This document shows, piece after piece, positions 1 to 64,000 of a stretch of 64,000 nt of DNA. Made by a program: the position numbers and the translations under genes. The stretch comes from Candidatus Poribacteria bacterium. Lineage in GTDB: Bacteria; Poribacteria; WGA-4E; WGA-3G. The DNA lies in NCBI GenBank assembly GCA_963663765.2, contig CAXXUA010000006.1:1-64000 (forward strand), given 5' to 3'. Positions within the stretch are counted from its first letter, which is position 1, and each line of letters starts with the position of its first letter. Under the pieces are notes generated by a model. The model ran no database searches, was not told where the DNA came from, and saw only the letters and a program-made list of their open reading frames with translations.

Positions 1-347
1 GAATTGTCACATCACCAATCTTGATCGTGATGCCTAATATGTTCTGCCCCCAAATGGTGTTATTGTGTGTTTTAGACCACCAGTTTGAACAGTAAGCTAT
101 TGTTTTTCCATACCGATCCACATTACTGTCATCTACAGTGATACTGGCTCATTGAGTGAATATCCCGATAAAGACACGTTTTGGAGAATGTCAACGCATC
201 CGCAACTTGCTTCGGATTATAGAGACCAAAAAGATGACAAACGGATAACAAAAGTAAAGTGTCAATGATTTGTGATCTAATACGACGAAAACGAGAAATA
301 AGAAGATGTTGAAAAAACTGTAAAGATGTGATAATCTGATGATGCAT
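1..347 (-). pseudogene. DDE transposase N-terminal part (IS701/IS4-like), frameshifted, runs off window edge
   Basis: ORF 129-347 continues in another frame as SITVDDSNVDRYGKTIAYCSNWWSKTH...ILGITIKIG, resembling the first catalytic Asp region of IS701/IS4-type transposases. Confidence 0.6.
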
Positions 348-397
348 GAGATGTCCTCCAAAATATAATCAAATAAAGTGAAATTTTATAATATAGG

Positions 398-550
398 CAG
401 GACTTACGCACCCAACGGTAGGCGGGGAATGCCTAAACGGCATTCATCCCGTTGATTTCTTGATTTGGCGATGGAAACCGAAAAAATGCTGAATATTACA
501 CCATTTTCGTCATAATTCTTCATCAAATCATGAAAACTGCGTAAGTCCTG
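398..550. mobile_element. MITE type C (TIR CAGGACTTACGCA), 5-bp TSD ATAGG
   Basis: 13-bp perfect TIRs 398-410/538-550; ATAGG at 393-397 and 551-555; second copy at 61656-61837. Confidence 0.85.
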
Positions 551-810
551 ATAGGATGACATTTCATGTGTATAAAATCAAGTCAACTTCTCAAAATATT
601 CGCATTTTCATGGTTTAATACCCCCGTTGTAGTGATATTTAGCGGATTCTCTGATAATCTGAAAAATGTCAGATATAATATTTTTGGTGAGGTTTGTCAA
701 TGGAGTGATCAACTGAATCATTACAAAGAATGTTTTTTCGGTTTTATCGTTAGAGAGAATGTATTGCGGGATTCATAAATTCCCATACTAATATAAAAAG
801 GGGTAGTAGT

Positions 811-3474
811 ATGAAAAAATATTTTGTTATCGTGAGTTTGTTATTAATATCCAATATAGCATACGGACAGAATAATATTGCACAAGAAGCATATCTAATT
901 TTTGAAAATAATTGTCTCGGTTGTCATGGTGAATCTGGCACATTCAAAGAAACACTCTATATTGAATATAACAACTTGATTGAAATAGGGAGTGTTATAC
1001 CGAATAATCCTGACGGATCAGAGTTATATAAACGATTGCTCGGACCGACGGAAAACGGTGCACAGATGCCTCTCGGACAGCCAGCACTTTCGGCAGATGC
1101 CATCGCAACGATCCGTCGATGGATAGAGATTGGCGCGCCAGATTGGGCAGTAACCATTGGTGATCGCGCATTCATTACGCAAGGCGCTATACTGGATACT
1201 ATCAAAACACATCTTAATACACTTAACACATCTGACCGCAGTTATGCGCGGTATTTTACGATGACACATTTGTATAATGCTGGTGAACCTCTTGATGTGC
1301 TTGCTGATTATCGATTAGCTCTTAACAAGCTGGTGAACAGCCTATCGTGGGAATTAGAAATTGTTAATCCACAACCGATAGACACAGAACAGACGATCTT
1401 TTACATAGATATACGAGATTATGATTGGGATAAAAGCGATGCTTGGACAGAGCTTGAAGAGGTTTATCCGTATCATATTGCTTTTAATGCGCCAGAGCAA
1501 TCGTATCTAAACGAAAAATTATCGTCTTTACAACTGGAGATAAGTTCTAAAGTGCCAATGATTCATATAGATTGGTTTCTTGCGAATGCCTCGTTACCAC
1601 CGTTATATCATGACATACTCAATTTACCGGAAACGGACTTTGAATTAGAACAACGGTTAGGCATAGATGTTGTTGGAAATCTTCTAAACGCACCCGGACA
1701 TCGCGTGTGGCGCGCAGGGTTTAGTGAATCTAAAGTATCAAGCAACAACCGTGTTGTGGAACGACATACATCGCTATACGGCGCCTACTGGAAAAGCTAC
1801 GATTTTGCGGGAAGTGTTGGTAGGCAAAACATTTTTGTGCATCCAATATCATTTATACACGATGGCGGTGAAGTAGTGTTTAACCTTCCAAACGGCTTAC
1901 AAGCATATTATCTGTCTAATGCAAAGAGCAAACGCCTGGATGTAGCACCGATTGACATTGTATCTAATCCAGCGGCAAGTGATCAGCGCGTGCGGAATGG
2001 GTTATCTTGTATCGGTTGCCATACCGAAGGGATGAAAACCTTTGAGGATACTGTCCGCCAAGCGATTGAGCAGACACCTGTCACACTCTATAACAAAGAA
2101 CACGCATTACAGCTTTATGTGGAGCAATGGGTGATGGACGCGCTTGTGGAAGGTGATGCCTTGCGCTACAAGGGTGCACTTGAACAAACGGGTGGCACAA
2201 TCGGCGGTATTGAACCGATACACCGCTTTTACGAAACATTTCAGAAACCAATTACAACTGCACATGCTGCAGCTGCACTCGGTTTAGGAACTGAGACGTT
2301 TATTCAGAAAATCAGTGAGAATATCAACTCACAAAGTTTAGGTTTACATGTATTCAGTAATCATGGCACAATAAAACGCGATACATGGACAGCCAGATTC
2401 CAAGAAATTGTTTACATATTAGATTTCCCAGACGGAAGTATAGAAACGCCTGATGACCCAGGTAGAGAGCTTATTCCAATCGGTTATGTATATTTTCCTG
2501 ACCCGCATCTACGTACAGTTATTGAAGATTATCTTGGCAAAACCCAAGGTGCTCCAATTACGAAGGTTGAAATGGAATCATTGAGAAAAGAAATTAGAGC
2601 AGAAAATAAAAATATAAGCGATTTATCTGGATTAGAATGTGCTACTAATCTAAGTACATTGAAACTGGGTGGAAATAATATATCTGATATTGAACCTTTA
2701 GCACATCTCGTAAACCTAAAAGAATTGGAAATGCACGGCAGTCCGGTATCTGACTTATCACCAATTGCAAGGCTTACGCAGCTGAAATATATTGCATTTA
2801 GTGGTTGGCAATTATCTGATATTTCTCCAATTAGGGATTTAATAAATCTGGAGAGGTTAGGAATTTCTTGGTCAAATGTAACGGATATATCAGTAGTTGC
2901 TAATATGAAAGCGTTGAGAAGCTTAAGTCTATATCATTGTGAAAAACTCAGTGATTTATCAGCACTTGCTAATTTGCCAGAGTTATGGGACGTAGGACTT
3001 GGTGGTATGAAATCTCTTTCTGATATTTCTGTTGTAACAACATTGCCCAGTTTGACAGTTTTAGATTTCCACGGTAGCCCCATACCGGATTTGTCACCGT
3101 TATCAGGTCTAACAAATTTGAAAGAGTTGGATCTTAGGGGGACAAAATCATCTGATGTGTCTCCACTTGAGAATTTATGTAATTTGAATATTCTCCAATT
3201 AAGCGGTAATCCGATAGATGATATATCTACACTATTCCATTTGTTACCACACACTGAAATTATATGGAATGAAGGTATAGTTCCAACAGCAGATGTAAAT
3301 GATGACGGTATCGTAAATATTTTAGATCTTGTTGCTGTTGCGAATGCTATTGGTAAACCACTATCTGATGAAATATCTGCCCTTGATGTCAACTTTGATG
3401 ATGTAATTAATATATTAGATCTTGTAACTGTTACAAATCAAATGGGTGAACGTTGTAGGATTGATCAACCATGA
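811..3474 (+). CDS. Secreted di-heme cytochrome c (planctomycete-type) + LRR + dockerin protein
   Basis: Signal peptide; CxxCH motifs CLGCH and CIGCH; internalin-type LRRs; two DVNxDxxxNILDL dockerin repeats. Confidence 0.85.
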   Translation: MKKYFVIVSLLLISNIAYGQNNIAQEAYLIFENNCLGCHGESGTFKETLYIEYNNLIEIGSVIPNNPDGSELYKRLLGPTENGAQMPLGQPALSADAIATIRRWIEIGAPDWAVTIGDRAFITQGAILDTIKTHLNTLNTSDRSYARYFTMTHLYNAGEPLDVLADYRLALNKLVNSLSWELEIVNPQPIDTEQTIFYIDIRDYDWDKSDAWTELEEVYPYHIAFNAPEQSYLNEKLSSLQLEISSKVPMIHIDWFLANASLPPLYHDILNLPETDFELEQRLGIDVVGNLLNAPGHRVWRAGFSESKVSSNNRVVERHTSLYGAYWKSYDFAGSVGRQNIFVHPISFIHDGGEVVFNLPNGLQAYYLSNAKSKRLDVAPIDIVSNPAASDQRVRNGLSCIGCHTEGMKTFEDTVRQAIEQTPVTLYNKEHALQLYVEQWVMDALVEGDALRYKGALEQTGGTIGGIEPIHRFYETFQKPITTAHAAAALGLGTETFIQKISENINSQSLGLHVFSNHGTIKRDTWTARFQEIVYILDFPDGSIETPDDPGRELIPIGYVYFPDPHLRTVIEDYLGKTQGAPITKVEMESLRKEIRAENKNISDLSGLECATNLSTLKLGGNNISDIEPLAHLVNLKELEMHGSPVSDLSPIARLTQLKYIAFSGWQLSDISPIRDLINLERLGISWSNVTDISVVANMKALRSLSLYHCEKLSDLSALANLPELWDVGLGGMKSLSDISVVTTLPSLTVLDFHGSPIPDLSPLSGLTNLKELDLRGTKSSDVSPLENLCNLNILQLSGNPIDDISTLFHLLPHTEIIWNEGIVPTADVNDDGIVNILDLVAVANAIGKPLSDEISALDVNFDDVINILDLVTVTNQMGERCRIDQP

Positions 3475-3624
3475 AAGAGATCGTTGCCCGTATATCAGAT
3501 AAGACCTATAATAAGTTGCATGATGTATCTGATATACAGAATCTATTAGCTCTCAAAGAAGCCATAAGTTTGAATCCGTGGCTCGGTGACCTTTTAGATT
3601 GTAGCCAATAACTTAGAGGTTCCA

Positions 3625-3711
3625 GTTGACGAAGCAAATCCACGTGCAGATGTCAATGGTGATGGTGTTATCAATATTCTGGATCTAACGGTTGTCGCGA
3701 CACACATATAG
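3625..3711 (+). pseudogene. Orphan dockerin remnant
   Basis: Translates VDEANPRADVNGDGVINILDLTVVATHI* with no start codon. Confidence 0.6.
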
Positions 3712-3812
3712 AGGTAGAAATTAGGATGGATATTCTGGTGCTTGATGTTGGTTGTTCATACACCAAAGCATTTGTATATCGTAATAATAAGGTCATTAGG
3801 GAATGGAAGTTA

Positions 3813-3966
3813 TACCAATTCAAAGAAATCTTGTCTCATTAAGGAATTCTACTGTTTACTGGCAGGGGGTTACTCTCTTCGGTAGGAGCGACGACACGGT
3901 CGCGACCGTGAGGTCGCTCCTACCAGATTTCCGCTGCTAATGAGACATTATCACTTGAAAATGGTA
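3813..3966. mobile_element. MITE type A (TACCA...TGGTA, ~154 bp) carrying a GTAG REP palindrome
   Basis: Imperfect TIR taccaattcaa/ttgaaaatggta; internal ggtaggagcgac...gtcgctcctacc; 8 copies in window. Confidence 0.85.
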
Positions 3967-4046
3967 TGATATTATGTTTATTAAATCTGGCATAAGAGAA
4001 TTTCAATGAGTTATACTTTTCACAAGTAAAACATATTGGAGAATAG

Positions 4047-5951
4047 ATGAAGAAGATATTTGTTCTAATAGGGTTATTGTTATTCGTAAGTTTTGCTTAT
4101 GCACAAGAAGATGCCTCTGTGTGGATGCCTGACCCAAACTTACGTCATCAAATCAGGGAGCGATTGAAACTGCCTGAAAACGTTCCTCTCACAAAGACAG
4201 AAATCAAACGGATTACATTTTTTAATGCTCGGGCAGGTAATATACGTGACATTACTGGCTTAGAACATGCAATTTATCTTGAACATCTTGACCTTGAAAG
4301 TTGCGAAATACTTGATTTGAAACCTTTTGAGAAGTTAGCCACGCTTGAACATCTTCGGGTTTTAAAATTAGATGGAAACGATCCAAAATTAACAGATATT
4401 ACACCGCTTTCATCTCTAATTCAGTTAACATATTTAGATTTAGGTAGAAATAAAATTTCGGACATAACACCCCTTGCGAATCTAACACAACTACAACATC
4501 TTGATTTACGTAGCAATTATATAACGGACATAACAGCCCTTGCGAATCTAATACAGTTAAAGACATTGATTCTAACAAATAATATTCTTATAGACTTTAC
4601 GGTAGTTGAAAACCTACCGCTTCAAACATTTGAACATGACTGGATTTGTGATGTTCAAATGAAAGATGTTGCAAGCCGACTTGATAGAAGAAGTTTTCCT
4701 GCAATTGTTCACGTGTGGCATGTACGTGAGGCTGAAGGGTTAGACCATCCAAAAGTAGGTTTATTTTTTGGGTCCTATCGGTTTAAACTACAGAGAGTCA
4801 TCGGAACAAATATCATAGAGTATATAGGACCAAGCGAAGAATCCGTGACATCTCACTATGAACAATTTAGGAGAAAGAACCCTGATGTAATTCATCTCAG
4901 AGGCATGATATATAGAGAGGCGTGGCACACACAATTTCCAGAAGATTCACCTTATTGGTTGAGAGGTAAAAATGGTGAAAGATTAAGAAGTGTTCCGAGT
5001 CAACCTGATAATTTGTCCTATTACATTGACTTTACGAAGCCGGAGACCATTGATTTTATTGTTCAACAAGCGGTAGCAGTTGCAAGATGTGGTTTATTTG
5101 ATGGTATTGTCTTTGATTGGTGGACAGACTACCATGCAATTCTAAAGGATAGATCGCAGGATAGTCGGCCCCCAGTACACGGTGTGGAAGTAGAACAAAA
5201 CGCACGCGACGAAATATTGCGTCGTATCCGTGCAGAGGTACCAGAAGATTTTATTATTATCGGAAATGGAAATCGAGGGAAAAACATGCGCACCGCGTGG
5301 GCATGTAATGGTTCCACAATGGAACTTGGACTTGATTATTCTGGCGGATACACACATGCTGGATTAACCCAAATTGATGATGCGGTATTTTGGGTATCAG
5401 AAAATATGCGGGAACCGCGCGTGAATGCTGTTCATTTTGATGGTATTGAATATGAACCTTGGGATTCCCCTAACAATCAACAGATGATGCGTGTTTGCTC
5501 AACACTTGTCCTTACGATGTCTAATGCTTTTTTTAGTTATAGACCTGATAATCAACGTGATTTTAATTGGTATGATTTCTGGGATGCTGATCTCGGTAAA
5601 CCGGTTGGAGAAAAAAGACAACTTTATGAAGATAAAGATGGGTTATTTATCCGCGAGTTTACGAATGGGTGGGTCGTTTACAACCGTAGTTATGCTAATC
5701 GGACACTTCAATTTGATGTTCCTGTCCAAGGCACTCATAGTAAACGTATTGGCACGCAACATGAAGTTCCTGATTTAGATGGTGAAATATTGATCAAAGT
5801 TGATCTTGATTTGAATGATGATGGTGTTGTGAATATTCTTGATCTTGTGATTGTTGCCAATGCCTTTGGCACGGAATCACAACAAGCTGATATCAACGGG
5901 GATGGTAATGTTGATATTCTTGACCTTGTTTTAATTGCGAATGGATTGTAA
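4047..5951 (+). CDS. Secreted LRR + putative glycoside hydrolase (GHL15-like barrel) + dockerin, paralogue 1
   Basis: Signal peptide, LRRs, YIDFT...FDGIVFDWW barrel motif, C-terminal dockerin pair. Confidence 0.8.
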
Positions 5952-6261
5952 TACCAATTCAAATAAATCTTGTCTCATTAAGGAAGTCTACTGTTTACTC
6001 GCAGGGGGTTACTCTCTTCGGTAGGAGTGACCTCACGGTCGCGACCGTGAGGTCACTCCTACCAGATTTCCGCTGATAATGAGACATTATCACTTGAAAA
6101 TGGTATAATACCAATTCATATAAATCTTGTCTCATCATGGAATTCTACTGTTAACTCGCAGCGGGTTACTCTCTTCGGTAGGAGCGACCTCACGGTCACA
6201 CCGGGGGGTCGCTCCTACCAGATTTCCGCTGATAATGAGACATTATCACTTGAAAATGGTA
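5952..6261. mobile_element. Two tandem type A MITEs (5952-6105, 6109-6261)
   Basis: Same TIRs and internal REP; TAA/TAA/TTA at the junctions. Confidence 0.85.
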
Positions 6262-6263
6262 TT

Positions 6264-8348
6264 ATGAGAGGTGTTATTATTATAACAGAAAAGACACAAA
6301 AACAACCGAAATACAAAAGTATTCCGAAGCAGGTTTCCCGTAAGGACTTCAATAAAAAGACATTATTTCATGGGGTTGCAAATGAGGGTGAGATTCCAAC
6401 ATGGGTATTACCTGATAGCGCAATTTCAAGATTAGGACAAGGGAGAATAATGTCTGACATTGCATACTCTCCGGATGGTAAGTTCATTACATTTGGAAGT
6501 GCTGTTGGGTTATGGTGGTATGATTTATCCACCATGACCCCTATTGCACTATGGGACACAGACAGAGGTTTTATTTCTACAGTTTCATTTTCTGCAGATG
6601 GTCGATGGCTTGCCACTGGCGATGGTGACGGTCTTGTCAAGATATGGGATGTGCAGCACCGTATCTGTATCGCGCAGATGGAACGGGATGAAGATGAGAA
6701 ATCTCACCATTTGGTTTCTTACCTCGTCTTTTCACCCGATTGTCAACGTCTTGCTGTGTCCAGCGTCCGTGATTATATCCTATATGTCTATCATCCAGAA
6801 ACTGGTCAACGTCTTGCGAAACTCAATGACGACCCGAATAAATTCAGATGGCGCGGTTACACAAGGCGACCAATCACTTTTTCTTCAGATAGCCGCTTAT
6901 TGGCGTGTCCAATACCTGATAACAGTTTGGACATACAAGCCAAACCCGGTGGAACCATCCATCTTCCTGAGAATTTTACCGAATTCATCGCAGTGTGGAA
7001 TATAGAAACACAAGAACAACTTGCATGCCTTACAAATACCGACGGAGTTGTACGGAGCATTTGTTTTTCACCATGTGGACGGTTCCTTGCCGCTGGTGGG
7101 CGGGGAGGATCGGTTCGGATCTGGTCTGTTGACAATTGGCAACAGACTCAGCAGTATCTCGATTTTTTTGGTACAGGACGGATGCAACTATTCTATTCAC
7201 CATCTGGTATTCTCTACGCTTCCCAAAAATCTGATGAAACCTTTGTCGTATGGGATGTTGCAAGCGGTGAAAAGTGCGACTTATCCTTAGATGAACATAG
7301 TTCTCTACAAGGTGTTCCTGTTCCTAAAGGAACTCCTTTTGTTCTACCTTTCAATAACCCTCGCGAATTTCGGAAATGGAGAGTCGATGATTCCGAGCCG
7401 AATTCAATGCAGCATTTACATACGGGTGTACCATTTTCGCTGGTTTTTGCATCAGATGGAAAAACACTCGCAGGTGGCTATTGGAACAAAGGTGAGGAGG
7501 TAATGTTATGGGATATTTCCAAACCTTCATTAATGCCCACTTGTGTTAATCTACCGGGTAGTTATGTTGTTTCTGCATCACCACAAGGGAATATCTACGC
7601 TGCCGGTGTCAATGGTAATTCCGCCAAGGTGTGGAAGATTGGAAACAGCGAAACGCCCATCGCTACTTTCACATTACCCAACGAAAATAGTCAACTTGCA
7701 GTACAAGAACAGCAGGTATCAACAGCAGCATTTGCACACAAAACTAACCTGATGGCATGTGGGGATAGTGAAGGCACAATGTATGTGTGGGATGTACAGC
7801 AACAGCTCATACAACACACGCTTAAAGCCCATTCGGAATGGATTAATTTCATAGCATTTAGTCCAGATGAAAAGAATATTGTGAGTATGACAAGAACCGG
7901 ACCTGTTTCCAAGTTGTGGAACGTTGAAAGCTGTGAATTTATCAAAGCGTTTCCAGAAAGAAATTATGCGTTTGCGTTTTCACCTTGTAGCACCTTGATT
8001 GCACTCGCTCAGATAGGTCGTCCATCAGAAATAGAATTATGGAATATCAAATGTTGTGAAACTATTATTAGGATACCTCAACCGAAGGATAGTACGTATC
8101 CATTTGCATTGGCATTTTCACCATGTGGTCGATTTTTGGCTTCCGGCGCAACGTGGATAAGGGGATTTGGTATTAAGAAGTGTCCGGTGTTGCTATGGGA
8201 TGTTGCAAGTGGCGAAAACATCACCGCCTTCCGAGGACATCCAACAGATGTTCAGGATCTCGCTTTTTCACCAGATGGCAAACTTCTGGCTAGTGGTAGT
8301 TATGATGGCACTATTCTCATCTGGGATATGACACCCTATCTTTTATAG
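6264..8348 (+). CDS. WD40 repeat protein with N-terminus derived from an IS5 transposase
   Basis: WD40 blades ending GHPTDVQDLAFSPDGKLLASGSYDGTILIWD; QKQPKYKSIPKQVSRKDFN matches the transposase start at ~24425-24490 (minus strand). Confidence 0.85.
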   Translation: MRGVIIITEKTQKQPKYKSIPKQVSRKDFNKKTLFHGVANEGEIPTWVLPDSAISRLGQGRIMSDIAYSPDGKFITFGSAVGLWWYDLSTMTPIALWDTDRGFISTVSFSADGRWLATGDGDGLVKIWDVQHRICIAQMERDEDEKSHHLVSYLVFSPDCQRLAVSSVRDYILYVYHPETGQRLAKLNDDPNKFRWRGYTRRPITFSSDSRLLACPIPDNSLDIQAKPGGTIHLPENFTEFIAVWNIETQEQLACLTNTDGVVRSICFSPCGRFLAAGGRGGSVRIWSVDNWQQTQQYLDFFGTGRMQLFYSPSGILYASQKSDETFVVWDVASGEKCDLSLDEHSSLQGVPVPKGTPFVLPFNNPREFRKWRVDDSEPNSMQHLHTGVPFSLVFASDGKTLAGGYWNKGEEVMLWDISKPSLMPTCVNLPGSYVVSASPQGNIYAAGVNGNSAKVWKIGNSETPIATFTLPNENSQLAVQEQQVSTAAFAHKTNLMACGDSEGTMYVWDVQQQLIQHTLKAHSEWINFIAFSPDEKNIVSMTRTGPVSKLWNVESCEFIKAFPERNYAFAFSPCSTLIALAQIGRPSEIELWNIKCCETIIRIPQPKDSTYPFALAFSPCGRFLASGATWIRGFGIKKCPVLLWDVASGENITAFRGHPTDVQDLAFSPDGKLLASGSYDGTILIWDMTPYLL

Positions 8349-8425
8349 AACTTAATAGTCAAATATTCTCTAATATTTTGCTATGATGAAAAGACATACA
8401 AAAATGATATAAGAGTATGTCTTTA

Positions 8426-9086
8426 TACCAATTCAAATAAATCGTGTCTCATTAAGCAATACCTTCGCCATTTTTGAGTGCTTCAGTTGAATGAGTATAT
8501 AGTGTTGATCTACCATTGCTCTGTGATATTGTTAGGATTACATAAATAAAAATAACTTCAGGTTTTCGTTGAAGTATTTTTAATTATCATAGCGTCTAAT
8601 TTGACGATAGAATCTGACAGAATAATTTATATGCACAATCTGGAAGAATGTGCTACAACTGACCGCACAATCTGGAAGAATGTGCTACAACTGACCGCAC
8701 AATCTGGAAGAATGTGCTACAACTGACCGCACAATCTGGAAGAATGTGCTACAACTGACCGCACAATCTGGAAGAATGTCTATTATTGGCGAAGGTATTG
8801 ATTAAGGAATTATACTGTTTACTGGCAGGGAGTTACACTCTTCGGTAGGAGCGACCTCCCGGTCGCGACCGTGAGGTCGCTCCTACCAGATTTCCGCTGC
8901 TAATGAGACTTTATCACTTGAAAATGGTATTATACCAATTCAAATAAATCGTGTCTCATTATGGAATTCTACTGTTTACTGGCAGGGGGTTACTCTCTTC
9001 GGTAGGAGCGACCTCCCGGTCGCGACCGTGATGTCGCTCCTATCAGATTTCCGCTGCTAATGAGACATTATCACTTGAAAATGGTA
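8426..9086. mobile_element. Two tandem type A MITEs (8426-8929, interrupted by type B; 8933-9086)
   Basis: TTA at all three junctions; first copy split at ATTAAG. Confidence 0.85.
8457..8800. mobile_element. MITE type B (TIR CAATACCTTCGCCA, 6-bp TSD) with a 32-bp tandem array (4 units + partial)
   Basis: Perfect 14-bp TIR; ATTAAG at 8451-8456 and 8801-8806; array 8633-8779. Confidence 0.9.
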
Positions 9087-9205
9087 TTATATATAAATGT
9101 TGATAATATTTACAGCATATCTCATAAATAGTCAAATAGTATAATAAATCCTTTTAATTTATGATCATCTCTGTTAAACTTTTGAGAACACGTAAAAGTT
9201 AGGAG

Positions 9206-9454
9206 ATGTTATATATGGAACTGAATGATAAAGAGTGGCAAATCGTTGAACCATTGTTTCCCGAACTCCCGACAGGACACCGTGGGAGACCTTGGCGTGG
9301 AAATCGAGAAGTATTAGATGGAATACTTTGGATATTACGGACGGGTGCGCCGTGGCGTGATTTACCGAAGAAGTATACATCGTATCAAACGTGTCATCAT
9401 CGTTTCCAGCAATGGTGTATTGATGAGGCGCTAAAAAGTGTGCTTGAAGAGTAA
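9206..9454 (+). pseudogene. IS5-family transposase N-terminal fragment (DUF4096-like)
   Basis: LNDKEWQIVEPLFP...GRP...LDGILWILRTGAPWRDLP..Y..YQTCHHRFQQW; stops before the DDE domain. Confidence 0.85.
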
Positions 9455-9471
9455 CGTTGGAGGAAGATTAT

Positions 9472-11634
9472 ATGTACACTCAGGAAACTAATGGTAATGA
9501 TGTTACTACTTGGGCACTTCCCGAAGGTGCGACTGTACGTTTAGGAAGAGGTCAAATACACAGTACAGCGTTTTCACCTGACGGGACACATCTTGTAGTG
9601 GGAACTCGCATAGGTTGCTGGTGGTACAACCTCGGTACAATTACGCACCATGCATTGTGGGGAACTGAAAGGGGGATGGTTTATGCCATCTCCTTTTCCC
9701 ATGATGCCCGATGGATTGCTATAGGTGACTGGGATGGTATTGTCAAAATATGGGATACGCAAAATCTGCAATGTGTTAAAAAAATAGACGTACCCGGAAA
9801 TTCGATGAGCAGAATGTCATGTGCTGACAACCTCACTTTTTCACGAGATGGACAGCACTTAACCTTTTCAAATGCTATCTCTTACGGTGGAGGTATGCAT
9901 TGTACTGTTCACGATTGGCAGACAAACATTAACACACCTATAGATAGTTTTACTGTAAAACCCAAACCGGGTAGACGTTACATACATCCCACTGCGTTTT
10001 CACCTGATGGACACCTTTTTGCTTATACTTCTGATGCTAATACCACATCTGTATTGGATGTGAAGACCGGAGAACACGTCGCAGAATTTACTGATGAGTA
10101 TAATGGAAACTCTGAAAAGAGCTGTTATAAACTTGTCTTTTCACCTTGTGCACAGTTTCTTGCTGCCTGTAACAAGGGTAACAAAGTTCACGTATGGAAC
10201 ATTCATAACGGCACTTATGAGATGCCACCGACACCTTACGGTGAAGATAACTACATACAATATGGAATACCTTCCTATTCGTCAGATGGGACCTTGCGTG
10301 TTGCCGGTATCGGTAGTAGTGAAGTAGTGCTATGGGATGCAACGCTTAAAGACAAGATAGGTGCTTTTGAATCTTGGAATCCAGACCGGATAAGTGCTTG
10401 TTTTTCAAAAGATGGCACACGATTTGCAGTTGCTAATGGACGTGGTGAACTCCAGGTGTGGACAGAGGACACACCTTCAAAGGTAACGTATTTCCCAAAA
10501 CATTTAAGAGATACTGGTCATGTAGGTTTTTCAAAGGATAACCTTAGACTTGTAAGTTACCACCAGACTCGCGCCGGTGTCACAGTATGGGATGTCGCAA
10601 GACAACAAGTGGAAGAACGTCAGACATTCCATTACCAATACAAAAGATCTACTGTTCTTGGTGGTATAGTTTTATCAAAGAGTCGAAACTTATTGGCTAC
10701 CACTGAAGAGAAAGAACATACGCTAAAAATTTGGGATCTTGTTTCAAACACACAAATCGCAGACCTACCTACAGATCGAAGACGAGTAAATGCGTTGACA
10801 TTCTCGCCGACAGGAGAGTATCTTGTCGGTGCAGTTCACCGAGAACCGTTTAAAGTTTGGCATGTTATCTCCGGCATCCAAGTCGCAGAACTCGACAGAA
10901 ATTCGTCGTCTCCAACTTCAAGGGTAAAAATGGCGTTTTCGCGATCGGGGGAATATTTCGTCACTGTTTATAATAAGAGTTTCACTGTGTGGAATGTTTA
11001 TCAATGGGAAAAAAGGTACCATAAACCACTTACAATACAGAATTATCATGGGTTGAGATTGATACCTTACCCAAACAGTAAACGTTTTATCACTATTCCG
11101 TTAGAGGGGGATACTCTTGTCTGGGAGTTTGAAAGCGGTGAAAAACTGGGTTCCCTTGACACAACTACAGCTACGCCTTTAGATGCCTCACTGTATAGAG
11201 GCACATCACAAGATATCCAGCGCGTTTTTGAACACAGAACATTGACTCCCAGACATATTTGGTCACTCAGGTTCTCACCTTGTGGTCACTTCATCATAGG
11301 CGGCATGAAGGACGAAATCCGAGTTTGGGATACAACCACCTTAGAAATGCGTATGGCAATAATTCCTCCTGCAGAATGCTGTAAACCTTATGCACTTGCA
11401 TTTTCACCATGTGGCAATTATTTTGCCGCTGGTTCTCGATGGCAAGATGGACAGAAAAAAACATCCATCCGTTTATGGGATATTACCACTGGCGAAAACA
11501 TCCATACCTTCTGGGGACATTCTTCGTGTGTCTTATCGCTCAATTTTTCGCCCGATGGAACACTTTTAGCAAGTGGTAGTTATGATGGCACTATTCTACT
11601 TTGGGATATGAAGCCTTACTTGGCAAAGACATAG
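9472..11634 (+). CDS. WD40 repeat protein (probably a double propeller)
   Basis: LPEGATVRLGRG leader shared with other WD40 genes; WD40 blades; ATG at 9472 follows GGAGGA. Confidence 0.85.
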   Translation: MYTQETNGNDVTTWALPEGATVRLGRGQIHSTAFSPDGTHLVVGTRIGCWWYNLGTITHHALWGTERGMVYAISFSHDARWIAIGDWDGIVKIWDTQNLQCVKKIDVPGNSMSRMSCADNLTFSRDGQHLTFSNAISYGGGMHCTVHDWQTNINTPIDSFTVKPKPGRRYIHPTAFSPDGHLFAYTSDANTTSVLDVKTGEHVAEFTDEYNGNSEKSCYKLVFSPCAQFLAACNKGNKVHVWNIHNGTYEMPPTPYGEDNYIQYGIPSYSSDGTLRVAGIGSSEVVLWDATLKDKIGAFESWNPDRISACFSKDGTRFAVANGRGELQVWTEDTPSKVTYFPKHLRDTGHVGFSKDNLRLVSYHQTRAGVTVWDVARQQVEERQTFHYQYKRSTVLGGIVLSKSRNLLATTEEKEHTLKIWDLVSNTQIADLPTDRRRVNALTFSPTGEYLVGAVHREPFKVWHVISGIQVAELDRNSSSPTSRVKMAFSRSGEYFVTVYNKSFTVWNVYQWEKRYHKPLTIQNYHGLRLIPYPNSKRFITIPLEGDTLVWEFESGEKLGSLDTTTATPLDASLYRGTSQDIQRVFEHRTLTPRHIWSLRFSPCGHFIIGGMKDEIRVWDTTTLEMRMAIIPPAECCKPYALAFSPCGNYFAAGSRWQDGQKKTSIRLWDITTGENIHTFWGHSSCVLSLNFSPDGTLLASGSYDGTILLWDMKPYLAKT

Positions 11635-12357
11635 AACGAAAAACAAGCGGCAGCCAATAGATTTCACTATAGCGTCTCCTATTGGGAGCATAGTAGAATG
11701 CGTTTTGAGAAACAAACGCATAATGTGCGTACCTTGTAGGTGTGTTGATATTTCAAAATTAGATGCCTGATTGGGTATCAAACTAAAAGGAGAATAATCA
11801 GGTCTTTGAAAAAGTTTTTGAACGAACCCAACGTAGTTGTATCCGTGCTGATACCACTTCTGTTTAGTGCGGGTGTCCTTTTTGCGTTCGGGTTTGGCGG
11901 GTTTGATGTGCAAAACGTCATTAAATTACTTGCAAGCGGATTAACGATACAGTAAAATAATGCTGTTGTGTAACCGATATATATCGGTAGTTTTGATTTC
12001 TCTGTTATAACGTAACCGAAATTCATCCTTATCGTTGAATTTGTTAAGGCACCGTAAACAAGTCAGGTTGAGATATAAATTTGCTTTCCAGTGCCTTAAC
12101 GGTGAAAATTAAACTCGGGAACGTCAATTCAACATTAATGTCCCGATGACTTTTCGGAAGATACCAACCACCGCTTGCACAGCCAAGTAAAAGCGGGGAT
12201 GGATATCAATCCGAACATACAGTCCCACTTGGGATAACATATAAGTTCACCCCTTTTAAAAAAGAACGTCGAGGCAAGCAGATTGTTAGCACAGTCTGCT
12301 TACTTTTCTGTTACTTACATATAATAACGTTTGAATATTCAAATAGGTGTCATTCAT

Positions 12358-12909
12358 CAATACCTTCGCCACTTTTGAGTGCTTCAGTTGAATGAGTATA
12401 TAGTGTTGATTTACTATTGCTCTGTGATATTGTTAGGATTACATAAATAAAAATAACTTCAGGATTTCGTTGAAGTATTTTTATTTATCTTAGCGTCTAA
12501 TTTGACAATAGAAATGACTATATCAGCAATCTGACAGAATAATTTATATGCACAATCTGGCAGAATGTGCTACAACTGACCGCACAATCTGGAAGAATGT
12601 GCTACAACTGACCGCACAATCTGGAAGAATGTGCTACAACTGACCGCACAATCTGGAAGAATGTGCTACAACTGACCGCACAATCTGGAAGAATGTGCTA
12701 CAACTGACCGCACAATCTGGAAGAATGTGCTACAACTGACCGCACAATCTGGAAGAATGTGCTACAACTGACCGCACAATCTGGAAGAATGTGCTACAAC
12801 TGATCACACAATCTGGCAGAATGTGCTACAACTGACCGCACAATCTGGAAGAATGTGCTACAACTGACCGCACAATCTGGAAGAATGTCTATTATTGGCG
12901 AAGGTATTG
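12358..12909. mobile_element. MITE type B with 32-bp array (10 units + partial)
   Basis: TIRs as at 8457; TSD ATTCAT at 12352-12357/12910-12915; array 12550-12888. Confidence 0.9.
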
Positions 12910-13228
12910 ATTCATGTCAACATCTATTTTGAAAAAATAATAAATCACGAAAAAATGAAATGATTTTACCTATAAAGACGATAAAGCCCACTTTAAGATT
13001 TCAAAAAATATGTGCTTTTTTAGAAATTTTACTAATTTAATGCAGAATAAAAAAGGGTAACATAAAGCTTGTTCTAATTTTTGGCAAAATAGCAAGAAAA
13101 CGCAAAATCAGAGAAACCATCAGAAAAGAGACCCAAAACATTCTTTGAGATTCCTTTAGTCATTTACCTACCGATATTTCAACTGCACCGCCAGCAAAGA
13201 GAAAACCACCGAAACAAACTGAATTCCT

Positions 13229-13825
13229 ATGACAGGTCACCGTAAATTGAAATCAATCTGTTTTTTCATTCGTTTATACTTCAAATTCGCAAACCTGATT
13301 ACACTGCCACAAATACAGAAGGAGCACAGTCAACACAACAGGGAAGTAGCAATAGATGGCACTTACAAAGGAGAGATAAAATTGAAATACATTGAACACC
13401 AATTTAATGAACTTGAACCCCTTATGGATAAACATGAGAAAACCTTGGAAGAAAGGAGTTCACAAAAAACTTTTTGTTCTGAACTTCACAGACTTTTGGA
13501 CACAAAATATATTGTTTATCATCTGGAGTTTGTTGAATTCAAAGGATCAACTGAGTAGAAAAGGATGGGAGAAAAAGGGCGAATTTTCTACGCAAACTGG
13601 CGGAAAGAAACTCCTGATAGATATAAGATGGAACTTGAGAACTATGAGAAAAACAGAAGTATAGATGAAAATTTACATAAAGCATTAGACGGACTATATT
13701 GCAGAGAAAAGGTTAGTGCTGGCTACGCATTTATATTGAAGTGTAATCTCATTCTTGACTGGAAAGAACCCATTACTTTGGAAAATGCGAAACAGGCGTA
13801 TAAAGACAGAAAAAAGTATAAATGA
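13229..13825 (+). pseudogene. Hypothetical protein split by an in-frame TAG
   Basis: ORFs 13229-13558 and 13565-13825 are in the same frame, separated by one stop. Confidence 0.45.
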
Positions 13826-13879
13826 AACTAAGGCGATACGCTTTGACGACACGCTTATACATAAAGTTAATAATATTGA

Positions 13880-14434
13880 AAACGGAATAGAAAATGGGAT
13901 AAATTTGCGTACCAGTTTGCACATGAATTTTGTCATGTTCTTTCTGATCATGATAAGCTGAAAAATAATCCTAATAATAGGTTTCATGAAGCAATATGTG
14001 AACTATCATCTTTTTTCGTACATAGACGCATGGCTGAACGATGGCGTTCAGAACCACCATACTCTAATTGGGAAAATTATGCTTGTAATTTTGAAAAGTA
14101 TTACCATAAAACGTTAGATGATTATGGTATTAATTTAACCGACAACGTTAATCTCAATTCTTGGCTCTTGGAACACGAAGATGTTTTACGCGAAGACGAA
14201 TACCAAAGAAAGAAAAACGCTTTAGTAGCATACGAACTTTTGCCTATTTTTGAGGAAACGCCTACTGGATGGAATGCCATTCGCAAATTGCCAACTTCTA
14301 TAGGGGTTCTCAGAGACTATTTGAGTGACTGGTATTCATTAGTAGACGCAGATGATAAACCGTTTGTGTCGCGTATATCAAACGTATTTGGATACTCAAT
14401 AACATCTGAATGTTTTTATGAACTAAATCCATAA
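13880..14434 (+). pseudogene. 5'-truncated zinc metallopeptidase-like protein (HExxH)
   Basis: Open frame upstream of ORF 14030 reads WDKFAYQFAHEFCHVL...FHEAICEL; no start codon before the motif. Confidence 0.65.
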
Positions 14435-14451
14435 ATAGGAGGTAATATACT

Positions 14452-14690
14452 ATGCCGAACGAACCACGAAGACATCATTATGTATCACAATTCTATCTAC
14501 AACAATTCTCAGATTCGAATGAACAAATACAAACCGTTGATGTCATTAACAGAAGGCAGTTTGTGGCGCATTCTCGTAATGTAGCGGTAATGCGAGACTT
14601 TAATCGTATAAATATAGAAGGACATGACAGGAATGAGATTGAAAGGTTTTTATCAAACATTGAAGGAAAAGCTGCAAAGGTTCGAAGTGA
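14452..14690 (+). pseudogene. DUF4238-like protein, truncated at a MITE
   Basis: N-terminal RRHHYVSQFYLQQF motif; GGAGG RBS; ORF runs into the type A MITE at 14691. Confidence 0.75.
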
Positions 14691-14878
14691 TACCAATTCA
14701 AATAAATCTTGTCTCATTAAGGAATTCTACTGTTTACTGGCAGGGGGTTACTCTCTTCGGTAGGAGCGACCCGGGGAATGCCAAAAGGCATTCATACCGT
14801 TGATTTGCCGGTCGCGACCGTGAGGTCGCTCCTACCAGATTTCCGCTGCTAATGGGACATTATCACATGAAAATGGTA
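14691..14878. mobile_element. Type A MITE with a nested GAATGCC-hairpin insert (14772-14807)
   Basis: Same TIRs; about 34 bp longer than other copies because of an insert within the REP arm. Confidence 0.85.
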
Positions 14879-14898
14879 TAAAACATGTTGGAGAATAG

Positions 14899-16872
14899 AT
14901 GAAGAAGTTATTTGTTCTAATAGGGTTAATGTTATTCATAAGTTTTGCTTATGCACAAGAAGATGCCTCTGTGTGGATGCCTGACCCTAATCTACGTCAC
15001 AAAATCAGGATGCAGTTGGCTCTGCCTGATTCCGTGCCACTTACAAAAACAGAAATCAAACGGCTTACAGTATTTAATGGATCGGTTAGCGGTATTCGTG
15101 ATATTACAGGCTTAGAGCATGCGACTTATTTGCAATCACTTCTTTTAGGTGGAAATCATATTCAAGATTTGAAACCTTTTGCTAAGTTAGCATCGCTAAA
15201 ACACCTTGAGATTTTGGATTTCACAAACAACGTTCCAAGACCTACTGATATTACACCCCTCGGTGTGTTAGGACAACTGAAACATCTTGATTTACATGGA
15301 AATCACCAAATTGCTGACATTACACCGCTTGCAACATTGGTAGAATTGAGATATTTGGATTTGCGTTGGAATGGTATCACGGATATTACACCGCTTGGGA
15401 ATTTGACCAAATTAGAAACATTGAAACTTACGAACAATCATATATTAGATTTTTCACCTGTGGAAAATTTACCATTATTAGTAACGTTTGAAAGAGATGA
15501 TTTTTGTGAGATTCCAGGATTACCCGTACAGGATAGATTGGATTCTCGTTCATTTCCATCAATTGTTAGATCATTTACATGGGAAGCACGTCCAGAATAT
15601 AACAGTGCAGTATTAAATCGTCTGGAACTTTCCAGTGAGGAGCAGTTAGCACTCCACGATTTATGGTTTGGTGCAAATACGCATACAACTCCTGGTGGGT
15701 TACATTCACACCGAACAATGCCTAAAGTGCCTGAATTAACAAGGCTATTAGGTAATATGCAACGTGCAAGGACTGAAGTTGAAAAAATACGAGCGATTAA
15801 TCCCAATATAATCTTATTACTTGGTATGTGGCATCGTTCTGTGGGAGATGGAGATTTCCCAGAAGATTCACCACTTTGGCTTCGAGATGAAAATGGAGAT
15901 CGAGTTTCAGATGGTAGCGCGACTGCTTATTTCATAGATTTTACGAAAGATGAAACTATTGATTGGATAGTTGGTCAATCAATAGCTGTATCTCGGTGTG
16001 GACTTTTTGACGGTATTATTTTCGATTATTGGACGGATTATGACCCTGTACTTGTAGATAAAAAAAGTGATCCTAATAAGCGAATCGTCTTACGTGGAAA
16101 TGAAGCGGAACAAAATGCACGCGATGAGATCCTTAAACGTATTCGTGCAGAGGTTGACGAAGATTTTATTATTATCGGTAATGGTAACCGGAAAGCAAAT
16201 AAACGCACTGCATGGGCATGTAACGGCACATCAATGGAATGTGGTAAGGATTATCCTGGTGGTATGACGCATGTGGGTCTAATTGAAATTGAAACAACCC
16301 TACTATGGGTATCGGAAAATATGCGAGAACCTCGTGTGAATCTTGTTCATTTTGGTCATGGTGTTCCTGGTGAACCTTATGATGGACCGCTTAACAGCAA
16401 AATGATGCGCACTGGAACGACGTTGACGTTCACCCATTCCGATGGGTTTTTCAATATGCAGTATGGTGGTAGTAATGGAATACACTGGCACGATTTCTGG
16501 GAGGCGGATCTCGGTAGACCTATCAGCGGAAAAGCGGAATTATACGATAGTAACATAGAAGGCTTATTTATCCGTGAGTTCACGAACGGTTGGGCAGTCT
16601 ACAACCGTAGTTATGCTAATCGGACACTTCAATTTGATGTTCCTGTCCAAGGCACTCATAGTAAACGTATTGGCACGCAACATGAAGTTCCTGATATAGA
16701 CGGTGAAATTTTTATCAAAGTTGATCTTGATTTGAATGATGATGGAGTTGTGAATATTCTTGACCTTGTGATTGTTGCCAATGCCTTTGGCATGGAATCA
16801 CAACAAGCTGATATCAACGGGGATGGTAATGTTGATATTCTTGACCTTGTTTTAATTGCGAATGGATTGTAA
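14899..16872 (+). CDS. Secreted LRR + putative glycoside hydrolase + dockerin, paralogue 2
   Basis: Same architecture; FDGIIFDYW motif; 3' 273 bp nearly identical to paralogue 1. Confidence 0.8.
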
Positions 16873-17259
16873 TGATAGCAAATTACTTCAAAATAGGTGG
16901 TGGATATTCGGCAGGTCGTGATTTATTGCCCGCTGATTAGCGTCAACGGAACGTAGGGACTGGATTACTTCTATCGGAATTTGTATCGTTATTCAATAAT
17001 GTTGAATATTTTAATGGGTTTTTTGTTGAACCGGTGCCACTTCAAGTTATTGATCTGATTAGAGATTTGAAACCTCACGACAATGCGACGGTCATCCAAG
17101 CGACGATTGCGAGTGAAATAGGGATACAACAGATGGGAATATCACTTAATCAACGCATGGGAATGTTTACAGAAACAGCTTGGTCGTTCTATGGGAAAGA
17201 CGATGATTATTTGTATGTAGCATGTTTAACATTAAACATGTTATTTTCATCACTTAATG

Positions 17260-17795
17260 CAATACCTTCGCCATTTTTGAGTGTTTCAGTTGAATGAGTA
17301 TATAGTGTTGATCTACCATTGCTTTGTGATATTGTTAGGATTACATAAATAAAAATAACTTCAGGTTTTCGTTGAAGTATTTTTAATTATCATAGTGTCT
17401 AATTTGACAATAGAATCTGACAGAATAATTTATATGCACAATCTGGCAGAATGTGCTACAACTGACCGCACAATCTGGAAGAATGTGCTACAACTGACCG
17501 CACAATCTGGAAGAATGTGCTACAACTGACCGCACAATCTGGAAGAATGTGCTACAACTGACCGCACAATCTGGCAGAATGTGCTACAACTGATCACACA
17601 ATCTGGAAAAATGTGCTACAACTGACCGCACAATCTGGAAGAATGTGCTACAACTGACCGCACAATCTGGCAGAATGTGCTACAACTGACCGCACAATCT
17701 GGAAGAATGTGCTACAACTGACCGCACAATCTGGCAGAATGTGCTACAACTGACCGCACAATCTGGAAGAATGTCTATTATTTGCGAAAGTATAG
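17260..17795. mobile_element. MITE type B with 32-bp array (10 units + partial), degenerate right TIR
   Basis: Left TIR intact; right end ttgcgaaagtatag; no TSD; array 17436-17774. Confidence 0.85.
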
Positions 17796-17824
17796 ATATT
17801 TAAATACGATGAATCAGGTGTTAC

Positions 17825-19900
17825 ATGAAAAAGATATTTGTTCTAATATTCTTATTTTTATACGTAAGTCTTGCATACGCACAAGAAGATGCCTCTGTGT
17901 GGATGCCTGACCCAAACTTACGCCACCAAATCAGGGAGCGATTGAAACTGCCTGAAAACTTTCCTCTCACAAAAATAGAACTCAAAAGGCTCACTCATTT
18001 TGACGATAAGTATGGTAATATACGCGATATTACAGGCTTAGAACATGCAACCTATCTTGAACACCTTGACCTTGAAAGTTGCGAAATACTTGATTTGAAG
18101 CCTTTTGAGAAGTTAAGCACACTTGAACATCTTCGGGTTTTAAAATTGGATAGAAACGATCCAGAATTAACAGATATTACGCCGCTCTCATATCTAACTC
18201 AACTCACATATTTAGATTTAAATGGAAATGATGTATCGGATATAACGTCTCTTGCGAATCTAATTCAGCTACAATATCTTGATTTACGTAACAATCATAT
18301 ATCGGACATAATACCCCTTGCAAATCTAACTCAGCTCACATATTTAGATTTAGGTAGAAATGCTATATCGGATATAACGTCTCTTGCGAATCTAATTCAG
18401 CTACAATATCTTGATTTACGTAACAATCATATATCGGACATAATACCCCTTGCAAATCTAATACAGTTAGAGACATTAATTCTCACAAATAATATCCTTG
18501 TAGACTTTACGGCAGTTGGAAACCTACCACTTAAAACATTTGAACATGACTGGATTTGTGATGTACCCATGAAAGATGTTGCGAGTCGACTTCAAGAAAG
18601 GAATTTTCCTGCACATGTTCACGTGTGGAACATACGACTTGAAGAAGAATACGGATTAGAACATCCCAAAGTAGGATTGTTTTTTGGACCCTATTGGTAT
18701 AAATTAGATAGAATCATCGGAGCAGATATTGTACAATATAAGGAAAGCAGTGAAGAATTCGTTATGTCCCGTTATGAACAATTTAGGATAAAAAATCCTG
18801 AAGTGATTCATCTGATAGGTATGCTATATAGAGAGGCGTGGCACACACAATTTCCAGAAGATTCACCCTACTGGTTGAGAGGTAAAAATGGTGAAAGATT
18901 AAGAAGTGTTCCAGGTGAACCTACTAATTTGTCTTATTACATTGACTTTACGAAGCCTGAGACCATTGATTTTATTGTTCAACAAGCGGTAGCAGTTGCA
19001 AGATGTGGTTTATTTGATGGTATTGTCTTTGATAGGTGGACAGACTACCATGCAATTCTAAAAGATAGATCAGAGGACGGTCGTCCCCCAGTACACGGTG
19101 TGGAAGTAGAACAAAATGCGCGTGACGAAATCTTACGACGTATCCGTGCAGAGGTGCCCGAAGATTTTATTATTATCGGAAATGGAAATCGTGGAAAAAA
19201 CATGCGCACCGCGTGGGCATGTAATGGTTCCACAATGGAACTTGGACTTGATTATCCTGGCGGATACACCCATGCCGGTCTTTCCGAGATAGATGACGCA
19301 TTGTTTTGGATATCAGAAAACATGCGGGAACCGCGCGTGAATGCTGTACATTTTAATGCTATAGAAGATCAACCGTATGATAGTCCAGACAATTTGCAAA
19401 TGATGCGTTGTTGCACAACGCTTATTCTTACTATGTCTAACGCTTTTTTTAGTTTTCGAAAGGAATATAGTAGAGAATATCGTTGGTATGATTTTTGGGA
19501 CACGGATCTCGGTAAACCGATTGGAGAAAAAAGACAACGTTACGAGGATAAAGATGGGTTATTTATCCGCGAATTTACAAATGGGTGGGTCGTTTACAAC
19601 CGTAGTTACGCTTCACAAAAAGTCTTATTCTCAGAACCTGTTGCAAGTGTCACCAGCGGTATCCATGCATGGCAACACGCGATTCCTGATTTAGATGGTG
19701 ACATCTATCTCAAAATAGATGGAGAGGTATCAAACCCCGCAGATCTGAATGGTGATGGAGTTGTCAATATCTTGGATTTAGTGATTGTTGCTAACCGTTT
19801 TAACACAGCGAAACCTGACCTCAATGGTGATGGGGTTGTAAATATCTTGGATTTAGTGATTGTTGCGAAAGGAATACAGTCGGAAGATGCGACAGATTGA
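17825..19900 (+). CDS. Secreted LRR + putative glycoside hydrolase + dockerin, paralogue 3
   Basis: Same architecture; internal 132-bp (two-LRR) duplication; central domain close to paralogue 1. Confidence 0.8.
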   Translation: MKKIFVLIFLFLYVSLAYAQEDASVWMPDPNLRHQIRERLKLPENFPLTKIELKRLTHFDDKYGNIRDITGLEHATYLEHLDLESCEILDLKPFEKLSTLEHLRVLKLDRNDPELTDITPLSYLTQLTYLDLNGNDVSDITSLANLIQLQYLDLRNNHISDIIPLANLTQLTYLDLGRNAISDITSLANLIQLQYLDLRNNHISDIIPLANLIQLETLILTNNILVDFTAVGNLPLKTFEHDWICDVPMKDVASRLQERNFPAHVHVWNIRLEEEYGLEHPKVGLFFGPYWYKLDRIIGADIVQYKESSEEFVMSRYEQFRIKNPEVIHLIGMLYREAWHTQFPEDSPYWLRGKNGERLRSVPGEPTNLSYYIDFTKPETIDFIVQQAVAVARCGLFDGIVFDRWTDYHAILKDRSEDGRPPVHGVEVEQNARDEILRRIRAEVPEDFIIIGNGNRGKNMRTAWACNGSTMELGLDYPGGYTHAGLSEIDDALFWISENMREPRVNAVHFNAIEDQPYDSPDNLQMMRCCTTLILTMSNAFFSFRKEYSREYRWYDFWDTDLGKPIGEKRQRYEDKDGLFIREFTNGWVVYNRSYASQKVLFSEPVASVTSGIHAWQHAIPDLDGDIYLKIDGEVSNPADLNGDGVVNILDLVIVANRFNTAKPDLNGDGVVNILDLVIVAKGIQSEDATD

Positions 19901-20011
19901 TAATATATTGTGTGTAGCAGTGAACGTAGTGGCACACACCTGTTACAAGCCTTTCTCAATAGGCTTATTGGGTATCCCACTGATAACATATAAGGACTTA
20001 GGGTTACAATC

Positions 20012-20497
20012 GTGGAAAAATTGAAAACAGAAGGTGAATATAATCTCCGGCAAACACGGGGTGCCCATCGTGGATTTATCCATGCGCTACCGCCTTTGGA
20101 AGAACTATCTATTCAAGACTACGATAGAAACTCTATGTATCAGGTTGTTACCTATGCAATCATGGGTGAAGATGGTTACAATGTTTTCCTACACAGTGCG
20201 CTTTGGTCAATCCAATCGCTTCTCAAACGCACAGATGCTGTGAAGGGGTGTGTTGCTGTTTATATCCATGCTGAGAAACAGTATCAAGATGAGATTTATC
20301 AACGAACGGATCTGGTGGGTATGCCTCGTGAATGGATAATATTTTTTGAGGAACAGGTATCGATTCCGACAGATGGCAGGAGAATGCTCAAACGTTTAGA
20401 AATTGGATGGCATTCTGAGATCACTCAATATGACAAAGTGCTACTTTTAGATGCCGATTGTTTCTTTGCGGATGACGGAGAGCCTAAAGACTTATGA
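20012..20497 (+). pseudogene. Probable truncated GT-A glycosyltransferase-like protein
   Basis: YDKVLLLDADCFF (DxD) motif just before an abrupt stop next to the MITE array. Confidence 0.45.
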
Positions 20498-20500
20498 GCG

Positions 20501-21213
20501 GGGAACAAATAACACTACCCCATAGGCGTCAACTTAAGGAATTTTACCTCTTGTGGGAGGGGTTTTCAACCCCGATTTTATGTTCATTTCCACTCAAATC
20601 GGGGTTAAAAACCCCTCCCACAAGAGAATATGCCAACACTTTTTTCTTAAGTTGACGCCTATGGGGAACAAATAACACTACCCCATAGGTGTCAATTTAG
20701 GGATCTATTTCAAGGTTTTGTTCAGTTTAGTACAAACAACACCGTCATATTGATTGTACGGGCGGGTCCCTGTCCCTGACCATTGTTTCCTTGTTGTATA
20801 CATGGCGGGGCACAGAGACCCCGCACTACAATGTGTGGCGGGATTTGTCGCTTAAATTGACGCCTATGGGGGAACAAATAACACTACCCATAGGCGTCAA
20901 TTTAAGAAAAAAGAGTTAGTGTTTTTCTTGTGGGAGGGTTTTTCAACCTTGATTTGAGAGGAAAAGCGCATAAATTCGGGGTTGAAAACCCCTCCCACAA
21001 TACGTGAAAATCCTTAAATTGACGCCTATGGGGGAACAAATAACACTACCCATAGGCGTCAATTTAAGAAAAAAGAGTTAGTGTTTTTCTTGTGGGAGGG
21101 TTTTTCAACCTTGATTTGAGAGGAAAAGCGCATAAATTCGGGGTTGAAAACCCCTCCCACAAGAGGTAAAAATCCTTAAATTGACGCCTATGGGGGAACA
21201 AATAACACTACCC
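20501..21213. repeat. Array of five ~20-bp direct repeats separated by four type D MITEs
   Basis: (G)GGGAACAAATAACACTACC(C) x5; inserts 20521-20663, 20684-20868, 20889-21030, 21051-21192, each bounded by CATAGGYGTCAAYTTA TIRs. Confidence 0.9.
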
Positions 21214-21550
21214 ACTCCGCCCACCTTCTTGGGATCATAGTAGCATAGTTTGGGTTCTCGGGCTTTACCCGACCTACAAGAACATTAGTTTGTGTGTCAC
21301 CCTCTTGCGTTCAGGATTGTGTTTAAGTCGTTTTCTATAGACATTCCGCACTGCTGGTGCTTATGTGTAATGTTGTTAAATCGCGTCTGGGAGGTGTTTC
21401 TACAGAGGAGAGTCAAAACCACAAATTGAAATAATGGAAAAACAAAAATACCCTGAAATATTCTTGATCTGGTTTTCGTAGCAAACTGAATATGTTATAA
21501 TGCATGCACTATATTATTTAGTTTGTTCTGTTTGAGGGTCAGGAGTATAT

Positions 21551-23506
21551 TTGATGAAAAAGATAAGATATTGCACACTCATTTTTAGTTTGTTCTTATG
21601 CTGTGTTTTTGGACATGCAGCCTCTATTGAGATTGTTGATAATACTGTTATCGCTGATACGGATGTCTATACTGCTCATTTTCAGGATGGCACATTCACA
21701 TATTTGCATAATAAACTCACTGGTGAAACATACACACTGCCGTTAGAAGATGGACGTGTGGTAGGCACAAAGTATGAGTCTGGTGTTGCGTGGTTAGAGG
21801 AAGATTGGAAAATCGTTCGTGAGACAGATTTTGAGGTTGTTGATATTGTCAGAGTAAGTTCTGTAGAGGTACAGATTGTTAGTCAGGACGGTGAAAATCG
21901 TTTGACGAATATTATCAGAATTGATTTGGAGTCAGGCGATCTTGTTGTTGAGCAAGCGGCTGTTTCAGATAAAAGCGGGCTGGCAGAGGTGTGGTGGACG
22001 TTGAGTAATTTGGATATAACGGACATGGAGATTATTGTTCCATCAGATGGAGGTGTCTCTATTAAGGAATCAACAGATTTTAGTGGTAGTTTTCCGTATC
22101 CGAATACGTATTGGGAGGCACAACTGGCAATAGCACACTCATCTTTGGGTGGTTTCTTTCTTAGCAGCACCGATACACTGTTCAAATACAAAAAACTGAA
22201 CTATAAACGTGCACGCGAATGGGAAAAACATCAACATTCCTATTATCTTACCTTGACCTCTCAAAATCAAGCACCGTTCGAAAATCATGATTCTATCAAA
22301 TCTGTTGAATGGCGATTAAATGTCTATCGTGGGAATTGGCGTGTTCCAGCGCGTCAATATCGTGAATGGATGGAGGAATCGTTTGACCAACATATCACGA
22401 CACCGCCTGATTGGGTTGAGAATATAAATTTTGTTTTTCAAAGTTCTTTGAATCCGGATATACCGCTTCGTATGATTGAACTTGGGATCAATCCAGAAGA
22501 AACGTTGCTTGTCGTGGGTAATGGGTTTGTGCATCAAGATTATCCTGAGTATAACATAAGACCGGATTTCGCTAAGTTTTTGGAAGTTGCACATGCACAT
22601 GGGTTTAAGGTGATGATGAGTACTAACGCGCGTGGTGTTTTTGTGAAAGAGTTGTCTTTTGATTTTTTCAAACAGTATCAACTTCAGAATCCGTGGACAG
22701 GGACTTATTTAGGGTTTGGTTGGGACTCACCTAATCCGATAGATGGACATATCTATGTTAATCCTGCGAGTGCAGAATTCAGACGTTTTTTTATAGATAA
22801 AATGAAAACTGTCCATGATGCTGTGCCTTTTGATGCGATTTTTCTTGATGTCAATCACCTTGTTGAAAATGATAATAATGGGTTAATTGATGGTCTGAGC
22901 GCGGCACAAGGTGCAGTTATGCTTCAGAAAGAACTGAAAGAAGCAATTCCTAATATAGTGCTTGCTGGCGAGTTGTTTCACGAGGCGAATTTGCTGGAGA
23001 ATTTCGCACAACGCAAATTAGGTGTCGGTAAATGGAGACATCTTGACCCGCATCCGATCAGCACATTTATATTCGGATCATCAGTAAGGATATACGGTTT
23101 GGCAGAAAAGATTGAAGATAATGATATGGGAAGTATAGATCTATTTTATGAATCGTTGAACGCCTATAAAATGCGGGGATACTTGCCATTTGTGAATATA
23201 TGGAATATACGACAATTTGGAGAGGAATATGTTACGGTGAGAAAACTGGTTTCTGCTGTTGCTGAATGGCAGAAATCTAACCCTCAAATAAACCTTGAAA
23301 AGGATGAACTGTATCCAGTGCATTGGACAGATCTATTTCTTTCTGAGCCTGAATCCATCACTCCTTATGATCTTAATGGCGATGGTATAGTCAATATTCT
23401 CGATTTGGTGATTGTTGCGAATGCGTTTGGAGAACCTGAGCCTGATCTGAATGGTGATGGTGTTGTGAATATATTAGATTTGATTCTTGTAGCGAACAGT
23501 ATATGA
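21551..23506 (+). CDS. Secreted glycoside hydrolase-like (DUF6259-like) protein with dockerin
   Basis: Signal peptide; YVNPAS..F...FDAIFLD barrel motif; two dockerin repeats. Confidence 0.7.
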   Translation: MMKKIRYCTLIFSLFLCCVFGHAASIEIVDNTVIADTDVYTAHFQDGTFTYLHNKLTGETYTLPLEDGRVVGTKYESGVAWLEEDWKIVRETDFEVVDIVRVSSVEVQIVSQDGENRLTNIIRIDLESGDLVVEQAAVSDKSGLAEVWWTLSNLDITDMEIIVPSDGGVSIKESTDFSGSFPYPNTYWEAQLAIAHSSLGGFFLSSTDTLFKYKKLNYKRAREWEKHQHSYYLTLTSQNQAPFENHDSIKSVEWRLNVYRGNWRVPARQYREWMEESFDQHITTPPDWVENINFVFQSSLNPDIPLRMIELGINPEETLLVVGNGFVHQDYPEYNIRPDFAKFLEVAHAHGFKVMMSTNARGVFVKELSFDFFKQYQLQNPWTGTYLGFGWDSPNPIDGHIYVNPASAEFRRFFIDKMKTVHDAVPFDAIFLDVNHLVENDNNGLIDGLSAAQGAVMLQKELKEAIPNIVLAGELFHEANLLENFAQRKLGVGKWRHLDPHPISTFIFGSSVRIYGLAEKIEDNDMGSIDLFYESLNAYKMRGYLPFVNIWNIRQFGEEYVTVRKLVSAVAEWQKSNPQINLEKDELYPVHWTDLFLSEPESITPYDLNGDGIVNILDLVIVANAFGEPEPDLNGDGVVNILDLILVANSI

Positions 23507-23535
23507 TATTATGTTGAACTCATATTGAGTAACCT

Positions 23536-24490
23536 CTAAGATTCACTGAAAGTTACCCGATAGTTTATCATTGAATATGCTAAATTGCGAAAACCTAAAC
23601 GGGTTTCTTTGAGTTTATCATAACTTAGGACGAGTCTCCGGTAAGTATCTTGCCAACCAAAAGTTCGTTCCACTTTATATCGGTCTTTGTAAATTTCTTT
23701 ATTATGCCAACGAAACTTGCGAGCAATCACAATAGGTTCTTTTGCATTCCGGCGGTTCGGGTAGATCACCGGAAGCAAACCCTGTTCTTTGATAAGCTTA
23801 TGATTCGCTTTAGAGTCAAAACCAGAATCTAGTGTTATACCCAATTAACGTGAGTCGTCTTGCTAAGTGTGCGGTTAGGAAACCGCACCTACCGTTGAAA
23901 AAAGATAAATTACGTTAATTTGGTATTAGAGCAGAACCGCTCAGATCCAAGCCAATCCGATGGCTAAAGGTGATGAGCTCGCTGAACACTTCGGGCAAAA
24001 TCGTTGTCCCGTGTTCATTGACAGGTTTGACCGTTATCGGTCCAATGATGAACCCTTGATTGTCAGTGATGGTCAACTCTTTTTCACCTTTTTTATGTTT
24101 GTGTCCTGAATAACCGGTGCCGTCTCCCCTTTTTTTACGACGGTATTTGACCCATCACCATGAAGTGGAGTGGTGTCAAGTTGGTCGGTATCATGAAGAT
24201 GTATTATAGATGCTTCAAAAAGTTTCTCATAAGAACCATCTTTTGACCACCGATTATGCCATTTATAGACGTTAGACCAATGGAGTTCATTACGCCGGGT
24301 TCGGAGTTGATTCCATTGAATACCCGTATGTAAAACATAGAGGATATAGTTGAATATCTTGTAAGGGGAAAGTTTCGGTTTTGGACCTTTTATACGTTTT
24401 GATAAATGTGGTAAAATATATTGGTTGAAATCCTTACGCGAAACCTACATCGGAATACCGTTATATTTTGGCTGTTTTTGTCCTTTGTCG
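23536..24490 (-). pseudogene. IS5-family transposase, inactivated
   Basis: IFNYILYVLHTGIQW, VYKWHNRWS, LHGDGS, A8G4 slippery site near 24127-24138, TLDSGFDS, RYKVERTFGW; in-frame TAG at 24445; MITE insertion. Confidence 0.85.
23838..23925. mobile_element. MITE type F (88 bp, TACC...GGTA, TSD TTA) with a GTAG REP hairpin
   Basis: TIR tacccaattaacgt/acgttaatttggta; TTA at 23835-37 and 23926-28; internal gtgcggttaggaaaaccgcacctac; removing it restores the transposase frame. Confidence 0.85.
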
Positions 24491-24660
24491 GTCTCCCCGA
24501 TGTATAGGATCTGATGTGTGTTTCCACCTTGTGCATTTGGTCTAGCTTTTGAAAAGATGTAGACACCTGGGACATTGTATTCAGGTCCATTGAGGTCGAA
24601 AACAACAAATTGGTATTTATTGTTACCCACGTTGACATTCATCGGTCCAATCCTTGCCAT
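24490..24660 (-). pseudogene. GIY-YIG nuclease N-terminal fragment fused to the IS5 remnant
   Basis: PGVYIF...ILYIGET, then switches in frame to transposase sequence KGQKQPKY. Confidence 0.7.
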
Positions 24661-25106
24661 TTTTTTGCTCCTTATCTTTTTCTTAAATTCATAATATAAT
24701 TTAGCGTGTCTGTCAATGGTTTAATCAAATAAGTGTATGTAAATTTAATTGAATATATTTAGAGGATGTCACCCGCGCCTACCAAGAGGTCTCCTCTGCG
24801 TAGTCCGCGCTTCTGTCTGGACCAGGATGGACAAATCAAGAAATCAAGAAATCAAGAAATCAACGGTATGAATGCTATAAAGCATTCCCCCAAATCAACG
24901 CCGAATGCGCCTATGGCATTCGGCGGGTATGAATGTCTTAAGGCATTCCGCGGGATTAGCGGATGGACAGGATTGTGAGTTTTATGCCGTTGATTTCCAT
25001 TGAAAAGATAGACTTTCTCTAAGCAGAAACATCTAATGGGGAAAATCCTGGTAATCCTGTCCATCCTTGTTCAGACATTTCTGACATATTTTGTCCTATT
25101 TTTTGC

Positions 25107-25136
25107 TTGACAGCAGATTAAACCCTTTTTTATACT
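25107..25136 (+). promoter_or_regulatory. Sigma70-like promoter for the TPR gene
   Basis: TTGACA-18 bp-TATACT. Confidence 0.55.
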
Positions 25137-25197
25137 ATCTACAATGACGAAAGGGGGAATGAGGGAATTGTTCAATTCTATATATTAGGGGCGTAAT

Positions 25198-25992
25198 ATG
25201 TTGAAAAAACAACCTTCAAATAATGACACAAGGACTGCTGATGAACATATAACAATCGGTAATGAGGCGTTCGACCAGTACGACTTTGACGCTGCTATCT
25301 CGCACTATAACGAGGCTATCGCATTAGAACCGACAAACACAATTGCCTACTACAACAGGGGATTGGCGAAAAACAATATCGGTCAACACACGGAAGCGAT
25401 CGCTGACTTTGACGAAGCGATACGTTTAGAACCTGAAAATGCCCCCGCCTATAACGACCGAGGCAACGCAAAATGTAGACTGGAAAACTACCGACACGGT
25501 ATCGAAGACTACGACGAGGCAATACGCATCAATCCAAATGACCCGACAACATACATCAATAGGGGGTGTGCTAAAAGCAGTATCGCACAATATCTTGCGG
25601 CGATCGCTGATTTCAACACGGCTATTCAATTAGATCCAGAAAACAAGAACGCTTATTACAACAGAGGGTTGTCAAAATACTATTTGGAACTCTATCGTGA
25701 GGCTATTCAAGATTATGATGTTGCGATATTTTTAGACCCGAACGATGGCATCACCTACAATAACAGGGGTCTGGCGAAATATAAACTGGGTCGCGCAAGG
25801 GCGGCGATACCGGATTTTGACCAAGCGATCCGGTTCAATCCGGACGATACGTTGGCGTATCTGAATCGTGGGTTGGCGAAGAACGCGACTGGACACACGA
25901 CTGCGGCAACTCGCGATTTTGAGGAGGCTTTACAATTGGCTGAAACGTCTGGGGATACATCGCTTGTTGAGAAGATCAAGCAGCTGCTTTAG
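25198..25992 (+). CDS. Tetratricopeptide repeat protein (~7 TPRs)
   Basis: 34-aa repeats AYYNRGLAK...AIADFDEAIRLEP. Confidence 0.92.
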   Translation: MLKKQPSNNDTRTADEHITIGNEAFDQYDFDAAISHYNEAIALEPTNTIAYYNRGLAKNNIGQHTEAIADFDEAIRLEPENAPAYNDRGNAKCRLENYRHGIEDYDEAIRINPNDPTTYINRGCAKSSIAQYLAAIADFNTAIQLDPENKNAYYNRGLSKYYLELYREAIQDYDVAIFLDPNDGITYNNRGLAKYKLGRARAAIPDFDQAIRFNPDDTLAYLNRGLAKNATGHTTAATRDFEEALQLAETSGDTSLVEKIKQLL

Positions 25993-26182
25993 TGGCTTTT
26001 GCGGGGTGTTATTTGTCTGAACCAGGATGGACAGGATTTACCCCATCATCTGATGGTAGGCGGGGAATGCCTAAAGAAACATGCGCGTATGGCATGCTCC
26101 ATGATTCATACCGTTGATTTGGTGCTTTGTAAGGGCGCCCCTCTTACCCCTCTTGCAGGCGTGCTTTGTAAGCGCGCCCTCT

Positions 26183-26336
26183 TGTCTGAACCAGGATACA
26201 CAGGATATTCAGATTTACAGGATTAGAGTTCGGTGCATCTTGCCTCCATTTAAAAGATAACATAAATGCGTATCAAAAAGACTGGATAGAATAAAATCCT
26301 GGTAATCTGGTAATCCTGTCCATCCTGGTTCAGACA
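26183..26336. repeat. Long palindromic element H (TGTCTGAACCAGGA...TCCTGGTTCAGACA), representative of many copies between 24.8 and 61.9 kb
   Basis: Terminal IR followed by 9-bp subrepeats (acaggattt/aatcctgt); often starts within ~10-25 bp of a stop codon. Confidence 0.85.
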
Positions 26337-26344
26337 GAACACCT

Positions 26345-29300
26345 CTACAATGAGGGTAATGCGTTGACAATCTCTACGGTGCGGAGACTGATGCCGATGA
26401 CGCGCCCGATGAGGTCAACAATATAACGCGGTTGGTCGGGACGATTGGGGTCGTTGACGATGCCACTACGTTTGTCCGTCTTGATGCGATACTGATCCAC
26501 AACCCACTCCAACGCAGAACGCGTGCCGAGCCGATACTCGTAAGTCTCTACGGGGATGCTGGTGAGTGTGAGGAATTCGTTGTATGTCAACTCGGTTTTG
26601 TCGCGGTTGAGTTTCATTTTGGCTACCTTCCAGTTGACAGGCACATCGGGGGTTTCGTGATGCTGGAGTTTATCGTAGATGGGGTGTGTTTCGTAGTGGA
26701 TGTGTAGGTCGGCGAGGTGCGCGCCTGCGGATGCGAATGCACGGAAGTCAGGTGCAAACGGGATATGCGGGAGGTCTCGCTTGAGGTTCGCCTGATACTT
26801 CTCACGATAGTCGGGATGGTGGAGGATGCCGTAGGTGTAGTGGAAGATGTCCCACTTGGTGATGTTGGTGTCTTTGTAGTGTGTGCGGAACTTGTGCAAT
26901 GCCCAGTCGGTGATGTTCTCGGTGCGGTTGGTGCCGTCCTCGTTGTAGGTGTAGAAGGGGAAGCATTGAGAATCGCCTGTGAGATGGAGATCAGGAATTA
27001 CATCAACCATCAATGTATGAAAAGGTTTTATAGCACCAATTGCACTGATACAAATAACCCGATTTTCATTCTCTGTTTCTGGTGTTGGAAAGATTGATGG
27101 GAAAACGTACACACGTTCGTTTATCATGCGATGAAAATACAAGTTGGATTTGGTGAACGGACGGTAAGTAGATGATCTAATTCTTTCATTTACAAAATCA
27201 AGAGATTTACCACTTTTTAAGTTTCTCTTTAATCCTTCACTCCAACTAATCTTTGTTTCATCAGATTCTACAAAACTGTCAACTTCAAATTCGCGATCTG
27301 TTCGTTGTATCCACCTGGCTACTTCTGCATTGTAAGTATTTATCATACAAGAGACATTCTGTGTTAGTGTTTTTATTTTGTAATTGTAAGCCCAGGCATC
27401 ACGGCAGGTTGCAATGCCTCGTCCATAAGTTTTGAAAATCACATCCGTTTGTTCACTACTTGATGCTTTTGCTGTCTTTGTTCCAATTGGGATAAAGGTG
27501 TTAAATTCTTCGTGGAGTCCTTCTGTTAACCATGTGTATTCCTTATTCGGGTGTATTACCTGCCAATCAATACTACCAACATGTTGACTCTCATTCATAA
27601 AATCAAATTTCTTAGTTTTGTTCCACTCGTCATCGGTTCGGTAGTAATAGATACGCACTTTTTCTGATGAGTTTTGTTGCGTTTTGATAAAGAAGTTGAT
27701 ACTCACACCGACTCTAATATCAAATACATTGGCATTAGAGACCTTCAAACCTTTTCGTGCGTTACCACCTAAATCTAATACATATATCGCGTCAATATCT
27801 TGTGCAAGATGTTTCCGCATGCCATCAAATGCAATACTATCAAGAAAACTATTGTTTGTGACGAAAGCGACGACTCCCTCCTCTCCAATCCGTCTTGATG
27901 CCCACAATATCGCTTTTACATAGGGATCAGAAAGTGCGTTCTTGTTGGTTGCTTTTGAGTCTTGAGAATATGTCTCTTTCAGCACCGTATCTATGGTTTT
28001 ATATTTGCGGTTTTTGTTGTTATCGTTCTCGTTGACTTGACCTGCATTATACGGTGGGTTGCCGATGACGACGAACATATCGGTATTTTTCTGCCGTTCC
28101 ACACGATCCGTGTTATCCTGCGAAAAGAGGGGCATCTGCTTATCCTCCTGGAGTTCAAAGGTGTCGGCGAGTGCGATGCCGTCAAAGGGGAGATATGTTT
28201 GCGTGCGTTGGTAGAATTCCTGCTCGATGTTGAGGCTGGCGATGTAGTATGGCAGGAGCATCACCTCGTTGCAGTGGAGTTCGTGCTGATACTTGTGTTG
28301 CAGAGCGATGCCGTTGATGTCCCGCATCAGTCGGACGATAAAGTTGCCTGTGCCGACGAAGGGGTCAATGATATGCACCCCTGTGTCGGAAAGTGAACGT
28401 CCGAACTCGGTTTTGAGGAGGTGCTGTGTGCTGTTGACCATAAAGTCGACGATGGGTTGCGGTGTGTAGACGATGCCGTGCGTGTCTGCGACATCCTCGG
28501 AGAAGCCTTGAAAGAACTGCTCGTAGAAGGTGTTGAGCAGGTGCTGTTTCTGTGTGAAGTCTCGGCACTCATTGGCGGCGTTTTCAATAGCGTTGTAGAA
28601 TGTGTCGAGCGGTTGTAGGAACGCGTCTCGGCTGACAGCGTGCCGCATGAGTGTATCGGAGACGTTCTCGATTTCTCTGGCGATGATGTTGCGTCTGGTG
28701 AAGTCGGAGCGTGCGAACACTCTGCGGAAGATACGTTCCGTGAGGATGTGCTGTATGAGCATCTCCTCGACAGTAGTTTGAGACAGGTTGGGATTGATGG
28801 CAGCTTTGCATGTCTCGTAAAATGCGTTGAATGCGGTTTTGAATGTGGTGTCGTCTGCGTATTGCTGCTCAATCATGTGTTGCATCTCGGTAGCCATATC
28901 CGGTAGGTGTGTTTTGAAGTCGGTGACAGCCTTCTCCCAATTCTCGTGTGCGGGTTTTCTGAAGGAGAAGAGTGCTTTTAGTGCGTTGATGAGGTTGGTC
29001 GGGTCGGTGATGTCAGTGTCGAGTGCTGTGTGTCCGTTCTGGACGAGTATGCCGCGTTGTGGTGTTTGAAAGAGGATGTTGTCGAGCGGGTATCCTGCGT
29101 TGCGTTTCTGTTGGACGGCTTGTGTGAGGTTGTCGTGAACATCTTTTGCCTCCCAATATGCCATTGGAATTCCGAGTCGTGTGACGGCGCCGTCTATGAC
29201 GATTCGGTTGCCGGTGTTTGTGTGCATTGTGTATTGCTGTAGGAAGGTTGCATCTATCTGTTTGGCACAATGTTGGAGTAGGTTTGCGAAGGGTCCGCTG

Positions 29301-29401
29301 ACGGCGCCTTCGTGTGTGATGTGCTGTGCTGCGTATTGGTGCATCGTTGTGTAGTAGTCTTTGATGGCTTTGTGTGCGGGTTTTAGGTTGAGTTGTTGCA
29401 T
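26345..29401 (-). CDS. Type IIG / type ISP-like restriction-modification enzyme (N6-adenine methyltransferase with C-terminal specificity domain)
   Basis: DPFVGTGNF, VIGNPPY, N-terminal IDG...WEAK nuclease-like motif, LlaBIII-like C-terminus (SALEWVVDQY, IVNDPN); likely start MQQLNLK. Confidence 0.88.
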   Translation of the reverse strand: MQQLNLKPAHKAIKDYYTTMHQYAAQHITHEGAVSGPFANLLQHCAKQIDATFLQQYTMHTNTGNRIVIDGAVTRLGIPMAYWEAKDVHDNLTQAVQQKRNAGYPLDNILFQTPQRGILVQNGHTALDTDITDPTNLINALKALFSFRKPAHENWEKAVTDFKTHLPDMATEMQHMIEQQYADDTTFKTAFNAFYETCKAAINPNLSQTTVEEMLIQHILTERIFRRVFARSDFTRRNIIAREIENVSDTLMRHAVSRDAFLQPLDTFYNAIENAANECRDFTQKQHLLNTFYEQFFQGFSEDVADTHGIVYTPQPIVDFMVNSTQHLLKTEFGRSLSDTGVHIIDPFVGTGNFIVRLMRDINGIALQHKYQHELHCNEVMLLPYYIASLNIEQEFYQRTQTYLPFDGIALADTFELQEDKQMPLFSQDNTDRVERQKNTDMFVVIGNPPYNAGQVNENDNNKNRKYKTIDTVLKETYSQDSKATNKNALSDPYVKAILWASRRIGEEGVVAFVTNNSFLDSIAFDGMRKHLAQDIDAIYVLDLGGNARKGLKVSNANVFDIRVGVSINFFIKTQQNSSEKVRIYYYRTDDEWNKTKKFDFMNESQHVGSIDWQVIHPNKEYTWLTEGLHEEFNTFIPIGTKTAKASSSEQTDVIFKTYGRGIATCRDAWAYNYKIKTLTQNVSCMINTYNAEVARWIQRTDREFEVDSFVESDETKISWSEGLKRNLKSGKSLDFVNERIRSSTYRPFTKSNLYFHRMINERVYVFPSIFPTPETENENRVICISAIGAIKPFHTLMVDVIPDLHLTGDSQCFPFYTYNEDGTNRTENITDWALHKFRTHYKDTNITKWDIFHYTYGILHHPDYREKYQANLKRDLPHIPFAPDFRAFASAGAHLADLHIHYETHPIYDKLQHHETPDVPVNWKVAKMKLNRDKTELTYNEFLTLTSIPVETYEYRLGTRSALEWVVDQYRIKTDKRSGIVNDPNRPDQPRYIVDLIGRVIGISLRTVEIVNALPSL

Positions 29402-29969
29402 GTGGTTTATGGTAGCATGGGGTTGGGTTTGTGTCAAGTGTTTTTGGGTGTTTGTCAGGGTTGTGGGAGGGGTTGTCTGAACCAGGATGTACCCCACTGC
29501 AGGCGCGCTTACAAAGCACCAAATCAACGGTATGAATGCCATTTAGGCATTCCCCGCCTGCAAGAGGGGTAAGAGAGGCGCGCTTACAAAGCATGCCTGC
29601 AGTGGGGTACGCCAGCAGGTGAGGGCGGGGATGGCGCGCTTACAAAGCACGCCTACCATTGGGGTGTGGCGCGCTTACAAAGCACCAAATCAACGGTATG
29701 AATGCCATTTAGGCATTCCCCGGGTATGAATCATGGAGCATGCCATACGCGCATGCTTCTTTAGGCATTCCCCGCCTACTGGTGACGGTCGGGGTTGAAA
29801 ACCCCTCCCTCTTGTGGGAGCCTCCCACAAGAGAGGTACTTTGTAGATAATATTAGGACTTGTATAATTATATTAACATGTGCTATATTATTCCATTATG
29901 ATTAAAACATATACACTTCCTGAATAACACCAAAACTTATATCTGTCATATATAAAGGAGAATATATAA

Positions 29970-30299
29970 ATGGACCGTAAAATCGTAATTTCAAATTACA
30001 CAATTATCATGATAATAATATCACTACTTCTTTGCAGTTGTGGTGAGGGAGATGATAAGACTGGACCTGAAATAGCAACCTTAAAGATAAATTTTACATT
30101 ACCGAATCCGCCGAGTCCAAGTGAATCTGTTGATGGACCTTTTTGTAAAACAGGGGATATCCTACAGTCTGAGGACATTTGTTATTATCCTGGCTCAGAT
30201 CTTAAGATATCCATTCTTGATGATGGGACGCTTCACATACTGAATAGTTTTATTGATGCAATTCAGATAAATATTGATAGTACTATCTATATCTGTTAG
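29970..30299 (+). CDS. Short lipoprotein, possibly truncated
   Basis: Lipobox-like LLLCSC; AGGAG RBS; ends where the IS110-like noncoding sequence starts. Confidence 0.55.
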   Translation: MDRKIVISNYTIIMIIISLLLCSCGEGDDKTGPEIATLKINFTLPNPPSPSESVDGPFCKTGDILQSEDICYYPGSDLKISILDDGTLHILNSFIDAIQINIDSTIYIC

Positions 30300-30411
30300 A
30301 CGGTAAAGTGGAGGTGGATGAGCGTAAATCGTTATCATCAATTAGCCGATGGAACCCGTGGTGGGGTTGGAGTGGAACACGTGAGTGACATCTGCCGATA
30401 CCTGCTATCGT
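30295..30411 (+). ncRNA. Possible IS110-family noncoding end (bridge-RNA-like), no recombinase adjacent
   Basis: GTTAGACGG...GAGGTGGATGAGCG...GCCGATGGAACCCGTGGTGG resembles IS110 upstream noncoding ends from recollection only; not verified. Confidence 0.35.
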
Positions 30412-30455
30412 TGTTTTGAGCAACTATCATAACTACATTGAAGGAGAAACCACAC

Positions 30456-33400
30456 ATGAAAAGAACACTATCTCTCACACTTATACTACTCACTTTTGTA
30501 TTGTATATATTTTCTAAAACCGCATCAGCCGAATATTATGTAAGGACGATCTACTTTCATCCGAGTGACATTCCACCTCACGCAAATAGTATCTCAACTC
30601 TAAGATCCTTGGTAGATTCTACTAAACAATTTTTTGCTGACGAAATGGCAAACCATGGATTCGGTAGTAAGACATTTACGACTGAAACTGATACATCTGG
30701 CAATACATTAGTACATACTGTTACTGGAAAATCTACTAATACAGAATATGCAGCTGGAACTGGAGATATAACTCAAGAAGTAGGTGAAATGTTTGATCTG
30801 TCACTAAATGTTGTTTATCTTATCTGGACAGATATTGACTACGGTGCCCCCCCGAATAATGATTATTCTACACTAAGTGTGGGAGGTTGGGGATCTGGGA
30901 ATTCGTTTAGTGGTTCTGCACAAGTCTCTGGCGCTCGGGTTCACATTGCTAATGAAATATCACATGTTTACGATAGAACTCTTGTCGGTATAGCCCACGA
31001 ACTTGGGCATACTTTTGGGTTACCACACGATTTCCGAGATGATTATTACATCATGTCTTACGGGAATCCAATAAATAAAGATCAACTCTCCTTCTGTTCC
31101 GCAAAATGGTTAGATGCAAGTCGCTATTTTAATTCATCTCAGACATCATCTGACCCATTTTCTGCAACGATTAGCATGTCAACTCTGACACTTGTATCCG
31201 CACCGAATACTATCCGATTCAGTTTTCAGGTGACAGATTCTGACGGTCTCCATCAAGCAGTCTTATTAAGTGAATTTACTGACGGAGGTGGTGTGGTGGA
31301 TTGTAAATCTTTAAGCGGAGACAGTGCTACAATTGAATTTGATACAACCGAAATCGGAACAGCGAATACCTACGTAGCTTTACTGGTGATGGATGTACAG
31401 GGAAACTTCACAAGCAAGACCTTTCTTATTGATGTTTCTTCAATACTGACGGTTACAGGAAATGCTGAAATACCTGATAAGAGTTTAGCAGAATCTATTC
31501 GAAAAAGCCTTAATTTAGCATCCAATGCTACTATTACCAAGCAGAAAATGTGGGAACTAAGAACTTTTACAGCAAAAGGTGCTACAGGATTTATCAACGA
31601 TCCAATAGGAATACCAATAACTGATCTAACCGGACTTGAGCATGCAATCAATCTTGAATCTATCAATATCAGTAACCATAGTGTTAGTAGCCTTTTACCG
31701 ATGTCGGGATTAACAAAACTGAAAACGATGATCGCTGGTAATAATGAGATTAGTAATATAAGCTCACTTGCTGGATTAACACAATTGGATACGCTCCATC
31801 TTACCAGAAATCAAATTAGTGATATAACATCTTTAGCGGGTTTAACGAGACTTACAGTGTTAGATCTTTCAAATAATCAAATAGTAGACATCGGACCACT
31901 TAGAACGTTAACAAATTTAAGTCAATTATACCTGACTAATAATCAAATCAGCGATGTAAGTCCACTTTCAGGTTTAACGAGTCTACTAACTTTAAGTCTA
32001 TTGGGCAATCTGATTACTGATCAAACACCACTTGAGACGCTTAAAAACCAGAATCCGGAACTGCAAATTACAATAGATGAAGCCCCTGTTGTTACGAACA
32101 ACCCGCCTGTATTCAGTGATGGTATCAGCACGGCACGATTAGTTCCAGAGAACACAGAGGTGGGGACGAACATTGGTGCCCCTGTGACCGCCACGGATCC
32201 GGACACTAGAGACACTTTGACTTACACCCTCGAGGGCACAGATAAAGATGCTTTTGATATTGATAGGGCAACGGGACAATTGAAAACCAAAGCAGACGTT
32301 GAACTTGACTTTGAAACAAAACCCTCTTATACCATAACGGTGACTGCGACTGATACTGGAGGTCTTACCACTACAATCACGGTAAACATAAACTTACAAA
32401 ACATAGATGAAGCGGTTGACAATAACCCGCCTGTATTCAGTGATAGTAGCGTTACACGATTGGTCCCTGAGGGTGTAGACGCGGGTACGAACATTGGTGA
32501 CCCTGTGACCGCCATCGACCCGGACACTGGAGACACTTTGACTTACAGCCTCGGTGGCACGGATAAAGATGCTTTTGTTATTGATAACGAAACTGGACAA
32601 TTGAAAACCAAAGCAGGCGTTGAACTTGACTTTGAAACAAAACCCTCTTACACCATAACGGTGACTGCCACTGATTCTGAAGGTCTTACCGCTACAATCA
32701 CGGTTAACATAAACTTACAAGACGTAAATGAAACTGCAGACAACAACCCGCCTGTATTCAGTGATAGTAGCATTACACGATTGGTCCCTGAGGATGTAAG
32801 CGCGGGTACGAACATTGGTGACCCTGTGACCGCCATCGACCCGGACACTGGAGACACTTTGACTTACAGCCTCGGTGGCACGGATAAAGATGCTTTTGTT
32901 ATTGATAACGAAACTGGACAATTGAAAACCAAAGCAGGCGTTGAACTTGACTTTGAAACAAAACCCTCTTACACCATAACGGTGACTGCCACTGATTCTG
33001 AAGGTCTTACCGCTACAATCACGGTTAACATAAACTTACAAGACATAGATGAAGCGGTTGAAGTTGAAATAATTACAATACCAGATGAGAATTTGGCATC
33101 GGCAATCCGTGAAACGCTCAGTTTAGAGGTAGATGCAGACATCACCCAATCTGATATGGAACAACTTGAAAGTCTTTCCGCTACTAATCAAGAGATCACC
33201 GACCTCACCGGTCTTGAATATGCAATCAATCTACAGAATTTAGTTCTCACGGATAATCAAATAAGTGACATTCGTCCTCTCAGTGGGTTGATCACATTGG
33301 TTGAGTTATCATTACAGGACAATCACATTAGCGATGTCACGCCACTTGCGGGACTGATAAACCTTGATAGGTTAGACCTCGTGGGTAACCCGATTACGAA

Positions 33401-33833
33401 CCGAGAACCGCTTCTCACCCTTTTGCGAAATAATCGTAATGTCAAAATATACCTAAAAAATGAAAGCGAACCGTTACCTGTCACCCTATCCTATTTCCGT
33501 GCCGAACATACCGATGCGGGTGTCAAGCTGAAATGGATTACGGAGTCAGAGGTAGACAACGCTGGTTTCTACATCTACCGCAGTGAAACAAGACATGGTG
33601 AATTCAAGGTTGTGAATCCCACTATGATACAAGGCGCAGGTACAACAGGTGAACGTCATAAATACACTTGGACAGATACCACTGCTAAACTGAATACTAT
33701 CTACTATTATCGTATTAAAGATGTGTCGCATGCGGGGGAACGCGAGCAGTTAGCCACTGTTCGTCTGAGAGGATTAGTGTCTGCAAGTGGTAAACTGATA
33801 ACTCGATGGGCTGTTTTAAAAGGTAAAAGATGA
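30456..33833 (+). CDS. Secreted zinc metallopeptidase + LRR + 3 cadherin + LRR + C-terminal PLPVTL domain protein
   Basis: Signal peptide; HELGHTFGLPH; LRRs; three 107-aa (321-bp) NNPPVF...LDFETK cadherin repeats; ends GKLITRWAVLK. Confidence 0.9.
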   Translation: MKRTLSLTLILLTFVLYIFSKTASAEYYVRTIYFHPSDIPPHANSISTLRSLVDSTKQFFADEMANHGFGSKTFTTETDTSGNTLVHTVTGKSTNTEYAAGTGDITQEVGEMFDLSLNVVYLIWTDIDYGAPPNNDYSTLSVGGWGSGNSFSGSAQVSGARVHIANEISHVYDRTLVGIAHELGHTFGLPHDFRDDYYIMSYGNPINKDQLSFCSAKWLDASRYFNSSQTSSDPFSATISMSTLTLVSAPNTIRFSFQVTDSDGLHQAVLLSEFTDGGGVVDCKSLSGDSATIEFDTTEIGTANTYVALLVMDVQGNFTSKTFLIDVSSILTVTGNAEIPDKSLAESIRKSLNLASNATITKQKMWELRTFTAKGATGFINDPIGIPITDLTGLEHAINLESINISNHSVSSLLPMSGLTKLKTMIAGNNEISNISSLAGLTQLDTLHLTRNQISDITSLAGLTRLTVLDLSNNQIVDIGPLRTLTNLSQLYLTNNQISDVSPLSGLTSLLTLSLLGNLITDQTPLETLKNQNPELQITIDEAPVVTNNPPVFSDGISTARLVPENTEVGTNIGAPVTATDPDTRDTLTYTLEGTDKDAFDIDRATGQLKTKADVELDFETKPSYTITVTATDTGGLTTTITVNINLQNIDEAVDNNPPVFSDSSVTRLVPEGVDAGTNIGDPVTAIDPDTGDTLTYSLGGTDKDAFVIDNETGQLKTKAGVELDFETKPSYTITVTATDSEGLTATITVNINLQDVNETADNNPPVFSDSSITRLVPEDVSAGTNIGDPVTAIDPDTGDTLTYSLGGTDKDAFVIDNETGQLKTKAGVELDFETKPSYTITVTATDSEGLTATITVNINLQDIDEAVEVEIITIPDENLASAIRETLSLEVDADITQSDMEQLESLSATNQEITDLTGLEYAINLQNLVLTDNQISDIRPLSGLITLVELSLQDNHISDVTPLAGLINLDRLDLVGNPITNREPLLTLLRNNRNVKIYLKNESEPLPVTLSYFRAEHTDAGVKLKWITESEVDNAGFYIYRSETRHGEFKVVNPTMIQGAGTTGERHKYTWTDTTAKLNTIYYYRIKDVSHAGEREQLATVRLRGLVSASGKLITRWAVLKGKR

Positions 33834-34212
33834 TAGCTGTGCGATCCGTGTAAGTTGTCTGAACCAGGATTAGCGGATTTGTCTGAACCAGGATTCACAG
33901 GATTAGTAGATTTCCAGGATTAGCATCTGGTGCATCTTGCCTCCATTCAAAAGAAAACATCAATGTGTATCATAAAGATTGGATAGGGTAATCCCGTGGA
34001 ATGCCCTAAAGCATTCATACCCGGGGAATGCTTTAGGGCATTCATACCGTTGATTTCTTGATTTGTGAATCCTGGTTCAGACAGAAGCGCGCAGACTGTC
34101 GGGTGGTGTGGCGTGCTTACAAAGCACGCCACACCAAGAGGTTTTCTCCGCGATTCCGCACACCAATCCGCGTCATCCGTTGTTACTGAAAACTAAAAAC
34201 TACTAACTAACA

Positions 34213-35298
34213 TCACTCAGCCACGGTACGCGTGATGACAGAATGGTCAGCACTACCAGTCACAAGGACACTCCCATCCGGACTGAATGCAACGCTGTTC
34301 ACTTGAGCCACATGATCCGTGAATGTTTCCAGTTCCGACCCGCTGTTTGCATCCCACAGACGCGCGGTCATGTCCCAACTGGCAGTCGCGACCTTGCTAC
34401 TATCCGAACTGAACGCAACGCCGATGACTTGAGCCGTATGTCCCGTGAGCGTACGCAGGTGCATGCCATCGGATGCGTCCCACAAACGAGCGGTGTTGTC
34501 AGAACAGCCACTGGCGATCATACTCCCATCCGGACTGAACACGACGCTGTTTATATCATGCGTATGTCCTGTCATCGTGCGGATCTCCGTGCCATCGCTG
34601 ACGTTCCACATACGGACGGTATCGTCATAACTGCCACTGACGAGCGTGTCCCCATCCGGACTGAACGCAACCGTTCTGGCAGCATCCGTGTGTCCTTCAA
34701 GCTTGCGAATTTCCGTGCCGTTGCTTGGGTTCCAAAAACGGATGGTGCGGTCGAAACCAGCAGTCGCAAGAATATCACCATCCGGATTGAACGCAACATA
34801 AGTGACACTATCCGTATGTCCTGTGATGGTGAGGATTTCAGAACCGTCGCTCGTGTCCCACAGACGCGCAGTGTTGTCAAAAGCAGCAGTCGCGAGCATA
34901 GTGCCATCCGGACTGAACGTTATGTTTCTGACAATATCCGTATGTCCTGTGAGCGTGTGTAGTTCAGTGCCATCGCTTGCGTCCCACAACTTGGCGGTGT
35001 TGTCATAAGCACCACTTGCGATCATGTCGCCTTCCGGACTGAACGCCACGCTGTAGATGGTATTCGTATGTCCTGTGAGAGAACCGACAAAATAGACTTC
35101 TTCCGGTTCTTCGGGTTCTTCCGGTTCCTCAGGTTCTTCCGGTTCCTCAGGTTCTTCCGGTTCGGTTCCATTCGTTTGGTTATCCATGTTGTTAGCCATC
35201 ATTTGGTCGTCTTTATCTGTTGTGTCATCATCATCGCCGCCACATGCGACCATCATAATGCAGACAAGAATGCTGAGTATCACTAAACTTTTTTTCAT
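34213..35298 (-). CDS. WD40 lipoprotein (7 blades) with (EEP)n linker
   Basis: Lipobox MVAC; 42-aa GHT...W repeats; 9-bp tandem repeat ~35097-35165. Confidence 0.9.
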   Translation of the reverse strand: MKKSLVILSILVCIMMVACGGDDDDTTDKDDQMMANNMDNQTNGTEPEEPEEPEEPEEPEEPEEPEEVYFVGSLTGHTNTIYSVAFSPEGDMIASGAYDNTAKLWDASDGTELHTLTGHTDIVRNITFSPDGTMLATAAFDNTARLWDTSDGSEILTITGHTDSVTYVAFNPDGDILATAGFDRTIRFWNPSNGTEIRKLEGHTDAARTVAFSPDGDTLVSGSYDDTVRMWNVSDGTEIRTMTGHTHDINSVVFSPDGSMIASGCSDNTARLWDASDGMHLRTLTGHTAQVIGVAFSSDSSKVATASWDMTARLWDANSGSELETFTDHVAQVNSVAFSPDGSVLVTGSADHSVITRTVAE

Positions 35299-35523
35299 CT
35301 TATACTCCTTTTTAATTGAATTTTGCTGCAATTATAATTCATAAACAAAATTATGTCAAGATGTGGTAAATCCTGAAAATCCGTGATTCTGTCTGAAACA
35401 GGATTTTCAGGATTAGTATATTTTCAGGATTACGCTATCAAGTTGCAGGCGGGGAATGCCTTTTGGCATTCCCCGGATATGAATACCTTATGGTATTCGC
35501 CGCCTGCAAGTGAGGCAAAACAA

Positions 35524-35571
35524 TTGACAATGTTATCGTTTTATGATGTAATATGTCCAAATATTACATCA
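35524..35571 (+). promoter_or_regulatory. Promoter with overlapping palindromic operator-like site
   Basis: TTGACA-17-TGTAAT; perfect IR TGATGTAATAT-6-ATATTACATCA at 35544-35571; related sites upstream of three paralogues. Confidence 0.55.
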
Positions 35572-35586
35572 CAAAAGGAGTTATGT

Positions 35587-36627
35587 ATGAAAAGATGCTT
35601 ATTGATGATACTCAGTCTTTTCCTCGCTATGATGATCGTTGCGTGTGGAGGTGATGATGATGAGACAACTACACCTATAGAAGACGATAATATGGTGATG
35701 GATAACGGCACACAAACGCCTATAGAACTGCTACCAGAACCTGTCAGGACCTATTATTCAGGCACACTCATAGGACATACGGGTGATGTTGATTCCGTCG
35801 CGTTTAGTCCGGATGGGAGCATTCTCGCCAGTGGAAGTAGAGACAACACCGTTCGTTTGTGGAACACAAGTGACGGCACGCCTCTTCGCACACTCACAGG
35901 ACATACGGGTGATGTTGTTTCCGTGGCTTTCAGTCCGGATGGGAGCATACTCGCCAGTGGGAGTTATGACTACACCGTGCGTTTGTGGAACACAAGTGAC
36001 GGCACACCTCTCCACACACTTACAGGGCATACGTTTGCTGTCCTCAGCATATCATTCAGTCCGGATGGTAAGACAATTGTGAGTTGCAGTAGTGACAACA
36101 CCATCCGTTTGTGGAATGTAGACGACGGCACACACCTCCGCACGTTCACAGAACATACGCATTTTGTCTTGGATGTCGCTTTCAGTCCGGATGGTAAAAC
36201 TCTCGCCAGTTGCAGTGGGGACAACACTATCCGTTTGTGGAATGTAAGTGATGGTCAACAGCTCCAAATCTTTACAGAACTAACAGGAATCGTCGCTTTC
36301 AGTCCGGATGGAGACACCCTCGCCACTGTCAGTAGAGATGACATCCGTTTGTTGAACGTAAGTGACGGCTCGCATATCCGTACACTCAGAGGGCATTTGA
36401 ATAGTGTTTGGGACGTCGCGTTCAGTCCGGATGGTAAAACTCTCGCCAGTTGCAGTATTGACAGGACCGTCCGTTTGTGGAATGTAGACGACGGCTTGCT
36501 TCTTCGCACGTTCACATCCACATCGATTTTTGATGTTTTGTGGAGCGTAGCGTTCAGTTCTGACGGTAATGCCCTCGCCAGTGGTAGTCAGGAAAATACC
36601 ATCCGTCTGTGGGATGTACGTGAGTGA
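35587..36627 (+). CDS. WD40 lipoprotein (7 blades)
   Basis: AAGGAG RBS; MKRCLL...IVAC lipobox; 7 WD40 repeats. Confidence 0.9.
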   Translation: MKRCLLMILSLFLAMMIVACGGDDDETTTPIEDDNMVMDNGTQTPIELLPEPVRTYYSGTLIGHTGDVDSVAFSPDGSILASGSRDNTVRLWNTSDGTPLRTLTGHTGDVVSVAFSPDGSILASGSYDYTVRLWNTSDGTPLHTLTGHTFAVLSISFSPDGKTIVSCSSDNTIRLWNVDDGTHLRTFTEHTHFVLDVAFSPDGKTLASCSGDNTIRLWNVSDGQQLQIFTELTGIVAFSPDGDTLATVSRDDIRLLNVSDGSHIRTLRGHLNSVWDVAFSPDGKTLASCSIDRTVRLWNVDDGLLLRTFTSTSIFDVLWSVAFSSDGNALASGSQENTIRLWDVRE

Positions 36628-36774
36628 TGCGGGTTATCTGAACCAGGATTTTCAGGATTAGTAGATTTCCAGGATTACGCTATCCAGTTGCAGGCGGGGA
36701 ATGCATAAATGCGAATGCGCGTATGGCATTCGCCATGATTCATACCGTTGATTTGGTGCTTTGTAAGCGCCCCC

Positions 36775-36917
36775 CATAGGCGTCAATTTAAGAAAATATT
36801 GTTGTCATTTTTCTTGTGGGAGGGGTTTTCAACCCCGATTTGAGCGGAAATGCACTAAAAAATCGGGGTTGAAAACCCCTCCCACAAAAGGTGAAAATCC
36901 TTAAATTGACGCCTATG
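36775..36917. mobile_element. Type D MITE with 19-bp TSD, inserted in a REP
   Basis: Flanks 36756-36774 and 36918-36936 match at 18/19; carries a TGTGGGAGGGG REP doublet. Confidence 0.88.
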
Positions 36918-37233
36918 GTGCTTTGTAAGCGCGCCCTCTTGTCTGACCCAGGATTTTCAGGATTACCAGATTTTCAGGATTAGAGTCTGGTGCATCTTGC
37001 CTCCATTCACCAGATAACATCAATGTGTATCAAAAATCCTTGATAGCATAATCCTGATAATCCACTAATCCCGGGGAATGCTATATAGCATTCATACCGT
37101 TGATTTCTTGATTTGAAAATCCTGGTTCAGACACTCCGTGTAATCTGCGATTCAGAACACAAATCCGCCTCACCTGCTATTCCGAACACAAACCAGCGTC
37201 CTCCGTGTAATCCTTGTTTCCGTTCACACCATA

Positions 37234-39123
37234 CTACTGAACATCCCAGAGCATGACCGTGTCCTGACGAGTCAGGCTACCCAACGTCTTTCCATCTGAT
37301 GTGAACGCAACTTTGGTAACAGAAGCGTAATGCCACGAAAATGTGTGCTGCACAGTCCCTGTCGTTGCATCTAATACCTTCACTGCACCTAAATTATACC
37401 CCACGGCGAGCCGCTTACCATCCGGGCTATAAGCAAGACTCAAGACATGATCGTCTTGGTGCTTGAATGCCGTGTTCATCGTGTGCTTCTGCGTATCCCA
37501 CAGATATATGGTTTTGGTATGGTCCGCAATCGCAAACGTTTTGCCATCCGGACTATAGGCGAGACTTGCAATCCTGTCAAACTTTTCTCGGATGACATGT
37601 TTGACCGTGCCAGTGTCCACATGCCATAGACGCACAGTCTTATCACTACTGCCACTTACCAGGGTTTTGCCATCCGGACTATAAACAATATCCGTAACAC
37701 TCTGTTTATGCCCTTCAAGTGTGCGTTGATGTTCACCTGTTCCGACATCCCAGAGGCGAATCGTGTTATCCTTACGACCCGTTGCGAGTGTTTTGCCATC
37801 CGGACTATATGCGACACACAAGGGATACGACTTATGTCCGTTCAGCACCATTTTTATTTTACCTGTCCCTCGATCCCACACGTTGACACCGCTTCCGTAA
37901 TTCGCAATAGCGATCATCTTGCCATCCGGACTCAACGCAACGTCAGCGAAAGGCGAATATCCATCATTGATAAATGTTTTCTGTAGACCGCACGATGTCA
38001 CATCCCATAGATAGACATGAGTGGCAAAACCCTGTGAGACGATATTGTCATCATCCGGACAGAAAGCAAAGCAGGTGAAAATGCCTAAGTGTTCATTTTC
38101 CGTATATATGTTTTTCCCAGAAGCAACGTCCCAGAAACGGAGTGTATTGTCTATACCGGTACTCGCGATGGTGCGATAATCAGGATTGAATGCAACTGTC
38201 ATCACTTGGTCATTATGACCTTTAAGCGTTTGCGCCTTTTCGGCGGTGTCTGTCAGGTATAACTGGATCGTTCCATCTGAGTTGCAAGTGGCAAAAAGGG
38301 TGCTGTCCGGACTAAAGACGATGCTATTAAAAACGTCCTTCTGAATATTGATGGTGTGTAGTTGTTTGCCTGTTTCCGTGTTCCAGAGGCGAATGTTCTT
38401 TGCACCTCCCACGCTTGCCAAGATTGCACCGTCGTGACTGAACGTTAAAGACTTCGGATGTGTCTCGTGTCCTTTGAGTGTCCGTATATTTTTACCGGTA
38501 AAGAGATCCCACACATGTATGTTATTATTGTTATCATATCCGGTTGCTAACAGTAGCTTAGCATCACAGATGGCACTGCAAAAAATGTGTTCACCAATAT
38601 CTTGTATCTGTGCAAGCTCGTGTTTTTTCTCGCCTGTGTCAGCATCCCAAGTAATTGTTTCCCCGTTGTCATCAAAGGTCACAAAGGATTTTGAATCTGA
38701 TGCGAAAGCGACATATAGGACACGTGCCTCGTAGTTAAGTCTATATTTATGCGTGCCTGTTTTGCTATCCCACAGATGGACGACACCCTTTAGTCCATTA
38801 CTGGCAAGCAGCTGCCCATCCGGACTAAAAACGATATTCGTGACATACGTTTTATGTTTGCTCAGCAAACGGATTGGCTGAAAGGTGAGTGTGTCATAAA
38901 TCCAGACACCGAGAGATGTTGCTACCGCCAGCTGTCTGCCATCCGCGTTGTATTGTATATCGTTTATGCGACCTTTACCGATACGTGCTTTTGCCCCTTC
39001 CGGTAAGTCTATGAAAGCACTCGAGACCTGTGCACAAACCGTGGGATGATAGAGGATTGAAAGGGCAAAAAGCAGCAGCCATATTGTTGTGTGAAATCTG
39101 TTTTGGATATGCATGTGTATCAC
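37234..39123 (-). CDS. Secreted WD40 repeat protein (~14 blades)
   Basis: Signal-like N-terminus; LPEGAKARIGKG leader; many SPDG/LWD repeats. Confidence 0.88.
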   Translation of the reverse strand: MIHMHIQNRFHTTIWLLLFALSILYHPTVCAQVSSAFIDLPEGAKARIGKGRINDIQYNADGRQLAVATSLGVWIYDTLTFQPIRLLSKHKTYVTNIVFSPDGQLLASNGLKGVVHLWDSKTGTHKYRLNYEARVLYVAFASDSKSFVTFDDNGETITWDADTGEKKHELAQIQDIGEHIFCSAICDAKLLLATGYDNNNNIHVWDLFTGKNIRTLKGHETHPKSLTFSHDGAILASVGGAKNIRLWNTETGKQLHTINIQKDVFNSIVFSPDSTLFATCNSDGTIQLYLTDTAEKAQTLKGHNDQVMTVAFNPDYRTIASTGIDNTLRFWDVASGKNIYTENEHLGIFTCFAFCPDDDNIVSQGFATHVYLWDVTSCGLQKTFINDGYSPFADVALSPDGKMIAIANYGSGVNVWDRGTGKIKMVLNGHKSYPLCVAYSPDGKTLATGRKDNTIRLWDVGTGEHQRTLEGHKQSVTDIVYSPDGKTLVSGSSDKTVRLWHVDTGTVKHVIREKFDRIASLAYSPDGKTFAIADHTKTIYLWDTQKHTMNTAFKHQDDHVLSLAYSPDGKRLAVGYNLGAVKVLDATTGTVQHTFSWHYASVTKVAFTSDGKTLGSLTRQDTVMLWDVQ

Positions 39124-39541
39124 CTGTATATATTATACCAAATTAATCTATACTGTGCCATGTTGTAGGCGGGGAATGCCTAAATGGCATTCATACCGTT
39201 GATTTGGTGCTTTGTAAGTGCGCCCTCTTATCTGAACCAGGATTTACAGGATTTACGGATTTACAGGATTTCCCCCATTAGATGTTTCTTCTTAGAGAAA
39301 GTCTATCTTTTCAATGGACTCAACGGCATAAAACTCACAATCCTGAAAATCTGGTAATCCTGTAAATCCTGGTTCAGACAGCATTAGATGTTTCTGCTTA
39401 GAGAAAGTCTATCTTTTCAATGGAACCCAACAGCATAAAACTCACAATCCTGTCCATCCGGTAATCCTGTCCATCCTGGTTCAGACAAATAACATCTGTG
39501 TCCTCCGCGATTCAGAACGCACACCCCGCGTTGGTAGGAAC

Positions 39542-41003
39542 GGGTGTGTAAAGTTTTTGTAGAAATACTGATGTGTAAAGAGATGTTGCGAAATTTAATA
39601 AAAAATGGTACCCTTTCCTAATAATCAAATTATAATCATATTTATAGGAGAGGATACCAATGCTCAATATTAATATAAGTATACCATCAGAGTGTCACGA
39701 AATCAAGGAGATTTTAGAAGAGATCGCTGAGGTTACTGGAACACTTTCGTCATCCCCTTGCGTCCCATTAGAAGAAGTTGAGACTTGTGTGCGAGACCTT
39801 ATGCTTAGAAATGCTCAAAAGTTAGTAGAAGCGTGTGTATCAGCACATGCTTCTCAGCAATCAGAAGAACCTGTTGAATGCCCAGAATGTGAACAAGTGT
39901 GTCGTCCGATACAGAAGCGCGGTGTGAATATCACGACACTTTGTGGCAAGATCCGTGTGAACCGTTGGGTGTATAAATGTAGTTCGGGACATTACCATAG
40001 ACCTTGGGATGTGCGGCAAAAGTTGATAGGTAAATGGACGCGTCGTGTTGTAGAACGGATATGTAATGTTGCTGCTCATTTTGACTATAGAGCCGCGGTA
40101 AAAGAGTTGTCTTTTCAAGGGATAGAAGTGAGCCATACGGCAGTGCGTGAAAAAGTGCTTGAATGTTCAGAAGATTTGAATGTGTGTGAACAAGTAGAAT
40201 GCCAAACCCTTGAAGACAATCAGCGTTGGTATGTGAGTTGTGATGGATGCCACACCAACTCACAAGAGGGGTGGAAAGAAACCAAAGTTGGTTGTATTTA
40301 TAGAGATTATCCACAACCTCCGAATAGTTCTGGTGCGACACCGAGTGCGAGAACACCAAGCATTCGTTATGTTGCTGAGCGTGAGAATGCGGCTCATTTC
40401 GGTAAAGAGTTGTATAAGTTAGCAACGCAGAGCGGCATCTATCAAGAAGATATAGGGACGCAAGAGGTCGTATTTATCGGAGATGGAGCGGCGTGGATAT
40501 GGAACTTAGCGGATGAATACTTCCCGAATGCTGTAGAGATTGTGGATTACATGCATGCCAAATCACATCTTTATGATGTGGCTAAAGTTGCCTTTGGTGA
40601 GACAGAAACAGAAGACGTAGAAACTTGGGTCACAGAGACAGAACCCTTTCTTTTTGATGGCAACATTCCAGAAGTTGTCTCACGTATCCGTGCTTTAGCC
40701 ACACAGCACCCAGACGTTTGTGAGATTTTAGTAAGAGAAACAGGTTATTTTGAAAAACACGCGAAACGGATGCAATATAAGACGTTTAGAGAAAAGGGGT
40801 ATCAGGTTGGGAGTGGTGTGATTGAGAGTGCGTGTAAACATGTTGTGGGACAAAGGTGTAAACAAGCAGCTATGAGATGGAAAAAAGAAGGTATCAACTC
40901 AGTGCTTGCTTTACGGTGTTTAGTCAAAAATAAGGCGTGGGACAGATATTGGATGCAACACCCACAAGCAGCATGAAACTTATAACCAAAACTTTACACA
41001 CCC
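39542..41003 (+). mobile_element. Complete ISKra4-family-like insertion sequence, 9-bp TSD
   Basis: 16-bp TIR GGGTGTGTAAAGTTTT; GGTAGGAAC at 39533-39541 and 41004-41012. Confidence 0.9.
39660..40976 (+). CDS. ISKra4-family transposase
   Basis: VSCDG, GDGAAWIW, VDYMHAKSHL, GSGVIESACKHVV...RW motifs; Zn-ribbon CPEC. Confidence 0.88.
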   Translation: MLNINISIPSECHEIKEILEEIAEVTGTLSSSPCVPLEEVETCVRDLMLRNAQKLVEACVSAHASQQSEEPVECPECEQVCRPIQKRGVNITTLCGKIRVNRWVYKCSSGHYHRPWDVRQKLIGKWTRRVVERICNVAAHFDYRAAVKELSFQGIEVSHTAVREKVLECSEDLNVCEQVECQTLEDNQRWYVSCDGCHTNSQEGWKETKVGCIYRDYPQPPNSSGATPSARTPSIRYVAERENAAHFGKELYKLATQSGIYQEDIGTQEVVFIGDGAAWIWNLADEYFPNAVEIVDYMHAKSHLYDVAKVAFGETETEDVETWVTETEPFLFDGNIPEVVSRIRALATQHPDVCEILVRETGYFEKHAKRMQYKTFREKGYQVGSGVIESACKHVVGQRCKQAAMRWKKEGINSVLALRCLVKNKAWDRYWMQHPQAA

Positions 41004-41082
41004 GGTAGGAACGACCTCTTTGACTAAATAAGAAATCTATGCTAAACTACACACTAAATCAAATAATCAAAGAAGGTATATA

Positions 41083-42930
41083 ATGAAAAAACTATTAATA
41101 CCAATCCTAATGACAATGATCATCACCCTCATCACAGCATGCAGCAACAACTCAAAATCACAAAATACACAAATTGTTCTACCCGAAGGCGCAAAAACAC
41201 GACTCGGTAAAGGAACTATCGGACAGATTCAGTTCTCACCAGACAGCACCAAACTTGCCGTAGCGAGTCGTATCGGTATCTGGATTTACAACGCAAAAAC
41301 AGGTGAAGAAATTGACCTATATGCAGGACAAACGAGATATGTGTCTTCTATAGCATTTAGTCCTGATGGCAACACACTCGCAGGCGGAAGTTGGGACGAA
41401 ACTATCCGACTGTGGGATGTCAAGACAGGTGAGCATACCCGCACCCTTCAAGGACATACGGGGGCTGTTATTTCTGTAGGATTTAGTCCTGATGGTAAGA
41501 CACTTGCAAGTGCAAGTGTGGACAAAACTATCCGGCTGTGGGACGTCAAGACAGGTGAACATACCCACACACTTCAAGGACATACGAGATATGTGTCTTC
41601 TATAGCATTTAGTCTGGATGGCAACACACTCGCAAGTGGAAGTTGGGACGAAACGATCCGGCTGTGGGACGTCAAGACAGCTGAACATACCCGCACCCTT
41701 CAAGGACATACGAGGGCTGTCCTTTCTGTAGCATTTAGTCCTGATGGTAAGACACTAGCGAGCGGAAGTTCGGACGAAACGATCCGGCTGTGGGACGCCA
41801 AGACAGCTGAACATATCCACACCCTTCAAGGACATACAGAGATTGTCCTTTCTGTAGCATTTAGTCCTGATGGTAGCACTATCGCAAGTGGAAGTGAGGA
41901 CGATACAATTTGGCTGTGGGACGCCAAGACAGCTGAACATACTCACACACTTCAAGGACATAGGGGAGATGTTAGATCTGTAGCATTTAGTCCTGATGGT
42001 AAGACACTCGCAAGTGGAAGTTGGGCCGAAACTATCCGGCTGTGGGACGCCAAGACAGCTGAACATATCCACACCTTTCAAGGACATACAGGGATTGTCC
42101 TTTCTGTAGCATTTAGTCCTGATGGCAAGACACTCGTAAGTGGAAGTGAGGACGATACAATTCGGTTGTGGGACGCCAAGACAGCTGAACATATCCACAC
42201 CCTTCAAGGACATACTGAGTCTGTTATTTCTGTAGCATTTAGTCCTGATGGTAGCACTATCGCAAGTGGAAGTGAGGACGATACAATTTGGCTGTGGGAC
42301 GCCAAGACAGCTGAACATATCCACACCTTTCAAGGACATACTGAGTCTGTTATTTCTGTAGCATTTAGTCCGGATGGTAGCACTATCGCAAGTGGAAGTG
42401 GGGACGATACGATCCGGCTGTGGGATGCCAAGACAGCTGAACATATCCGCACCCTTCAAGGACATACTGAGTCTGTTATTTCTGTAGCATTTAGTCCTGA
42501 TGGTAGCACTATCGCAAGTGGAAGTTATGACGATACAATTCGGCTGTGGGTCGTCAAGACAGCTGAACATATCCACACCCTTCAAGGACATACTGTGTCT
42601 GTTAATTCTTTAGCGTTTAGTCCTGATGGTAAGACACTCGCAAGTGCAAGTAGGGACAAAACTATCCGGCTGTGGGACGCCAAGACAGCTGAACATCTCC
42701 GCACCTTTCAAGGACATACTGATTATGTTAATTCTGTAGCATTTAGTCCGGATGGTAACACACTCGCAAGTGGGAGTAGGGACAAAACTATCCGACTGTG
42801 GGATTCCAAGACAGCTGAACATACCCACACACTTCAAGGACATAGGGGAGATGTTAGATCTTTAGCATTTAGTCCGGATGGTAAGACACTCGCAAGTGCA
42901 AGTGTGGACGGCACCATACTGCTGTGGTAA
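41083..42930 (+). CDS. WD40 lipoprotein with 13 near-identical 126-bp repeats plus a divergent first blade
   Basis: Lipobox ITAC; GHTxxVxSVAFSPDGxTxASGSxDxTIRLWDAKTAEH repeats. Confidence 0.92.
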   Translation: MKKLLIPILMTMIITLITACSNNSKSQNTQIVLPEGAKTRLGKGTIGQIQFSPDSTKLAVASRIGIWIYNAKTGEEIDLYAGQTRYVSSIAFSPDGNTLAGGSWDETIRLWDVKTGEHTRTLQGHTGAVISVGFSPDGKTLASASVDKTIRLWDVKTGEHTHTLQGHTRYVSSIAFSLDGNTLASGSWDETIRLWDVKTAEHTRTLQGHTRAVLSVAFSPDGKTLASGSSDETIRLWDAKTAEHIHTLQGHTEIVLSVAFSPDGSTIASGSEDDTIWLWDAKTAEHTHTLQGHRGDVRSVAFSPDGKTLASGSWAETIRLWDAKTAEHIHTFQGHTGIVLSVAFSPDGKTLVSGSEDDTIRLWDAKTAEHIHTLQGHTESVISVAFSPDGSTIASGSEDDTIWLWDAKTAEHIHTFQGHTESVISVAFSPDGSTIASGSGDDTIRLWDAKTAEHIRTLQGHTESVISVAFSPDGSTIASGSYDDTIRLWVVKTAEHIHTLQGHTVSVNSLAFSPDGKTLASASRDKTIRLWDAKTAEHLRTFQGHTDYVNSVAFSPDGNTLASGSRDKTIRLWDSKTAEHTHTLQGHRGDVRSLAFSPDGKTLASASVDGTILLW

Positions 42931-43234
42931 CTGCATCCTATCTTTTGGAGGGTTCCCTCTTATGGGAGGGGTTTTCAACCCAGACGAACTCCAACGTTGT
43001 CTGAACCAGGATTTTCAGGATTATCGGATTACCAGGATTTTCCCCATCAAGTGTTTATGCTTAGAGAAGTCTATTTTTCAATGGAAATCAATGGCATAAA
43101 ACTCATAATCCTGTCCATCCGTTAATCCTGCAAATCCTGGTTCAGACAAATAACACCCGCGTAATCCGCGTAATCCCTGATTCAGAACACCAAATCCGCG
43201 CAAACGGTCGGGGTTGAAAACCCCTCCCACAAGA

Positions 43235-43481
43235 CTTACTTTTACCCATAAGTCAAATTGGAGGTACAAAGGCACGCCATGCTGCTGTAGGAGGGGTTTC
43301 TAACCCCGATAGATTACAGAAAACTGGTCATAAGAACTAAAAAATCTTGTGAAACTTGTCTAAAAGGCCTATAACGGTATTCTACATCTAAAATATTGGT
43401 CAGTTTTCAGGTGTTTTTGAGCAATAGGCACCCACAAAAGACTTAACGGACTATACCCAAAAACTTATGGGTAATTGTAAG
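43235..43481. mobile_element. MITE type G (TIR CTTACWWTTACCCATAAGT), 9-bp TSD CCCACAAGA
   Basis: TIR 17/19 match; TSD at 43226-43234 and 43482-43490; inserted in a REP and carries a gtaggaggggtttctaacccc REP. Confidence 0.85.
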
Positions 43482-43580
43482 CCCACAAGAAGGGTGTTGA
43501 TATGTGTTTATGATCATTTCGGAATAGGATGTGGTGGGATAATCCTGATAATCCTGGTTCAGACAATAAAACCCGCGTCA

Positions 43581-43991
43581 TCAACTCACAATGCGCTGTT
43601 GTTCCAGCACCTCTATTTTTCGGTAAAGTTCCTCAAGTTTTCTCTCAAACTCCCTTTGTTGTCTGCCTTGCAGCACAGAGATGAACTGCGGAATGCCGAT
43701 AGCAACAACAATCAACGCAATCAATCCATAAGTGATGTTGATGCCATACGTGACCCGTTTATCTACACTCTGAATCTCTTTTTCAACAGAATCAAATCTG
43801 ACATTCACATAATCCTTCATCCGTGCTTCGGACGCGGCTATCTCTTGCTTTAACTCTTTCTTGGCTACTGCTATCTCATCCTTGACAACTAACCTGATCT
43901 TATCCAGGTCTTCGGTAGATAGCGAGACTTGACTGAATGCTGGCACAGCGATAAGACTATATAAGATTGCGGTTATGCATAAAGTTTTCAT
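43581..43991 (-). CDS. Small signal peptide/coiled-coil/TM protein, copy 1 (136 aa)
   Basis: AAGGAG RBS; signal peptide; coiled coil; hydrophobic helix GLIALIVVAIGIP; five paralogues in window. Confidence 0.8.
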   Translation of the reverse strand: MKTLCITAILYSLIAVPAFSQVSLSTEDLDKIRLVVKDEIAVAKKELKQEIAASEARMKDYVNVRFDSVEKEIQSVDKRVTYGINITYGLIALIVVAIGIPQFISVLQGRQQREFERKLEELYRKIEVLEQQRIVS

Positions 43992-44013
43992 TTGCGGGGC
44001 TCCTTGTATGCAT

Positions 44014-44042
44014 AGTGTAGTCTATTTATATTTGTTTGTCAA
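44014..44042 (-). promoter_or_regulatory. Sigma70-like promoter conserved upstream of all five small-protein copies
   Basis: TTGACA-17 bp-TACACT on the minus strand. Confidence 0.65.
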
Positions 44043-44449
44043 TAGGTTTCTTAAGGTAGGGCGTGTAAAGTTTTGGTTACTGTGCCGTAGGGGCGGGGTC
44101 TCCCCGCCCGAATAGAGGCTAATGCGGGCGAAGAAAACTCGCCCCTACGATGTCCACTATTCCCTTGTTACCCAACTTGTGGGAAGGGTATTCAACCCCG
44201 ATTTAACAAGTAGGCGGTGAATGCCTAAATGGCATTCATACCGTTGATTTCTTGATTACTTGATTTGGTGCTTTGTAAGCGCGCCCTCTTGTCCGAACAA
44301 GGATTTACAGGATTTTCGGATTACCAGGATTTACCATATCCAGGGTTTCTGCTGAAGGAAAGTCTATCTTCGGAATGGAAACCAACCGCTTCAGACACTA
44401 ATCCTGATAATCCAGTAAATCCTGGTTCAGACAAATAAAACCCGCGTCA

Positions 44450-44818
44450 TCAATTCACAATGCGTTGTTGTTCCAGCACCTCTATTTTTCGGTAAAGCTC
44501 CTCAAGTTTTCTCTCAAACTCCCTTTGTTGTCTGCCTTGCAGCACAGAGATGAACTGCGGAATGCCGATAGCAAAAACAATCAACGCAATCAATCCGTAA
44601 GTGATGTTGATGCCATACGTTACACGTTTATCAACAGAATCAAATCTGACATTCACATAATCCTTGATCCGTGCTTCGGACGCGGCTATCTCTTCCTTGA
44701 CGACATCGTTGACAATCAACCTGATCTTATCCAGGTCTTCGGTAGATAACGAGACTTGACTGAATGCTGGCACAGCGATAAGACTATATAAAATTGCGGT
44801 GATGCATAAAGTTTTCAT
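44450..44818 (-). CDS. Small coiled-coil/TM protein, copy 2 (122 aa)
   Basis: Near-identical paralogue, two heptads shorter than copy 1. Confidence 0.8.
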   Translation of the reverse strand: MKTLCITAILYSLIAVPAFSQVSLSTEDLDKIRLIVNDVVKEEIAASEARIKDYVNVRFDSVDKRVTYGINITYGLIALIVFAIGIPQFISVLQGRQQREFERKLEELYRKIEVLEQQRIVN

Positions 44819-45630
44819 TTACGGGGCTCCTTGTATGCATAGTGTAGTCTATTTATATTTGTTTGTCAATAGGTTTCTTAAGGTAGGGCGTGTAAAGAGG
44901 TAGGGCGTGTAAAGTTTTGGTTACTGTGCCGTAGGGGCGGGGTCTCCCCGCCCGAATAGAGGCTAATGCGGGTGAGGTAATCTCGCCCCTACGATGTCCA
45001 CTATTCCCTTGTTCCCCAACTTGTGGGAGGGGTTTTCAAACCCGACTTTAACCAGTAGGCGGGGAATGCCTAAAGAAGCATGCGCGTATGGCATGCTCCA
45101 TGATTCATACCCGGGGAATGCTTAAAAGGCATTCATACCGTTGATTACTTGATTTGGTGCTTTGTAAGCGCGCCCCTCTTGCAGGCGGGGAATGCCTAAA
45201 GAAGCATGCGCGTATGGCATGCTCCATGATTCATACCCGGGGAATGCCAAAAGGCATTCATACCGTTGATTACTTGATTTGGTGCTTTGTAAGCGCGCCC
45301 TCTTGTCTGAACCAGGATTCACAGGATTTTCGGATTACCAGGATTTACCATATCCAGGGTTTCTGCTCAAGGAAAGTCTATCTTCGGAATGGAAACCAAT
45401 CGCTTCAGACACTAATCCTGGAAATCTGCTAATCCTGTCCATCCTGGTTCAGACAGAACATGTTGTGGGAGGGGTTTTCAACCCCGATTTAGCAATTTGA
45501 AACCTATATACTCGGGGTTACAAACCCCTCCCACAAGAAGGGTGTTTGATATGTGTATATGATCATTTCGGAATAGGATGTGATGGGATAATCCTGAAAA
45601 TCCTGGGTCAGACAAATAAAACCCGTGTCA

Positions 45631-46020
45631 TCAGCTCACAATGCGCTGTTGTTCCAGCACCTCTATTTTTCGGTAAAGTTCCTCAAGTTTTCTCTCAAAG
45701 TCCCTTTGTTGTCTGCCTTGCAACACAGATATGAACTGCGGAATGCCGATAGCAAAAACAATCAACGCAATCAATCCATAAGTGATGTTGATGCCATACG
45801 TGACACGTTTATCTACACTCTGAATCTCTTTTTCAACAGAATCAAATCTGACATTCACATAATCCTTGATCCGTGCTTCGGACGCGGCTATCTCTTCCTT
45901 GACGACATCGTTGACAATCAACCTGATCTTATCCAGGTCTTTGGTAGATAACGAGACTTGACTGAATGCTGGCACAGCGATAAGACTATATAAGATTGCG
46001 GTTATGCATAAAGTTTTCAT
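45631..46020 (-). CDS. Small coiled-coil/TM protein, copy 3 (129 aa)
   Basis: Paralogue carrying the EKEIQSV heptad. Confidence 0.8.
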   Translation of the reverse strand: MKTLCITAILYSLIAVPAFSQVSLSTKDLDKIRLIVNDVVKEEIAASEARIKDYVNVRFDSVEKEIQSVDKRVTYGINITYGLIALIVFAIGIPQFISVLQGRQQRDFERKLEELYRKIEVLEQQRIVS

Positions 46021-46327
46021 TTGCGTGGCTCCTTGTATGCATAGTGTAGTCTATTTATATTTGTTTGTCAATAGGTTTCAATGGGGTTTTCAACCCCGAC
46101 CGTCAAAACACATGTGACGTCCTCCGTGCTTTTGTCTGAACCAGGATTTTCAGGATTTACGGATTTACAGGATTATGAGTTTGGAGCGTTATGCTGCTAA
46201 CCACAAGTAAGCATAAACGCGCATCATATATACCTGGATGTGGGAAATCCTTGTAATCTGTAAATCCCGGGGAATGCTATATAGCATTCATACCGTTGAT
46301 TTGAAATCCTGGTTCAGATAACCAACA

Positions 46328-47380
46328 TCACTCACTAACATCCCACATGCGCACGGTGTTGTCCACACTCCCACTTGCGATTGTGCTACCATCCGGACTG
46401 AACGCGACGCTCAAGACATTACCCGAATGCCCTGTGAGTGTGCGGATATGCGTGCCACTGTTTGCGTTCCACAATCGGATGGTATCGTCAGGACTGCCAC
46501 TTGCGAGTGTGCTACCATCCGGACTGAACGCGACGCTTACGACATAATGCGTATGCCCTGTGAGTGTGCGGAGATGTGTGCCGTTGCTTGCATTCCACAA
46601 ACGGATGGTATCGTCCCCAATCCCACTTGCGAGTGTGCTACCATCTGGACTGAACGCTACGCTGTTGACCCAATCCGTCTGTCCTGTGAGCGTGCGGATA
46701 TGTGTGCCAAAGTTTGGGTTCCACAAACGGATGGTATCGTCCGCACTGCCACTTGCGATTGTGCTACCATCCGGACTGAACGCTACGCTGTTGACCCTAT
46801 CCGTATGCCCTGTGAGCCTGCGGAGATGTGTGCCGTTGCTTGCATTCCACAAACGGATAGTAGCGTCATTACTCCCACTTGCGATTGTGCTACCATCCGG
46901 ACTAAATGCTACGCTCCTGACACTACTCGTATGCCCTGTCAACGTGCCGATATTTGTGCCATTGTTTGTGTCCCACACACGAACGGTTCTGTCCCCACTG
47001 CCACTTGCGATTGTGCTACCATCCGGACTAAACGATACGGTGTAGACATTATCCGTATGCCCTGATAGTATACGTATCTGTCTGCCATCGCTCGTGTTCC
47101 ACAAACGGATGGTATCGTCATTACTCCCACTTGCGATTGTGCTCCCATCAGGACTAAAAGCTACGCTGTTGACATAACCCGTATGCCCAACAAGTGTGCC
47201 TTCATAATAGGTTCTTTCAGGTTCTGGTGGTGGGTCTACGGGTGTTTGTGTGCCGTTATCCATTTTATCGTCATCCATCACCATTTTGTCGTCTTCTATA
47301 GGTGTGGTGGTCTCATCACCGCCGCACGCAACGAGCATCATGGCGAGGAATATGCTGAGTATCACTAAACTTCTTTTCAT
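46328..47380 (-). CDS. WD40 lipoprotein (7 blades)
   Basis: AAGGAG RBS; MKRSLV...LVAC lipobox; 7 repeats. Confidence 0.92.
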   Translation of the reverse strand: MKRSLVILSIFLAMMLVACGGDETTTPIEDDKMVMDDDKMDNGTQTPVDPPPEPERTYYEGTLVGHTGYVNSVAFSPDGSTIASGSNDDTIRLWNTSDGRQIRILSGHTDNVYTVSFSPDGSTIASGSGDRTVRVWDTNNGTNIGTLTGHTSSVRSVAFSPDGSTIASGSNDATIRLWNASNGTHLRRLTGHTDRVNSVAFSPDGSTIASGSADDTIRLWNPNFGTHIRTLTGQTDWVNSVAFSPDGSTLASGIGDDTIRLWNASNGTHLRTLTGHTHYVVSVAFSPDGSTLASGSPDDTIRLWNANSGTHIRTLTGHSGNVLSVAFSPDGSTIASGSVDNTVRMWDVSE

Positions 47381-47672
47381 AATATTCTCCTTTTGTATGT
47401 AATATTTGGACATATTACATCATAAACAAAAACATGTCAATGTAGGCGTGCATTGTCCGCGCGCCCTCTTGTCTGAACCAGGATTTACAGGATTACCAGA
47501 TTATCAGGATTATGAGTTTGGCGCATTATGCTGCTAACCACAAGTAAGCATAAACGCGCATCATATATACCTGGATGTGGGAAATCCTTGTAATCTGTAA
47601 ATCCCGGGGAATGCTATATAGCATTCATACCGTTGATTTCTTGATTTGAAATCCTGGTTCAGAGAACCAACA

Positions 47673-48695
47673 TCACTCACGCACATCCCACATGCGCACG
47701 GTGCTGTCATAACTACCACTGGCGAGGGCATTACCATCTGGACTAAACGCGACGCTGGTGACAAAATCAGTATGTCCTGTTAGCGTGCGGATATGTGTGC
47801 CATCATTTGCGTTCCACAAACGGATGGTCTCGTCAGGACTGGCACTGGCGAGGGCATTACCATCCGGACTAAACGCGACGCTCCAGACATCCAACTCATG
47901 TCCTGTTAGCGTGCGGATATGCGTGCCATCATTTGAGTTCCATACGCGCACGGTTTTGTCCGCACTGGCACTGGCGAGGGCATTACCATCCGGACTAAAC
48001 ACTACGCTGTTGACAGTTCCCGTATGCCCTGTGAGTGTGCGCTTATGTGTGCCATCATTTGCGTTCCATACGCGCACGGTGTTGTCCCTACTTCCACTCG
48101 CAAGGGTGCTACCATCCGGACTGAACGCGACGCTCAAGACATTACGCGAATGCCCTGTGAGTGTGCGGATATGCGTGCCACTGTTTGCGTTCCACAAACG
48201 GATGGTATCGTCCTGACTTCCACTTGCGAGTGTGCTGCCATCCGGACTGAATGCTACGCTTACGGCACCATCCGTATGCCCTGATAATATACGTATCAGT
48301 CTACCATCGTTCGTGTCCCACAATCGGATGGTATCGTCCCAACTCCCACTTGCGAGTGTGCTCCCATCCGGACTGAACGCTACGCTTACGGCACCACCCG
48401 TATGCCCTGATAATATACGTATCAGTCTACCATCGTTCGTGTCCCATAATCGGATGGTATCGTCCCAACTCTCACTTGCGATTGTGCTCCCATCCGGACT
48501 GAACGCTACGCTTCCGACAGCATCCGTATGCCCTTCAAGTGTGCCTTCATAATAGGTTCTGTCAGGATCTACTACGGGTGTTTGTGTGCCGTTATCCATT
48601 TTGTCGTCTTCTACGGGCGTGGTGGTCTCATCACCACCGCACGCAACGAGCATCATGGCGAGGAAGATGCTGAGTATCAATAAACTTCTTTTCAT
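47673..48695 (-). CDS. WD40 lipoprotein (7 blades)
   Basis: Lipobox LVAC; 7 repeats, blades 1-3 share recently duplicated segments. Confidence 0.92.
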   Translation of the reverse strand: MKRSLLILSIFLAMMLVACGGDETTTPVEDDKMDNGTQTPVVDPDRTYYEGTLEGHTDAVGSVAFSPDGSTIASESWDDTIRLWDTNDGRLIRILSGHTGGAVSVAFSPDGSTLASGSWDDTIRLWDTNDGRLIRILSGHTDGAVSVAFSPDGSTLASGSQDDTIRLWNANSGTHIRTLTGHSRNVLSVAFSPDGSTLASGSRDNTVRVWNANDGTHKRTLTGHTGTVNSVVFSPDGNALASASADKTVRVWNSNDGTHIRTLTGHELDVWSVAFSPDGNALASASPDETIRLWNANDGTHIRTLTGHTDFVTSVAFSPDGNALASGSYDSTVRMWDVRE

Positions 48696-49023
48696 AATAA
48701 ACTCCTTTTATGTGTAATATTTGGACATAATACATCACAAACGAATATATGTCAATTATTTTGTCTCACTTGGGGTGTGTATGATGCATCTTGTGGGAGT
48801 GGTTTTCAACATAATCCTGGTTCAGACAGAATCACGGATTACACAGATTACACGGAAGACGCGTAGAAGAGTTACTGCATCAAGGTGTTTTGCAGAGGAT
48901 AGGCGTATTCTAAGGGATAGGATTTGTGGGATCTTATCCGCGTCTTCTGTGTAATCCGCGTAATCTACGATTCTGAACGCCAATCTCCGTGTAATCCGTG
49001 ATTCCGCACACCAATCCGCGTCA

Positions 49024-49392
49024 TCAACTCACAATGCGCTGTTGTTCCAGCACCTCTATTTTTCGGTAAAGTTCCTCAAGTTTTCTCTCATATTCCCTTT
49101 ATTGTCTGCCTTGCAACACAGAGATGAACTGCGGAATGCCGATAGCAACAACAATCAAAGCAATCAATCCGTAAGTGATGTTGATGCCATACGTGACCCG
49201 TTTATCTACAGAATCAAATCTGACATTCACATAATCCTTCATCCGTGCTTCGGACGCGGTTATCTCTTCCTTGACGACATCGTTGACAATCAACCTGATC
49301 TTATCCAGGTCTTCGGTAGATAACGAGACTTGACTGAATGCTGGCACAGCGATAAGACTATATAAGATTGCGGTTATGCATAAAGTTTTCAT
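49024..49392 (-). pseudogene. Small coiled-coil/TM protein, copy 4, nonsense CAA>TAA at 49099-49101
   Basis: Homology to the paralogues continues past the stop. Confidence 0.75.
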
Positions 49393-50207
49393 TTGCGGGA
49401 CTCCTTGTATGCATAGTGTAGTTTATTTATATTTGTTTGTCAATAGGTTTCTTAAGGTAGGGCGTGTAAAGAGGTAGGGCGTGTAAAGTTTTGGTTACTG
49501 TGCCGTAGGGGCGGGGTCTCCCCGCCCGAATAGAGGCTAATGCGGGTGAGGTAATCTCGCCCCTACGATGTCCACTATTCCCTTGTTCCCCAACTTGTGC
49601 GAGGGGTTTTCAAACCCGACTTTAACCAGTAGGCTGGGAATGCCTAAAGAAGCATGCGCGTATGGCATGCTCCATGATTCATACCCGGGGAATGCTTAAA
49701 AGGCATTCATACCGTTGATTACTTGATTTGGTGCTTTGTAAGCGCGCCCCTCTTGCAGGCGGGGAATGCCTAAATGGCATGCGCGTATGGCATGCTCCAT
49801 GATTCATACCCGGGGAATGCCAAAAGGCATTCATACCGTTGATTACTTGATTTGGTGCTTTGTAAGCGCGCCCTCTTGTCTGAACCAGGATTCACAGGAT
49901 TTTCGGATTACCAGGATTTACCATATCCAGGGTTTCTGCTCAAGGAAAGTCTATCTTCGGAATGGAAACCAACCGCTTCAGACACTAATCCTGATAATCC
50001 AGTAAATCCTGGTTCAGACAGAACATGTTGTGGGAGGGGTTTTTAACCCCGATTTAGCAATTTGAAACCTATATACTCGGGGTTACAAACCCTCCCACAA
50101 GAAGGGTGTTTGATATGTGTTTATGATCATTTCGGAATAGGATGTGATGGGATAATCCTGAAAATCCTGGGTCAGACAAATAGGACCATTTCTGTTTGGT
50201 GAGTATG

Positions 50208-50468
50208 TCAACCGACAGCGATGGCGTAATCGGTTAAAGATGGACTCCGCATCTTTGCACGTTTAGCTGCCTCTACTAATTCCTTGACAGTGTCAATGAG
50301 TGCATCCACTGTTTCAGGTGTGAAGGAGGGTTCTCCATCTTCTGGACACACCCATGCCCAGACCTTCTCTACGCGAACCGATATGTCGTCTTCGGTATAC
50401 TCAAAGACCGTTTGCCGCCACACTTTTTCTGTCTTATGTTCTGTGCAGATGGGTTTCGGGTTTGTCAT
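50208..50468 (-). CDS. YgiT-type zinc-finger protein (putative antitoxin)
   Basis: CTEH...VWAWVCPEDGEPSFTPET; lies downstream of a DUF4258-like gene. Confidence 0.7.
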   Translation of the reverse strand: MTNPKPICTEHKTEKVWRQTVFEYTEDDISVRVEKVWAWVCPEDGEPSFTPETVDALIDTVKELVEAAKRAKMRSPSLTDYAIAVG

Positions 50469-50474
50469 GGTATG

Positions 50475-50738
50475 TTACCTCTTTCTGCTTTTCCTACGTT
50501 GAAAGGTCGGTGGTTCCCATTGGAGTACATCAGGAATATAGGCGGTTATGATGTCAAGAATCACTGGTTGTGCATGCTCACAGACAACATGCAGATAGAC
50601 ATGTGTGCCATCCTCAAGCATTGTCATACCACTGATTAAGACTCGTTTATCTTCTGGATATTCCTCTATGATCTCGCCATTGAGAATTGCCTCAAGAATA
50701 TGCTTACGTTCAAATCCTTCTTTCAACGCATGCTGCAC
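50475..50738 (-). CDS. DUF4258-like protein (putative toxin), 5' end possibly degraded
   Basis: HA...ILEAILNGEIIEEYPED...LHVVC...IITAYIPD..W. Confidence 0.75.
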   Translation of the reverse strand: MQHALKEGFERKHILEAILNGEIIEEYPEDKRVLISGMTMLEDGTHVYLHVVCEHAQPVILDIITAYIPDVLQWEPPTFQRRKSRKR

Positions 50739-51713
50739 AGCATGTGGTTTGGTAATGACCTGCGTGGATTCTATTCTGTATCGTTTTTTATATTCAAGAT
50801 TACTTTTCCATTAGCAGGTAAGGACACATGCTACCAATATTCATTAAAGGATATACTATAAAGGATATACTATTTTTGGACATTTGTCAATTGCTTTTTC
50901 AAAATCTGGCGTGTAAAGTTTTGGTTACTGTGCCGTAGGGGCGGGGTCTCCCCGCCCGAATAGAGGCTAATGCGGGCGAGGAAATCACGCCCCTACGATG
51001 TCCACTGTTCCCTTGTTCCCCAACTTGTGGGAAGGGTTTTCAACCCCGGCTTTAACCAGTAGGCTGGGAATGCCTAAAGAAGCATGCGCGTATGGCATGC
51101 TCCATGATTCATACCCGGTGAATGCCAAAAGGCATTCATACCGTTGATTACTTGATTTGATGCTTGTAAGCGCGCCCCTTCCCCTCTTGCAGGCGTGCTT
51201 TGTAAGCGCGCCCCTCTTGCAGGCGGGGAATGCCTAAAGGAGCATGCGCGTATAGCATGCTCCATGATTCATACCCGGGGAATACCATAAGGTATTCATA
51301 CCGTTGATTACTTGATTTGGTGCTTTGTCCGCGCGCCCTCTTGTCTGAACCAGGATTCACAGGATTACCAGATTACCAGGATTTCCAACATCCAGGAATA
51401 TATGATCTGCATTTATGCTTACTTTTGGTTAGCAGCATAATGAGCCAAACTCATAATCTTGAAAATCTGGTAATCCCGGGGAATGCCATAAGGCATTCAT
51501 ACCGTTGATTTCTTGATTTGTAAATCCTGGTTCAGACAGAACATGTTGTGGGAGGGGTTTTCAACCCCGATTTAGCAATTTGAAACCTAAATACTCGGGG
51601 TTACAAACCCCTCCCACAAGATGGGTGTTTGATATGTGTATATGATCATTTCGGAATAGGATGTGATGGGATAATCCTGAAAATCCTGGTTCGGACAAAT
51701 AAAACCCGCGTCA

Positions 51714-52103
51714 TCAACTCACAATGCGTTGTTGTTCCAGCACCTCTATTTTTCGGTAAAGATCCTCAAGTTTTCTTTCAAAGTCCCTTTGTTGTCAGCC
51801 TTGCAGCACAGAGATGAACTGCGGAATGCCGATAGCAAAAACAATCAACGCAATAAATCCATAAGTGATGTTGATGCCATACGTGACCCGTTTATCTACA
51901 CTCTGGATCTCTTTTTCAACAGAATCAAATCTGACATTCACATAATCCTTGATCCGTGCTTCGGACGCGGCTATCTCTTCCTTGACGACATCGTTGACAA
52001 TCAACCTGATCTTATCCAGGTCTTCGGTAGATAGGGAGACTTGACTGAATGCTGGCACAGCGATAAGACTATATAAGATTGCGGTTATGCATAAAGTTTT
52101 CAT
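51714..52103 (-). pseudogene. Small coiled-coil/TM protein, copy 5, nonsense AGA>TGA at 51795-51797
   Basis: Homology to the paralogues continues past the stop. Confidence 0.75.
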
Positions 52104-52377
52104 TTGCGGGGCTCCTTGCATGCATAGTGTAGTCTATTTATATTTGTTTGTCAATAGGTTTCTATGGGGTTTTCAACCCCGACCGTCAAAACACATGTGA
52201 CGTCCTCCGTGCTTTTGTCTGAACCAGGATTTTCAGGATTTACGGATTTACAGGATTATGAGTTTGGCGCGTTATGCTGCTAACCACAAGTAAGCATAAA
52301 CGCGCATCATATATACCTGGATGTGGGAAATCCTGTAAATCTGCTAATCCTGTCCATCCTGGTTCAGACAATCAACA

Positions 52378-53300
52378 TCACTCACGCACATCCCACATGC
52401 GCACGGTGTCGTCATAACTGCCACTTGCGAGTGTGCTACCATCAGGACTGAACGCTACGCTTACGACATCATTTGTATGCCCTGTGAGTGTGCGGATATG
52501 TGTGCCATCGTTCGCATTCCACAAACGGATGGTGTTGTCCCGACTGGCACTGGCGAGCGTACTCCCATCCGGACTAAACGCTACGCTGCGGACCCTACCC
52601 GGATGCCCTGTGAGTGTGCGGATATGGTTGCCGTCATTTGCGTTCCACAAACGGATGGTGTTGTCAAAACTACCACTTGCGAGTGTGCTACCATCCGGAC
52701 TAAACGTTACGCTGTTGACATAATCCGTATGCCCTGTGAGCGTGCGGATGTGCGTACCGTTATTTGCGTTCCACAAACGGATAGTGTGGTCTCTACTACC
52801 ACTTGCGATTGTGCTACCAACCGACCGAACGCTACGCTGGTGACTTGCGACGTATGCCCTGTGAGTGTGCGGATATGTGTGCCGTTGCTTGCATTCCACA
52901 AACGGATGGTTATGTCCATACTCCCACTGGCGACTGTGCTACCATCAGGACTAAACGCTACGCTTAAGACCCAACTCGTATGTCCTGTGAGTGTGCGGAT
53001 ATGGTTGCCGTCATTTGCGTTCCACAAACGGATGGTATTGTCCTCACTCCCACTTGCGATTGTGCTCCCATCAGGACTAAAAGCTACGCTTGTGACATAA
53101 CCCGTATGTCCTACGAGCGTGCCTTCATAATAGGTTCTTTCAGGTTCTGGTGGTGGGTCTACGGGTGTTTGTGTGTCGTTATCCATTTTATCGTCATCCA
53201 TCACCATTTTGTCGTCTTCTATAGGCGTGGTGGTCTCATCACCACCGCACGCAACGAGCATCATGGCGAGGAATATGCTGAATATCACTAAACTCCTTTT
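52378..53300 (-). pseudogene. WD40 lipoprotein pseudogene (6 blades)
   Basis: 17-bp deletion removes the ATG relative to 47380; 1-bp frameshift near 52820. Confidence 0.85.
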
Positions 53301-53428
53301 GTATGTAATATTTGGACATATTATATCATAAACGAAAACATGTCAATTGTTTTGTCTCACTTGTAGGCGTGCTTGTAAGCGCGCCCCTCTTGTGTGAGGT
53401 TTTTCTCTTGTGGGAGGGGTTTCAACCC

Positions 53429-54170
53429 CATAGGTGTCAACTTAAGAAAAAGTCAAGTGCTAAATACCCCATCCCGGTAGGCGTGCTTGTAAGTGCGCCG
53501 ATAAACACAGGATTGGCAACGGCGCGCTTACAAAGCACGCCTGCAGGTGAGTGCAGTTGGGGGGCGCGCTTACAAAGCACGCCTGCAGGTGAGTGCAGTT
53601 GGGGGGCGCGCTTACAAAGCACTCCTGCGGATGAGTGCAGTTGGGGGGCGCGCTTACAAAGCGCGCCAGCAGGTGAGTGCGGGGCGCGCTTACAAAGCAC
53701 GCCTGCATTTTTTGGGAGTATGGAGCGCGCTTACAAAGCACGCCTGCAGGTGAGTGCAGTTGGGGGGCGCGCTTACAAAGCACGCCTGCGGATGAGTGCA
53801 GTTGGGGGGCGCGCTTACAAAGCACGCCTGCATTTTTTGGGAGTATGGAGCGCGCTTACAAAGCACGCCTGCAGGTGAGTGCAGTTGGGGGGCGCGCTTA
53901 CAAAGCACGCCTGCATTTTTTGGGAGTATGGAGCGCGCTTACAAAGCGCGCCTGCAGTGGGTATGCCAGCAGGTGAGTGCGGGGCGCGCTTACAAAGCAC
54001 GCCTGCATTTTTTGGGAGTATGGAGCGCGCTTACAAAGCGCACCTGCAGTGGGGTATGCCAGCAGGTAAGTGCGGGGCGCGCTTACAAAGCACGTCTACC
54101 TTGAGTGAGAAAATCGGGATTTCAAGGTTTCCCTCCTACAATAATATGAATCGCTAAGTTGACACCTATG
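53429..54170. mobile_element. Expanded type D MITE holding 14 tandem REP copies plus one inverted copy
   Basis: TIR cataggtgtcaactta/taagttgacacctatg; ~18-19-bp TSD tgggaggggttt(t)caaccc; GCGCGCTTACAAAGCACGCCTGC units 53521-54100. Confidence 0.85.
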
Positions 54171-54684
54171 TGGGAGGGGTTTTCAACCCCGACTGTGCCC
54201 CTCTTGCAGGCGTGCTTTGTAAGCGCGCCCCTTTTGTGGTGCGAATTGTCTGAACCAGGATTCACAGGATTTACGGATTTTCAGGATTTTTCTCATCAAG
54301 GTTTTTTGCTGTGCGTTTATGCTTACTTTTGGATAGGGTCAGACTGCACCAAACTCAAAATCCTGGAAATCTGCTAATCCCGGGGAATGCCATTGGGCGA
54401 ATGCGCGTATGGCATTCGCCATGATTCATACCCGGGGAATGCTTTTTAGCATTTATACCCGGGGAATGCCTAAAGAAGCATGCGCGTGTGGCATGCTCCA
54501 TGATTCATACCGTTGATTTCTTGATTTCTTGATTTGAAAATCCTGGTTCAGACAAAACAACCCCAATGTAAACCAAAAATTCATACCATCGTTAGACATA
54601 ATGTTTTACAAAGCATGCTGAGTAAATAAACATATCAAATAAAAAATTTTGAACACAAACAAAAGTCATAAGGAGACTAAACGA

Positions 54685-56586
54685 ATGAAACGCAATTTGA
54701 CGTTTTTCACTATAGCCTTACTTGCATTATATCAATTCGCATGTTCCTCACAAGATACTCAAAACCGCTTAGATAACCCAGTCGCAAAAGACTCACTCGG
54801 TGGCATCTCAGCAGCACCGATCGGCGACGATGTTGAACTCACAAGCATGTCCGAAGAAGAAGCAGAATTACTCGCAGACAAAACACGTCTACAGATCGTA
54901 ACCGTGCTGGAAGGTACAGGTCGCGTCGCAATAGAAGCACGATATAGAGGCGTGCGCGACTTCGGATTCGGGTTCCCCGTCTACGAATGCGAACTACTTG
55001 ACCAAAGTGTAGAGAATATGGGCGGCATCGCACAAGGTATGTCCGGCAGTCCAGTCGGACCACCAGGACAGGTGATGGGCGCACTCGCTTATGGGAATGC
55101 CTTTTCCGGCACACCCACACGGTTTTGGGTCACATCAATTGATGCAATGGAAGAAGCAAAAGACCGACTCACACTCGGCGACCGCTTAGCGAACGGGAAT
55201 GCACCCGGCGCACCCTCAGCCATCAGTTCAACGTTCGCACCCGTTAAAACACCCTTGATGATCACTGGTATCCAACCGCATCGCCTCTCACAAATAGAAC
55301 AACACCTTGAAGGTCACAACTTACAGTACCTTCAGATGTTCTCCAGTATGGGAGGTGAAGAGCAAGCACCCGCAGAAGTCAAACATAGCCTCAATGCTGG
55401 TGATATGATCGGCGTTGGAATTGCAACAGGCGATGTCGTCAACGCAATCGGATTCGGAACAGTCACACAGGTCTACGATGATGATACATTCCTCGCTTTC
55501 GGACATCCAATGACACAATCTGGCAAAACCGCAATGCCAGTCTACCGAGCAGTCGTCAACGGGCTCGTACCAAGCTTACAGATTTCATACAAATCCGTCT
55601 ACGCTTATGGTGACCCCATCGGCACTATCACAAAAGACCTGCTTCCCTGTATCGTCGGTGAATTGAACGATGTCCCGGACATGATACCTGTCACTTTCTC
55701 CTACCAGTTAGACTCGGATGAAACCATAACGAAAACCCACGAAGTCGCTTACGGACTAGAAGGGTTCATCCCTGTCATCGCAGCCTTGACATTCGATGCA
55801 CTTCGGCAGGAGGTCAACTTCGGTACGGTGCAAGGCTCAATCACACTCGAATTCGAAGAAACAGATAAAACCTACACGAATAAGTTCTACGGTGCCTCCA
55901 GAGATCCGTTCATAGATGTATTGCTCTATGTTTCCAACGCTGTCACATCCTTTACTGACATAACGTTGAATAGCGCGGGGAAAGCCACAATCAAGAACGT
56001 ATCCATCACCGTCCAAGACTCCCCGAAAATTCAGTTAGCTACTATCCACGAAATCGTCGCACCGGACACCATCACGGCTGGTGAAACGGCGACGTTTACG
56101 GTGAAGTTGCTACCCCATTGGACAGGTGTGGAAAACGGACGTAAAATTGAGAAAGAAATTACGTTGGACATCCCAGAGGGTTGGACGGAAGATCAGTATA
56201 AATTCACGGTGGTTTCTCCGTATCCGGATGGACCGCCCAGTGCATTTAGTGCGTTTTTTGGTGACGACATAGTTGATGAAATCATTTCTGTTCTTGATGG
56301 GGATGATAAAGAGGAAGAAGAAAATCTACCACCCGAAAACCTTGAAGAACTCATCAAAAGGAAAAGCATGGGGCTGGTGGACAATCCTGGGCTCCTGACT
56401 ATAATCCTGAAACCAACAAACGAGTTTGGTGATGACTTCTTTGATTTTGACTTCGGTTTTGATGATTTGGACAATGGTGGCATGGAAGCAGAAGATGAAA
56501 CACCATCATCCGTTGAAACAACCGTCACGATTGACGATTTCATCGTTGTCGGCACAAAGAGTGTCAGAGTCAACACCACCCAGTGA
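54685..56586 (+). CDS. SpoIVB-like peptidase S55 domain lipoprotein
   Basis: GGIAQGMSGSPV motif, GTVT...FLAFGHP; lipobox-like FAC; AAGGAG RBS. Confidence 0.85.
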   Translation: MKRNLTFFTIALLALYQFACSSQDTQNRLDNPVAKDSLGGISAAPIGDDVELTSMSEEEAELLADKTRLQIVTVLEGTGRVAIEARYRGVRDFGFGFPVYECELLDQSVENMGGIAQGMSGSPVGPPGQVMGALAYGNAFSGTPTRFWVTSIDAMEEAKDRLTLGDRLANGNAPGAPSAISSTFAPVKTPLMITGIQPHRLSQIEQHLEGHNLQYLQMFSSMGGEEQAPAEVKHSLNAGDMIGVGIATGDVVNAIGFGTVTQVYDDDTFLAFGHPMTQSGKTAMPVYRAVVNGLVPSLQISYKSVYAYGDPIGTITKDLLPCIVGELNDVPDMIPVTFSYQLDSDETITKTHEVAYGLEGFIPVIAALTFDALRQEVNFGTVQGSITLEFEETDKTYTNKFYGASRDPFIDVLLYVSNAVTSFTDITLNSAGKATIKNVSITVQDSPKIQLATIHEIVAPDTITAGETATFTVKLLPHWTGVENGRKIEKEITLDIPEGWTEDQYKFTVVSPYPDGPPSAFSAFFGDDIVDEIISVLDGDDKEEEENLPPENLEELIKRKSMGLVDNPGLLTIILKPTNEFGDDFFDFDFGFDDLDNGGMEAEDETPSSVETTVTIDDFIVVGTKSVRVNTTQ

Positions 56587-57011
56587 CGTTGATAACCGCA
56601 CACGATAGTAAGCGTGCTTTGTAAGCGCGCCCCTAACTGCAGGCGTGCTTTGTAAGCGCGCCCCTAACTGCCAGGCGTGCTTTGTAAGCGCGCCTCTCTT
56701 GTGGTCGTGGTTTTCAACCGCGATGACCGCACACGATAGTAGGCGGGGAATGCCAAAAGGCATTCATACCGTTGATTTGGTGCTTTGTAAGCGCGCCTCT
56801 TGTCTGAACCAGGATTCACAGGATTACCAGATTTCCAAGATTATGAGTTCGTCGCGTTATTCCCCTAACCACAAGTAAGCATAAACGCACATCATATATA
56901 CCTGGATGTGGGAAATCCTGATTCAGACACAAACGCGGATAGAACCTCTGCCCAAACCGAGATCCCCACAATCACCCAACAAATCACCACGCAAACCTAA
57001 TAGAAATCCCA

Positions 57012-58197
57012 ATGCGAACTGCAAACAGAGGCGTGACAACGAGGGTCGGTATCTGCAAAATAGGGATAGAATATGATGCAACAGGTAAACAGACGCTAAC
57101 ATTTGCGCCGTTTGCGAACCAACAGATCACAATCAGCACCGAATTCAGCTTGGACATCGCCATCACAGGCAACCCCGCACGCGTTTTCGTTGAGGAACTA
57201 TTAGAAGGATTCCACTACCACTGGACAGGGAACGTGGTGCAGATACGCGGCACCGCTACACGACTGATACCAACGCGCAAGTCACCGTGCATGCCGATGC
57301 CGAGTCCCGCAGCGCGTTATTCAGTGTTGTCCCTGTTGCGCCTGTCATCACAACGTTACCCCAGCAGACGTTGATACGCGGTATCAGCAACGAGTTCATC
57401 ATTCCTGTCAGCAACAATCCGACACATGTTGCTGTGCGGGGTGCGTGGATAGGCATGAAGTCCGAACCGCATCCGCAGGGTATCCGTGTCTACGGCACTG
57501 TGCCACGCACCGTAGATGCAGACTTCATCAAAACCGAAGGCAATTTAGACGTACAGGTCGCTACGGGTGTATTGACAGACACCGCGCAAATCCCGTTTAT
57601 CTTCGGCACCGGGGCAGCACCGAGATGGCGGAACATCCCCGATGGCACAACCTATTATCGCGAAATCGGGCAGTCGTTCAGTCTGAATCTATCAAGTTAT
57701 GCCCTGGGCACACCGACACCAACGGTCACACACCTCTCCGGGACGATCCCACCCGGTCTCGTGCTTACCACCAACAACATGCTCTCGGGCAGGTTCACCA
57801 CTGCTGGCGTGTATGCCCCCATCTTCCGTGCTACTAACGGATTGGGACATGCCGATAGCGAACCTGTGGACTTCACCGTCTACGCTGCGTTCGCTGCACC
57901 GGCATATATCAGCAACACTGCGGAAAAAGTTGGACTGCCGATGCATCTACCGACACGTTGGATGTCTCGTTGTGGTTCACGCAGGGCAAACCGCCCGGTC
58001 GCTATAGTGTGCAGCTATTTGAGTATGACCCCAGTGAGGGATATTATGATGTGAATATCTCCTCAACAGGCATCATCAGTCTCAGCACCAGCAATCCGCC
58101 GCAAGATGGCGATCGGATGTCTGCGCGGGTAAGTCTTGCGAATAGGGAAGGCACAGCGCAGTCTGATACGTTTGATATTGAAATAGATTACAGTTGA
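57012..58197 (+). pseudogene. Frameshifted Ig-like / putative Ig-domain protein
   Basis: Three overlapping ORFs; GTIPPGLVL...LSGRFTTAGVYAPIFRATNGLG resembles a putative Ig domain. Confidence 0.55.
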
Positions 58198-58462
58198 TTG
58201 GTCTGCGGATTACACGGAGGCACGCGGAGAAAACATCTCGCCGATATTTTTTGCAAAGGATAGGTGTTTTCTAAGCAACACCATTTGATGCTGGTATCTT
58301 CTCCGCGTCTTCTGCTAATTGTCTGAACCAAGATTTACTGGATTTGCGGATTACCAAGATTCACCATACACACGGTTTTTGATGCACATTGGACGTCTAC
58401 TTCTAAATATTGACACAATGCACCAAACTCATAATCCTGAAAATCTTGGTTCAGACAAATCA

Positions 58463-58616
58463 TACCAATTCAAATTAATCTTGTCTCATTAAGGAATTCT
58501 ACTGTTTACTGGCAGGGGGTTACTCTCTTCGGTAGGAGCGACCTCCCGGTCGCGACCGGGAGGTCGCTCCTACCAGATTTCCGCTGCTAATGAGACATTA
58601 TCACATGGAAATGGTA
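58463..58616. mobile_element. Type A MITE, TSD TCA
   Basis: TIRs; TCA at 58460-62 and 58617-19. Confidence 0.88.
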
Positions 58617-58621
58617 TCAGA

Positions 58622-59125
58622 TTAGAGATAACCTGCTTTTGATAGCAAAGTCGCAAGGTTCTTTTTTCTACCACAACGTCCAATCAGAACCGAGACATTT
58701 TTGACTTGGAAGTTCACGGTTATTTGTCGGTGTTTTGGATTCGTCCAGTTAATACCGCGTCCATGGAACAGCACTGGCACAAAGACGGTTTTACCGTATT
58801 GCATTGGGTCTGGTGCAAGGGTTGTGGCAAACCTCAAGCTAATTTCAATCTTTTCACGGACATCCGATTCATCGGCTATTCCGCTTTTGAGTTCAATTGG
58901 AACTGCAACAAAGGTCTTTTTAGTGGTGTTTCCGTAAAATAGCAGCCGGTCACACCTTTTTCGATTGTCTGGGTGTGCGTCAAACTCTTTCTCTACATCG
59001 ATCATGAGCTTCTGTCTGGGCATGTCGGTGAGGTAGACTCAACATCCCTCTCCGCCGCATGAGTTGGTAAGACTGTCTGGGGATACCTGCGCTTGAATTT
59101 CGGCAAGTCCTTTACTCAGATTCAA
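58622..59125 (-). pseudogene. PD-(D/E)xK nuclease-like partner of the ATPase, in-frame TGA at 59039-59041
   Basis: TTG start overlaps ATPase stop, with GGGAG upstream; RCDRLLF...IELKSG motif. Confidence 0.55.
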
Positions 59126-60554
59126 CCGCATTGCTCCCTTTCGTTTGCTCAATTCTGTTTTGGAGTCCAGCGGACTGGTTATAGAGGTCTTCCGCTATAT
59201 CCAAGTGATCTTCTGGTTCTATGCCTTCAACAAGTTTAAATGGGAGTTCTGTAACCGGCTTGTTCTTATGGAACCACCACGTCCCGACTTCTTCCGCGTT
59301 CAGATAGTCTGCGGATTCACTTGTGGATTCTCCCTGTTTACGTAATTCACCTTCGCGTATCAGGTTGCCGATCTGTTGGAGGAGATAGTTGCTATGCGTT
59401 GTAATCAAGACTTGGACACCCGCACGGATTAAACGGGCAAGTGTCTGGGCGATTTTGGTTTGCGCGCCCGGATGTAGGTGGGATTCAGGTTCTTCAATAA
59501 TAAGCAAGTCACCCTGATTGATGACACCTCGCAGAAAAAGGACTAAAGGCGCGAGTTCGGACACCATCGCTGCGGAGTGGCTCATCCGTAGTCCCTCTTT
59601 TGCATGTTCGGGAAGGTACAGAAATTCGGGGTGCGCTTCTGGTGCGGAACGTTTCACCTCAATTTTGCCCTCCAGTAGTTCGTCCTCAAGCCTCTTAGCG
59701 ATGTCCTCTATTTCCTCTGAAGATTTCTTGCGTTCCTTGTAGTTAATAATCTGCTCCAGAAAATCCCCTATCATTCCGGATAATGTAGACACTTCAAGGT
59801 GATCTAAACCAATACGCGTCGCTCTTCTGATAAGCGCAGTCGCGAGTATATCTCGACTTTGCATGATACCACTCCGAGCAGCAGGTAGGTAAAATGAATT
59901 ACCTGCTCGCCACTGACGGGCACCTAAAGTCCGAAAAAAACGTTCAACATCGGATTTTTCAAGGAACTCAGTATTACGTCTTACGTCAAAGAGAATCATG
60001 TCTGGATTGATATTCCCGGTTGTAGTGGGATCAGCGGATCCAGCGGTCCGCACATCAAAATCCCAACACGTTTGATCTTCCTCGCTAACCGACAGCACAA
60101 CGTTCATCTCGTTGCCTTGGCTACCAGTGAATCGAATTAACTTAGAAACTGCCTCAATGTCAAAACACCTTATAAGCTCATTTGCGAAGTCTTCCCGTTC
60201 CGTGAGTCTGCACTCGGACTGAGAGGTTATCTCCCGAGGTAAATCAGAGAATTTGAATGGACGCTTAGGTGTGTTTAACTTTTCGAGTATCTCTAATTTT
60301 TCTTGTTCTACCTTATCTTGTAGACTTGGGGAAAGGCGACTTCGCGGTCCGTAAATGAGACCGAGGAAAAAAGTAGCAGAGTCTGCCCAAGGAATATGTG
60401 AAAACCCCTGAAAATGTTGGTGTAACGCGTAGATGAGGGCGGCGAGATACGTCTTGCCGGTGTTGCTCTCACCGACGAAGACAGTCAACGGACGCAGGTC
60501 TACCGCTGCCTTTTTTATCGGACCGAAGTTTTTTGCGTTAATGTGGATGTCCAC
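59112..60554 (-). CDS. AAA_15/AAA_21-type (ABC-like) ATPase
   Basis: KNFGPIK, Walker A GESNTGKT, Walker B IIEEPESHLHP, ITTHS. Confidence 0.9.
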   Translation of the reverse strand: MDIHINAKNFGPIKKAAVDLRPLTVFVGESNTGKTYLAALIYALHQHFQGFSHIPWADSATFFLGLIYGPRSRLSPSLQDKVEQEKLEILEKLNTPKRPFKFSDLPREITSQSECRLTEREDFANELIRCFDIEAVSKLIRFTGSQGNEMNVVLSVSEEDQTCWDFDVRTAGSADPTTTGNINPDMILFDVRRNTEFLEKSDVERFFRTLGARQWRAGNSFYLPAARSGIMQSRDILATALIRRATRIGLDHLEVSTLSGMIGDFLEQIINYKERKKSSEEIEDIAKRLEDELLEGKIEVKRSAPEAHPEFLYLPEHAKEGLRMSHSAAMVSELAPLVLFLRGVINQGDLLIIEEPESHLHPGAQTKIAQTLARLIRAGVQVLITTHSNYLLQQIGNLIREGELRKQGESTSESADYLNAEEVGTWWFHKNKPVTELPFKLVEGIEPEDHLDIAEDLYNQSAGLQNRIEQTKGSNAVESE

Positions 60555-60938
60555 TGTTTCTTCTCCCAGTTGATGCTGGTTTAGAAACTATTATATGTGC
60601 ATCTGTGATGAATTTCAAGGAAAATGATGCCGTTATTGGCAACTGTCAGCATTGCGGAGGACGCGTGTTATTTGTCTGAACCAGGATTGACAGGATTGCC
60701 AGATTATCGGGATTACGCGGTTTTGTGTACGGAATCGCAGATTACACACCTGCCTTTTGGTAGGAGCGACCTACTGGTCTCGACCGTATTCATACACTGT
60801 CGGGACCGGTAAATCAAGAAATCAACGGTATGAATGCCTTGGGCGAATACGCGTGTGGTATTCGCCATGATTTCCCGGGTCGCTCCTACCAATGCGGGGA
60901 GTGTCATCTGTGTCCTCCGTGCTCTTGTCTGGTTCACA

Positions 60939-61454
60939 TCATTCGAACAAGCCGATGCAATTGGCATAGACCGTTGCGTCATCACGGTTCACGGTGAATT
61001 CAAGGAAATAGTAATATGTATCGTCTACATCGTGAATGCGGTTATCTGAGATGTGCCAATGTTCCAAGCGGTCGTGGAGGTAATCAATATAATCAGTGCG
61101 GGCGTTGCGGGTTGTGAATAGGATTTGCACCACCGGTGGCGTCCCTGTCTGAAACGACCTGTCACAATTGTCTTTCACCCATTGTATTGTATCGTCAATC
61201 TGCTGTTGAACGGCAGTATCAGTGATCGCTTCCCAGTTGTGCTCATACACGGTGTGTTCCAGTTCGGTTTTGGTCTCAATGATGTCGGGTTGGTTTGTCG
61301 TGATGACCTCGTTTGATGATTCATCGGGTGTTGTTGTTGTTGGGGGAGGGGTCGTCACGACATCCATCACGGGCGAAGTGGGACCAGTGCATCCGAACAT
61401 AACGATACACGCACCCAGCATGACACTGATACATAACATATTACACTTGTTCAT
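60939..61454 (-). CDS. Hypothetical lipoprotein
   Basis: Lipobox-like MFGC; Thr/Pro linker; AAGGA upstream. Confidence 0.7.
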   Translation of the reverse strand: MNKCNMLCISVMLGACIVMFGCTGPTSPVMDVVTTPPPTTTTPDESSNEVITTNQPDIIETKTELEHTVYEHNWEAITDTAVQQQIDDTIQWVKDNCDRSFQTGTPPVVQILFTTRNARTDYIDYLHDRLEHWHISDNRIHDVDDTYYYFLEFTVNRDDATVYANCIGLFE

Positions 61455-61655
61455 TTGGACACATCCTTTTTTTATTACAAGACTCTAATTTTTTATTACA
61501 AGACTCTAATTATAAAACGCTAACGGTGGGGGTTGTGTTACTGATATTTTGAGTATTGACTGAATAGCGGAGTATGCGGGTGTTATTTGTCTGAACAAGG
61601 ATTTACAGGATTAGCGGATTATCAGGATTATGCTATCCAGGCTTTTTGATACATA

Positions 61656-61837
61656 TAGGACTTACGCACCCAACGGTAGGCGAGCTTTGATGAAGATTAA
61701 GAAATAAATTAGGTAATTCTATCTAACCCACCCTGGTAGGCGTGCTTTGTAAGCGCGCTGGAAACCGAAAAAATGCTGAAAATTACACCATTTTCGTCAT
61801 AATTCTTCATCAAATCATGAAAACTGCGTAAGTCCGT
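61656..61837. mobile_element. Type C MITE, TSD ACATA, containing a GTAGGCGTGC REP
   Basis: ggacttacgca/tgcgtaagtcc TIR; ACATA at 61651-55 and 61838-42. Confidence 0.8.
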
Positions 61838-62129
61838 ACATATTTATGTTGTTTTTTGATTTGGATTTGATGTGGTAAATCCTGTAAATCTGGTAATCCT
61901 GTAAATCCTGGTTCAGATGGAAGCGCAGAGGACACGTTCATCCGCGTCATCCGAGATACAGACACACACCCAAAAAAAAAAGTTATGCACATAGGGGTGT
62001 GTAAAGTTTTTGGCAGATGTGTTGTCAGAATCACGGATTACTCGAATAAAACAGGAACCTTACGTATTATGTCTGAATCACAGAGAACACAGCAAACGCG
62101 GAATGTGTTTTTTTCATCATTACCCTCTT

Positions 62130-62552
62130 GGTAGGAGCAACCTCCTGGTCGCGACCGTAAGGATACAATGAATCAAAACGGTCGCGACCGGGAGGTCGCT
62201 CCTACCAACACAGGGGACGGTCGCGACCGGGAGGTCGCTCCTACCAACACAGGGGACGGTCGCGACCGGGAGGTCGCTCCTACCAACGCAGGGGACGGTC
62301 GCGACCCGGGAGGTCGCTCCTACCAACGCAGGGGACGGTCGCGACCGGGAGGTCGCTCCTACCAACCCAGAGGACGGTCGCGACCGGGAGGTCGCTCCTA
62401 CCAACCCAGGGGACGGTCGCGACCGGGAGGATACAATGAATCAAAACGGTCGCGACCGGGAGGTCGCTCCTACCAACGCCGGGGACGGTCGCGACCGGGA
62501 GGTCGCTCCTACCAACGCCGGGGACGGTCGCGACCAGGAGGTCGCTCCTACC
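62130..62552. repeat. Tandem array of GTAG REP (~39-bp period)
   Basis: One forward REP, then 9 full + 1 partial ggtcgcgaccgggaggtcgctcctacc units. Confidence 0.9.
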
Positions 62553-62698
62553 GCGGGGTTTCATTTTGGAAAATTTGATCATTAGGAAAACTGAATAATC
62601 CTATTGACCTATTGAATGGAATAATATTCAACATGAAAAATTACCTGAAATATGATATACTGCAACAATATACTTTTTGATTTGGAGAATAACTATAG

Positions 62699-63634
62699 AT
62701 GAGTAATGATTGGGTTGTTTACGAAGGAAAAGATGGACCCGGTAAGGGTAAACAGATCGTATTGGTAAGTGGTGACGAGGAATATCGCTCTGAAGAAGCG
62801 TTGCCAATGTTAGGTCAAGTGTTAGCAGAACATCATGGTTTTCGCTGTGTTGTGCTATTTGCAATTGACCCTGACACGGGAGAGATTGATCCGAATAATC
62901 AACATAATATTCCCGGTCTACATCAACTTGAAGATGCAGATATGATGGTATTGTTCACCCGTTTCCGTGAGTTACCAGACGAACAGATGAAGTACATTGT
63001 AGATTATACGAATGCTGGTAAACCTGTGATGGGGCTACGCACAGCAACACATGCTTTTAACTATAAACAAAACCTTGACAGTCCTTATGCGAAATACAGT
63101 TTCAACAGTAAAGATTTTGATGGAGGATATGGTCGACAAGTTCTCGGTGAAACGTGGATCAATCATCATGGACATCACGGTAAAGAAAGTGCTCGTGGTG
63201 TTATTGATGAAGAGATGAAGAATCATCCTATTTTAAAGGGTGTTTCAGATATTTGGGGTCCGTCGGATGTATATGGTATTAAAGAATTGACCGGAGATGC
63301 ACAAGTGTTAGTGCACGGACAGGTCTTAGTTGGAATGGAACCGACCGATGTTCCAAAACCGGATACAGTAACCAAGCCAATAGCGTGGATAAAAACGTAT
63401 ACAGGAGAAACCGGACATACATCACGAATCTTCAATACGACAATGGGGGCATCTGTTGATCTGGAAAGTGAAGGACTTAGACGTTTACTCGTTAACGGAT
63501 GTTATTGGTGTATGGGGATGGAAGATTCCATTCCTGATAAAAGTGTTGTTGACTATGTTGGTGATTATGATGCGACTTTCTTCGGTTTTGCTACGTTTAA
63601 GAAGGGACTAAAACCTGCGGATCATGCATTGTAG
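62699..63634 (+). CDS. ThuA-like domain protein
   Basis: VLVSGDEEYRSEE, GLRTATHAF, FNTTMGA motifs. Confidence 0.8.
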   Translation: MSNDWVVYEGKDGPGKGKQIVLVSGDEEYRSEEALPMLGQVLAEHHGFRCVVLFAIDPDTGEIDPNNQHNIPGLHQLEDADMMVLFTRFRELPDEQMKYIVDYTNAGKPVMGLRTATHAFNYKQNLDSPYAKYSFNSKDFDGGYGRQVLGETWINHHGHHGKESARGVIDEEMKNHPILKGVSDIWGPSDVYGIKELTGDAQVLVHGQVLVGMEPTDVPKPDTVTKPIAWIKTYTGETGHTSRIFNTTMGASVDLESEGLRRLLVNGCYWCMGMEDSIPDKSVVDYVGDYDATFFGFATFKKGLKPADHAL

Positions 63635-63708
63635 ATTCTATCTTTATTTAAACTGTTAGGTGGAGTATCAAATCTCCACCTTTCTTGATATAGACCAAAA
63701 GCATATTA

Positions 63709-63862
63709 TACCAATTCAAATAAATCTTGTCTCATTAAGGAATTCTACTGTTTATTGGCAGGGGGTTACTCTCTTCGGTAGGAGCGACCTCCCGGTTGCG
63801 ACCGGGAGGTCGCTCCTACCAGATTTTCGCTGCTAATGAGACATTATCACATGAAAATGGTA
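63709..63862. mobile_element. Type A MITE, TSD TTA
   Basis: TIRs; TTA at 63706-08 and 63863-65. Confidence 0.88.
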
Positions 63863-63865
63863 TTA

Positions 63866-64000
63866 CTAAATTGATACTATATTGACAAGATACCACCTTC
63901 AACAAGCATTGGAGCGCCTGTCATATACTTGGATTCATCAGAAGCCAAATAAACTGCAGCCCATGCGATGTCTTCAGGTTCACCGATACCCAAAGGGTGC
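63866..64000 (-). CDS. SDR-family oxidoreductase C-terminus (partial)
   Basis: HPLGIGEPEDIAWAAVYLASDESKYMTGAPMLVEGG. Confidence 0.85.

Follow-up and report, generated by a model that had tools for sequence, protein, structure and literature searches.

Introduction

Insertion sequences (IS) of the IS4 family transpose by cut-and-paste, and IS231 elements are known to have non-autonomous, MITE-like derivatives. In the 2008 definition of the family, Table 1 gives target-site duplications (TSDs) of 7-13 bp, about one helical turn, and assigns the IS231 subgroup the end signature CAT-------AA--TAA (PMC2266710). In this subgroup, the direct repeats are 10-12 bp long and many transposase pairs exceed 50% identity, and for IS231A a TSD of 11 bp at the target GGGNNNNNCCC is tabulated elsewhere (PMC2577343, Table 1). 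Longer duplications have been described in other elements. IS1634 and IS1549 are cited as IS4-related DDE elements with long direct repeats of variable length (PMC2266710), and the subgroups of the IS1202 family are described as having direct repeats of 27-28, 15-17 and 5-6 bp, steps that were ascribed to subgroup-specific indels in the transposase (bioRxiv 10.1101/2022.12.17.520857). Among MITEs, Nezha of Anabaena/Nostoc is reported with a 10-bp direct repeat, CATTATCTAC (PMC6042816). In the literature consulted, we found no TSD of 19-20 bp in the IS4 family and no MITEs of Poribacteria; earlier cataloguing is possible.

Here, we have analyzed a locus of a Poribacteria genome at which short inserts alternate with copies of a repeat of about 20 bp. 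Very probably, non-autonomous MITEs of an IS4-family clade distantly related to IS231 have piled up at this locus, and the landing site was remade at each insertion because about 20 bases of target are copied every time. A previous reading of the same DNA from its sequence alone had described the locus as a CRISPR-like array built by repeated MITE insertion, a view of which some parts are retained below and others are not.

Organization of the array

The window, i.e., the whole stretch of 64,000 nucleotides that was analyzed (contig C6:1-64000), belongs to a 6.35-Mb assembly of 15 contigs that is 97.8% complete. The array lies at 20500-21213 in the order R-M1-R-M2-R-M3-R-M4-R, where R stands for GGGGAACAAATAACACTACCC or for one of its 20-bp registers, and M1 to M4 are bounded by inverted CATAGGYGTCAAYTTAAG ends (Table 1). 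Neither the repeats nor the TIRs are a matter of chance, since GGGAACAAATAACACTACC has five matches in the window, all of them within the array (starts at 20501, 20664, 20870, 21032 and 21194; 0.02 expected from window shuffles), and the TIR CATAGGYGTCAAYTTA has 12 matches, which form six inward-facing pairs (0.14 expected). The five repeat copies and four TIR-bounded inserts of the sequence-only reading are thus upheld both by their coordinates and by the shuffles.

Table 1. Features of the array and of the two solo MITE copies, numbered from the first letter of the window
Feature	Positions	Strand	Remarks
Target copy 1 (GGGGAACAAATAACACTACCC)	20500..20520	+	right after the stop of ORF 20012-20497
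MITE insert 1 (M1), 143 bp	20521..20663	-	inverted relative to inserts 3 and 4; internal hairpin with 31-nt arms
Target copy 2, 20 bp	20664..20683	+	register 2-21 of the original site
MITE insert 2 (M2), 185 bp	20684..20868	+	175-187 bp subfamily with a differing interior
Target copy 3, 20 bp	20869..20888	+	register 1-20
MITE insert 3 (M3), 142 bp	20889..21030	+	
Target copy 4, 20 bp	21031..21050	+	
MITE insert 4 (M4), 142 bp	21051..21192	+	0.98 identity to insert 3, same orientation
Target copy 5	21193..21213	+	followed by the unique right flank
Solo MITE 36775-36917 with TSDs	36756..36936	+	19-bp TSD GTGCTTTGTAAGCGC(C/G)CCC on each side
MITE variant 53429-54170 (742 bp) with TSDs	53410..54190	+	minisatellite cargo; flanking duplication of about 19-20 bp, TGGGAGGGGTTT(T)CAACCC

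The two solo copies have duplications of their own, as had been noted before: that of the copy at 36775 is 19 bp long with one mismatch, and that of the copy at 53429 is 18-20 bp long with a one-base indel and corresponds to one hairpin arm of a different repeat. The minisatellite carried by the latter copy consists of units of approximately 60-70 bp that contain GCGCGCTTACAAAGCACGCCTGC, and similar cargo-bearing MITE copies of 640-1150 bp are found elsewhere in the genome.

The upstream neighbour of the array, ORF 20012-20497, has no Pfam family, the downstream neighbour, ORF 21551-23506, has a weak dockerin match, and the next ORF further upstream encodes an LRR/dockerin protein. Leucine-rich repeats, a GHL15 domain and dockerin domains occur in the large ORFs on both sides of the array (17825-19900 and 21551-23506).

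The MITE family and its target-site duplications

Genome-wide, 489 TIR matches were found, from which 189 adjacent inward-facing pairs could be assembled, 176 of them spanning no more than 2 kb. Approximately 125 of these 176 elements measure 140-144 bp and the rest are length variants; being small, present in many copies and devoid of a transposase ORF, they are MITEs. A flanking direct duplication (score of at least 10) was detected at 123 of the 176 elements, with lengths of 18 (1 element), 19 (66), 20 (54) and 21 bp (2). For the other 53, which have no clear TSD, the duplication could have been lost by decay or by recombination between copies, or the rule of pairing adjacent TIRs could have joined the ends of different elements. 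The length of the TSD follows the form of the TIR. Where the ends read CGTCAAT, 35 duplications measure 19 bp and 16 measure 20 bp; next to TGTCAAC ends, the respective counts are 13 and 30. This suggests that there are two MITE subfamilies and that the enzymes mobilizing them differ slightly.

The repeat load of this genome is very high in general. It comprises 366 merged intervals of at least 700 bp that recur at 85% identity or more, including several IS-sized families with 10-22 copies, and one contig (C12) is made up of a sequence of about 15.96 kb that is present twice.

Target preference and empty sites

The genome contains 91 unique TSD sequences, 88 of which (50 of 19 bp and 38 of 20 bp) were used to tabulate the target ends. 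In the 19-mers, G occupies the first three positions at 90, 78 and 76%, and C the last three at 74, 80 and 90%, while the 20-mers follow the pattern GGT...ACC; the G-rich 5' and C-rich 3' ends that had been remarked on at three targets of the window therefore hold across the genome. Candidate sites are limited in number (916 for GGG-N13-CCC and 3279 for GG[GT]-N14-[AC]CC), so that second hits on one and the same site are to be expected.

Since many targets sit inside other repeats, empty sites could be sought within the genome itself. For this purpose, flank, one TSD copy and flank were rebuilt for 90 sites free of an adjoining MITE end, and 21 of these were matched elsewhere without gaps at 95% identity or more (15 at 98% or more and 6 at 100%); the TIR is absent from the best 14 of the 21 matches. 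Because the target is in many cases a repeat, not every insertion counts as independent, and some filled sites may have been copied as part of a larger repeat.

Among representatives of other species, no orthologous empty site was found, the array flanks matching no relative at the DNA level and ORF 20012-20497 having no match in any of 39 other genomes of the genus. A closer comparison is offered by a related strain with 7 differences over 268 bases of the upstream gene, which is represented by one contig each in the public runs X2 and X4. Both contigs join 20467 to 21193, although this joint is marked 'between: not known', and the stretch of 30 letters that precedes 21193 in X4 is a diverged copy of the end of this gene (23 of 30 identical) and not a MITE end. 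In these limited letters, i.e., the two joints and the single loose end of 30 letters in X4, the related strain has a single repeat and no insert at the locus, with copy 5 lying right next to where the upstream gene ends. This corresponds to the empty allele that the sequence-only reading had proposed to look for across strains. With the duplications at 123 of 176 elements, the paralogous empty sites with a single copy and these contigs, the array repeat is a true target-site duplication, as had been claimed.

The autonomous partner and its transposase

A scan of species genomes for the TIR yielded matches in records titled Candidatus Poribacteria and in several cyanobacteria. One of the former, L067 (OZ244616.1), carries an IS of 1.45 kb with TIRs of the MITE type, an ORF of 438 aa and the TSD GGTAGAGCGAAGCGAAACC. 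This ORF matches the IS4-family model NF033592 (E 4.5e-62) and DDE_Tnp_1 (1e-21), and the transposases of partner ISs from other genomes score 201-210 bits against NF033592 (cut-off 115) and 78-85 bits against PF01609 (cut-off 23). With the IS1634-type model NF033559 they reach only 35.9-43.8 bits (cut-off 100), and the kinship with IS1634/IS1549 that had been entertained on account of the long duplications was abandoned.

The IS4 family is characterized by the spacing D(60-110)D(100-150)E and the motif Y(2)R(3)E(6)K. In an alignment of the relatives with IS231C, D119, D191 and E324 are invariant with spacings of 71 and 132, and R320, E324 and K331 are invariant in all eight aligned transposases; the position of the Tyr is occupied by Y in four of the eight, including IS231C, and by V, I, T or A in the other four (V in L067), and this residue is not conserved in the clade.

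The transposase family is widespread in the genus, where 24 of 39 other genomes encode it and one has as many as 43 copies, and it has at least 1896 members in a large collection. At 19 of the 30 genus loci that were fetched, paired TIRs span 1446-1487 bp, and 18 of the 19 are flanked by a TSD of 17-20 bp with 0-2 mismatches. A relative on a Chloroflexota plasmid (34% identity) has a perfect 20-bp TSD, GGGTGCTAAAACCAGTGCCC, of the form GGG-N14-CCC, and when IS231C on a Bacillus thuringiensis plasmid was used as a control, the TSD script returned 11 bp. In a transposase tree, the copies with TSDs of 17, 18 and 19 bp each group apart (the rows for L067, L122 and L124 contain a wrong or broken ORF), and one identical transposase protein is associated with TSDs of both 19 and 20 bp. 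The autonomous IS with these TIRs was therefore found, as had been recommended, in other genomes than the present one. As judged from its sequence, the mover of the MITEs is an IS4-family DDE transposase that is a distant relative of IS231, and the earlier idea of a non-Cas transposase that regenerates its target at insertion agrees with a partner having equal ends and an equal TSD.

In this genome, the cognate transposase was found neither by tblastn (best E 0.43) nor by a family search (0 matches); in an assembly that is 97.8% complete in 15 contigs, a copy could lie in the unassembled part. Nor is it encoded within any of the 17 TIR pairs of 600-8000 bp, and relaxing the TIR search to five mismatches gave no IS-sized pair that encloses a transposase. 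A TIR-bounded element of 1807 bp (C4:1180654-1182460), which lies inside a three-element array, was considered as an autonomous copy and rejected, being a MITE split by an unrelated Tn5-like IS. This IS4-family intruder (NF033590, E 5e-129; Dimer_Tnp_Tn5) has its own ends, CTTxCTTTTACCCATAAG, and an 8-bp TSD, CTTGTGGG.

Relationship to known elements

The closest named relatives of the L067-type protein in tblastn searches are IS231C and IS231S (24-26% identity over 77-78% of the query, E 1e-21 to 1e-24), while IS421, a member of the IS4 subgroup, covers half of the query with an E value of 1e-9. The MITE TIR CATAGGCGTCAATTTAAG agrees with the IS231 signature at positions 1-3, 11-12 and 15-17, and this signature is common to the ends of IS231C (CATGCCCATCAACTTAAG) and of the MITE (CATAGGTGTCAACTTAAG). 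Furthermore, both groups encode a DDE transposase in a single ORF and favour targets with GGG...CCC ends. They differ in TSD length (10-12 bp in IS231 and 17-20 bp in the Poribacteria clade), in their hosts (Bacillus as opposed to Poribacteria and Chloroflexota) and in a stretch of 18 residues between the second D and the E that is inserted in IS231C and absent from the Poribacteria clade, and an identity of only 24-26% falls short of the close relationship by which the subgroup is delimited. The TSD also lies beyond the range tabulated for the IS4 family as a whole, as 120 of the 123 MITE duplications measure 19-20 bp and those of the autonomous copies 17-20 bp. Thus, the clade is an IS231-related member of the IS4 family with an unusual TSD of 17-20 bp. 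It appears to have kept the IS231 end signature and half-site preference while cutting about one helical turn further apart.

Among the other elements introduced above, the IS1202 family provides a precedent, as far as its description goes, for one family whose TSD lengths step by about one helical turn and include very long ones; it is treated there as a family separate from IS4, and one of its subgroups targets Xer sites, for which the present clade offers no counterpart. IS1634/IS1549, as cited, differ from the present clade in having repeats of variable length instead of a tight TSD of 19-20 bp. Nezha resembles the present MITEs as a described element of 130-170 bp with a stable hairpin, from a phylum in which the Poribacteria TIR also occurs, and was rejected as the identity of the MITE because of its reported direct repeat of 10 bp.

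Cyanobacteria contain MITEs of 183-200 bp with a near-identical end, CAT(T/A)GGTGTCAACTTAAG, but with TSDs of 9-10 bp, often GGCNNNGCC. The loci inspected were 20 from one Oscillatoriales genome (L147-L166) and L024, L072, L074, L079 and L095, and TSDs of 9-10 bp were present at 6 of 8 in one set and 12 of 20 in another. In four cyanobacterial genomes with such MITEs, no transposase of the Poribacteria type was found at E <=1e-10. TIR-bounded derivatives of 843 bp in a Tychonema genome carry an IS4_1-type remnant that has no tblastn similarity to L067 at E <=1e-3.

Within the present genome, a repeat with the TIR-like end TAGGTGTCAATATAA was tried as a partner and discarded, as it has one such end only, followed by tandem 61-bp units (two copies inspected). 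The string TAGGTGTCAATATAA has 77 matches at no more than one mismatch, some of which are ordinary MITE ends. This single-ended repeat (C5:1149263-1149750 and up to about 70 further sites, none of them in the window) carries its end, (C)AT(T/A)AGGTGTCAATATAA(A/G), ahead of the 61-bp units. In many cases it follows a CGGGCACAGAGACC context, and MITEs favour this context as a target, too.

Proposed mechanism and growth of arrays

In the mechanism that we propose, a DDE transposase would join both ends of the element to phosphates of the target with a stagger of 19-20 bp, corresponding to about two turns of the helix, preferably at GGG-N13-CCC or GGT-N14-ACC, and gap repair would then duplicate the whole site, leaving one intact target on either side of each new element. 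The chemistry of the staggered cut is proposed by homology to IS4/Tn5-type DDE enzymes, and the stagger is deduced from the duplications because transposition itself was not observed. At the present locus, the 21-bp site GGGGAACAAATAACACTACCC would have received at least three independent hits, i.e., the inverted insert 1, insert 2 from the other subfamily and insert 3, and insert 4 would most likely have been added when the flanking direct repeats of 20 bp underwent unequal exchange or slipped during replication. Since the cognate transposase was not found in this genome, the approximately 176 copies would be orphans that were mobilized earlier or in trans.

Several features of the array bear on this scheme. 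Insert 1 lies opposite to inserts 3 and 4 (111-nt arms, 86-89% complementary), the interior of insert 2 is only 0.54-0.57 identical to its neighbours, and the 21-bp site was cut in two registers, 2-21 at insert 1 and 1-20 at inserts 3 and 4. In contrast, insert 3 and one target copy form a 162-bp unit that is repeated at 98% identity with insert 4. The window array therefore contains at least three independent insertions (M1, M2 and M3), and insert 4 is probably a duplicate of the 162-bp unit.

Of the 19 arrays in the genome, 13 consist of two elements, three of three and three of four; together, they account for 47 of the 176 elements and for 28 adjacent pairs. For 22 of these pairs, both members are no longer than 200 bp and could be scored, the six pairs with a longer element being left out. 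The two members share their orientation in 20 of the 22 and are opposed in two, which gives a binomial tail of 6e-5, although pairs from the same array are not independent, a reservation that also applies to the identities. Fifteen of the 20 co-oriented pairs have an identity of 0.98 or more, as compared with a mean of 0.882 and a 95th percentile of 0.965 for 400 random pairs. The heterogeneous pairs number seven of 22, two being of opposite orientation and five having an identity of 0.90 or less. Since separate loci of a single target family have received insertions in both orientations, orientation is not dictated by the target. The arrays are most simply read as having grown, for the most part, by duplication of the [MITE + TSD] unit, presumably through unequal exchange or slippage between the 19-20 bp repeats, with a minority of the scored pairs, at least seven of 22, being true second hits. 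The proposal that repeated insertion builds such arrays is thus supported for at least three inserts of the window array and is not supported for most of the other arrays, in which co-oriented, near-identical neighbours prevail.

As an alternative to unit duplication, the near-identical, co-oriented neighbours could have been made by the transposase itself instead of host recombination, for example, when an element excised from one sister chromosome lands in the regenerated 20-bp target next to its sister copy; this reading appears unlikely. If it were true, the arrays would be strain-variable records of transposition bursts, with zero as opposed to four inserts at this locus, and the enzyme would be of the IS4 type with its stagger moved by one helical turn and its recognition of the ends and of the G...C half-sites kept. 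Another reading, in which arrays come wholly from repeated transposition into the regenerated target and near-identical neighbours are local re-insertions of an excised or copied neighbour, seems to us quite unlikely. It would account for the three or more independent insertions in the window and the seven heterogeneous pairs, and double hits are expected with so few GGG-N13-CCC sites; it is opposed by the shared orientation and identity of most pairs, by the use of both orientations within one target family, and by the fact that cut-and-paste alone does not place a copy beside its donor in a fixed orientation.

The reverse extreme, i.e., that the whole array arose by tandem duplication of one MITE + repeat unit without repeated insertion, is very unlikely. 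The 162-bp repetition of inserts 3 and 4 speaks for it and the majority of the other arrays show such a pattern, but at this locus the inverted position of insert 1 and the differing interior of insert 2, a member of the other, 185-bp subfamily, refute it, and the repeat copies occur in both registers of the site. That the array is not a simple tandem duplication had already been recognized from the sequence. An assembly artefact, by collapse or expansion of repeats, would be conceivable in a genome so extremely rich in repeated intervals and is likewise given very little credence, because the four inserts differ from each other, 18 further arrays have the same architecture, and three junctions of the array (20438-20526, 20851-20951 and 21198-21286) appear letter for letter in short-read contigs that were assembled independently from public runs, among which the source sample of the assembly may be included.

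A CRISPR-like array, or a cassette array made by a Cas1/casposase or a site-specific recombinase with the 20-mer as attachment core, shares with this locus the formal likeness of a repeat that alternates with inserts and is duplicated on integration (in the case of Cas1-Cas2 by staggered nicks at both repeat ends), but is extremely unlikely, given that the 91 unique flanking repeats vary by locus and are therefore targets rather than a fixed core, that the inserts of 142-185 bp are copies of a genome-wide MITE family and not unique spacers, that the partner encodes an IS4-family DDE transposase, that Pfam revealed no cas gene among the three ORFs flanking the array, and that an Rfam scan of the array gave no family at the gathering score but only sub-threshold, generic hairpin look-alikes. 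Together with this analogy, the suggestion of an ordered record of insertions was dropped, as neither a leader nor polarity, a growing end or any indication of event order was found in the array.

Implications

The array is a transposon phenomenon that is unconnected to CRISPR. Its movers form a clade that has IS231-like ends and GGG/CCC half-sites and yet would cut about two helical turns apart, compared with the TSD of one turn in the tabulated 2008 definition of the IS4 family (PMC2266710). The two groups offer a natural pair, with TSDs of 11 bp and 19-20 bp, for studying how a DDE transpososome sets its stagger, in parallel with the steps described for the direct repeats of the IS1202 family. 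In addition, a 2024 survey of prokaryotic MITEs gives TSDs of 2-10 bp (PMC11602168), and surveys that are limited to such short duplications would probably miss MITEs of the present kind, of which this sponge-associated genome has approximately 176 copies. The long regenerated target also explains a class of tandem MITE loci that vary between strains and could serve as strain markers.

Follow-up and report, generated by a model that had tools for sequence, protein, structure and literature searches.

Predicted lipid-anchored WD40 propellers with variable top-face positions and recombination footprints in a Poribacteria genome

Genes and elements of the locus

The window analysed here is a 64,000-nt stretch of a Candidatus Poribacteria bacterium genome (contig CAXXUA010000006.1, positions 1 to 64,000). 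The region between positions 34,213 and 53,300 carries the following genes and elements.

34213-35298, minus strand: gene A, seven-blade WD40 lipoprotein, leader MKKSLVILSILVCIMMVAC ending MVAC
35587-36627, plus strand: gene B, seven-blade WD40 lipoprotein, leader ...MMIVAC
37234-39123, minus strand: gene C, divergent 12-14-blade WD40 protein of the LPEGAKxRxGKG type
39660-40976, plus strand: transposase-like ORF of UPF0236 type, between WD40 genes
41083-42930, plus strand: gene D, 14-blade WD40 lipoprotein, leader ...LITAC
43581-43991, minus strand: small repeated ORF, copy 1 of 5, signal-peptide-like N-terminus and hydrophobic C-terminal segment
44450-44818, minus strand: small repeated ORF, copy 2
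45631-46020, minus strand: small repeated ORF, copy 3, ~300 bp downstream of gene E
46328-47380, minus strand: gene E, seven-blade WD40 lipoprotein, leader MKRSLVILSIFLAMMLVAC ending LVAC
46383-46489, minus strand: 107-nt tract in gene E (blade 6.55 to blade 7.40), common to gene F
47673-48695, minus strand: gene F, seven-blade WD40 lipoprotein, leader ending LVAC
48106-48212, minus strand: 107-nt tract in gene F (blade 3.55 to blade 4.40), common to gene E, three blades out of register
49099-49392, minus strand: small repeated ORF, copy 4, shorter open frame
51795-52121, minus strand: small repeated ORF, copy 5, downstream of pseudogene G
52378-53288, minus strand: gene G, pseudogene of the seven-blade family

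The first-pass annotation had described six lipoprotein genes in this region, including one pseudogene. All six were confirmed, as five intact genes (A, B, D, E, and F) and the dead gene G. However, gene D belongs to a separate 14-blade subfamily. Gene C is a seventh WD40 gene, a neighbour outside the lipoprotein family, with a signal-peptide-like N-terminus, no lipobox, and divergent blades. Arrays with the proposed 126-bp blade unit were found in all six genes by Tandem Repeats Finder, and each intact gene contains tandem repeats of ~42 residues with 6-13 stretches matching the Pfam WD40 profile (PF00400; E-values from 1.5e-84 to 3.8e-180).

The genes differ in detail. Gene A has more divergent blades, an acidic linker of PEE repeats, and a 9-bp repeat at 35098-35163 (Tandem Repeats Finder). 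In gene B, blade 5 lacks 4 residues and blade 7 carries an insert of 2; both features recur in the paralog C6:369483. The first blade of gene D is divergent and the other 13 are near-identical; its variable residues (RY/GA/RA/EI/GD/GI/ES/VS/DY; W/V/S/E/G/Y/R) were reproduced as originally listed. Gene E is ordered as leader, disordered acidic linker, and propeller, and the blade order of gene F, as assembled, is rearranged, with F1 and F2 resembling E1, F3 resembling E6, and F4 resembling E7. Gene G is indeed dead, and we can add that it retains only 6 blades, is frameshifted by a 1-nt deletion at ~52823/52824, and has lost its ATG start.

Five small repeated ORFs are interspersed among the WD40 genes. 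In the public runs, the contig depth of the transposase-like ORF was several-fold higher than that of adjacent unique DNA. No recombinase or invertible element was seen adjoining the WD40 genes.

Leaders, fold, and genomic repertoire

The leaders have a basic n-region, a hydrophobic h-region, and a lipobox of the form [LVI][ASTVI][GAS]C. The family alignment covers all 13 members from M1 through the invariant Cys19-Gly20 and Asp22, and the leaders of these 13 and of gene D end in LVAC, MVAC, IVAC, ITAC, IVGC, IMGC, or FVAC. The genome also encodes the lipoprotein-processing enzymes LspA and Lgt, which score 140.4 and 159.8 bits and in each case exceed the Pfam cut-off. Leaders and enzymes together uphold the membrane anchor claimed at first, as predicted lipidation.

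An AlphaFold model of gene E had a mean pLDDT of 88.9 and 28 strands, with 92-99 per block in the propeller and values below 50 for leader and linker residues 1-5 and 12-46. Its best Foldseek matches were the WRAP-T seven-blade designs (7big, TM 0.98), the PkwA WD40 domain (5yzv), the repetitive Nostoc propeller (2ymu), and WDR5, placing the model in the WD40 propeller fold at a TM of up to 0.98 to solved seven-blade WD40s.

The assembly comprises 15 contigs of up to 1.8 Mb and the genome is 97.8% complete. It contains 211 WD40 ORFs with ~2007 blades, occupying 6.4% of the DNA. The window genes are part of this repertoire, which refutes the view of a self-contained local six-gene system. By a heuristic search, 143 of the 173 WD40 ORFs that reach six or more blades carry either a lipobox or an N-terminal hydrophobic segment, and most WD40 ORFs look exported. 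Dockerin was found in 21 and a T9SS sorting tail in 15 of the 211, and in two sampled ORFs an ECF sigma domain is followed by one membrane helix and a 14-blade WD40 region.

Judged by sequence, genes A, B, E, F, and the dead G are part of a 13-member family of predicted lipid-anchored single seven-blade propellers. Compared with the genomes of 21 relatives, the family is whole only in this genome, and its leader and linker had two matches in a collection of 5.8 billion proteins. All 13 intact genes have exactly seven blades, and the six-blade copy is the dead G.

Variable positions, recombination, and selection

With the G of GHT numbered as position 1, variation among 40 ungapped window blades was focused where the first-pass annotation had placed it, with entropies of 2.97, 3.34, 3.18, 3.57, and 2.68 bits at positions 4, 5, 7, 23, and 25. 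The next-highest value was 2.21 bits and most frame positions were below 1.4, and H2, S20, D24, and W30 were kept in 95, 88, 95, and 97% of the window blades. Genome-wide, positions 5, 23, 4, and 7 were among the five least conserved within the protein in 98, 82, 78, and 77 of 126 ORFs. The five-residue variable set was distinct in all 69 family blades. Composition at the variable positions was biased towards D, N, S, G, R, Y, and W and away from L, I, and V. Between paralogs in register, identity at the variable sites was 0.13, equal to chance (0.13), and that of the frame was 0.73.

The proposed top-face location also held. Positions 5, 7, and 23 correspond to R1-2, R1, and D-1, top-face contact sites for which Wu et al. 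2012 used the fingerprints V-R1-R2-V and x-D. The AlphaFold model puts these positions in the d-a loop, at the start of strand a, and in the b-c turn. In the old pair of gene A and the paralog C4:929340, whose frames are only 60% identical, 13 of the 35 top-face residues have been conserved (P = 2.7e-4), suggesting that the variable sites are not simply free.

The out-of-register tract reported between genes E and F was reproduced, with 105 of 107 positions matching. Identity along the same diagonal falls to 250/321 and 37/52 in the flanks. The F segment that is in register matches at 85/107, and no 107-nt window at another offset exceeds 96/107. All eight tracts of at least 80 nt with no more than two mismatches are out of register or inside one gene. 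Pseudogene G shares near-identical tracts of 111 and 84 nt with the paralog C4:1163101, one blade out of register.

The expected mixing of blades between positions was borne out in part. Blades 1-6 group by gene and not by position, but blade 7 is position-specific. Gene labels required 35 changes on the blade tree versus a shuffled mean of 51.5 (reached in 0 of 500 shuffles), and position labels for blades 1-6 required 40 versus 39.5 (334 of 500), on a tree with one well-supported branch of 66. Nearest-neighbour blades in other genes occupied the same position in 28 of 70 cases versus ~10 expected, mostly as blade 7 (9/10). Blade position is thus partly retained, chiefly for blade 7.

No matches to reverse transcriptase (PF00078) were found in the 97.8%-complete genome, and the combination of a reverse transcriptase with a template/variable repeat pair that marks diversity-generating retroelements is absent from it. 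Nothing supports the active generation of diversity suggested earlier: there is neither a reverse transcriptase nor cassette logic, which indicates that the footprints reflect recombination on an evolutionary scale.

The suggestion of elevated site-wise dN/dS was sustained, with the reservation that all rate tests were counting methods applied to recombining repeats. By parsimony counts over 69 blades, dN/mean dS was 1.35, 1.69, 1.68, 1.62, and 1.20 at positions 4, 5, 7, 23, and 25 (Poisson P = 0.025, 7e-5, 1.4e-4, 2.5e-4, and 0.14; positions 4 and 25 were only marginal on a conservative tree) and at most 0.92 in all 29 other codons. At the variable codons of nine disjoint recent blade pairs in the window, 43 nonsynonymous and two synonymous changes gave a ratio of 5.4 (P = 0.0056). 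Genome-wide, the ratio was 1.82 in 46 disjoint pairs with at least 95% frame identity (P = 0.0055) and 1.74 in 84 pairs with at least 90% (P = 4.7e-5). The frame ratio in recent disjoint pairs was 0.23-0.46, where selecting pairs by frame identity depresses frame dS; pN at the variable codons was 2.4-5.6 times the pooled pS. Against a run labelled as a sponge metagenome, all three differences listed for gene A were nonsynonymous, at positions 5, 23, and 4, and all four listed for the leader and linker of gene E were synonymous; this strain evidence amounts to three sites among the differences listed.

Interpretation and known systems

From the observed anatomy, focused variation, nonsynonymous excess, recombination footprints, fold, and processing genes, we infer lipidation, a position at the envelope, and binding, with host matrix, phage, or other microbes as candidate ligands. 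We think it reasonably likely that the genes encode lipid-anchored, top-face-diversified WD40 ligand-binding modules, a germline receptor or adhesin repertoire shaped by recombination and selection. In each protein, a lipobox-bearing Sec/SPII leader would be followed by ~45 residues of disordered acidic tether and then by a canonical WD40 propeller, gene D being a putative lipid-anchored member of the larger 14-blade family of the genome. The 35 top-face residues, five per blade, are different in each blade and in each paralog. We take the propellers for candidate extracytoplasmic binding modules that would serve as receptors or adhesins at the envelope of a sponge symbiont akin to Poribacteria. 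Blade duplication, together with gene conversion and unequal recombination of 126-bp units within and between genes, may create new specificities; selection would then favour amino-acid change at contact positions, and the fold would fix the blade count at seven. Of the receptor system first proposed, the contact-position variation, nonsynonymous excess, shuffling footprints, and leaders stand, but its local scope and active diversity generator do not.

Concerted evolution with relaxed loops could instead have produced a uniform frame, five unconstrained positions, and redundant paralogs without diversified binding. Chance-level variable-site identity in register is what this would predict, recombination can inflate change counts, and a test confined to the variable codons gave no significant result for saturated nearest-neighbour pairs in the seven-blade family (pN/pS 1.12, binomial P = 0.18). 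However, the omega of 1.7-5.4 in recent disjoint pairs (P from 0.0056 to 4.7e-5), with pN well above pooled pS, argues against it, as do the residues retained between A and C4:929340, the biased composition, and the constant seven blades of the intact genes beside a dead six-blade copy, and we regard this explanation as unlikely. Rather less probable still is that the proteins are periplasm-facing scaffolds, serving as envelope-assembly or signalling adaptors like other beta-propeller lipoproteins and not as outward receptors. A lipobox alone does not confer surface exposure, and lipoproteins may face the periplasm; the ECF sigma fusions, joined to 14-blade WD40 regions through one membrane helix, suggest periplasmic or envelope sensing. 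Yet the narrow distribution of the 13 paralogs and their rare leader and linker fit accessory rather than housekeeping roles, the dockerin and T9SS tails on sister WD40 genes mark export past the periplasm, and diversifying selection would be unexpected for a housekeeping scaffold.

Programmed variation, with silent or dead copies such as G donating blades cassette-style or a retroelement mutating the variable codons, is very improbable. The two longest intergenic near-identical tracts do involve G, and one run has an E-like base at 48146 within the shared tract of F, which may come from a cross-laid contig. However, reverse transcriptase and neighbouring recombinases or invertible elements were not seen, each intact gene has its own leader, and contigs for genes A and C show 0 differences in three runs of two studies. 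It is hardly credible that mis-joined repeats created the blade order, the out-of-register tracts, and the six-blade pseudogene. Fungal WD40 arrays are said not to be rebuildable from short-read assemblies (available text of PMC12222747), and public contigs break inside the present arrays, with no independent contig bridging them. Against such an artefact stand the small number and great length of the contigs, the open frames and seven blades of all 13 intact genes, and the exact public-contig matches for unique flanks and for genes A and C.

The preferred reading of lipid-anchored binding modules has parallels in several systems. Hu et al. 2017 described, in the available text of PMC5587647, Highly-Repetitive (HR) prokaryotic WD40s with near-identical blades and diversity at predicted hotspot sites. 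Our genes likewise combine near-identical 42-residue blades, or a conserved frame, with high diversity at the predicted top-face hotspots R1-2, R1, and D-1 (positions 5, 7, and 23), and solved HR-type examples (2ymu of Nostoc punctiforme, PkwA 5yzv of T. curvata, and the WRAP-T designs) share 50-58% identity and a TM of up to 0.98. Internal identity, measured as a mean pairwise value that differs from the procedure of Hu et al., was 0.76 for D, 0.72 for E, and 0.69 for F against the HR mark of at least 0.7, which 11 of 126 ORFs reached genome-wide; A, B, and C fell below the 25 highest values listed (lowest listed 0.54). The terms lipoprotein, signal peptide, and Poribacteria do not occur in the available main text of PMC5587647, which gives averages of 13 and 10 WD40 proteins per organism for the richest phyla. 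Unlike that survey, the present genome has 211 ORFs, most with export signals, plus the predicted lipid-anchored family.

In the HNWD genes of Podospora anserina (het-e, het-d, and nwd paralogs), the available text of PMC12222747 describes repeats that are gained, lost, and shuffled under concerted evolution, with variation mostly grouped by gene of origin and occasional exchange between paralogs. The present genes share the internally conserved repeats, the grouping by gene, the occasional exchange, and, with the caveats of counting methods, diversifying selection on hypervariable codons at fixed repeat positions. The claimed equivalence of sites was supported: the high-dN/dS positions 10, 11, 12, 14, 30, 32, and 39 given there correspond to 3, 4, 5, 7, 23, 25, and 32 here, by an offset of 7 inferred from spacing and not from alignment. 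However, HNWD proteins belong to the cytosolic NLRs and carry a NACHT (STAND) NTPase plus an N-terminal effector domain preceding the repeats, whereas ours have a lipoprotein leader and exactly seven blades, and only WD40-type families, with no NACHT or effector domain, were among the best 25 Pfam families per protein. The two are alike in evolution but are not the same family.

Kamke et al. 2014 reported that WD40 domains abound in single-cell genomes of Poribacteria and that a Por/T9SS C-terminal sorting domain accompanies many of them (PMC3909097), as on the 15 ORFs here; the available text includes no blade-level analysis, hypervariable positions, lipoprotein WD40 family, or dockerin or ECF-sigma fusions. 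Lipoprotein export signals of Bacteroidota (C-X-K-(D/E)2, SDDDD, and SDDFE; Lauber et al. 2016, available text of PMC5080379) place acidic residues after the lipidated Cys, as does C-G-G-D-[DE] here, with Asp at +4 in all 13 members. However, this is another phylum, Lys or Ser is absent at +2/+3, and gene D has no acidic motif; the resemblance is only a lead that may hint at surface exposure. The pattern itself has already been published for bacterial HR WD40s (available text of PMC5587647) and for fungal HET-E/HET-D. The new elements are the predicted lipid anchor and a family of 13 genes, whole in this genome alone among those compared; they would put a known style of fast-evolving recognition protein into an exported, lipid-anchored form.

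WD40 genes of the window and the two families they represent

The first-pass annotation had described six lipoprotein genes built of 126-bp WD40 blades, one of them dead, and this was confirmed. Seven WD40 genes lie in 34213-53300, and six of them have lipoprotein leaders (A, B, D, E, F and the broken G). Tandem Repeats Finder recovered 126-bp arrays in all six, with a maximum of 12.4 copies at 85% matches in gene D. These genes scored as WD40 in Pfam, with E-values down to 3.8e-180.

WD40 genes in 34213-53300
34213-35298, minus strand: gene A, lipoprotein leader, seven blades
35587-36627, plus strand: gene B, lipoprotein leader, seven blades
37234-39123, minus strand: gene C, signal-peptide-like N-terminus without lipobox, blades far more divergent
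41083-42930, plus strand: gene D, lipoprotein leader, a divergent first blade and 13 near-identical blades
46328-47380, minus strand: gene E, lipoprotein leader, seven blades
47673-48695, minus strand: gene F, lipoprotein leader, seven blades
52378-53288, minus strand: gene G, broken copy, six blades

Genes A, B, E, F and G are members of a single seven-blade propeller family, whose layout runs from an MKRSLxILSIFLAMMLVAC leader through C-G-G-D-[DE] and an acidic low-complexity linker, variable in length and containing DDDxMVM or PEE units, to the propeller. Its 13 intact members can be aligned over their whole length, Cys19, Gly20 and Asp22 being invariant, and are located in the window, at C4:1160454-1165373, at C6:350835, 369483 and 372848, and at C4:929340, C15:66534 and C7:105576 (contig:position in the same genome). 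Two broken copies are gene G, in which one nucleotide is deleted near 52823/52824 and the leader ATG is missing, and one in the C4 cluster. The latter (C4:1161584-1162725) is a lipoprotein gene with an interrupted frame, and its two GH codons are missing in several blades (TLT-TSRVYSVAF). In run X3, a variant contig (52809-52826) that carries one more A after 52821 adjoins the frame break of gene G; it may come from a paralog (depth 49 vs ~19 for unique DNA of X3) and was left out of the analysis. Gene D is a member of a larger 14-blade family with an LPEGAKxRLGKG motif in the first blade, a motif present in 85 of the 173 ORFs with at least six blades.

In the 6.35-Mb assembly of 15 contigs, of which the window is the start of C6, a blade profile built from the window gave 2007 matches in 211 stop-to-stop ORFs, covering 406,527 nt or 6.4% of the genome, so the system is not confined to the six genes of this locus. 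According to Kamke et al. (2014, PMC3909097), WD40 domains are highly abundant on single-cell genomes of Poribacteria and in many cases accompanied by a Por-type sorting domain at the C-terminus. A profile of the 13 seven-blade proteins matched all 21 genomes of a genus and order sample. Full-length matches including leader and linker numbered 13 and occurred only in this genome, the relatives' best matches beginning at profile position 35 or later. The seven-blade WD40 genes of the relatives have other N-termini (one with a different lipobox, two in tandem with signal-peptide-like starts, several with neither). No orthologous locus could be defined by synteny: the flanking proteins share 50-56% and 38-47% identity with their counterparts in same-genus genomes, and in one relative's genome (G003) they are distant from each other. 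A sponge-metagenome run contained gene C at ~98% identity, in pieces of 757, 658 and 633 nt with 14, 16 and 11 differences.

The leader and linker of gene E retrieved two proteins, from 10 candidates, in a 5.8-billion-protein collection, by a search that relies on shared words and a length window and thus does not prove absence elsewhere. These were the window's own G fragment and a 504-aa metagenome protein (P0002) that carries TPR repeats plus a trypsin-like peptidase domain and matches the E leader and linker at 63% identity over 86% of 72 residues. The leader-tether module appears to be reused with other passenger domains.

Several other features lie in the window. Among the WD40 genes, a small ORF of 97-136 aa is present in five copies (88-100% identical). 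Every copy has a signal-peptide-like start and, at the C-terminus, a hydrophobic segment; a coiled-coil-like tail occurs in some. Extra copies occur at C5:1121915 (81%) and C4:446826 (61%), the latter adjoining a WD40 lipoprotein ORF. Neither this ORF nor the gene E linker matched any family in Pfam or NCBIfam. Contigs of the UPF0236-family ORF showed ~8-10x the depth of neighbouring unique DNA in the public runs and several fixed differences, as expected of a multi-copy element. The Type ISP gene has a GC content of 0.44-0.50, higher than its neighbours. The GC-rich repeats have periods of 42, 124 and 107 bp, and chance reading frames through them yield ORFs such as 53312-53878. An Rfam search of the window returned no matches. 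Other exported repeat proteins (LRR-GHL15-dockerin, cadherin-LRR, TPR) are abundant around the WD40 genes.

Other features of the window
811-23506, plus strand: row of five exported LRR proteins, each with a dockerin as its last domain, GHL15 glycosyl-hydrolase-like domain in two
6264-8348 and 9457-11634: two more WD40 ORFs
26345-29542, minus strand: Type ISP restriction-modification enzyme with coupler, N6 methylase and C-terminal specificity domain (E 6.6e-101)
39660-40976, plus strand: UPF0236-family transposase-like ORF
43581-43991, 44450-44818, 45631-46020, 49099-49392 and 51795-52121, all minus strand: copies of the small repeated ORF
50208-50738, minus strand, within the WD40 gene cluster: two small adjacent ORFs, one DUF4258, that look like a toxin-antitoxin-type module
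53521-54094, 49631-49878, 39276-39487 and 56612-56694: intergenic tandem piles of short GC-rich repeats

Variable positions and probable selection on the propeller top face

Variation had been said to concentrate at GHT-xx-V-x and GS-x-D-x, and the entropy of the 40 window blades indeed peaks there, at positions 4, 5, 7, 23 and 25 counted from the G of GHT (2.97, 3.34, 3.18, 3.57 and 2.68 bits). The next-highest value was 2.21 bits, and most of the remaining (frame) positions were below 1.4 bits. Of the 2007 blade matches, 1363 were kept and 644, gapped or cut, were left out. When the positions of each protein were ranked by conservation across the genome, positions 5, 23, 4 and 7 fell into the bottom five in 98, 82, 78 and 77 of 126 ORFs, and position 25 in 37.

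The placement of these positions on the propeller top face was likewise upheld. Wu et al. (2012, PMC3419727) located the top-face hotspots R1 and R1-2 within (V/L/I)-R1-R2-(V/L/I) where strand a begins; D-1 was defined as the residue preceding the tetrad Asp. Here the fingerprint is V6-x7-S8-V9 and the tetrad Asp is D24, so positions 7, 5 and 23 coincide with R1, R1-2 and D-1, with 4 and 25 as flanking positions. Modelled with AlphaFold, gene E gave a mean pLDDT of 88.9 and a pTM of 0.81, with propeller blocks at pLDDT 92-99 and leader/linker residues 1-5 and 12-46 below 50. Strands of blade 1 span positions 6-11, 17-22, 26-31 and 37-42 in the model, placing the variable residues in the d-a loop, the start of strand a and the b-c turn. 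The d-a and b-c loops make up the WD40 fold's top face. Foldseek matches of the model were seven-blade WRAP-T designs (TM 0.98, 57% identity), T. curvata PkwA, the repetitive propeller 2ymu of Nostoc and WDR5. Since the scaffold is close to the designed WRAP-T propellers, these proteins are likely to be easy to express.

Pairwise p-distances among 12 blades of gene D gave pN/mean pS of 2.07, 2.38, 2.52, 2.49 and 1.48 at positions 4, 5, 7, 23 and 25, with positions 16, 32 and 38 likewise above 1. For the 17 blades of E, F and G the values at the five sites were 1.38, 1.67, 1.84, 1.79 and 1.22, and every other site was at or below 0.98. Family tests used 10 of the 13 intact genes (B, C6:369483 and C7:105576 were left out for indels or irregular blades) and 69 blades, blade 7 of C6:372848 having been dropped; to allow blade 7 to enter, the blades were cut to their first 34 codons. 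Parsimony counts on the all-codon tree gave dN/mean dS of 1.35, 1.69, 1.68, 1.62 and 1.20 at the five sites (Poisson P = 0.025, 7e-5, 1.4e-4, 2.5e-4 and 0.14), and the frame-codon tree gave 1.60, 2.23, 2.11, 2.08 and 1.58. The remaining codons were all at or below 0.92.

In 59 nearest-neighbour pairs, the amino acid differed at 256 of 295 variable codons vs 298 of 1711 frame codons, and variable-codon pN was 2.1x frame pS. However, pN/pS within the variable codons of these pairs was 1.12 and not significant (P = 0.18), which counts against selection; the ratio is this low because the variable codons are saturated. Recent disjoint pairs are less saturated. Genome-wide, 46 such pairs with at least 95% frame identity had a variable-codon ratio of 1.82 (161 nonsynonymous, 19 synonymous, P = 0.0055), and 84 pairs with at least 90% frame identity a ratio of 1.74 (P = 4.7e-5). 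Nine recent pairs from the window genes had 43 nonsynonymous vs 2 synonymous differences at variable codons (ratio 5.4, P = 0.0056). Frame ratios in recent pairs were 0.23-0.46. The anticipated elevation of dN/dS at the variable sites was thus found in the parsimony counts and the recent pairs, but not in the within-codon test on saturated pairs.

The five-residue set was distinct in all 69 blades, and in-register paralog identity was 0.13, the level of chance, at the variable sites vs 0.73 in the frame. The variable sites are not simply free: the old pair of gene A and C4:929340 has 13 of 35 top-face residues in common at a frame identity of only 60% (P = 2.7e-4). In a strain comparison of small sample size against the sponge-metagenome run, the three differences listed for gene A were S>R at position 5 of blade 3, F>L at position 23 of blade 2 and D>N at position 4 of blade 2, and four of the four listed in the leader and linker of gene E were synonymous. 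All of the selection tests are counting methods applied to recombining repeats, and choosing pairs by frame identity depresses frame dS. Overall, the results are best read as diversifying selection acting on the top face.

Exchange of blades within and between genes

A 107-bp tract had been reported to match out of register between two genes, and it was recovered exactly (105/107), between blades 6.55-7.40 of gene E and 3.55-4.40 of gene F (blade number and fraction). Its flanks on the same diagonal matched at 250/321 and 37/52, the in-register segment of F at 85/107, and the best 107-nt window between E and F at other offsets at 96/107. Among 13 propeller genes, eight tracts of at least 80 nt with at most two mismatches were found, all eight out of register or intragenic.

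Near-identical tracts among propeller genes
C4:1163101 blade 3.41 with gene G blade 2.42: 111 nt
C4:1163101 blade 4.41 with gene G blade 3.41: 84 nt
Gene E blade 6.55 with gene F blade 3.55: 107 nt
Within single genes: four tracts inside D, one inside F

Blade identities between E and the paralog C4:1164324 peak on the diagonal (79, 87, 82, 87, 80, 85 and 80%), indicating that some paralogs are colinear. Gene F is rearranged: F1 and F2 resemble E1 (84 and 85%) and are 94% alike, F3 resembles E6 (91%) and F4 resembles E7 (84%). On a blade tree restricted to frame codons (87 columns), in which 1 of 66 branches was well supported, the gene label required 35 changes vs a shuffled mean of 51.5, reached by none of 500 shuffles, and the position label 42 changes vs 47.1 (10 of 500 shuffles). 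Positions 1-6 alone required 40 changes vs 39.5 (334 of 500 shuffles). The nearest blade in another gene occupied the same position for 28 of 70 blades vs ~10 expected, including nine of ten cases for blade 7. The expectation that blades mix and do not cluster by position was therefore correct for blades 1-6 but not for blade 7: the closing blade is position-specific, and the other six undergo homogenisation inside a gene and, at times, exchange with other genes. The six blades of the dead gene G vs seven in 13 of 13 intact genes show that blade number changes and that seven is kept by selection.

The four public runs consist of contigs, none of the listed pieces bridging the arrays of D, E, F or G. 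The many apparent joints are contigs of repeats that align to several places. A diversity-generating or other retroelement as the source of diversity was also rejected, as the genome contains no reverse transcriptase. No recombinase or cassette logic was seen either, so no active diversity generator is apparent.

Predicted display routes and comparison with known repertoires

The leaders of the seven-blade family and of gene D end in LVAC, MVAC, IVAC, ITAC, IVGC, IMGC or FVAC, and the genome encodes LspA and Lgt. Sorted by a simple N-terminal heuristic, which is not a signal-peptide predictor, the 173 WD40 ORFs with at least six blades comprised 15 with a lipobox, 128 with a hydrophobic N-terminal segment and 30 with neither. 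Bacteroidota lipoprotein export signals include C-X-K-(D/E)2, SDDDD and SDDFE (PMC5080379). The C-G-G-D-[DE] motif after the predicted lipidated Cys resembles these signals, and offers a lead that may point to surface exposure.

A dockerin is present in 21 of the 211 WD40 ORFs, a T9SS type A sorting domain in 15 and both in eight; the genome as a whole has 60 dockerin and 60 T9SS-tail matches. Sampled fusions were WD40-dockerin, WD40-cohesin-dockerin-T9SS tail, WD40-cadherin/LRR-T9SS tail and WD40 joined to long cadherin/LRR/Ig arrays, a hint of a display scaffold of the cohesin-dockerin type that is not tied to cellulose breakdown. PorU-type T9SS sortase gave eight partial matches, all below cut-off. 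Two further sampled ORFs are single polypeptides with an ECF sigma factor (regions 2 and 4), one hydrophobic helix at residues ~224-245, a linker and a 13-14-blade WD40 region; from this layout, the propeller is likely to be an extracytoplasmic sensor. The cluster C11:65747-81425 beside one of them looks similar. Fusions similar to these have been described in Planctomycetes.

WD40 fusion loci
C5:1109445, C13:41566, C4:1054455, C3:582695, C7:61626, C11:144233, C5:1081545 and C13:474761 (L087-L091, L096-L098): WD40 fusions to dockerin, cohesin/T9SS tail or cadherin/LRR/Ig arrays
C5:1564734-1567514 (L092): ECF sigma factor-WD40 fusion
C11:68734-71460 (L093): ECF sigma factor-WD40 fusion

We propose that each gene encodes a predicted lipid-anchored propeller on a flexible acidic tether, whose top face of 35 residues, unique to each paralog, would bind a partner. 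Lipidation, the membrane face, binding and the nature of the ligand are what we infer beyond the observed anatomy, focus of variation, replacement excess and recombination footprints. Gene duplication and loss would drive turnover of the repertoire, blades would be copied or moved when 126-bp units recombine, and selection would favour replacements at R1-2, R1, D-1 and their neighbours, with the scaffold and the seven-blade count conserved. The wider reading is speculative, and we consider it rather unlikely: an extracytoplasmic, germline-encoded recognition repertoire of ~200 WD40 propellers and ~2000 blades (6.4% of the genome), displayed by four or more routes (lipid anchor, dockerin, T9SS tail and an ECF-sigma fusion that crosses the membrane and could pass signals to transcription) and diversified by blade shuffling and top-face selection. 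If true, the WD40 repertoire would serve in reading or binding molecules of the host, of phages or of neighbours.

It is a widespread assumption that sponge symbionts use repeat proteins in contact with the host, on evidence that consists mostly of domain counts. The locus provides concrete, testable molecules, small single-domain propellers with a predicted lipid anchor, a near-constant scaffold, 35 variable residues each and signs that change has been selected for. Should they bind distinct partners, they would offer an entry point to what a Poribacteria-like symbiont recognises in its host, and would extend the conserved-scaffold, hypervariable-face evolution of cytosolic immune receptors to exported bacterial proteins.

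The core pattern is already known. Hu et al. (2017, PMC5587647) defined bacterial Highly-Repetitive WD40s with diversity at predicted hotspot sites, and reported that in the richest phyla an organism has 13 and 10 WD40 proteins on average, compared with 211 WD40 ORFs here, although detection methods differ. A literature search, with subscription journals outside its scope, turned up no publication on lipoprotein WD40 families or on site-wise WD40-repeat selection in sponge symbionts. What is new is the predicted lipid-anchored single-propeller form without any NTPase, the 13-gene family found whole only in this genome of the 21-genome sample, and the scale and apparently mostly extracytoplasmic routing of the WD40 complement. 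The classic case of the pattern is fungal het-e and het-d (PMC12222747). High-dN/dS repeat positions in fungal HNWD genes (10, 11, 12, 14, 30, 32 and 39) have a spacing identical to 3, 4, 5, 7, 23, 25 and 32 here, with the offset of 7 inferred from that spacing, and the same picture of within-gene homogenisation and occasional inter-gene exchange has been described for them (PMC12222747). If the wider reading is true, the repertoire would be what NLR or VLR-type receptor arrays are elsewhere, in a bacterial and outward-facing form.
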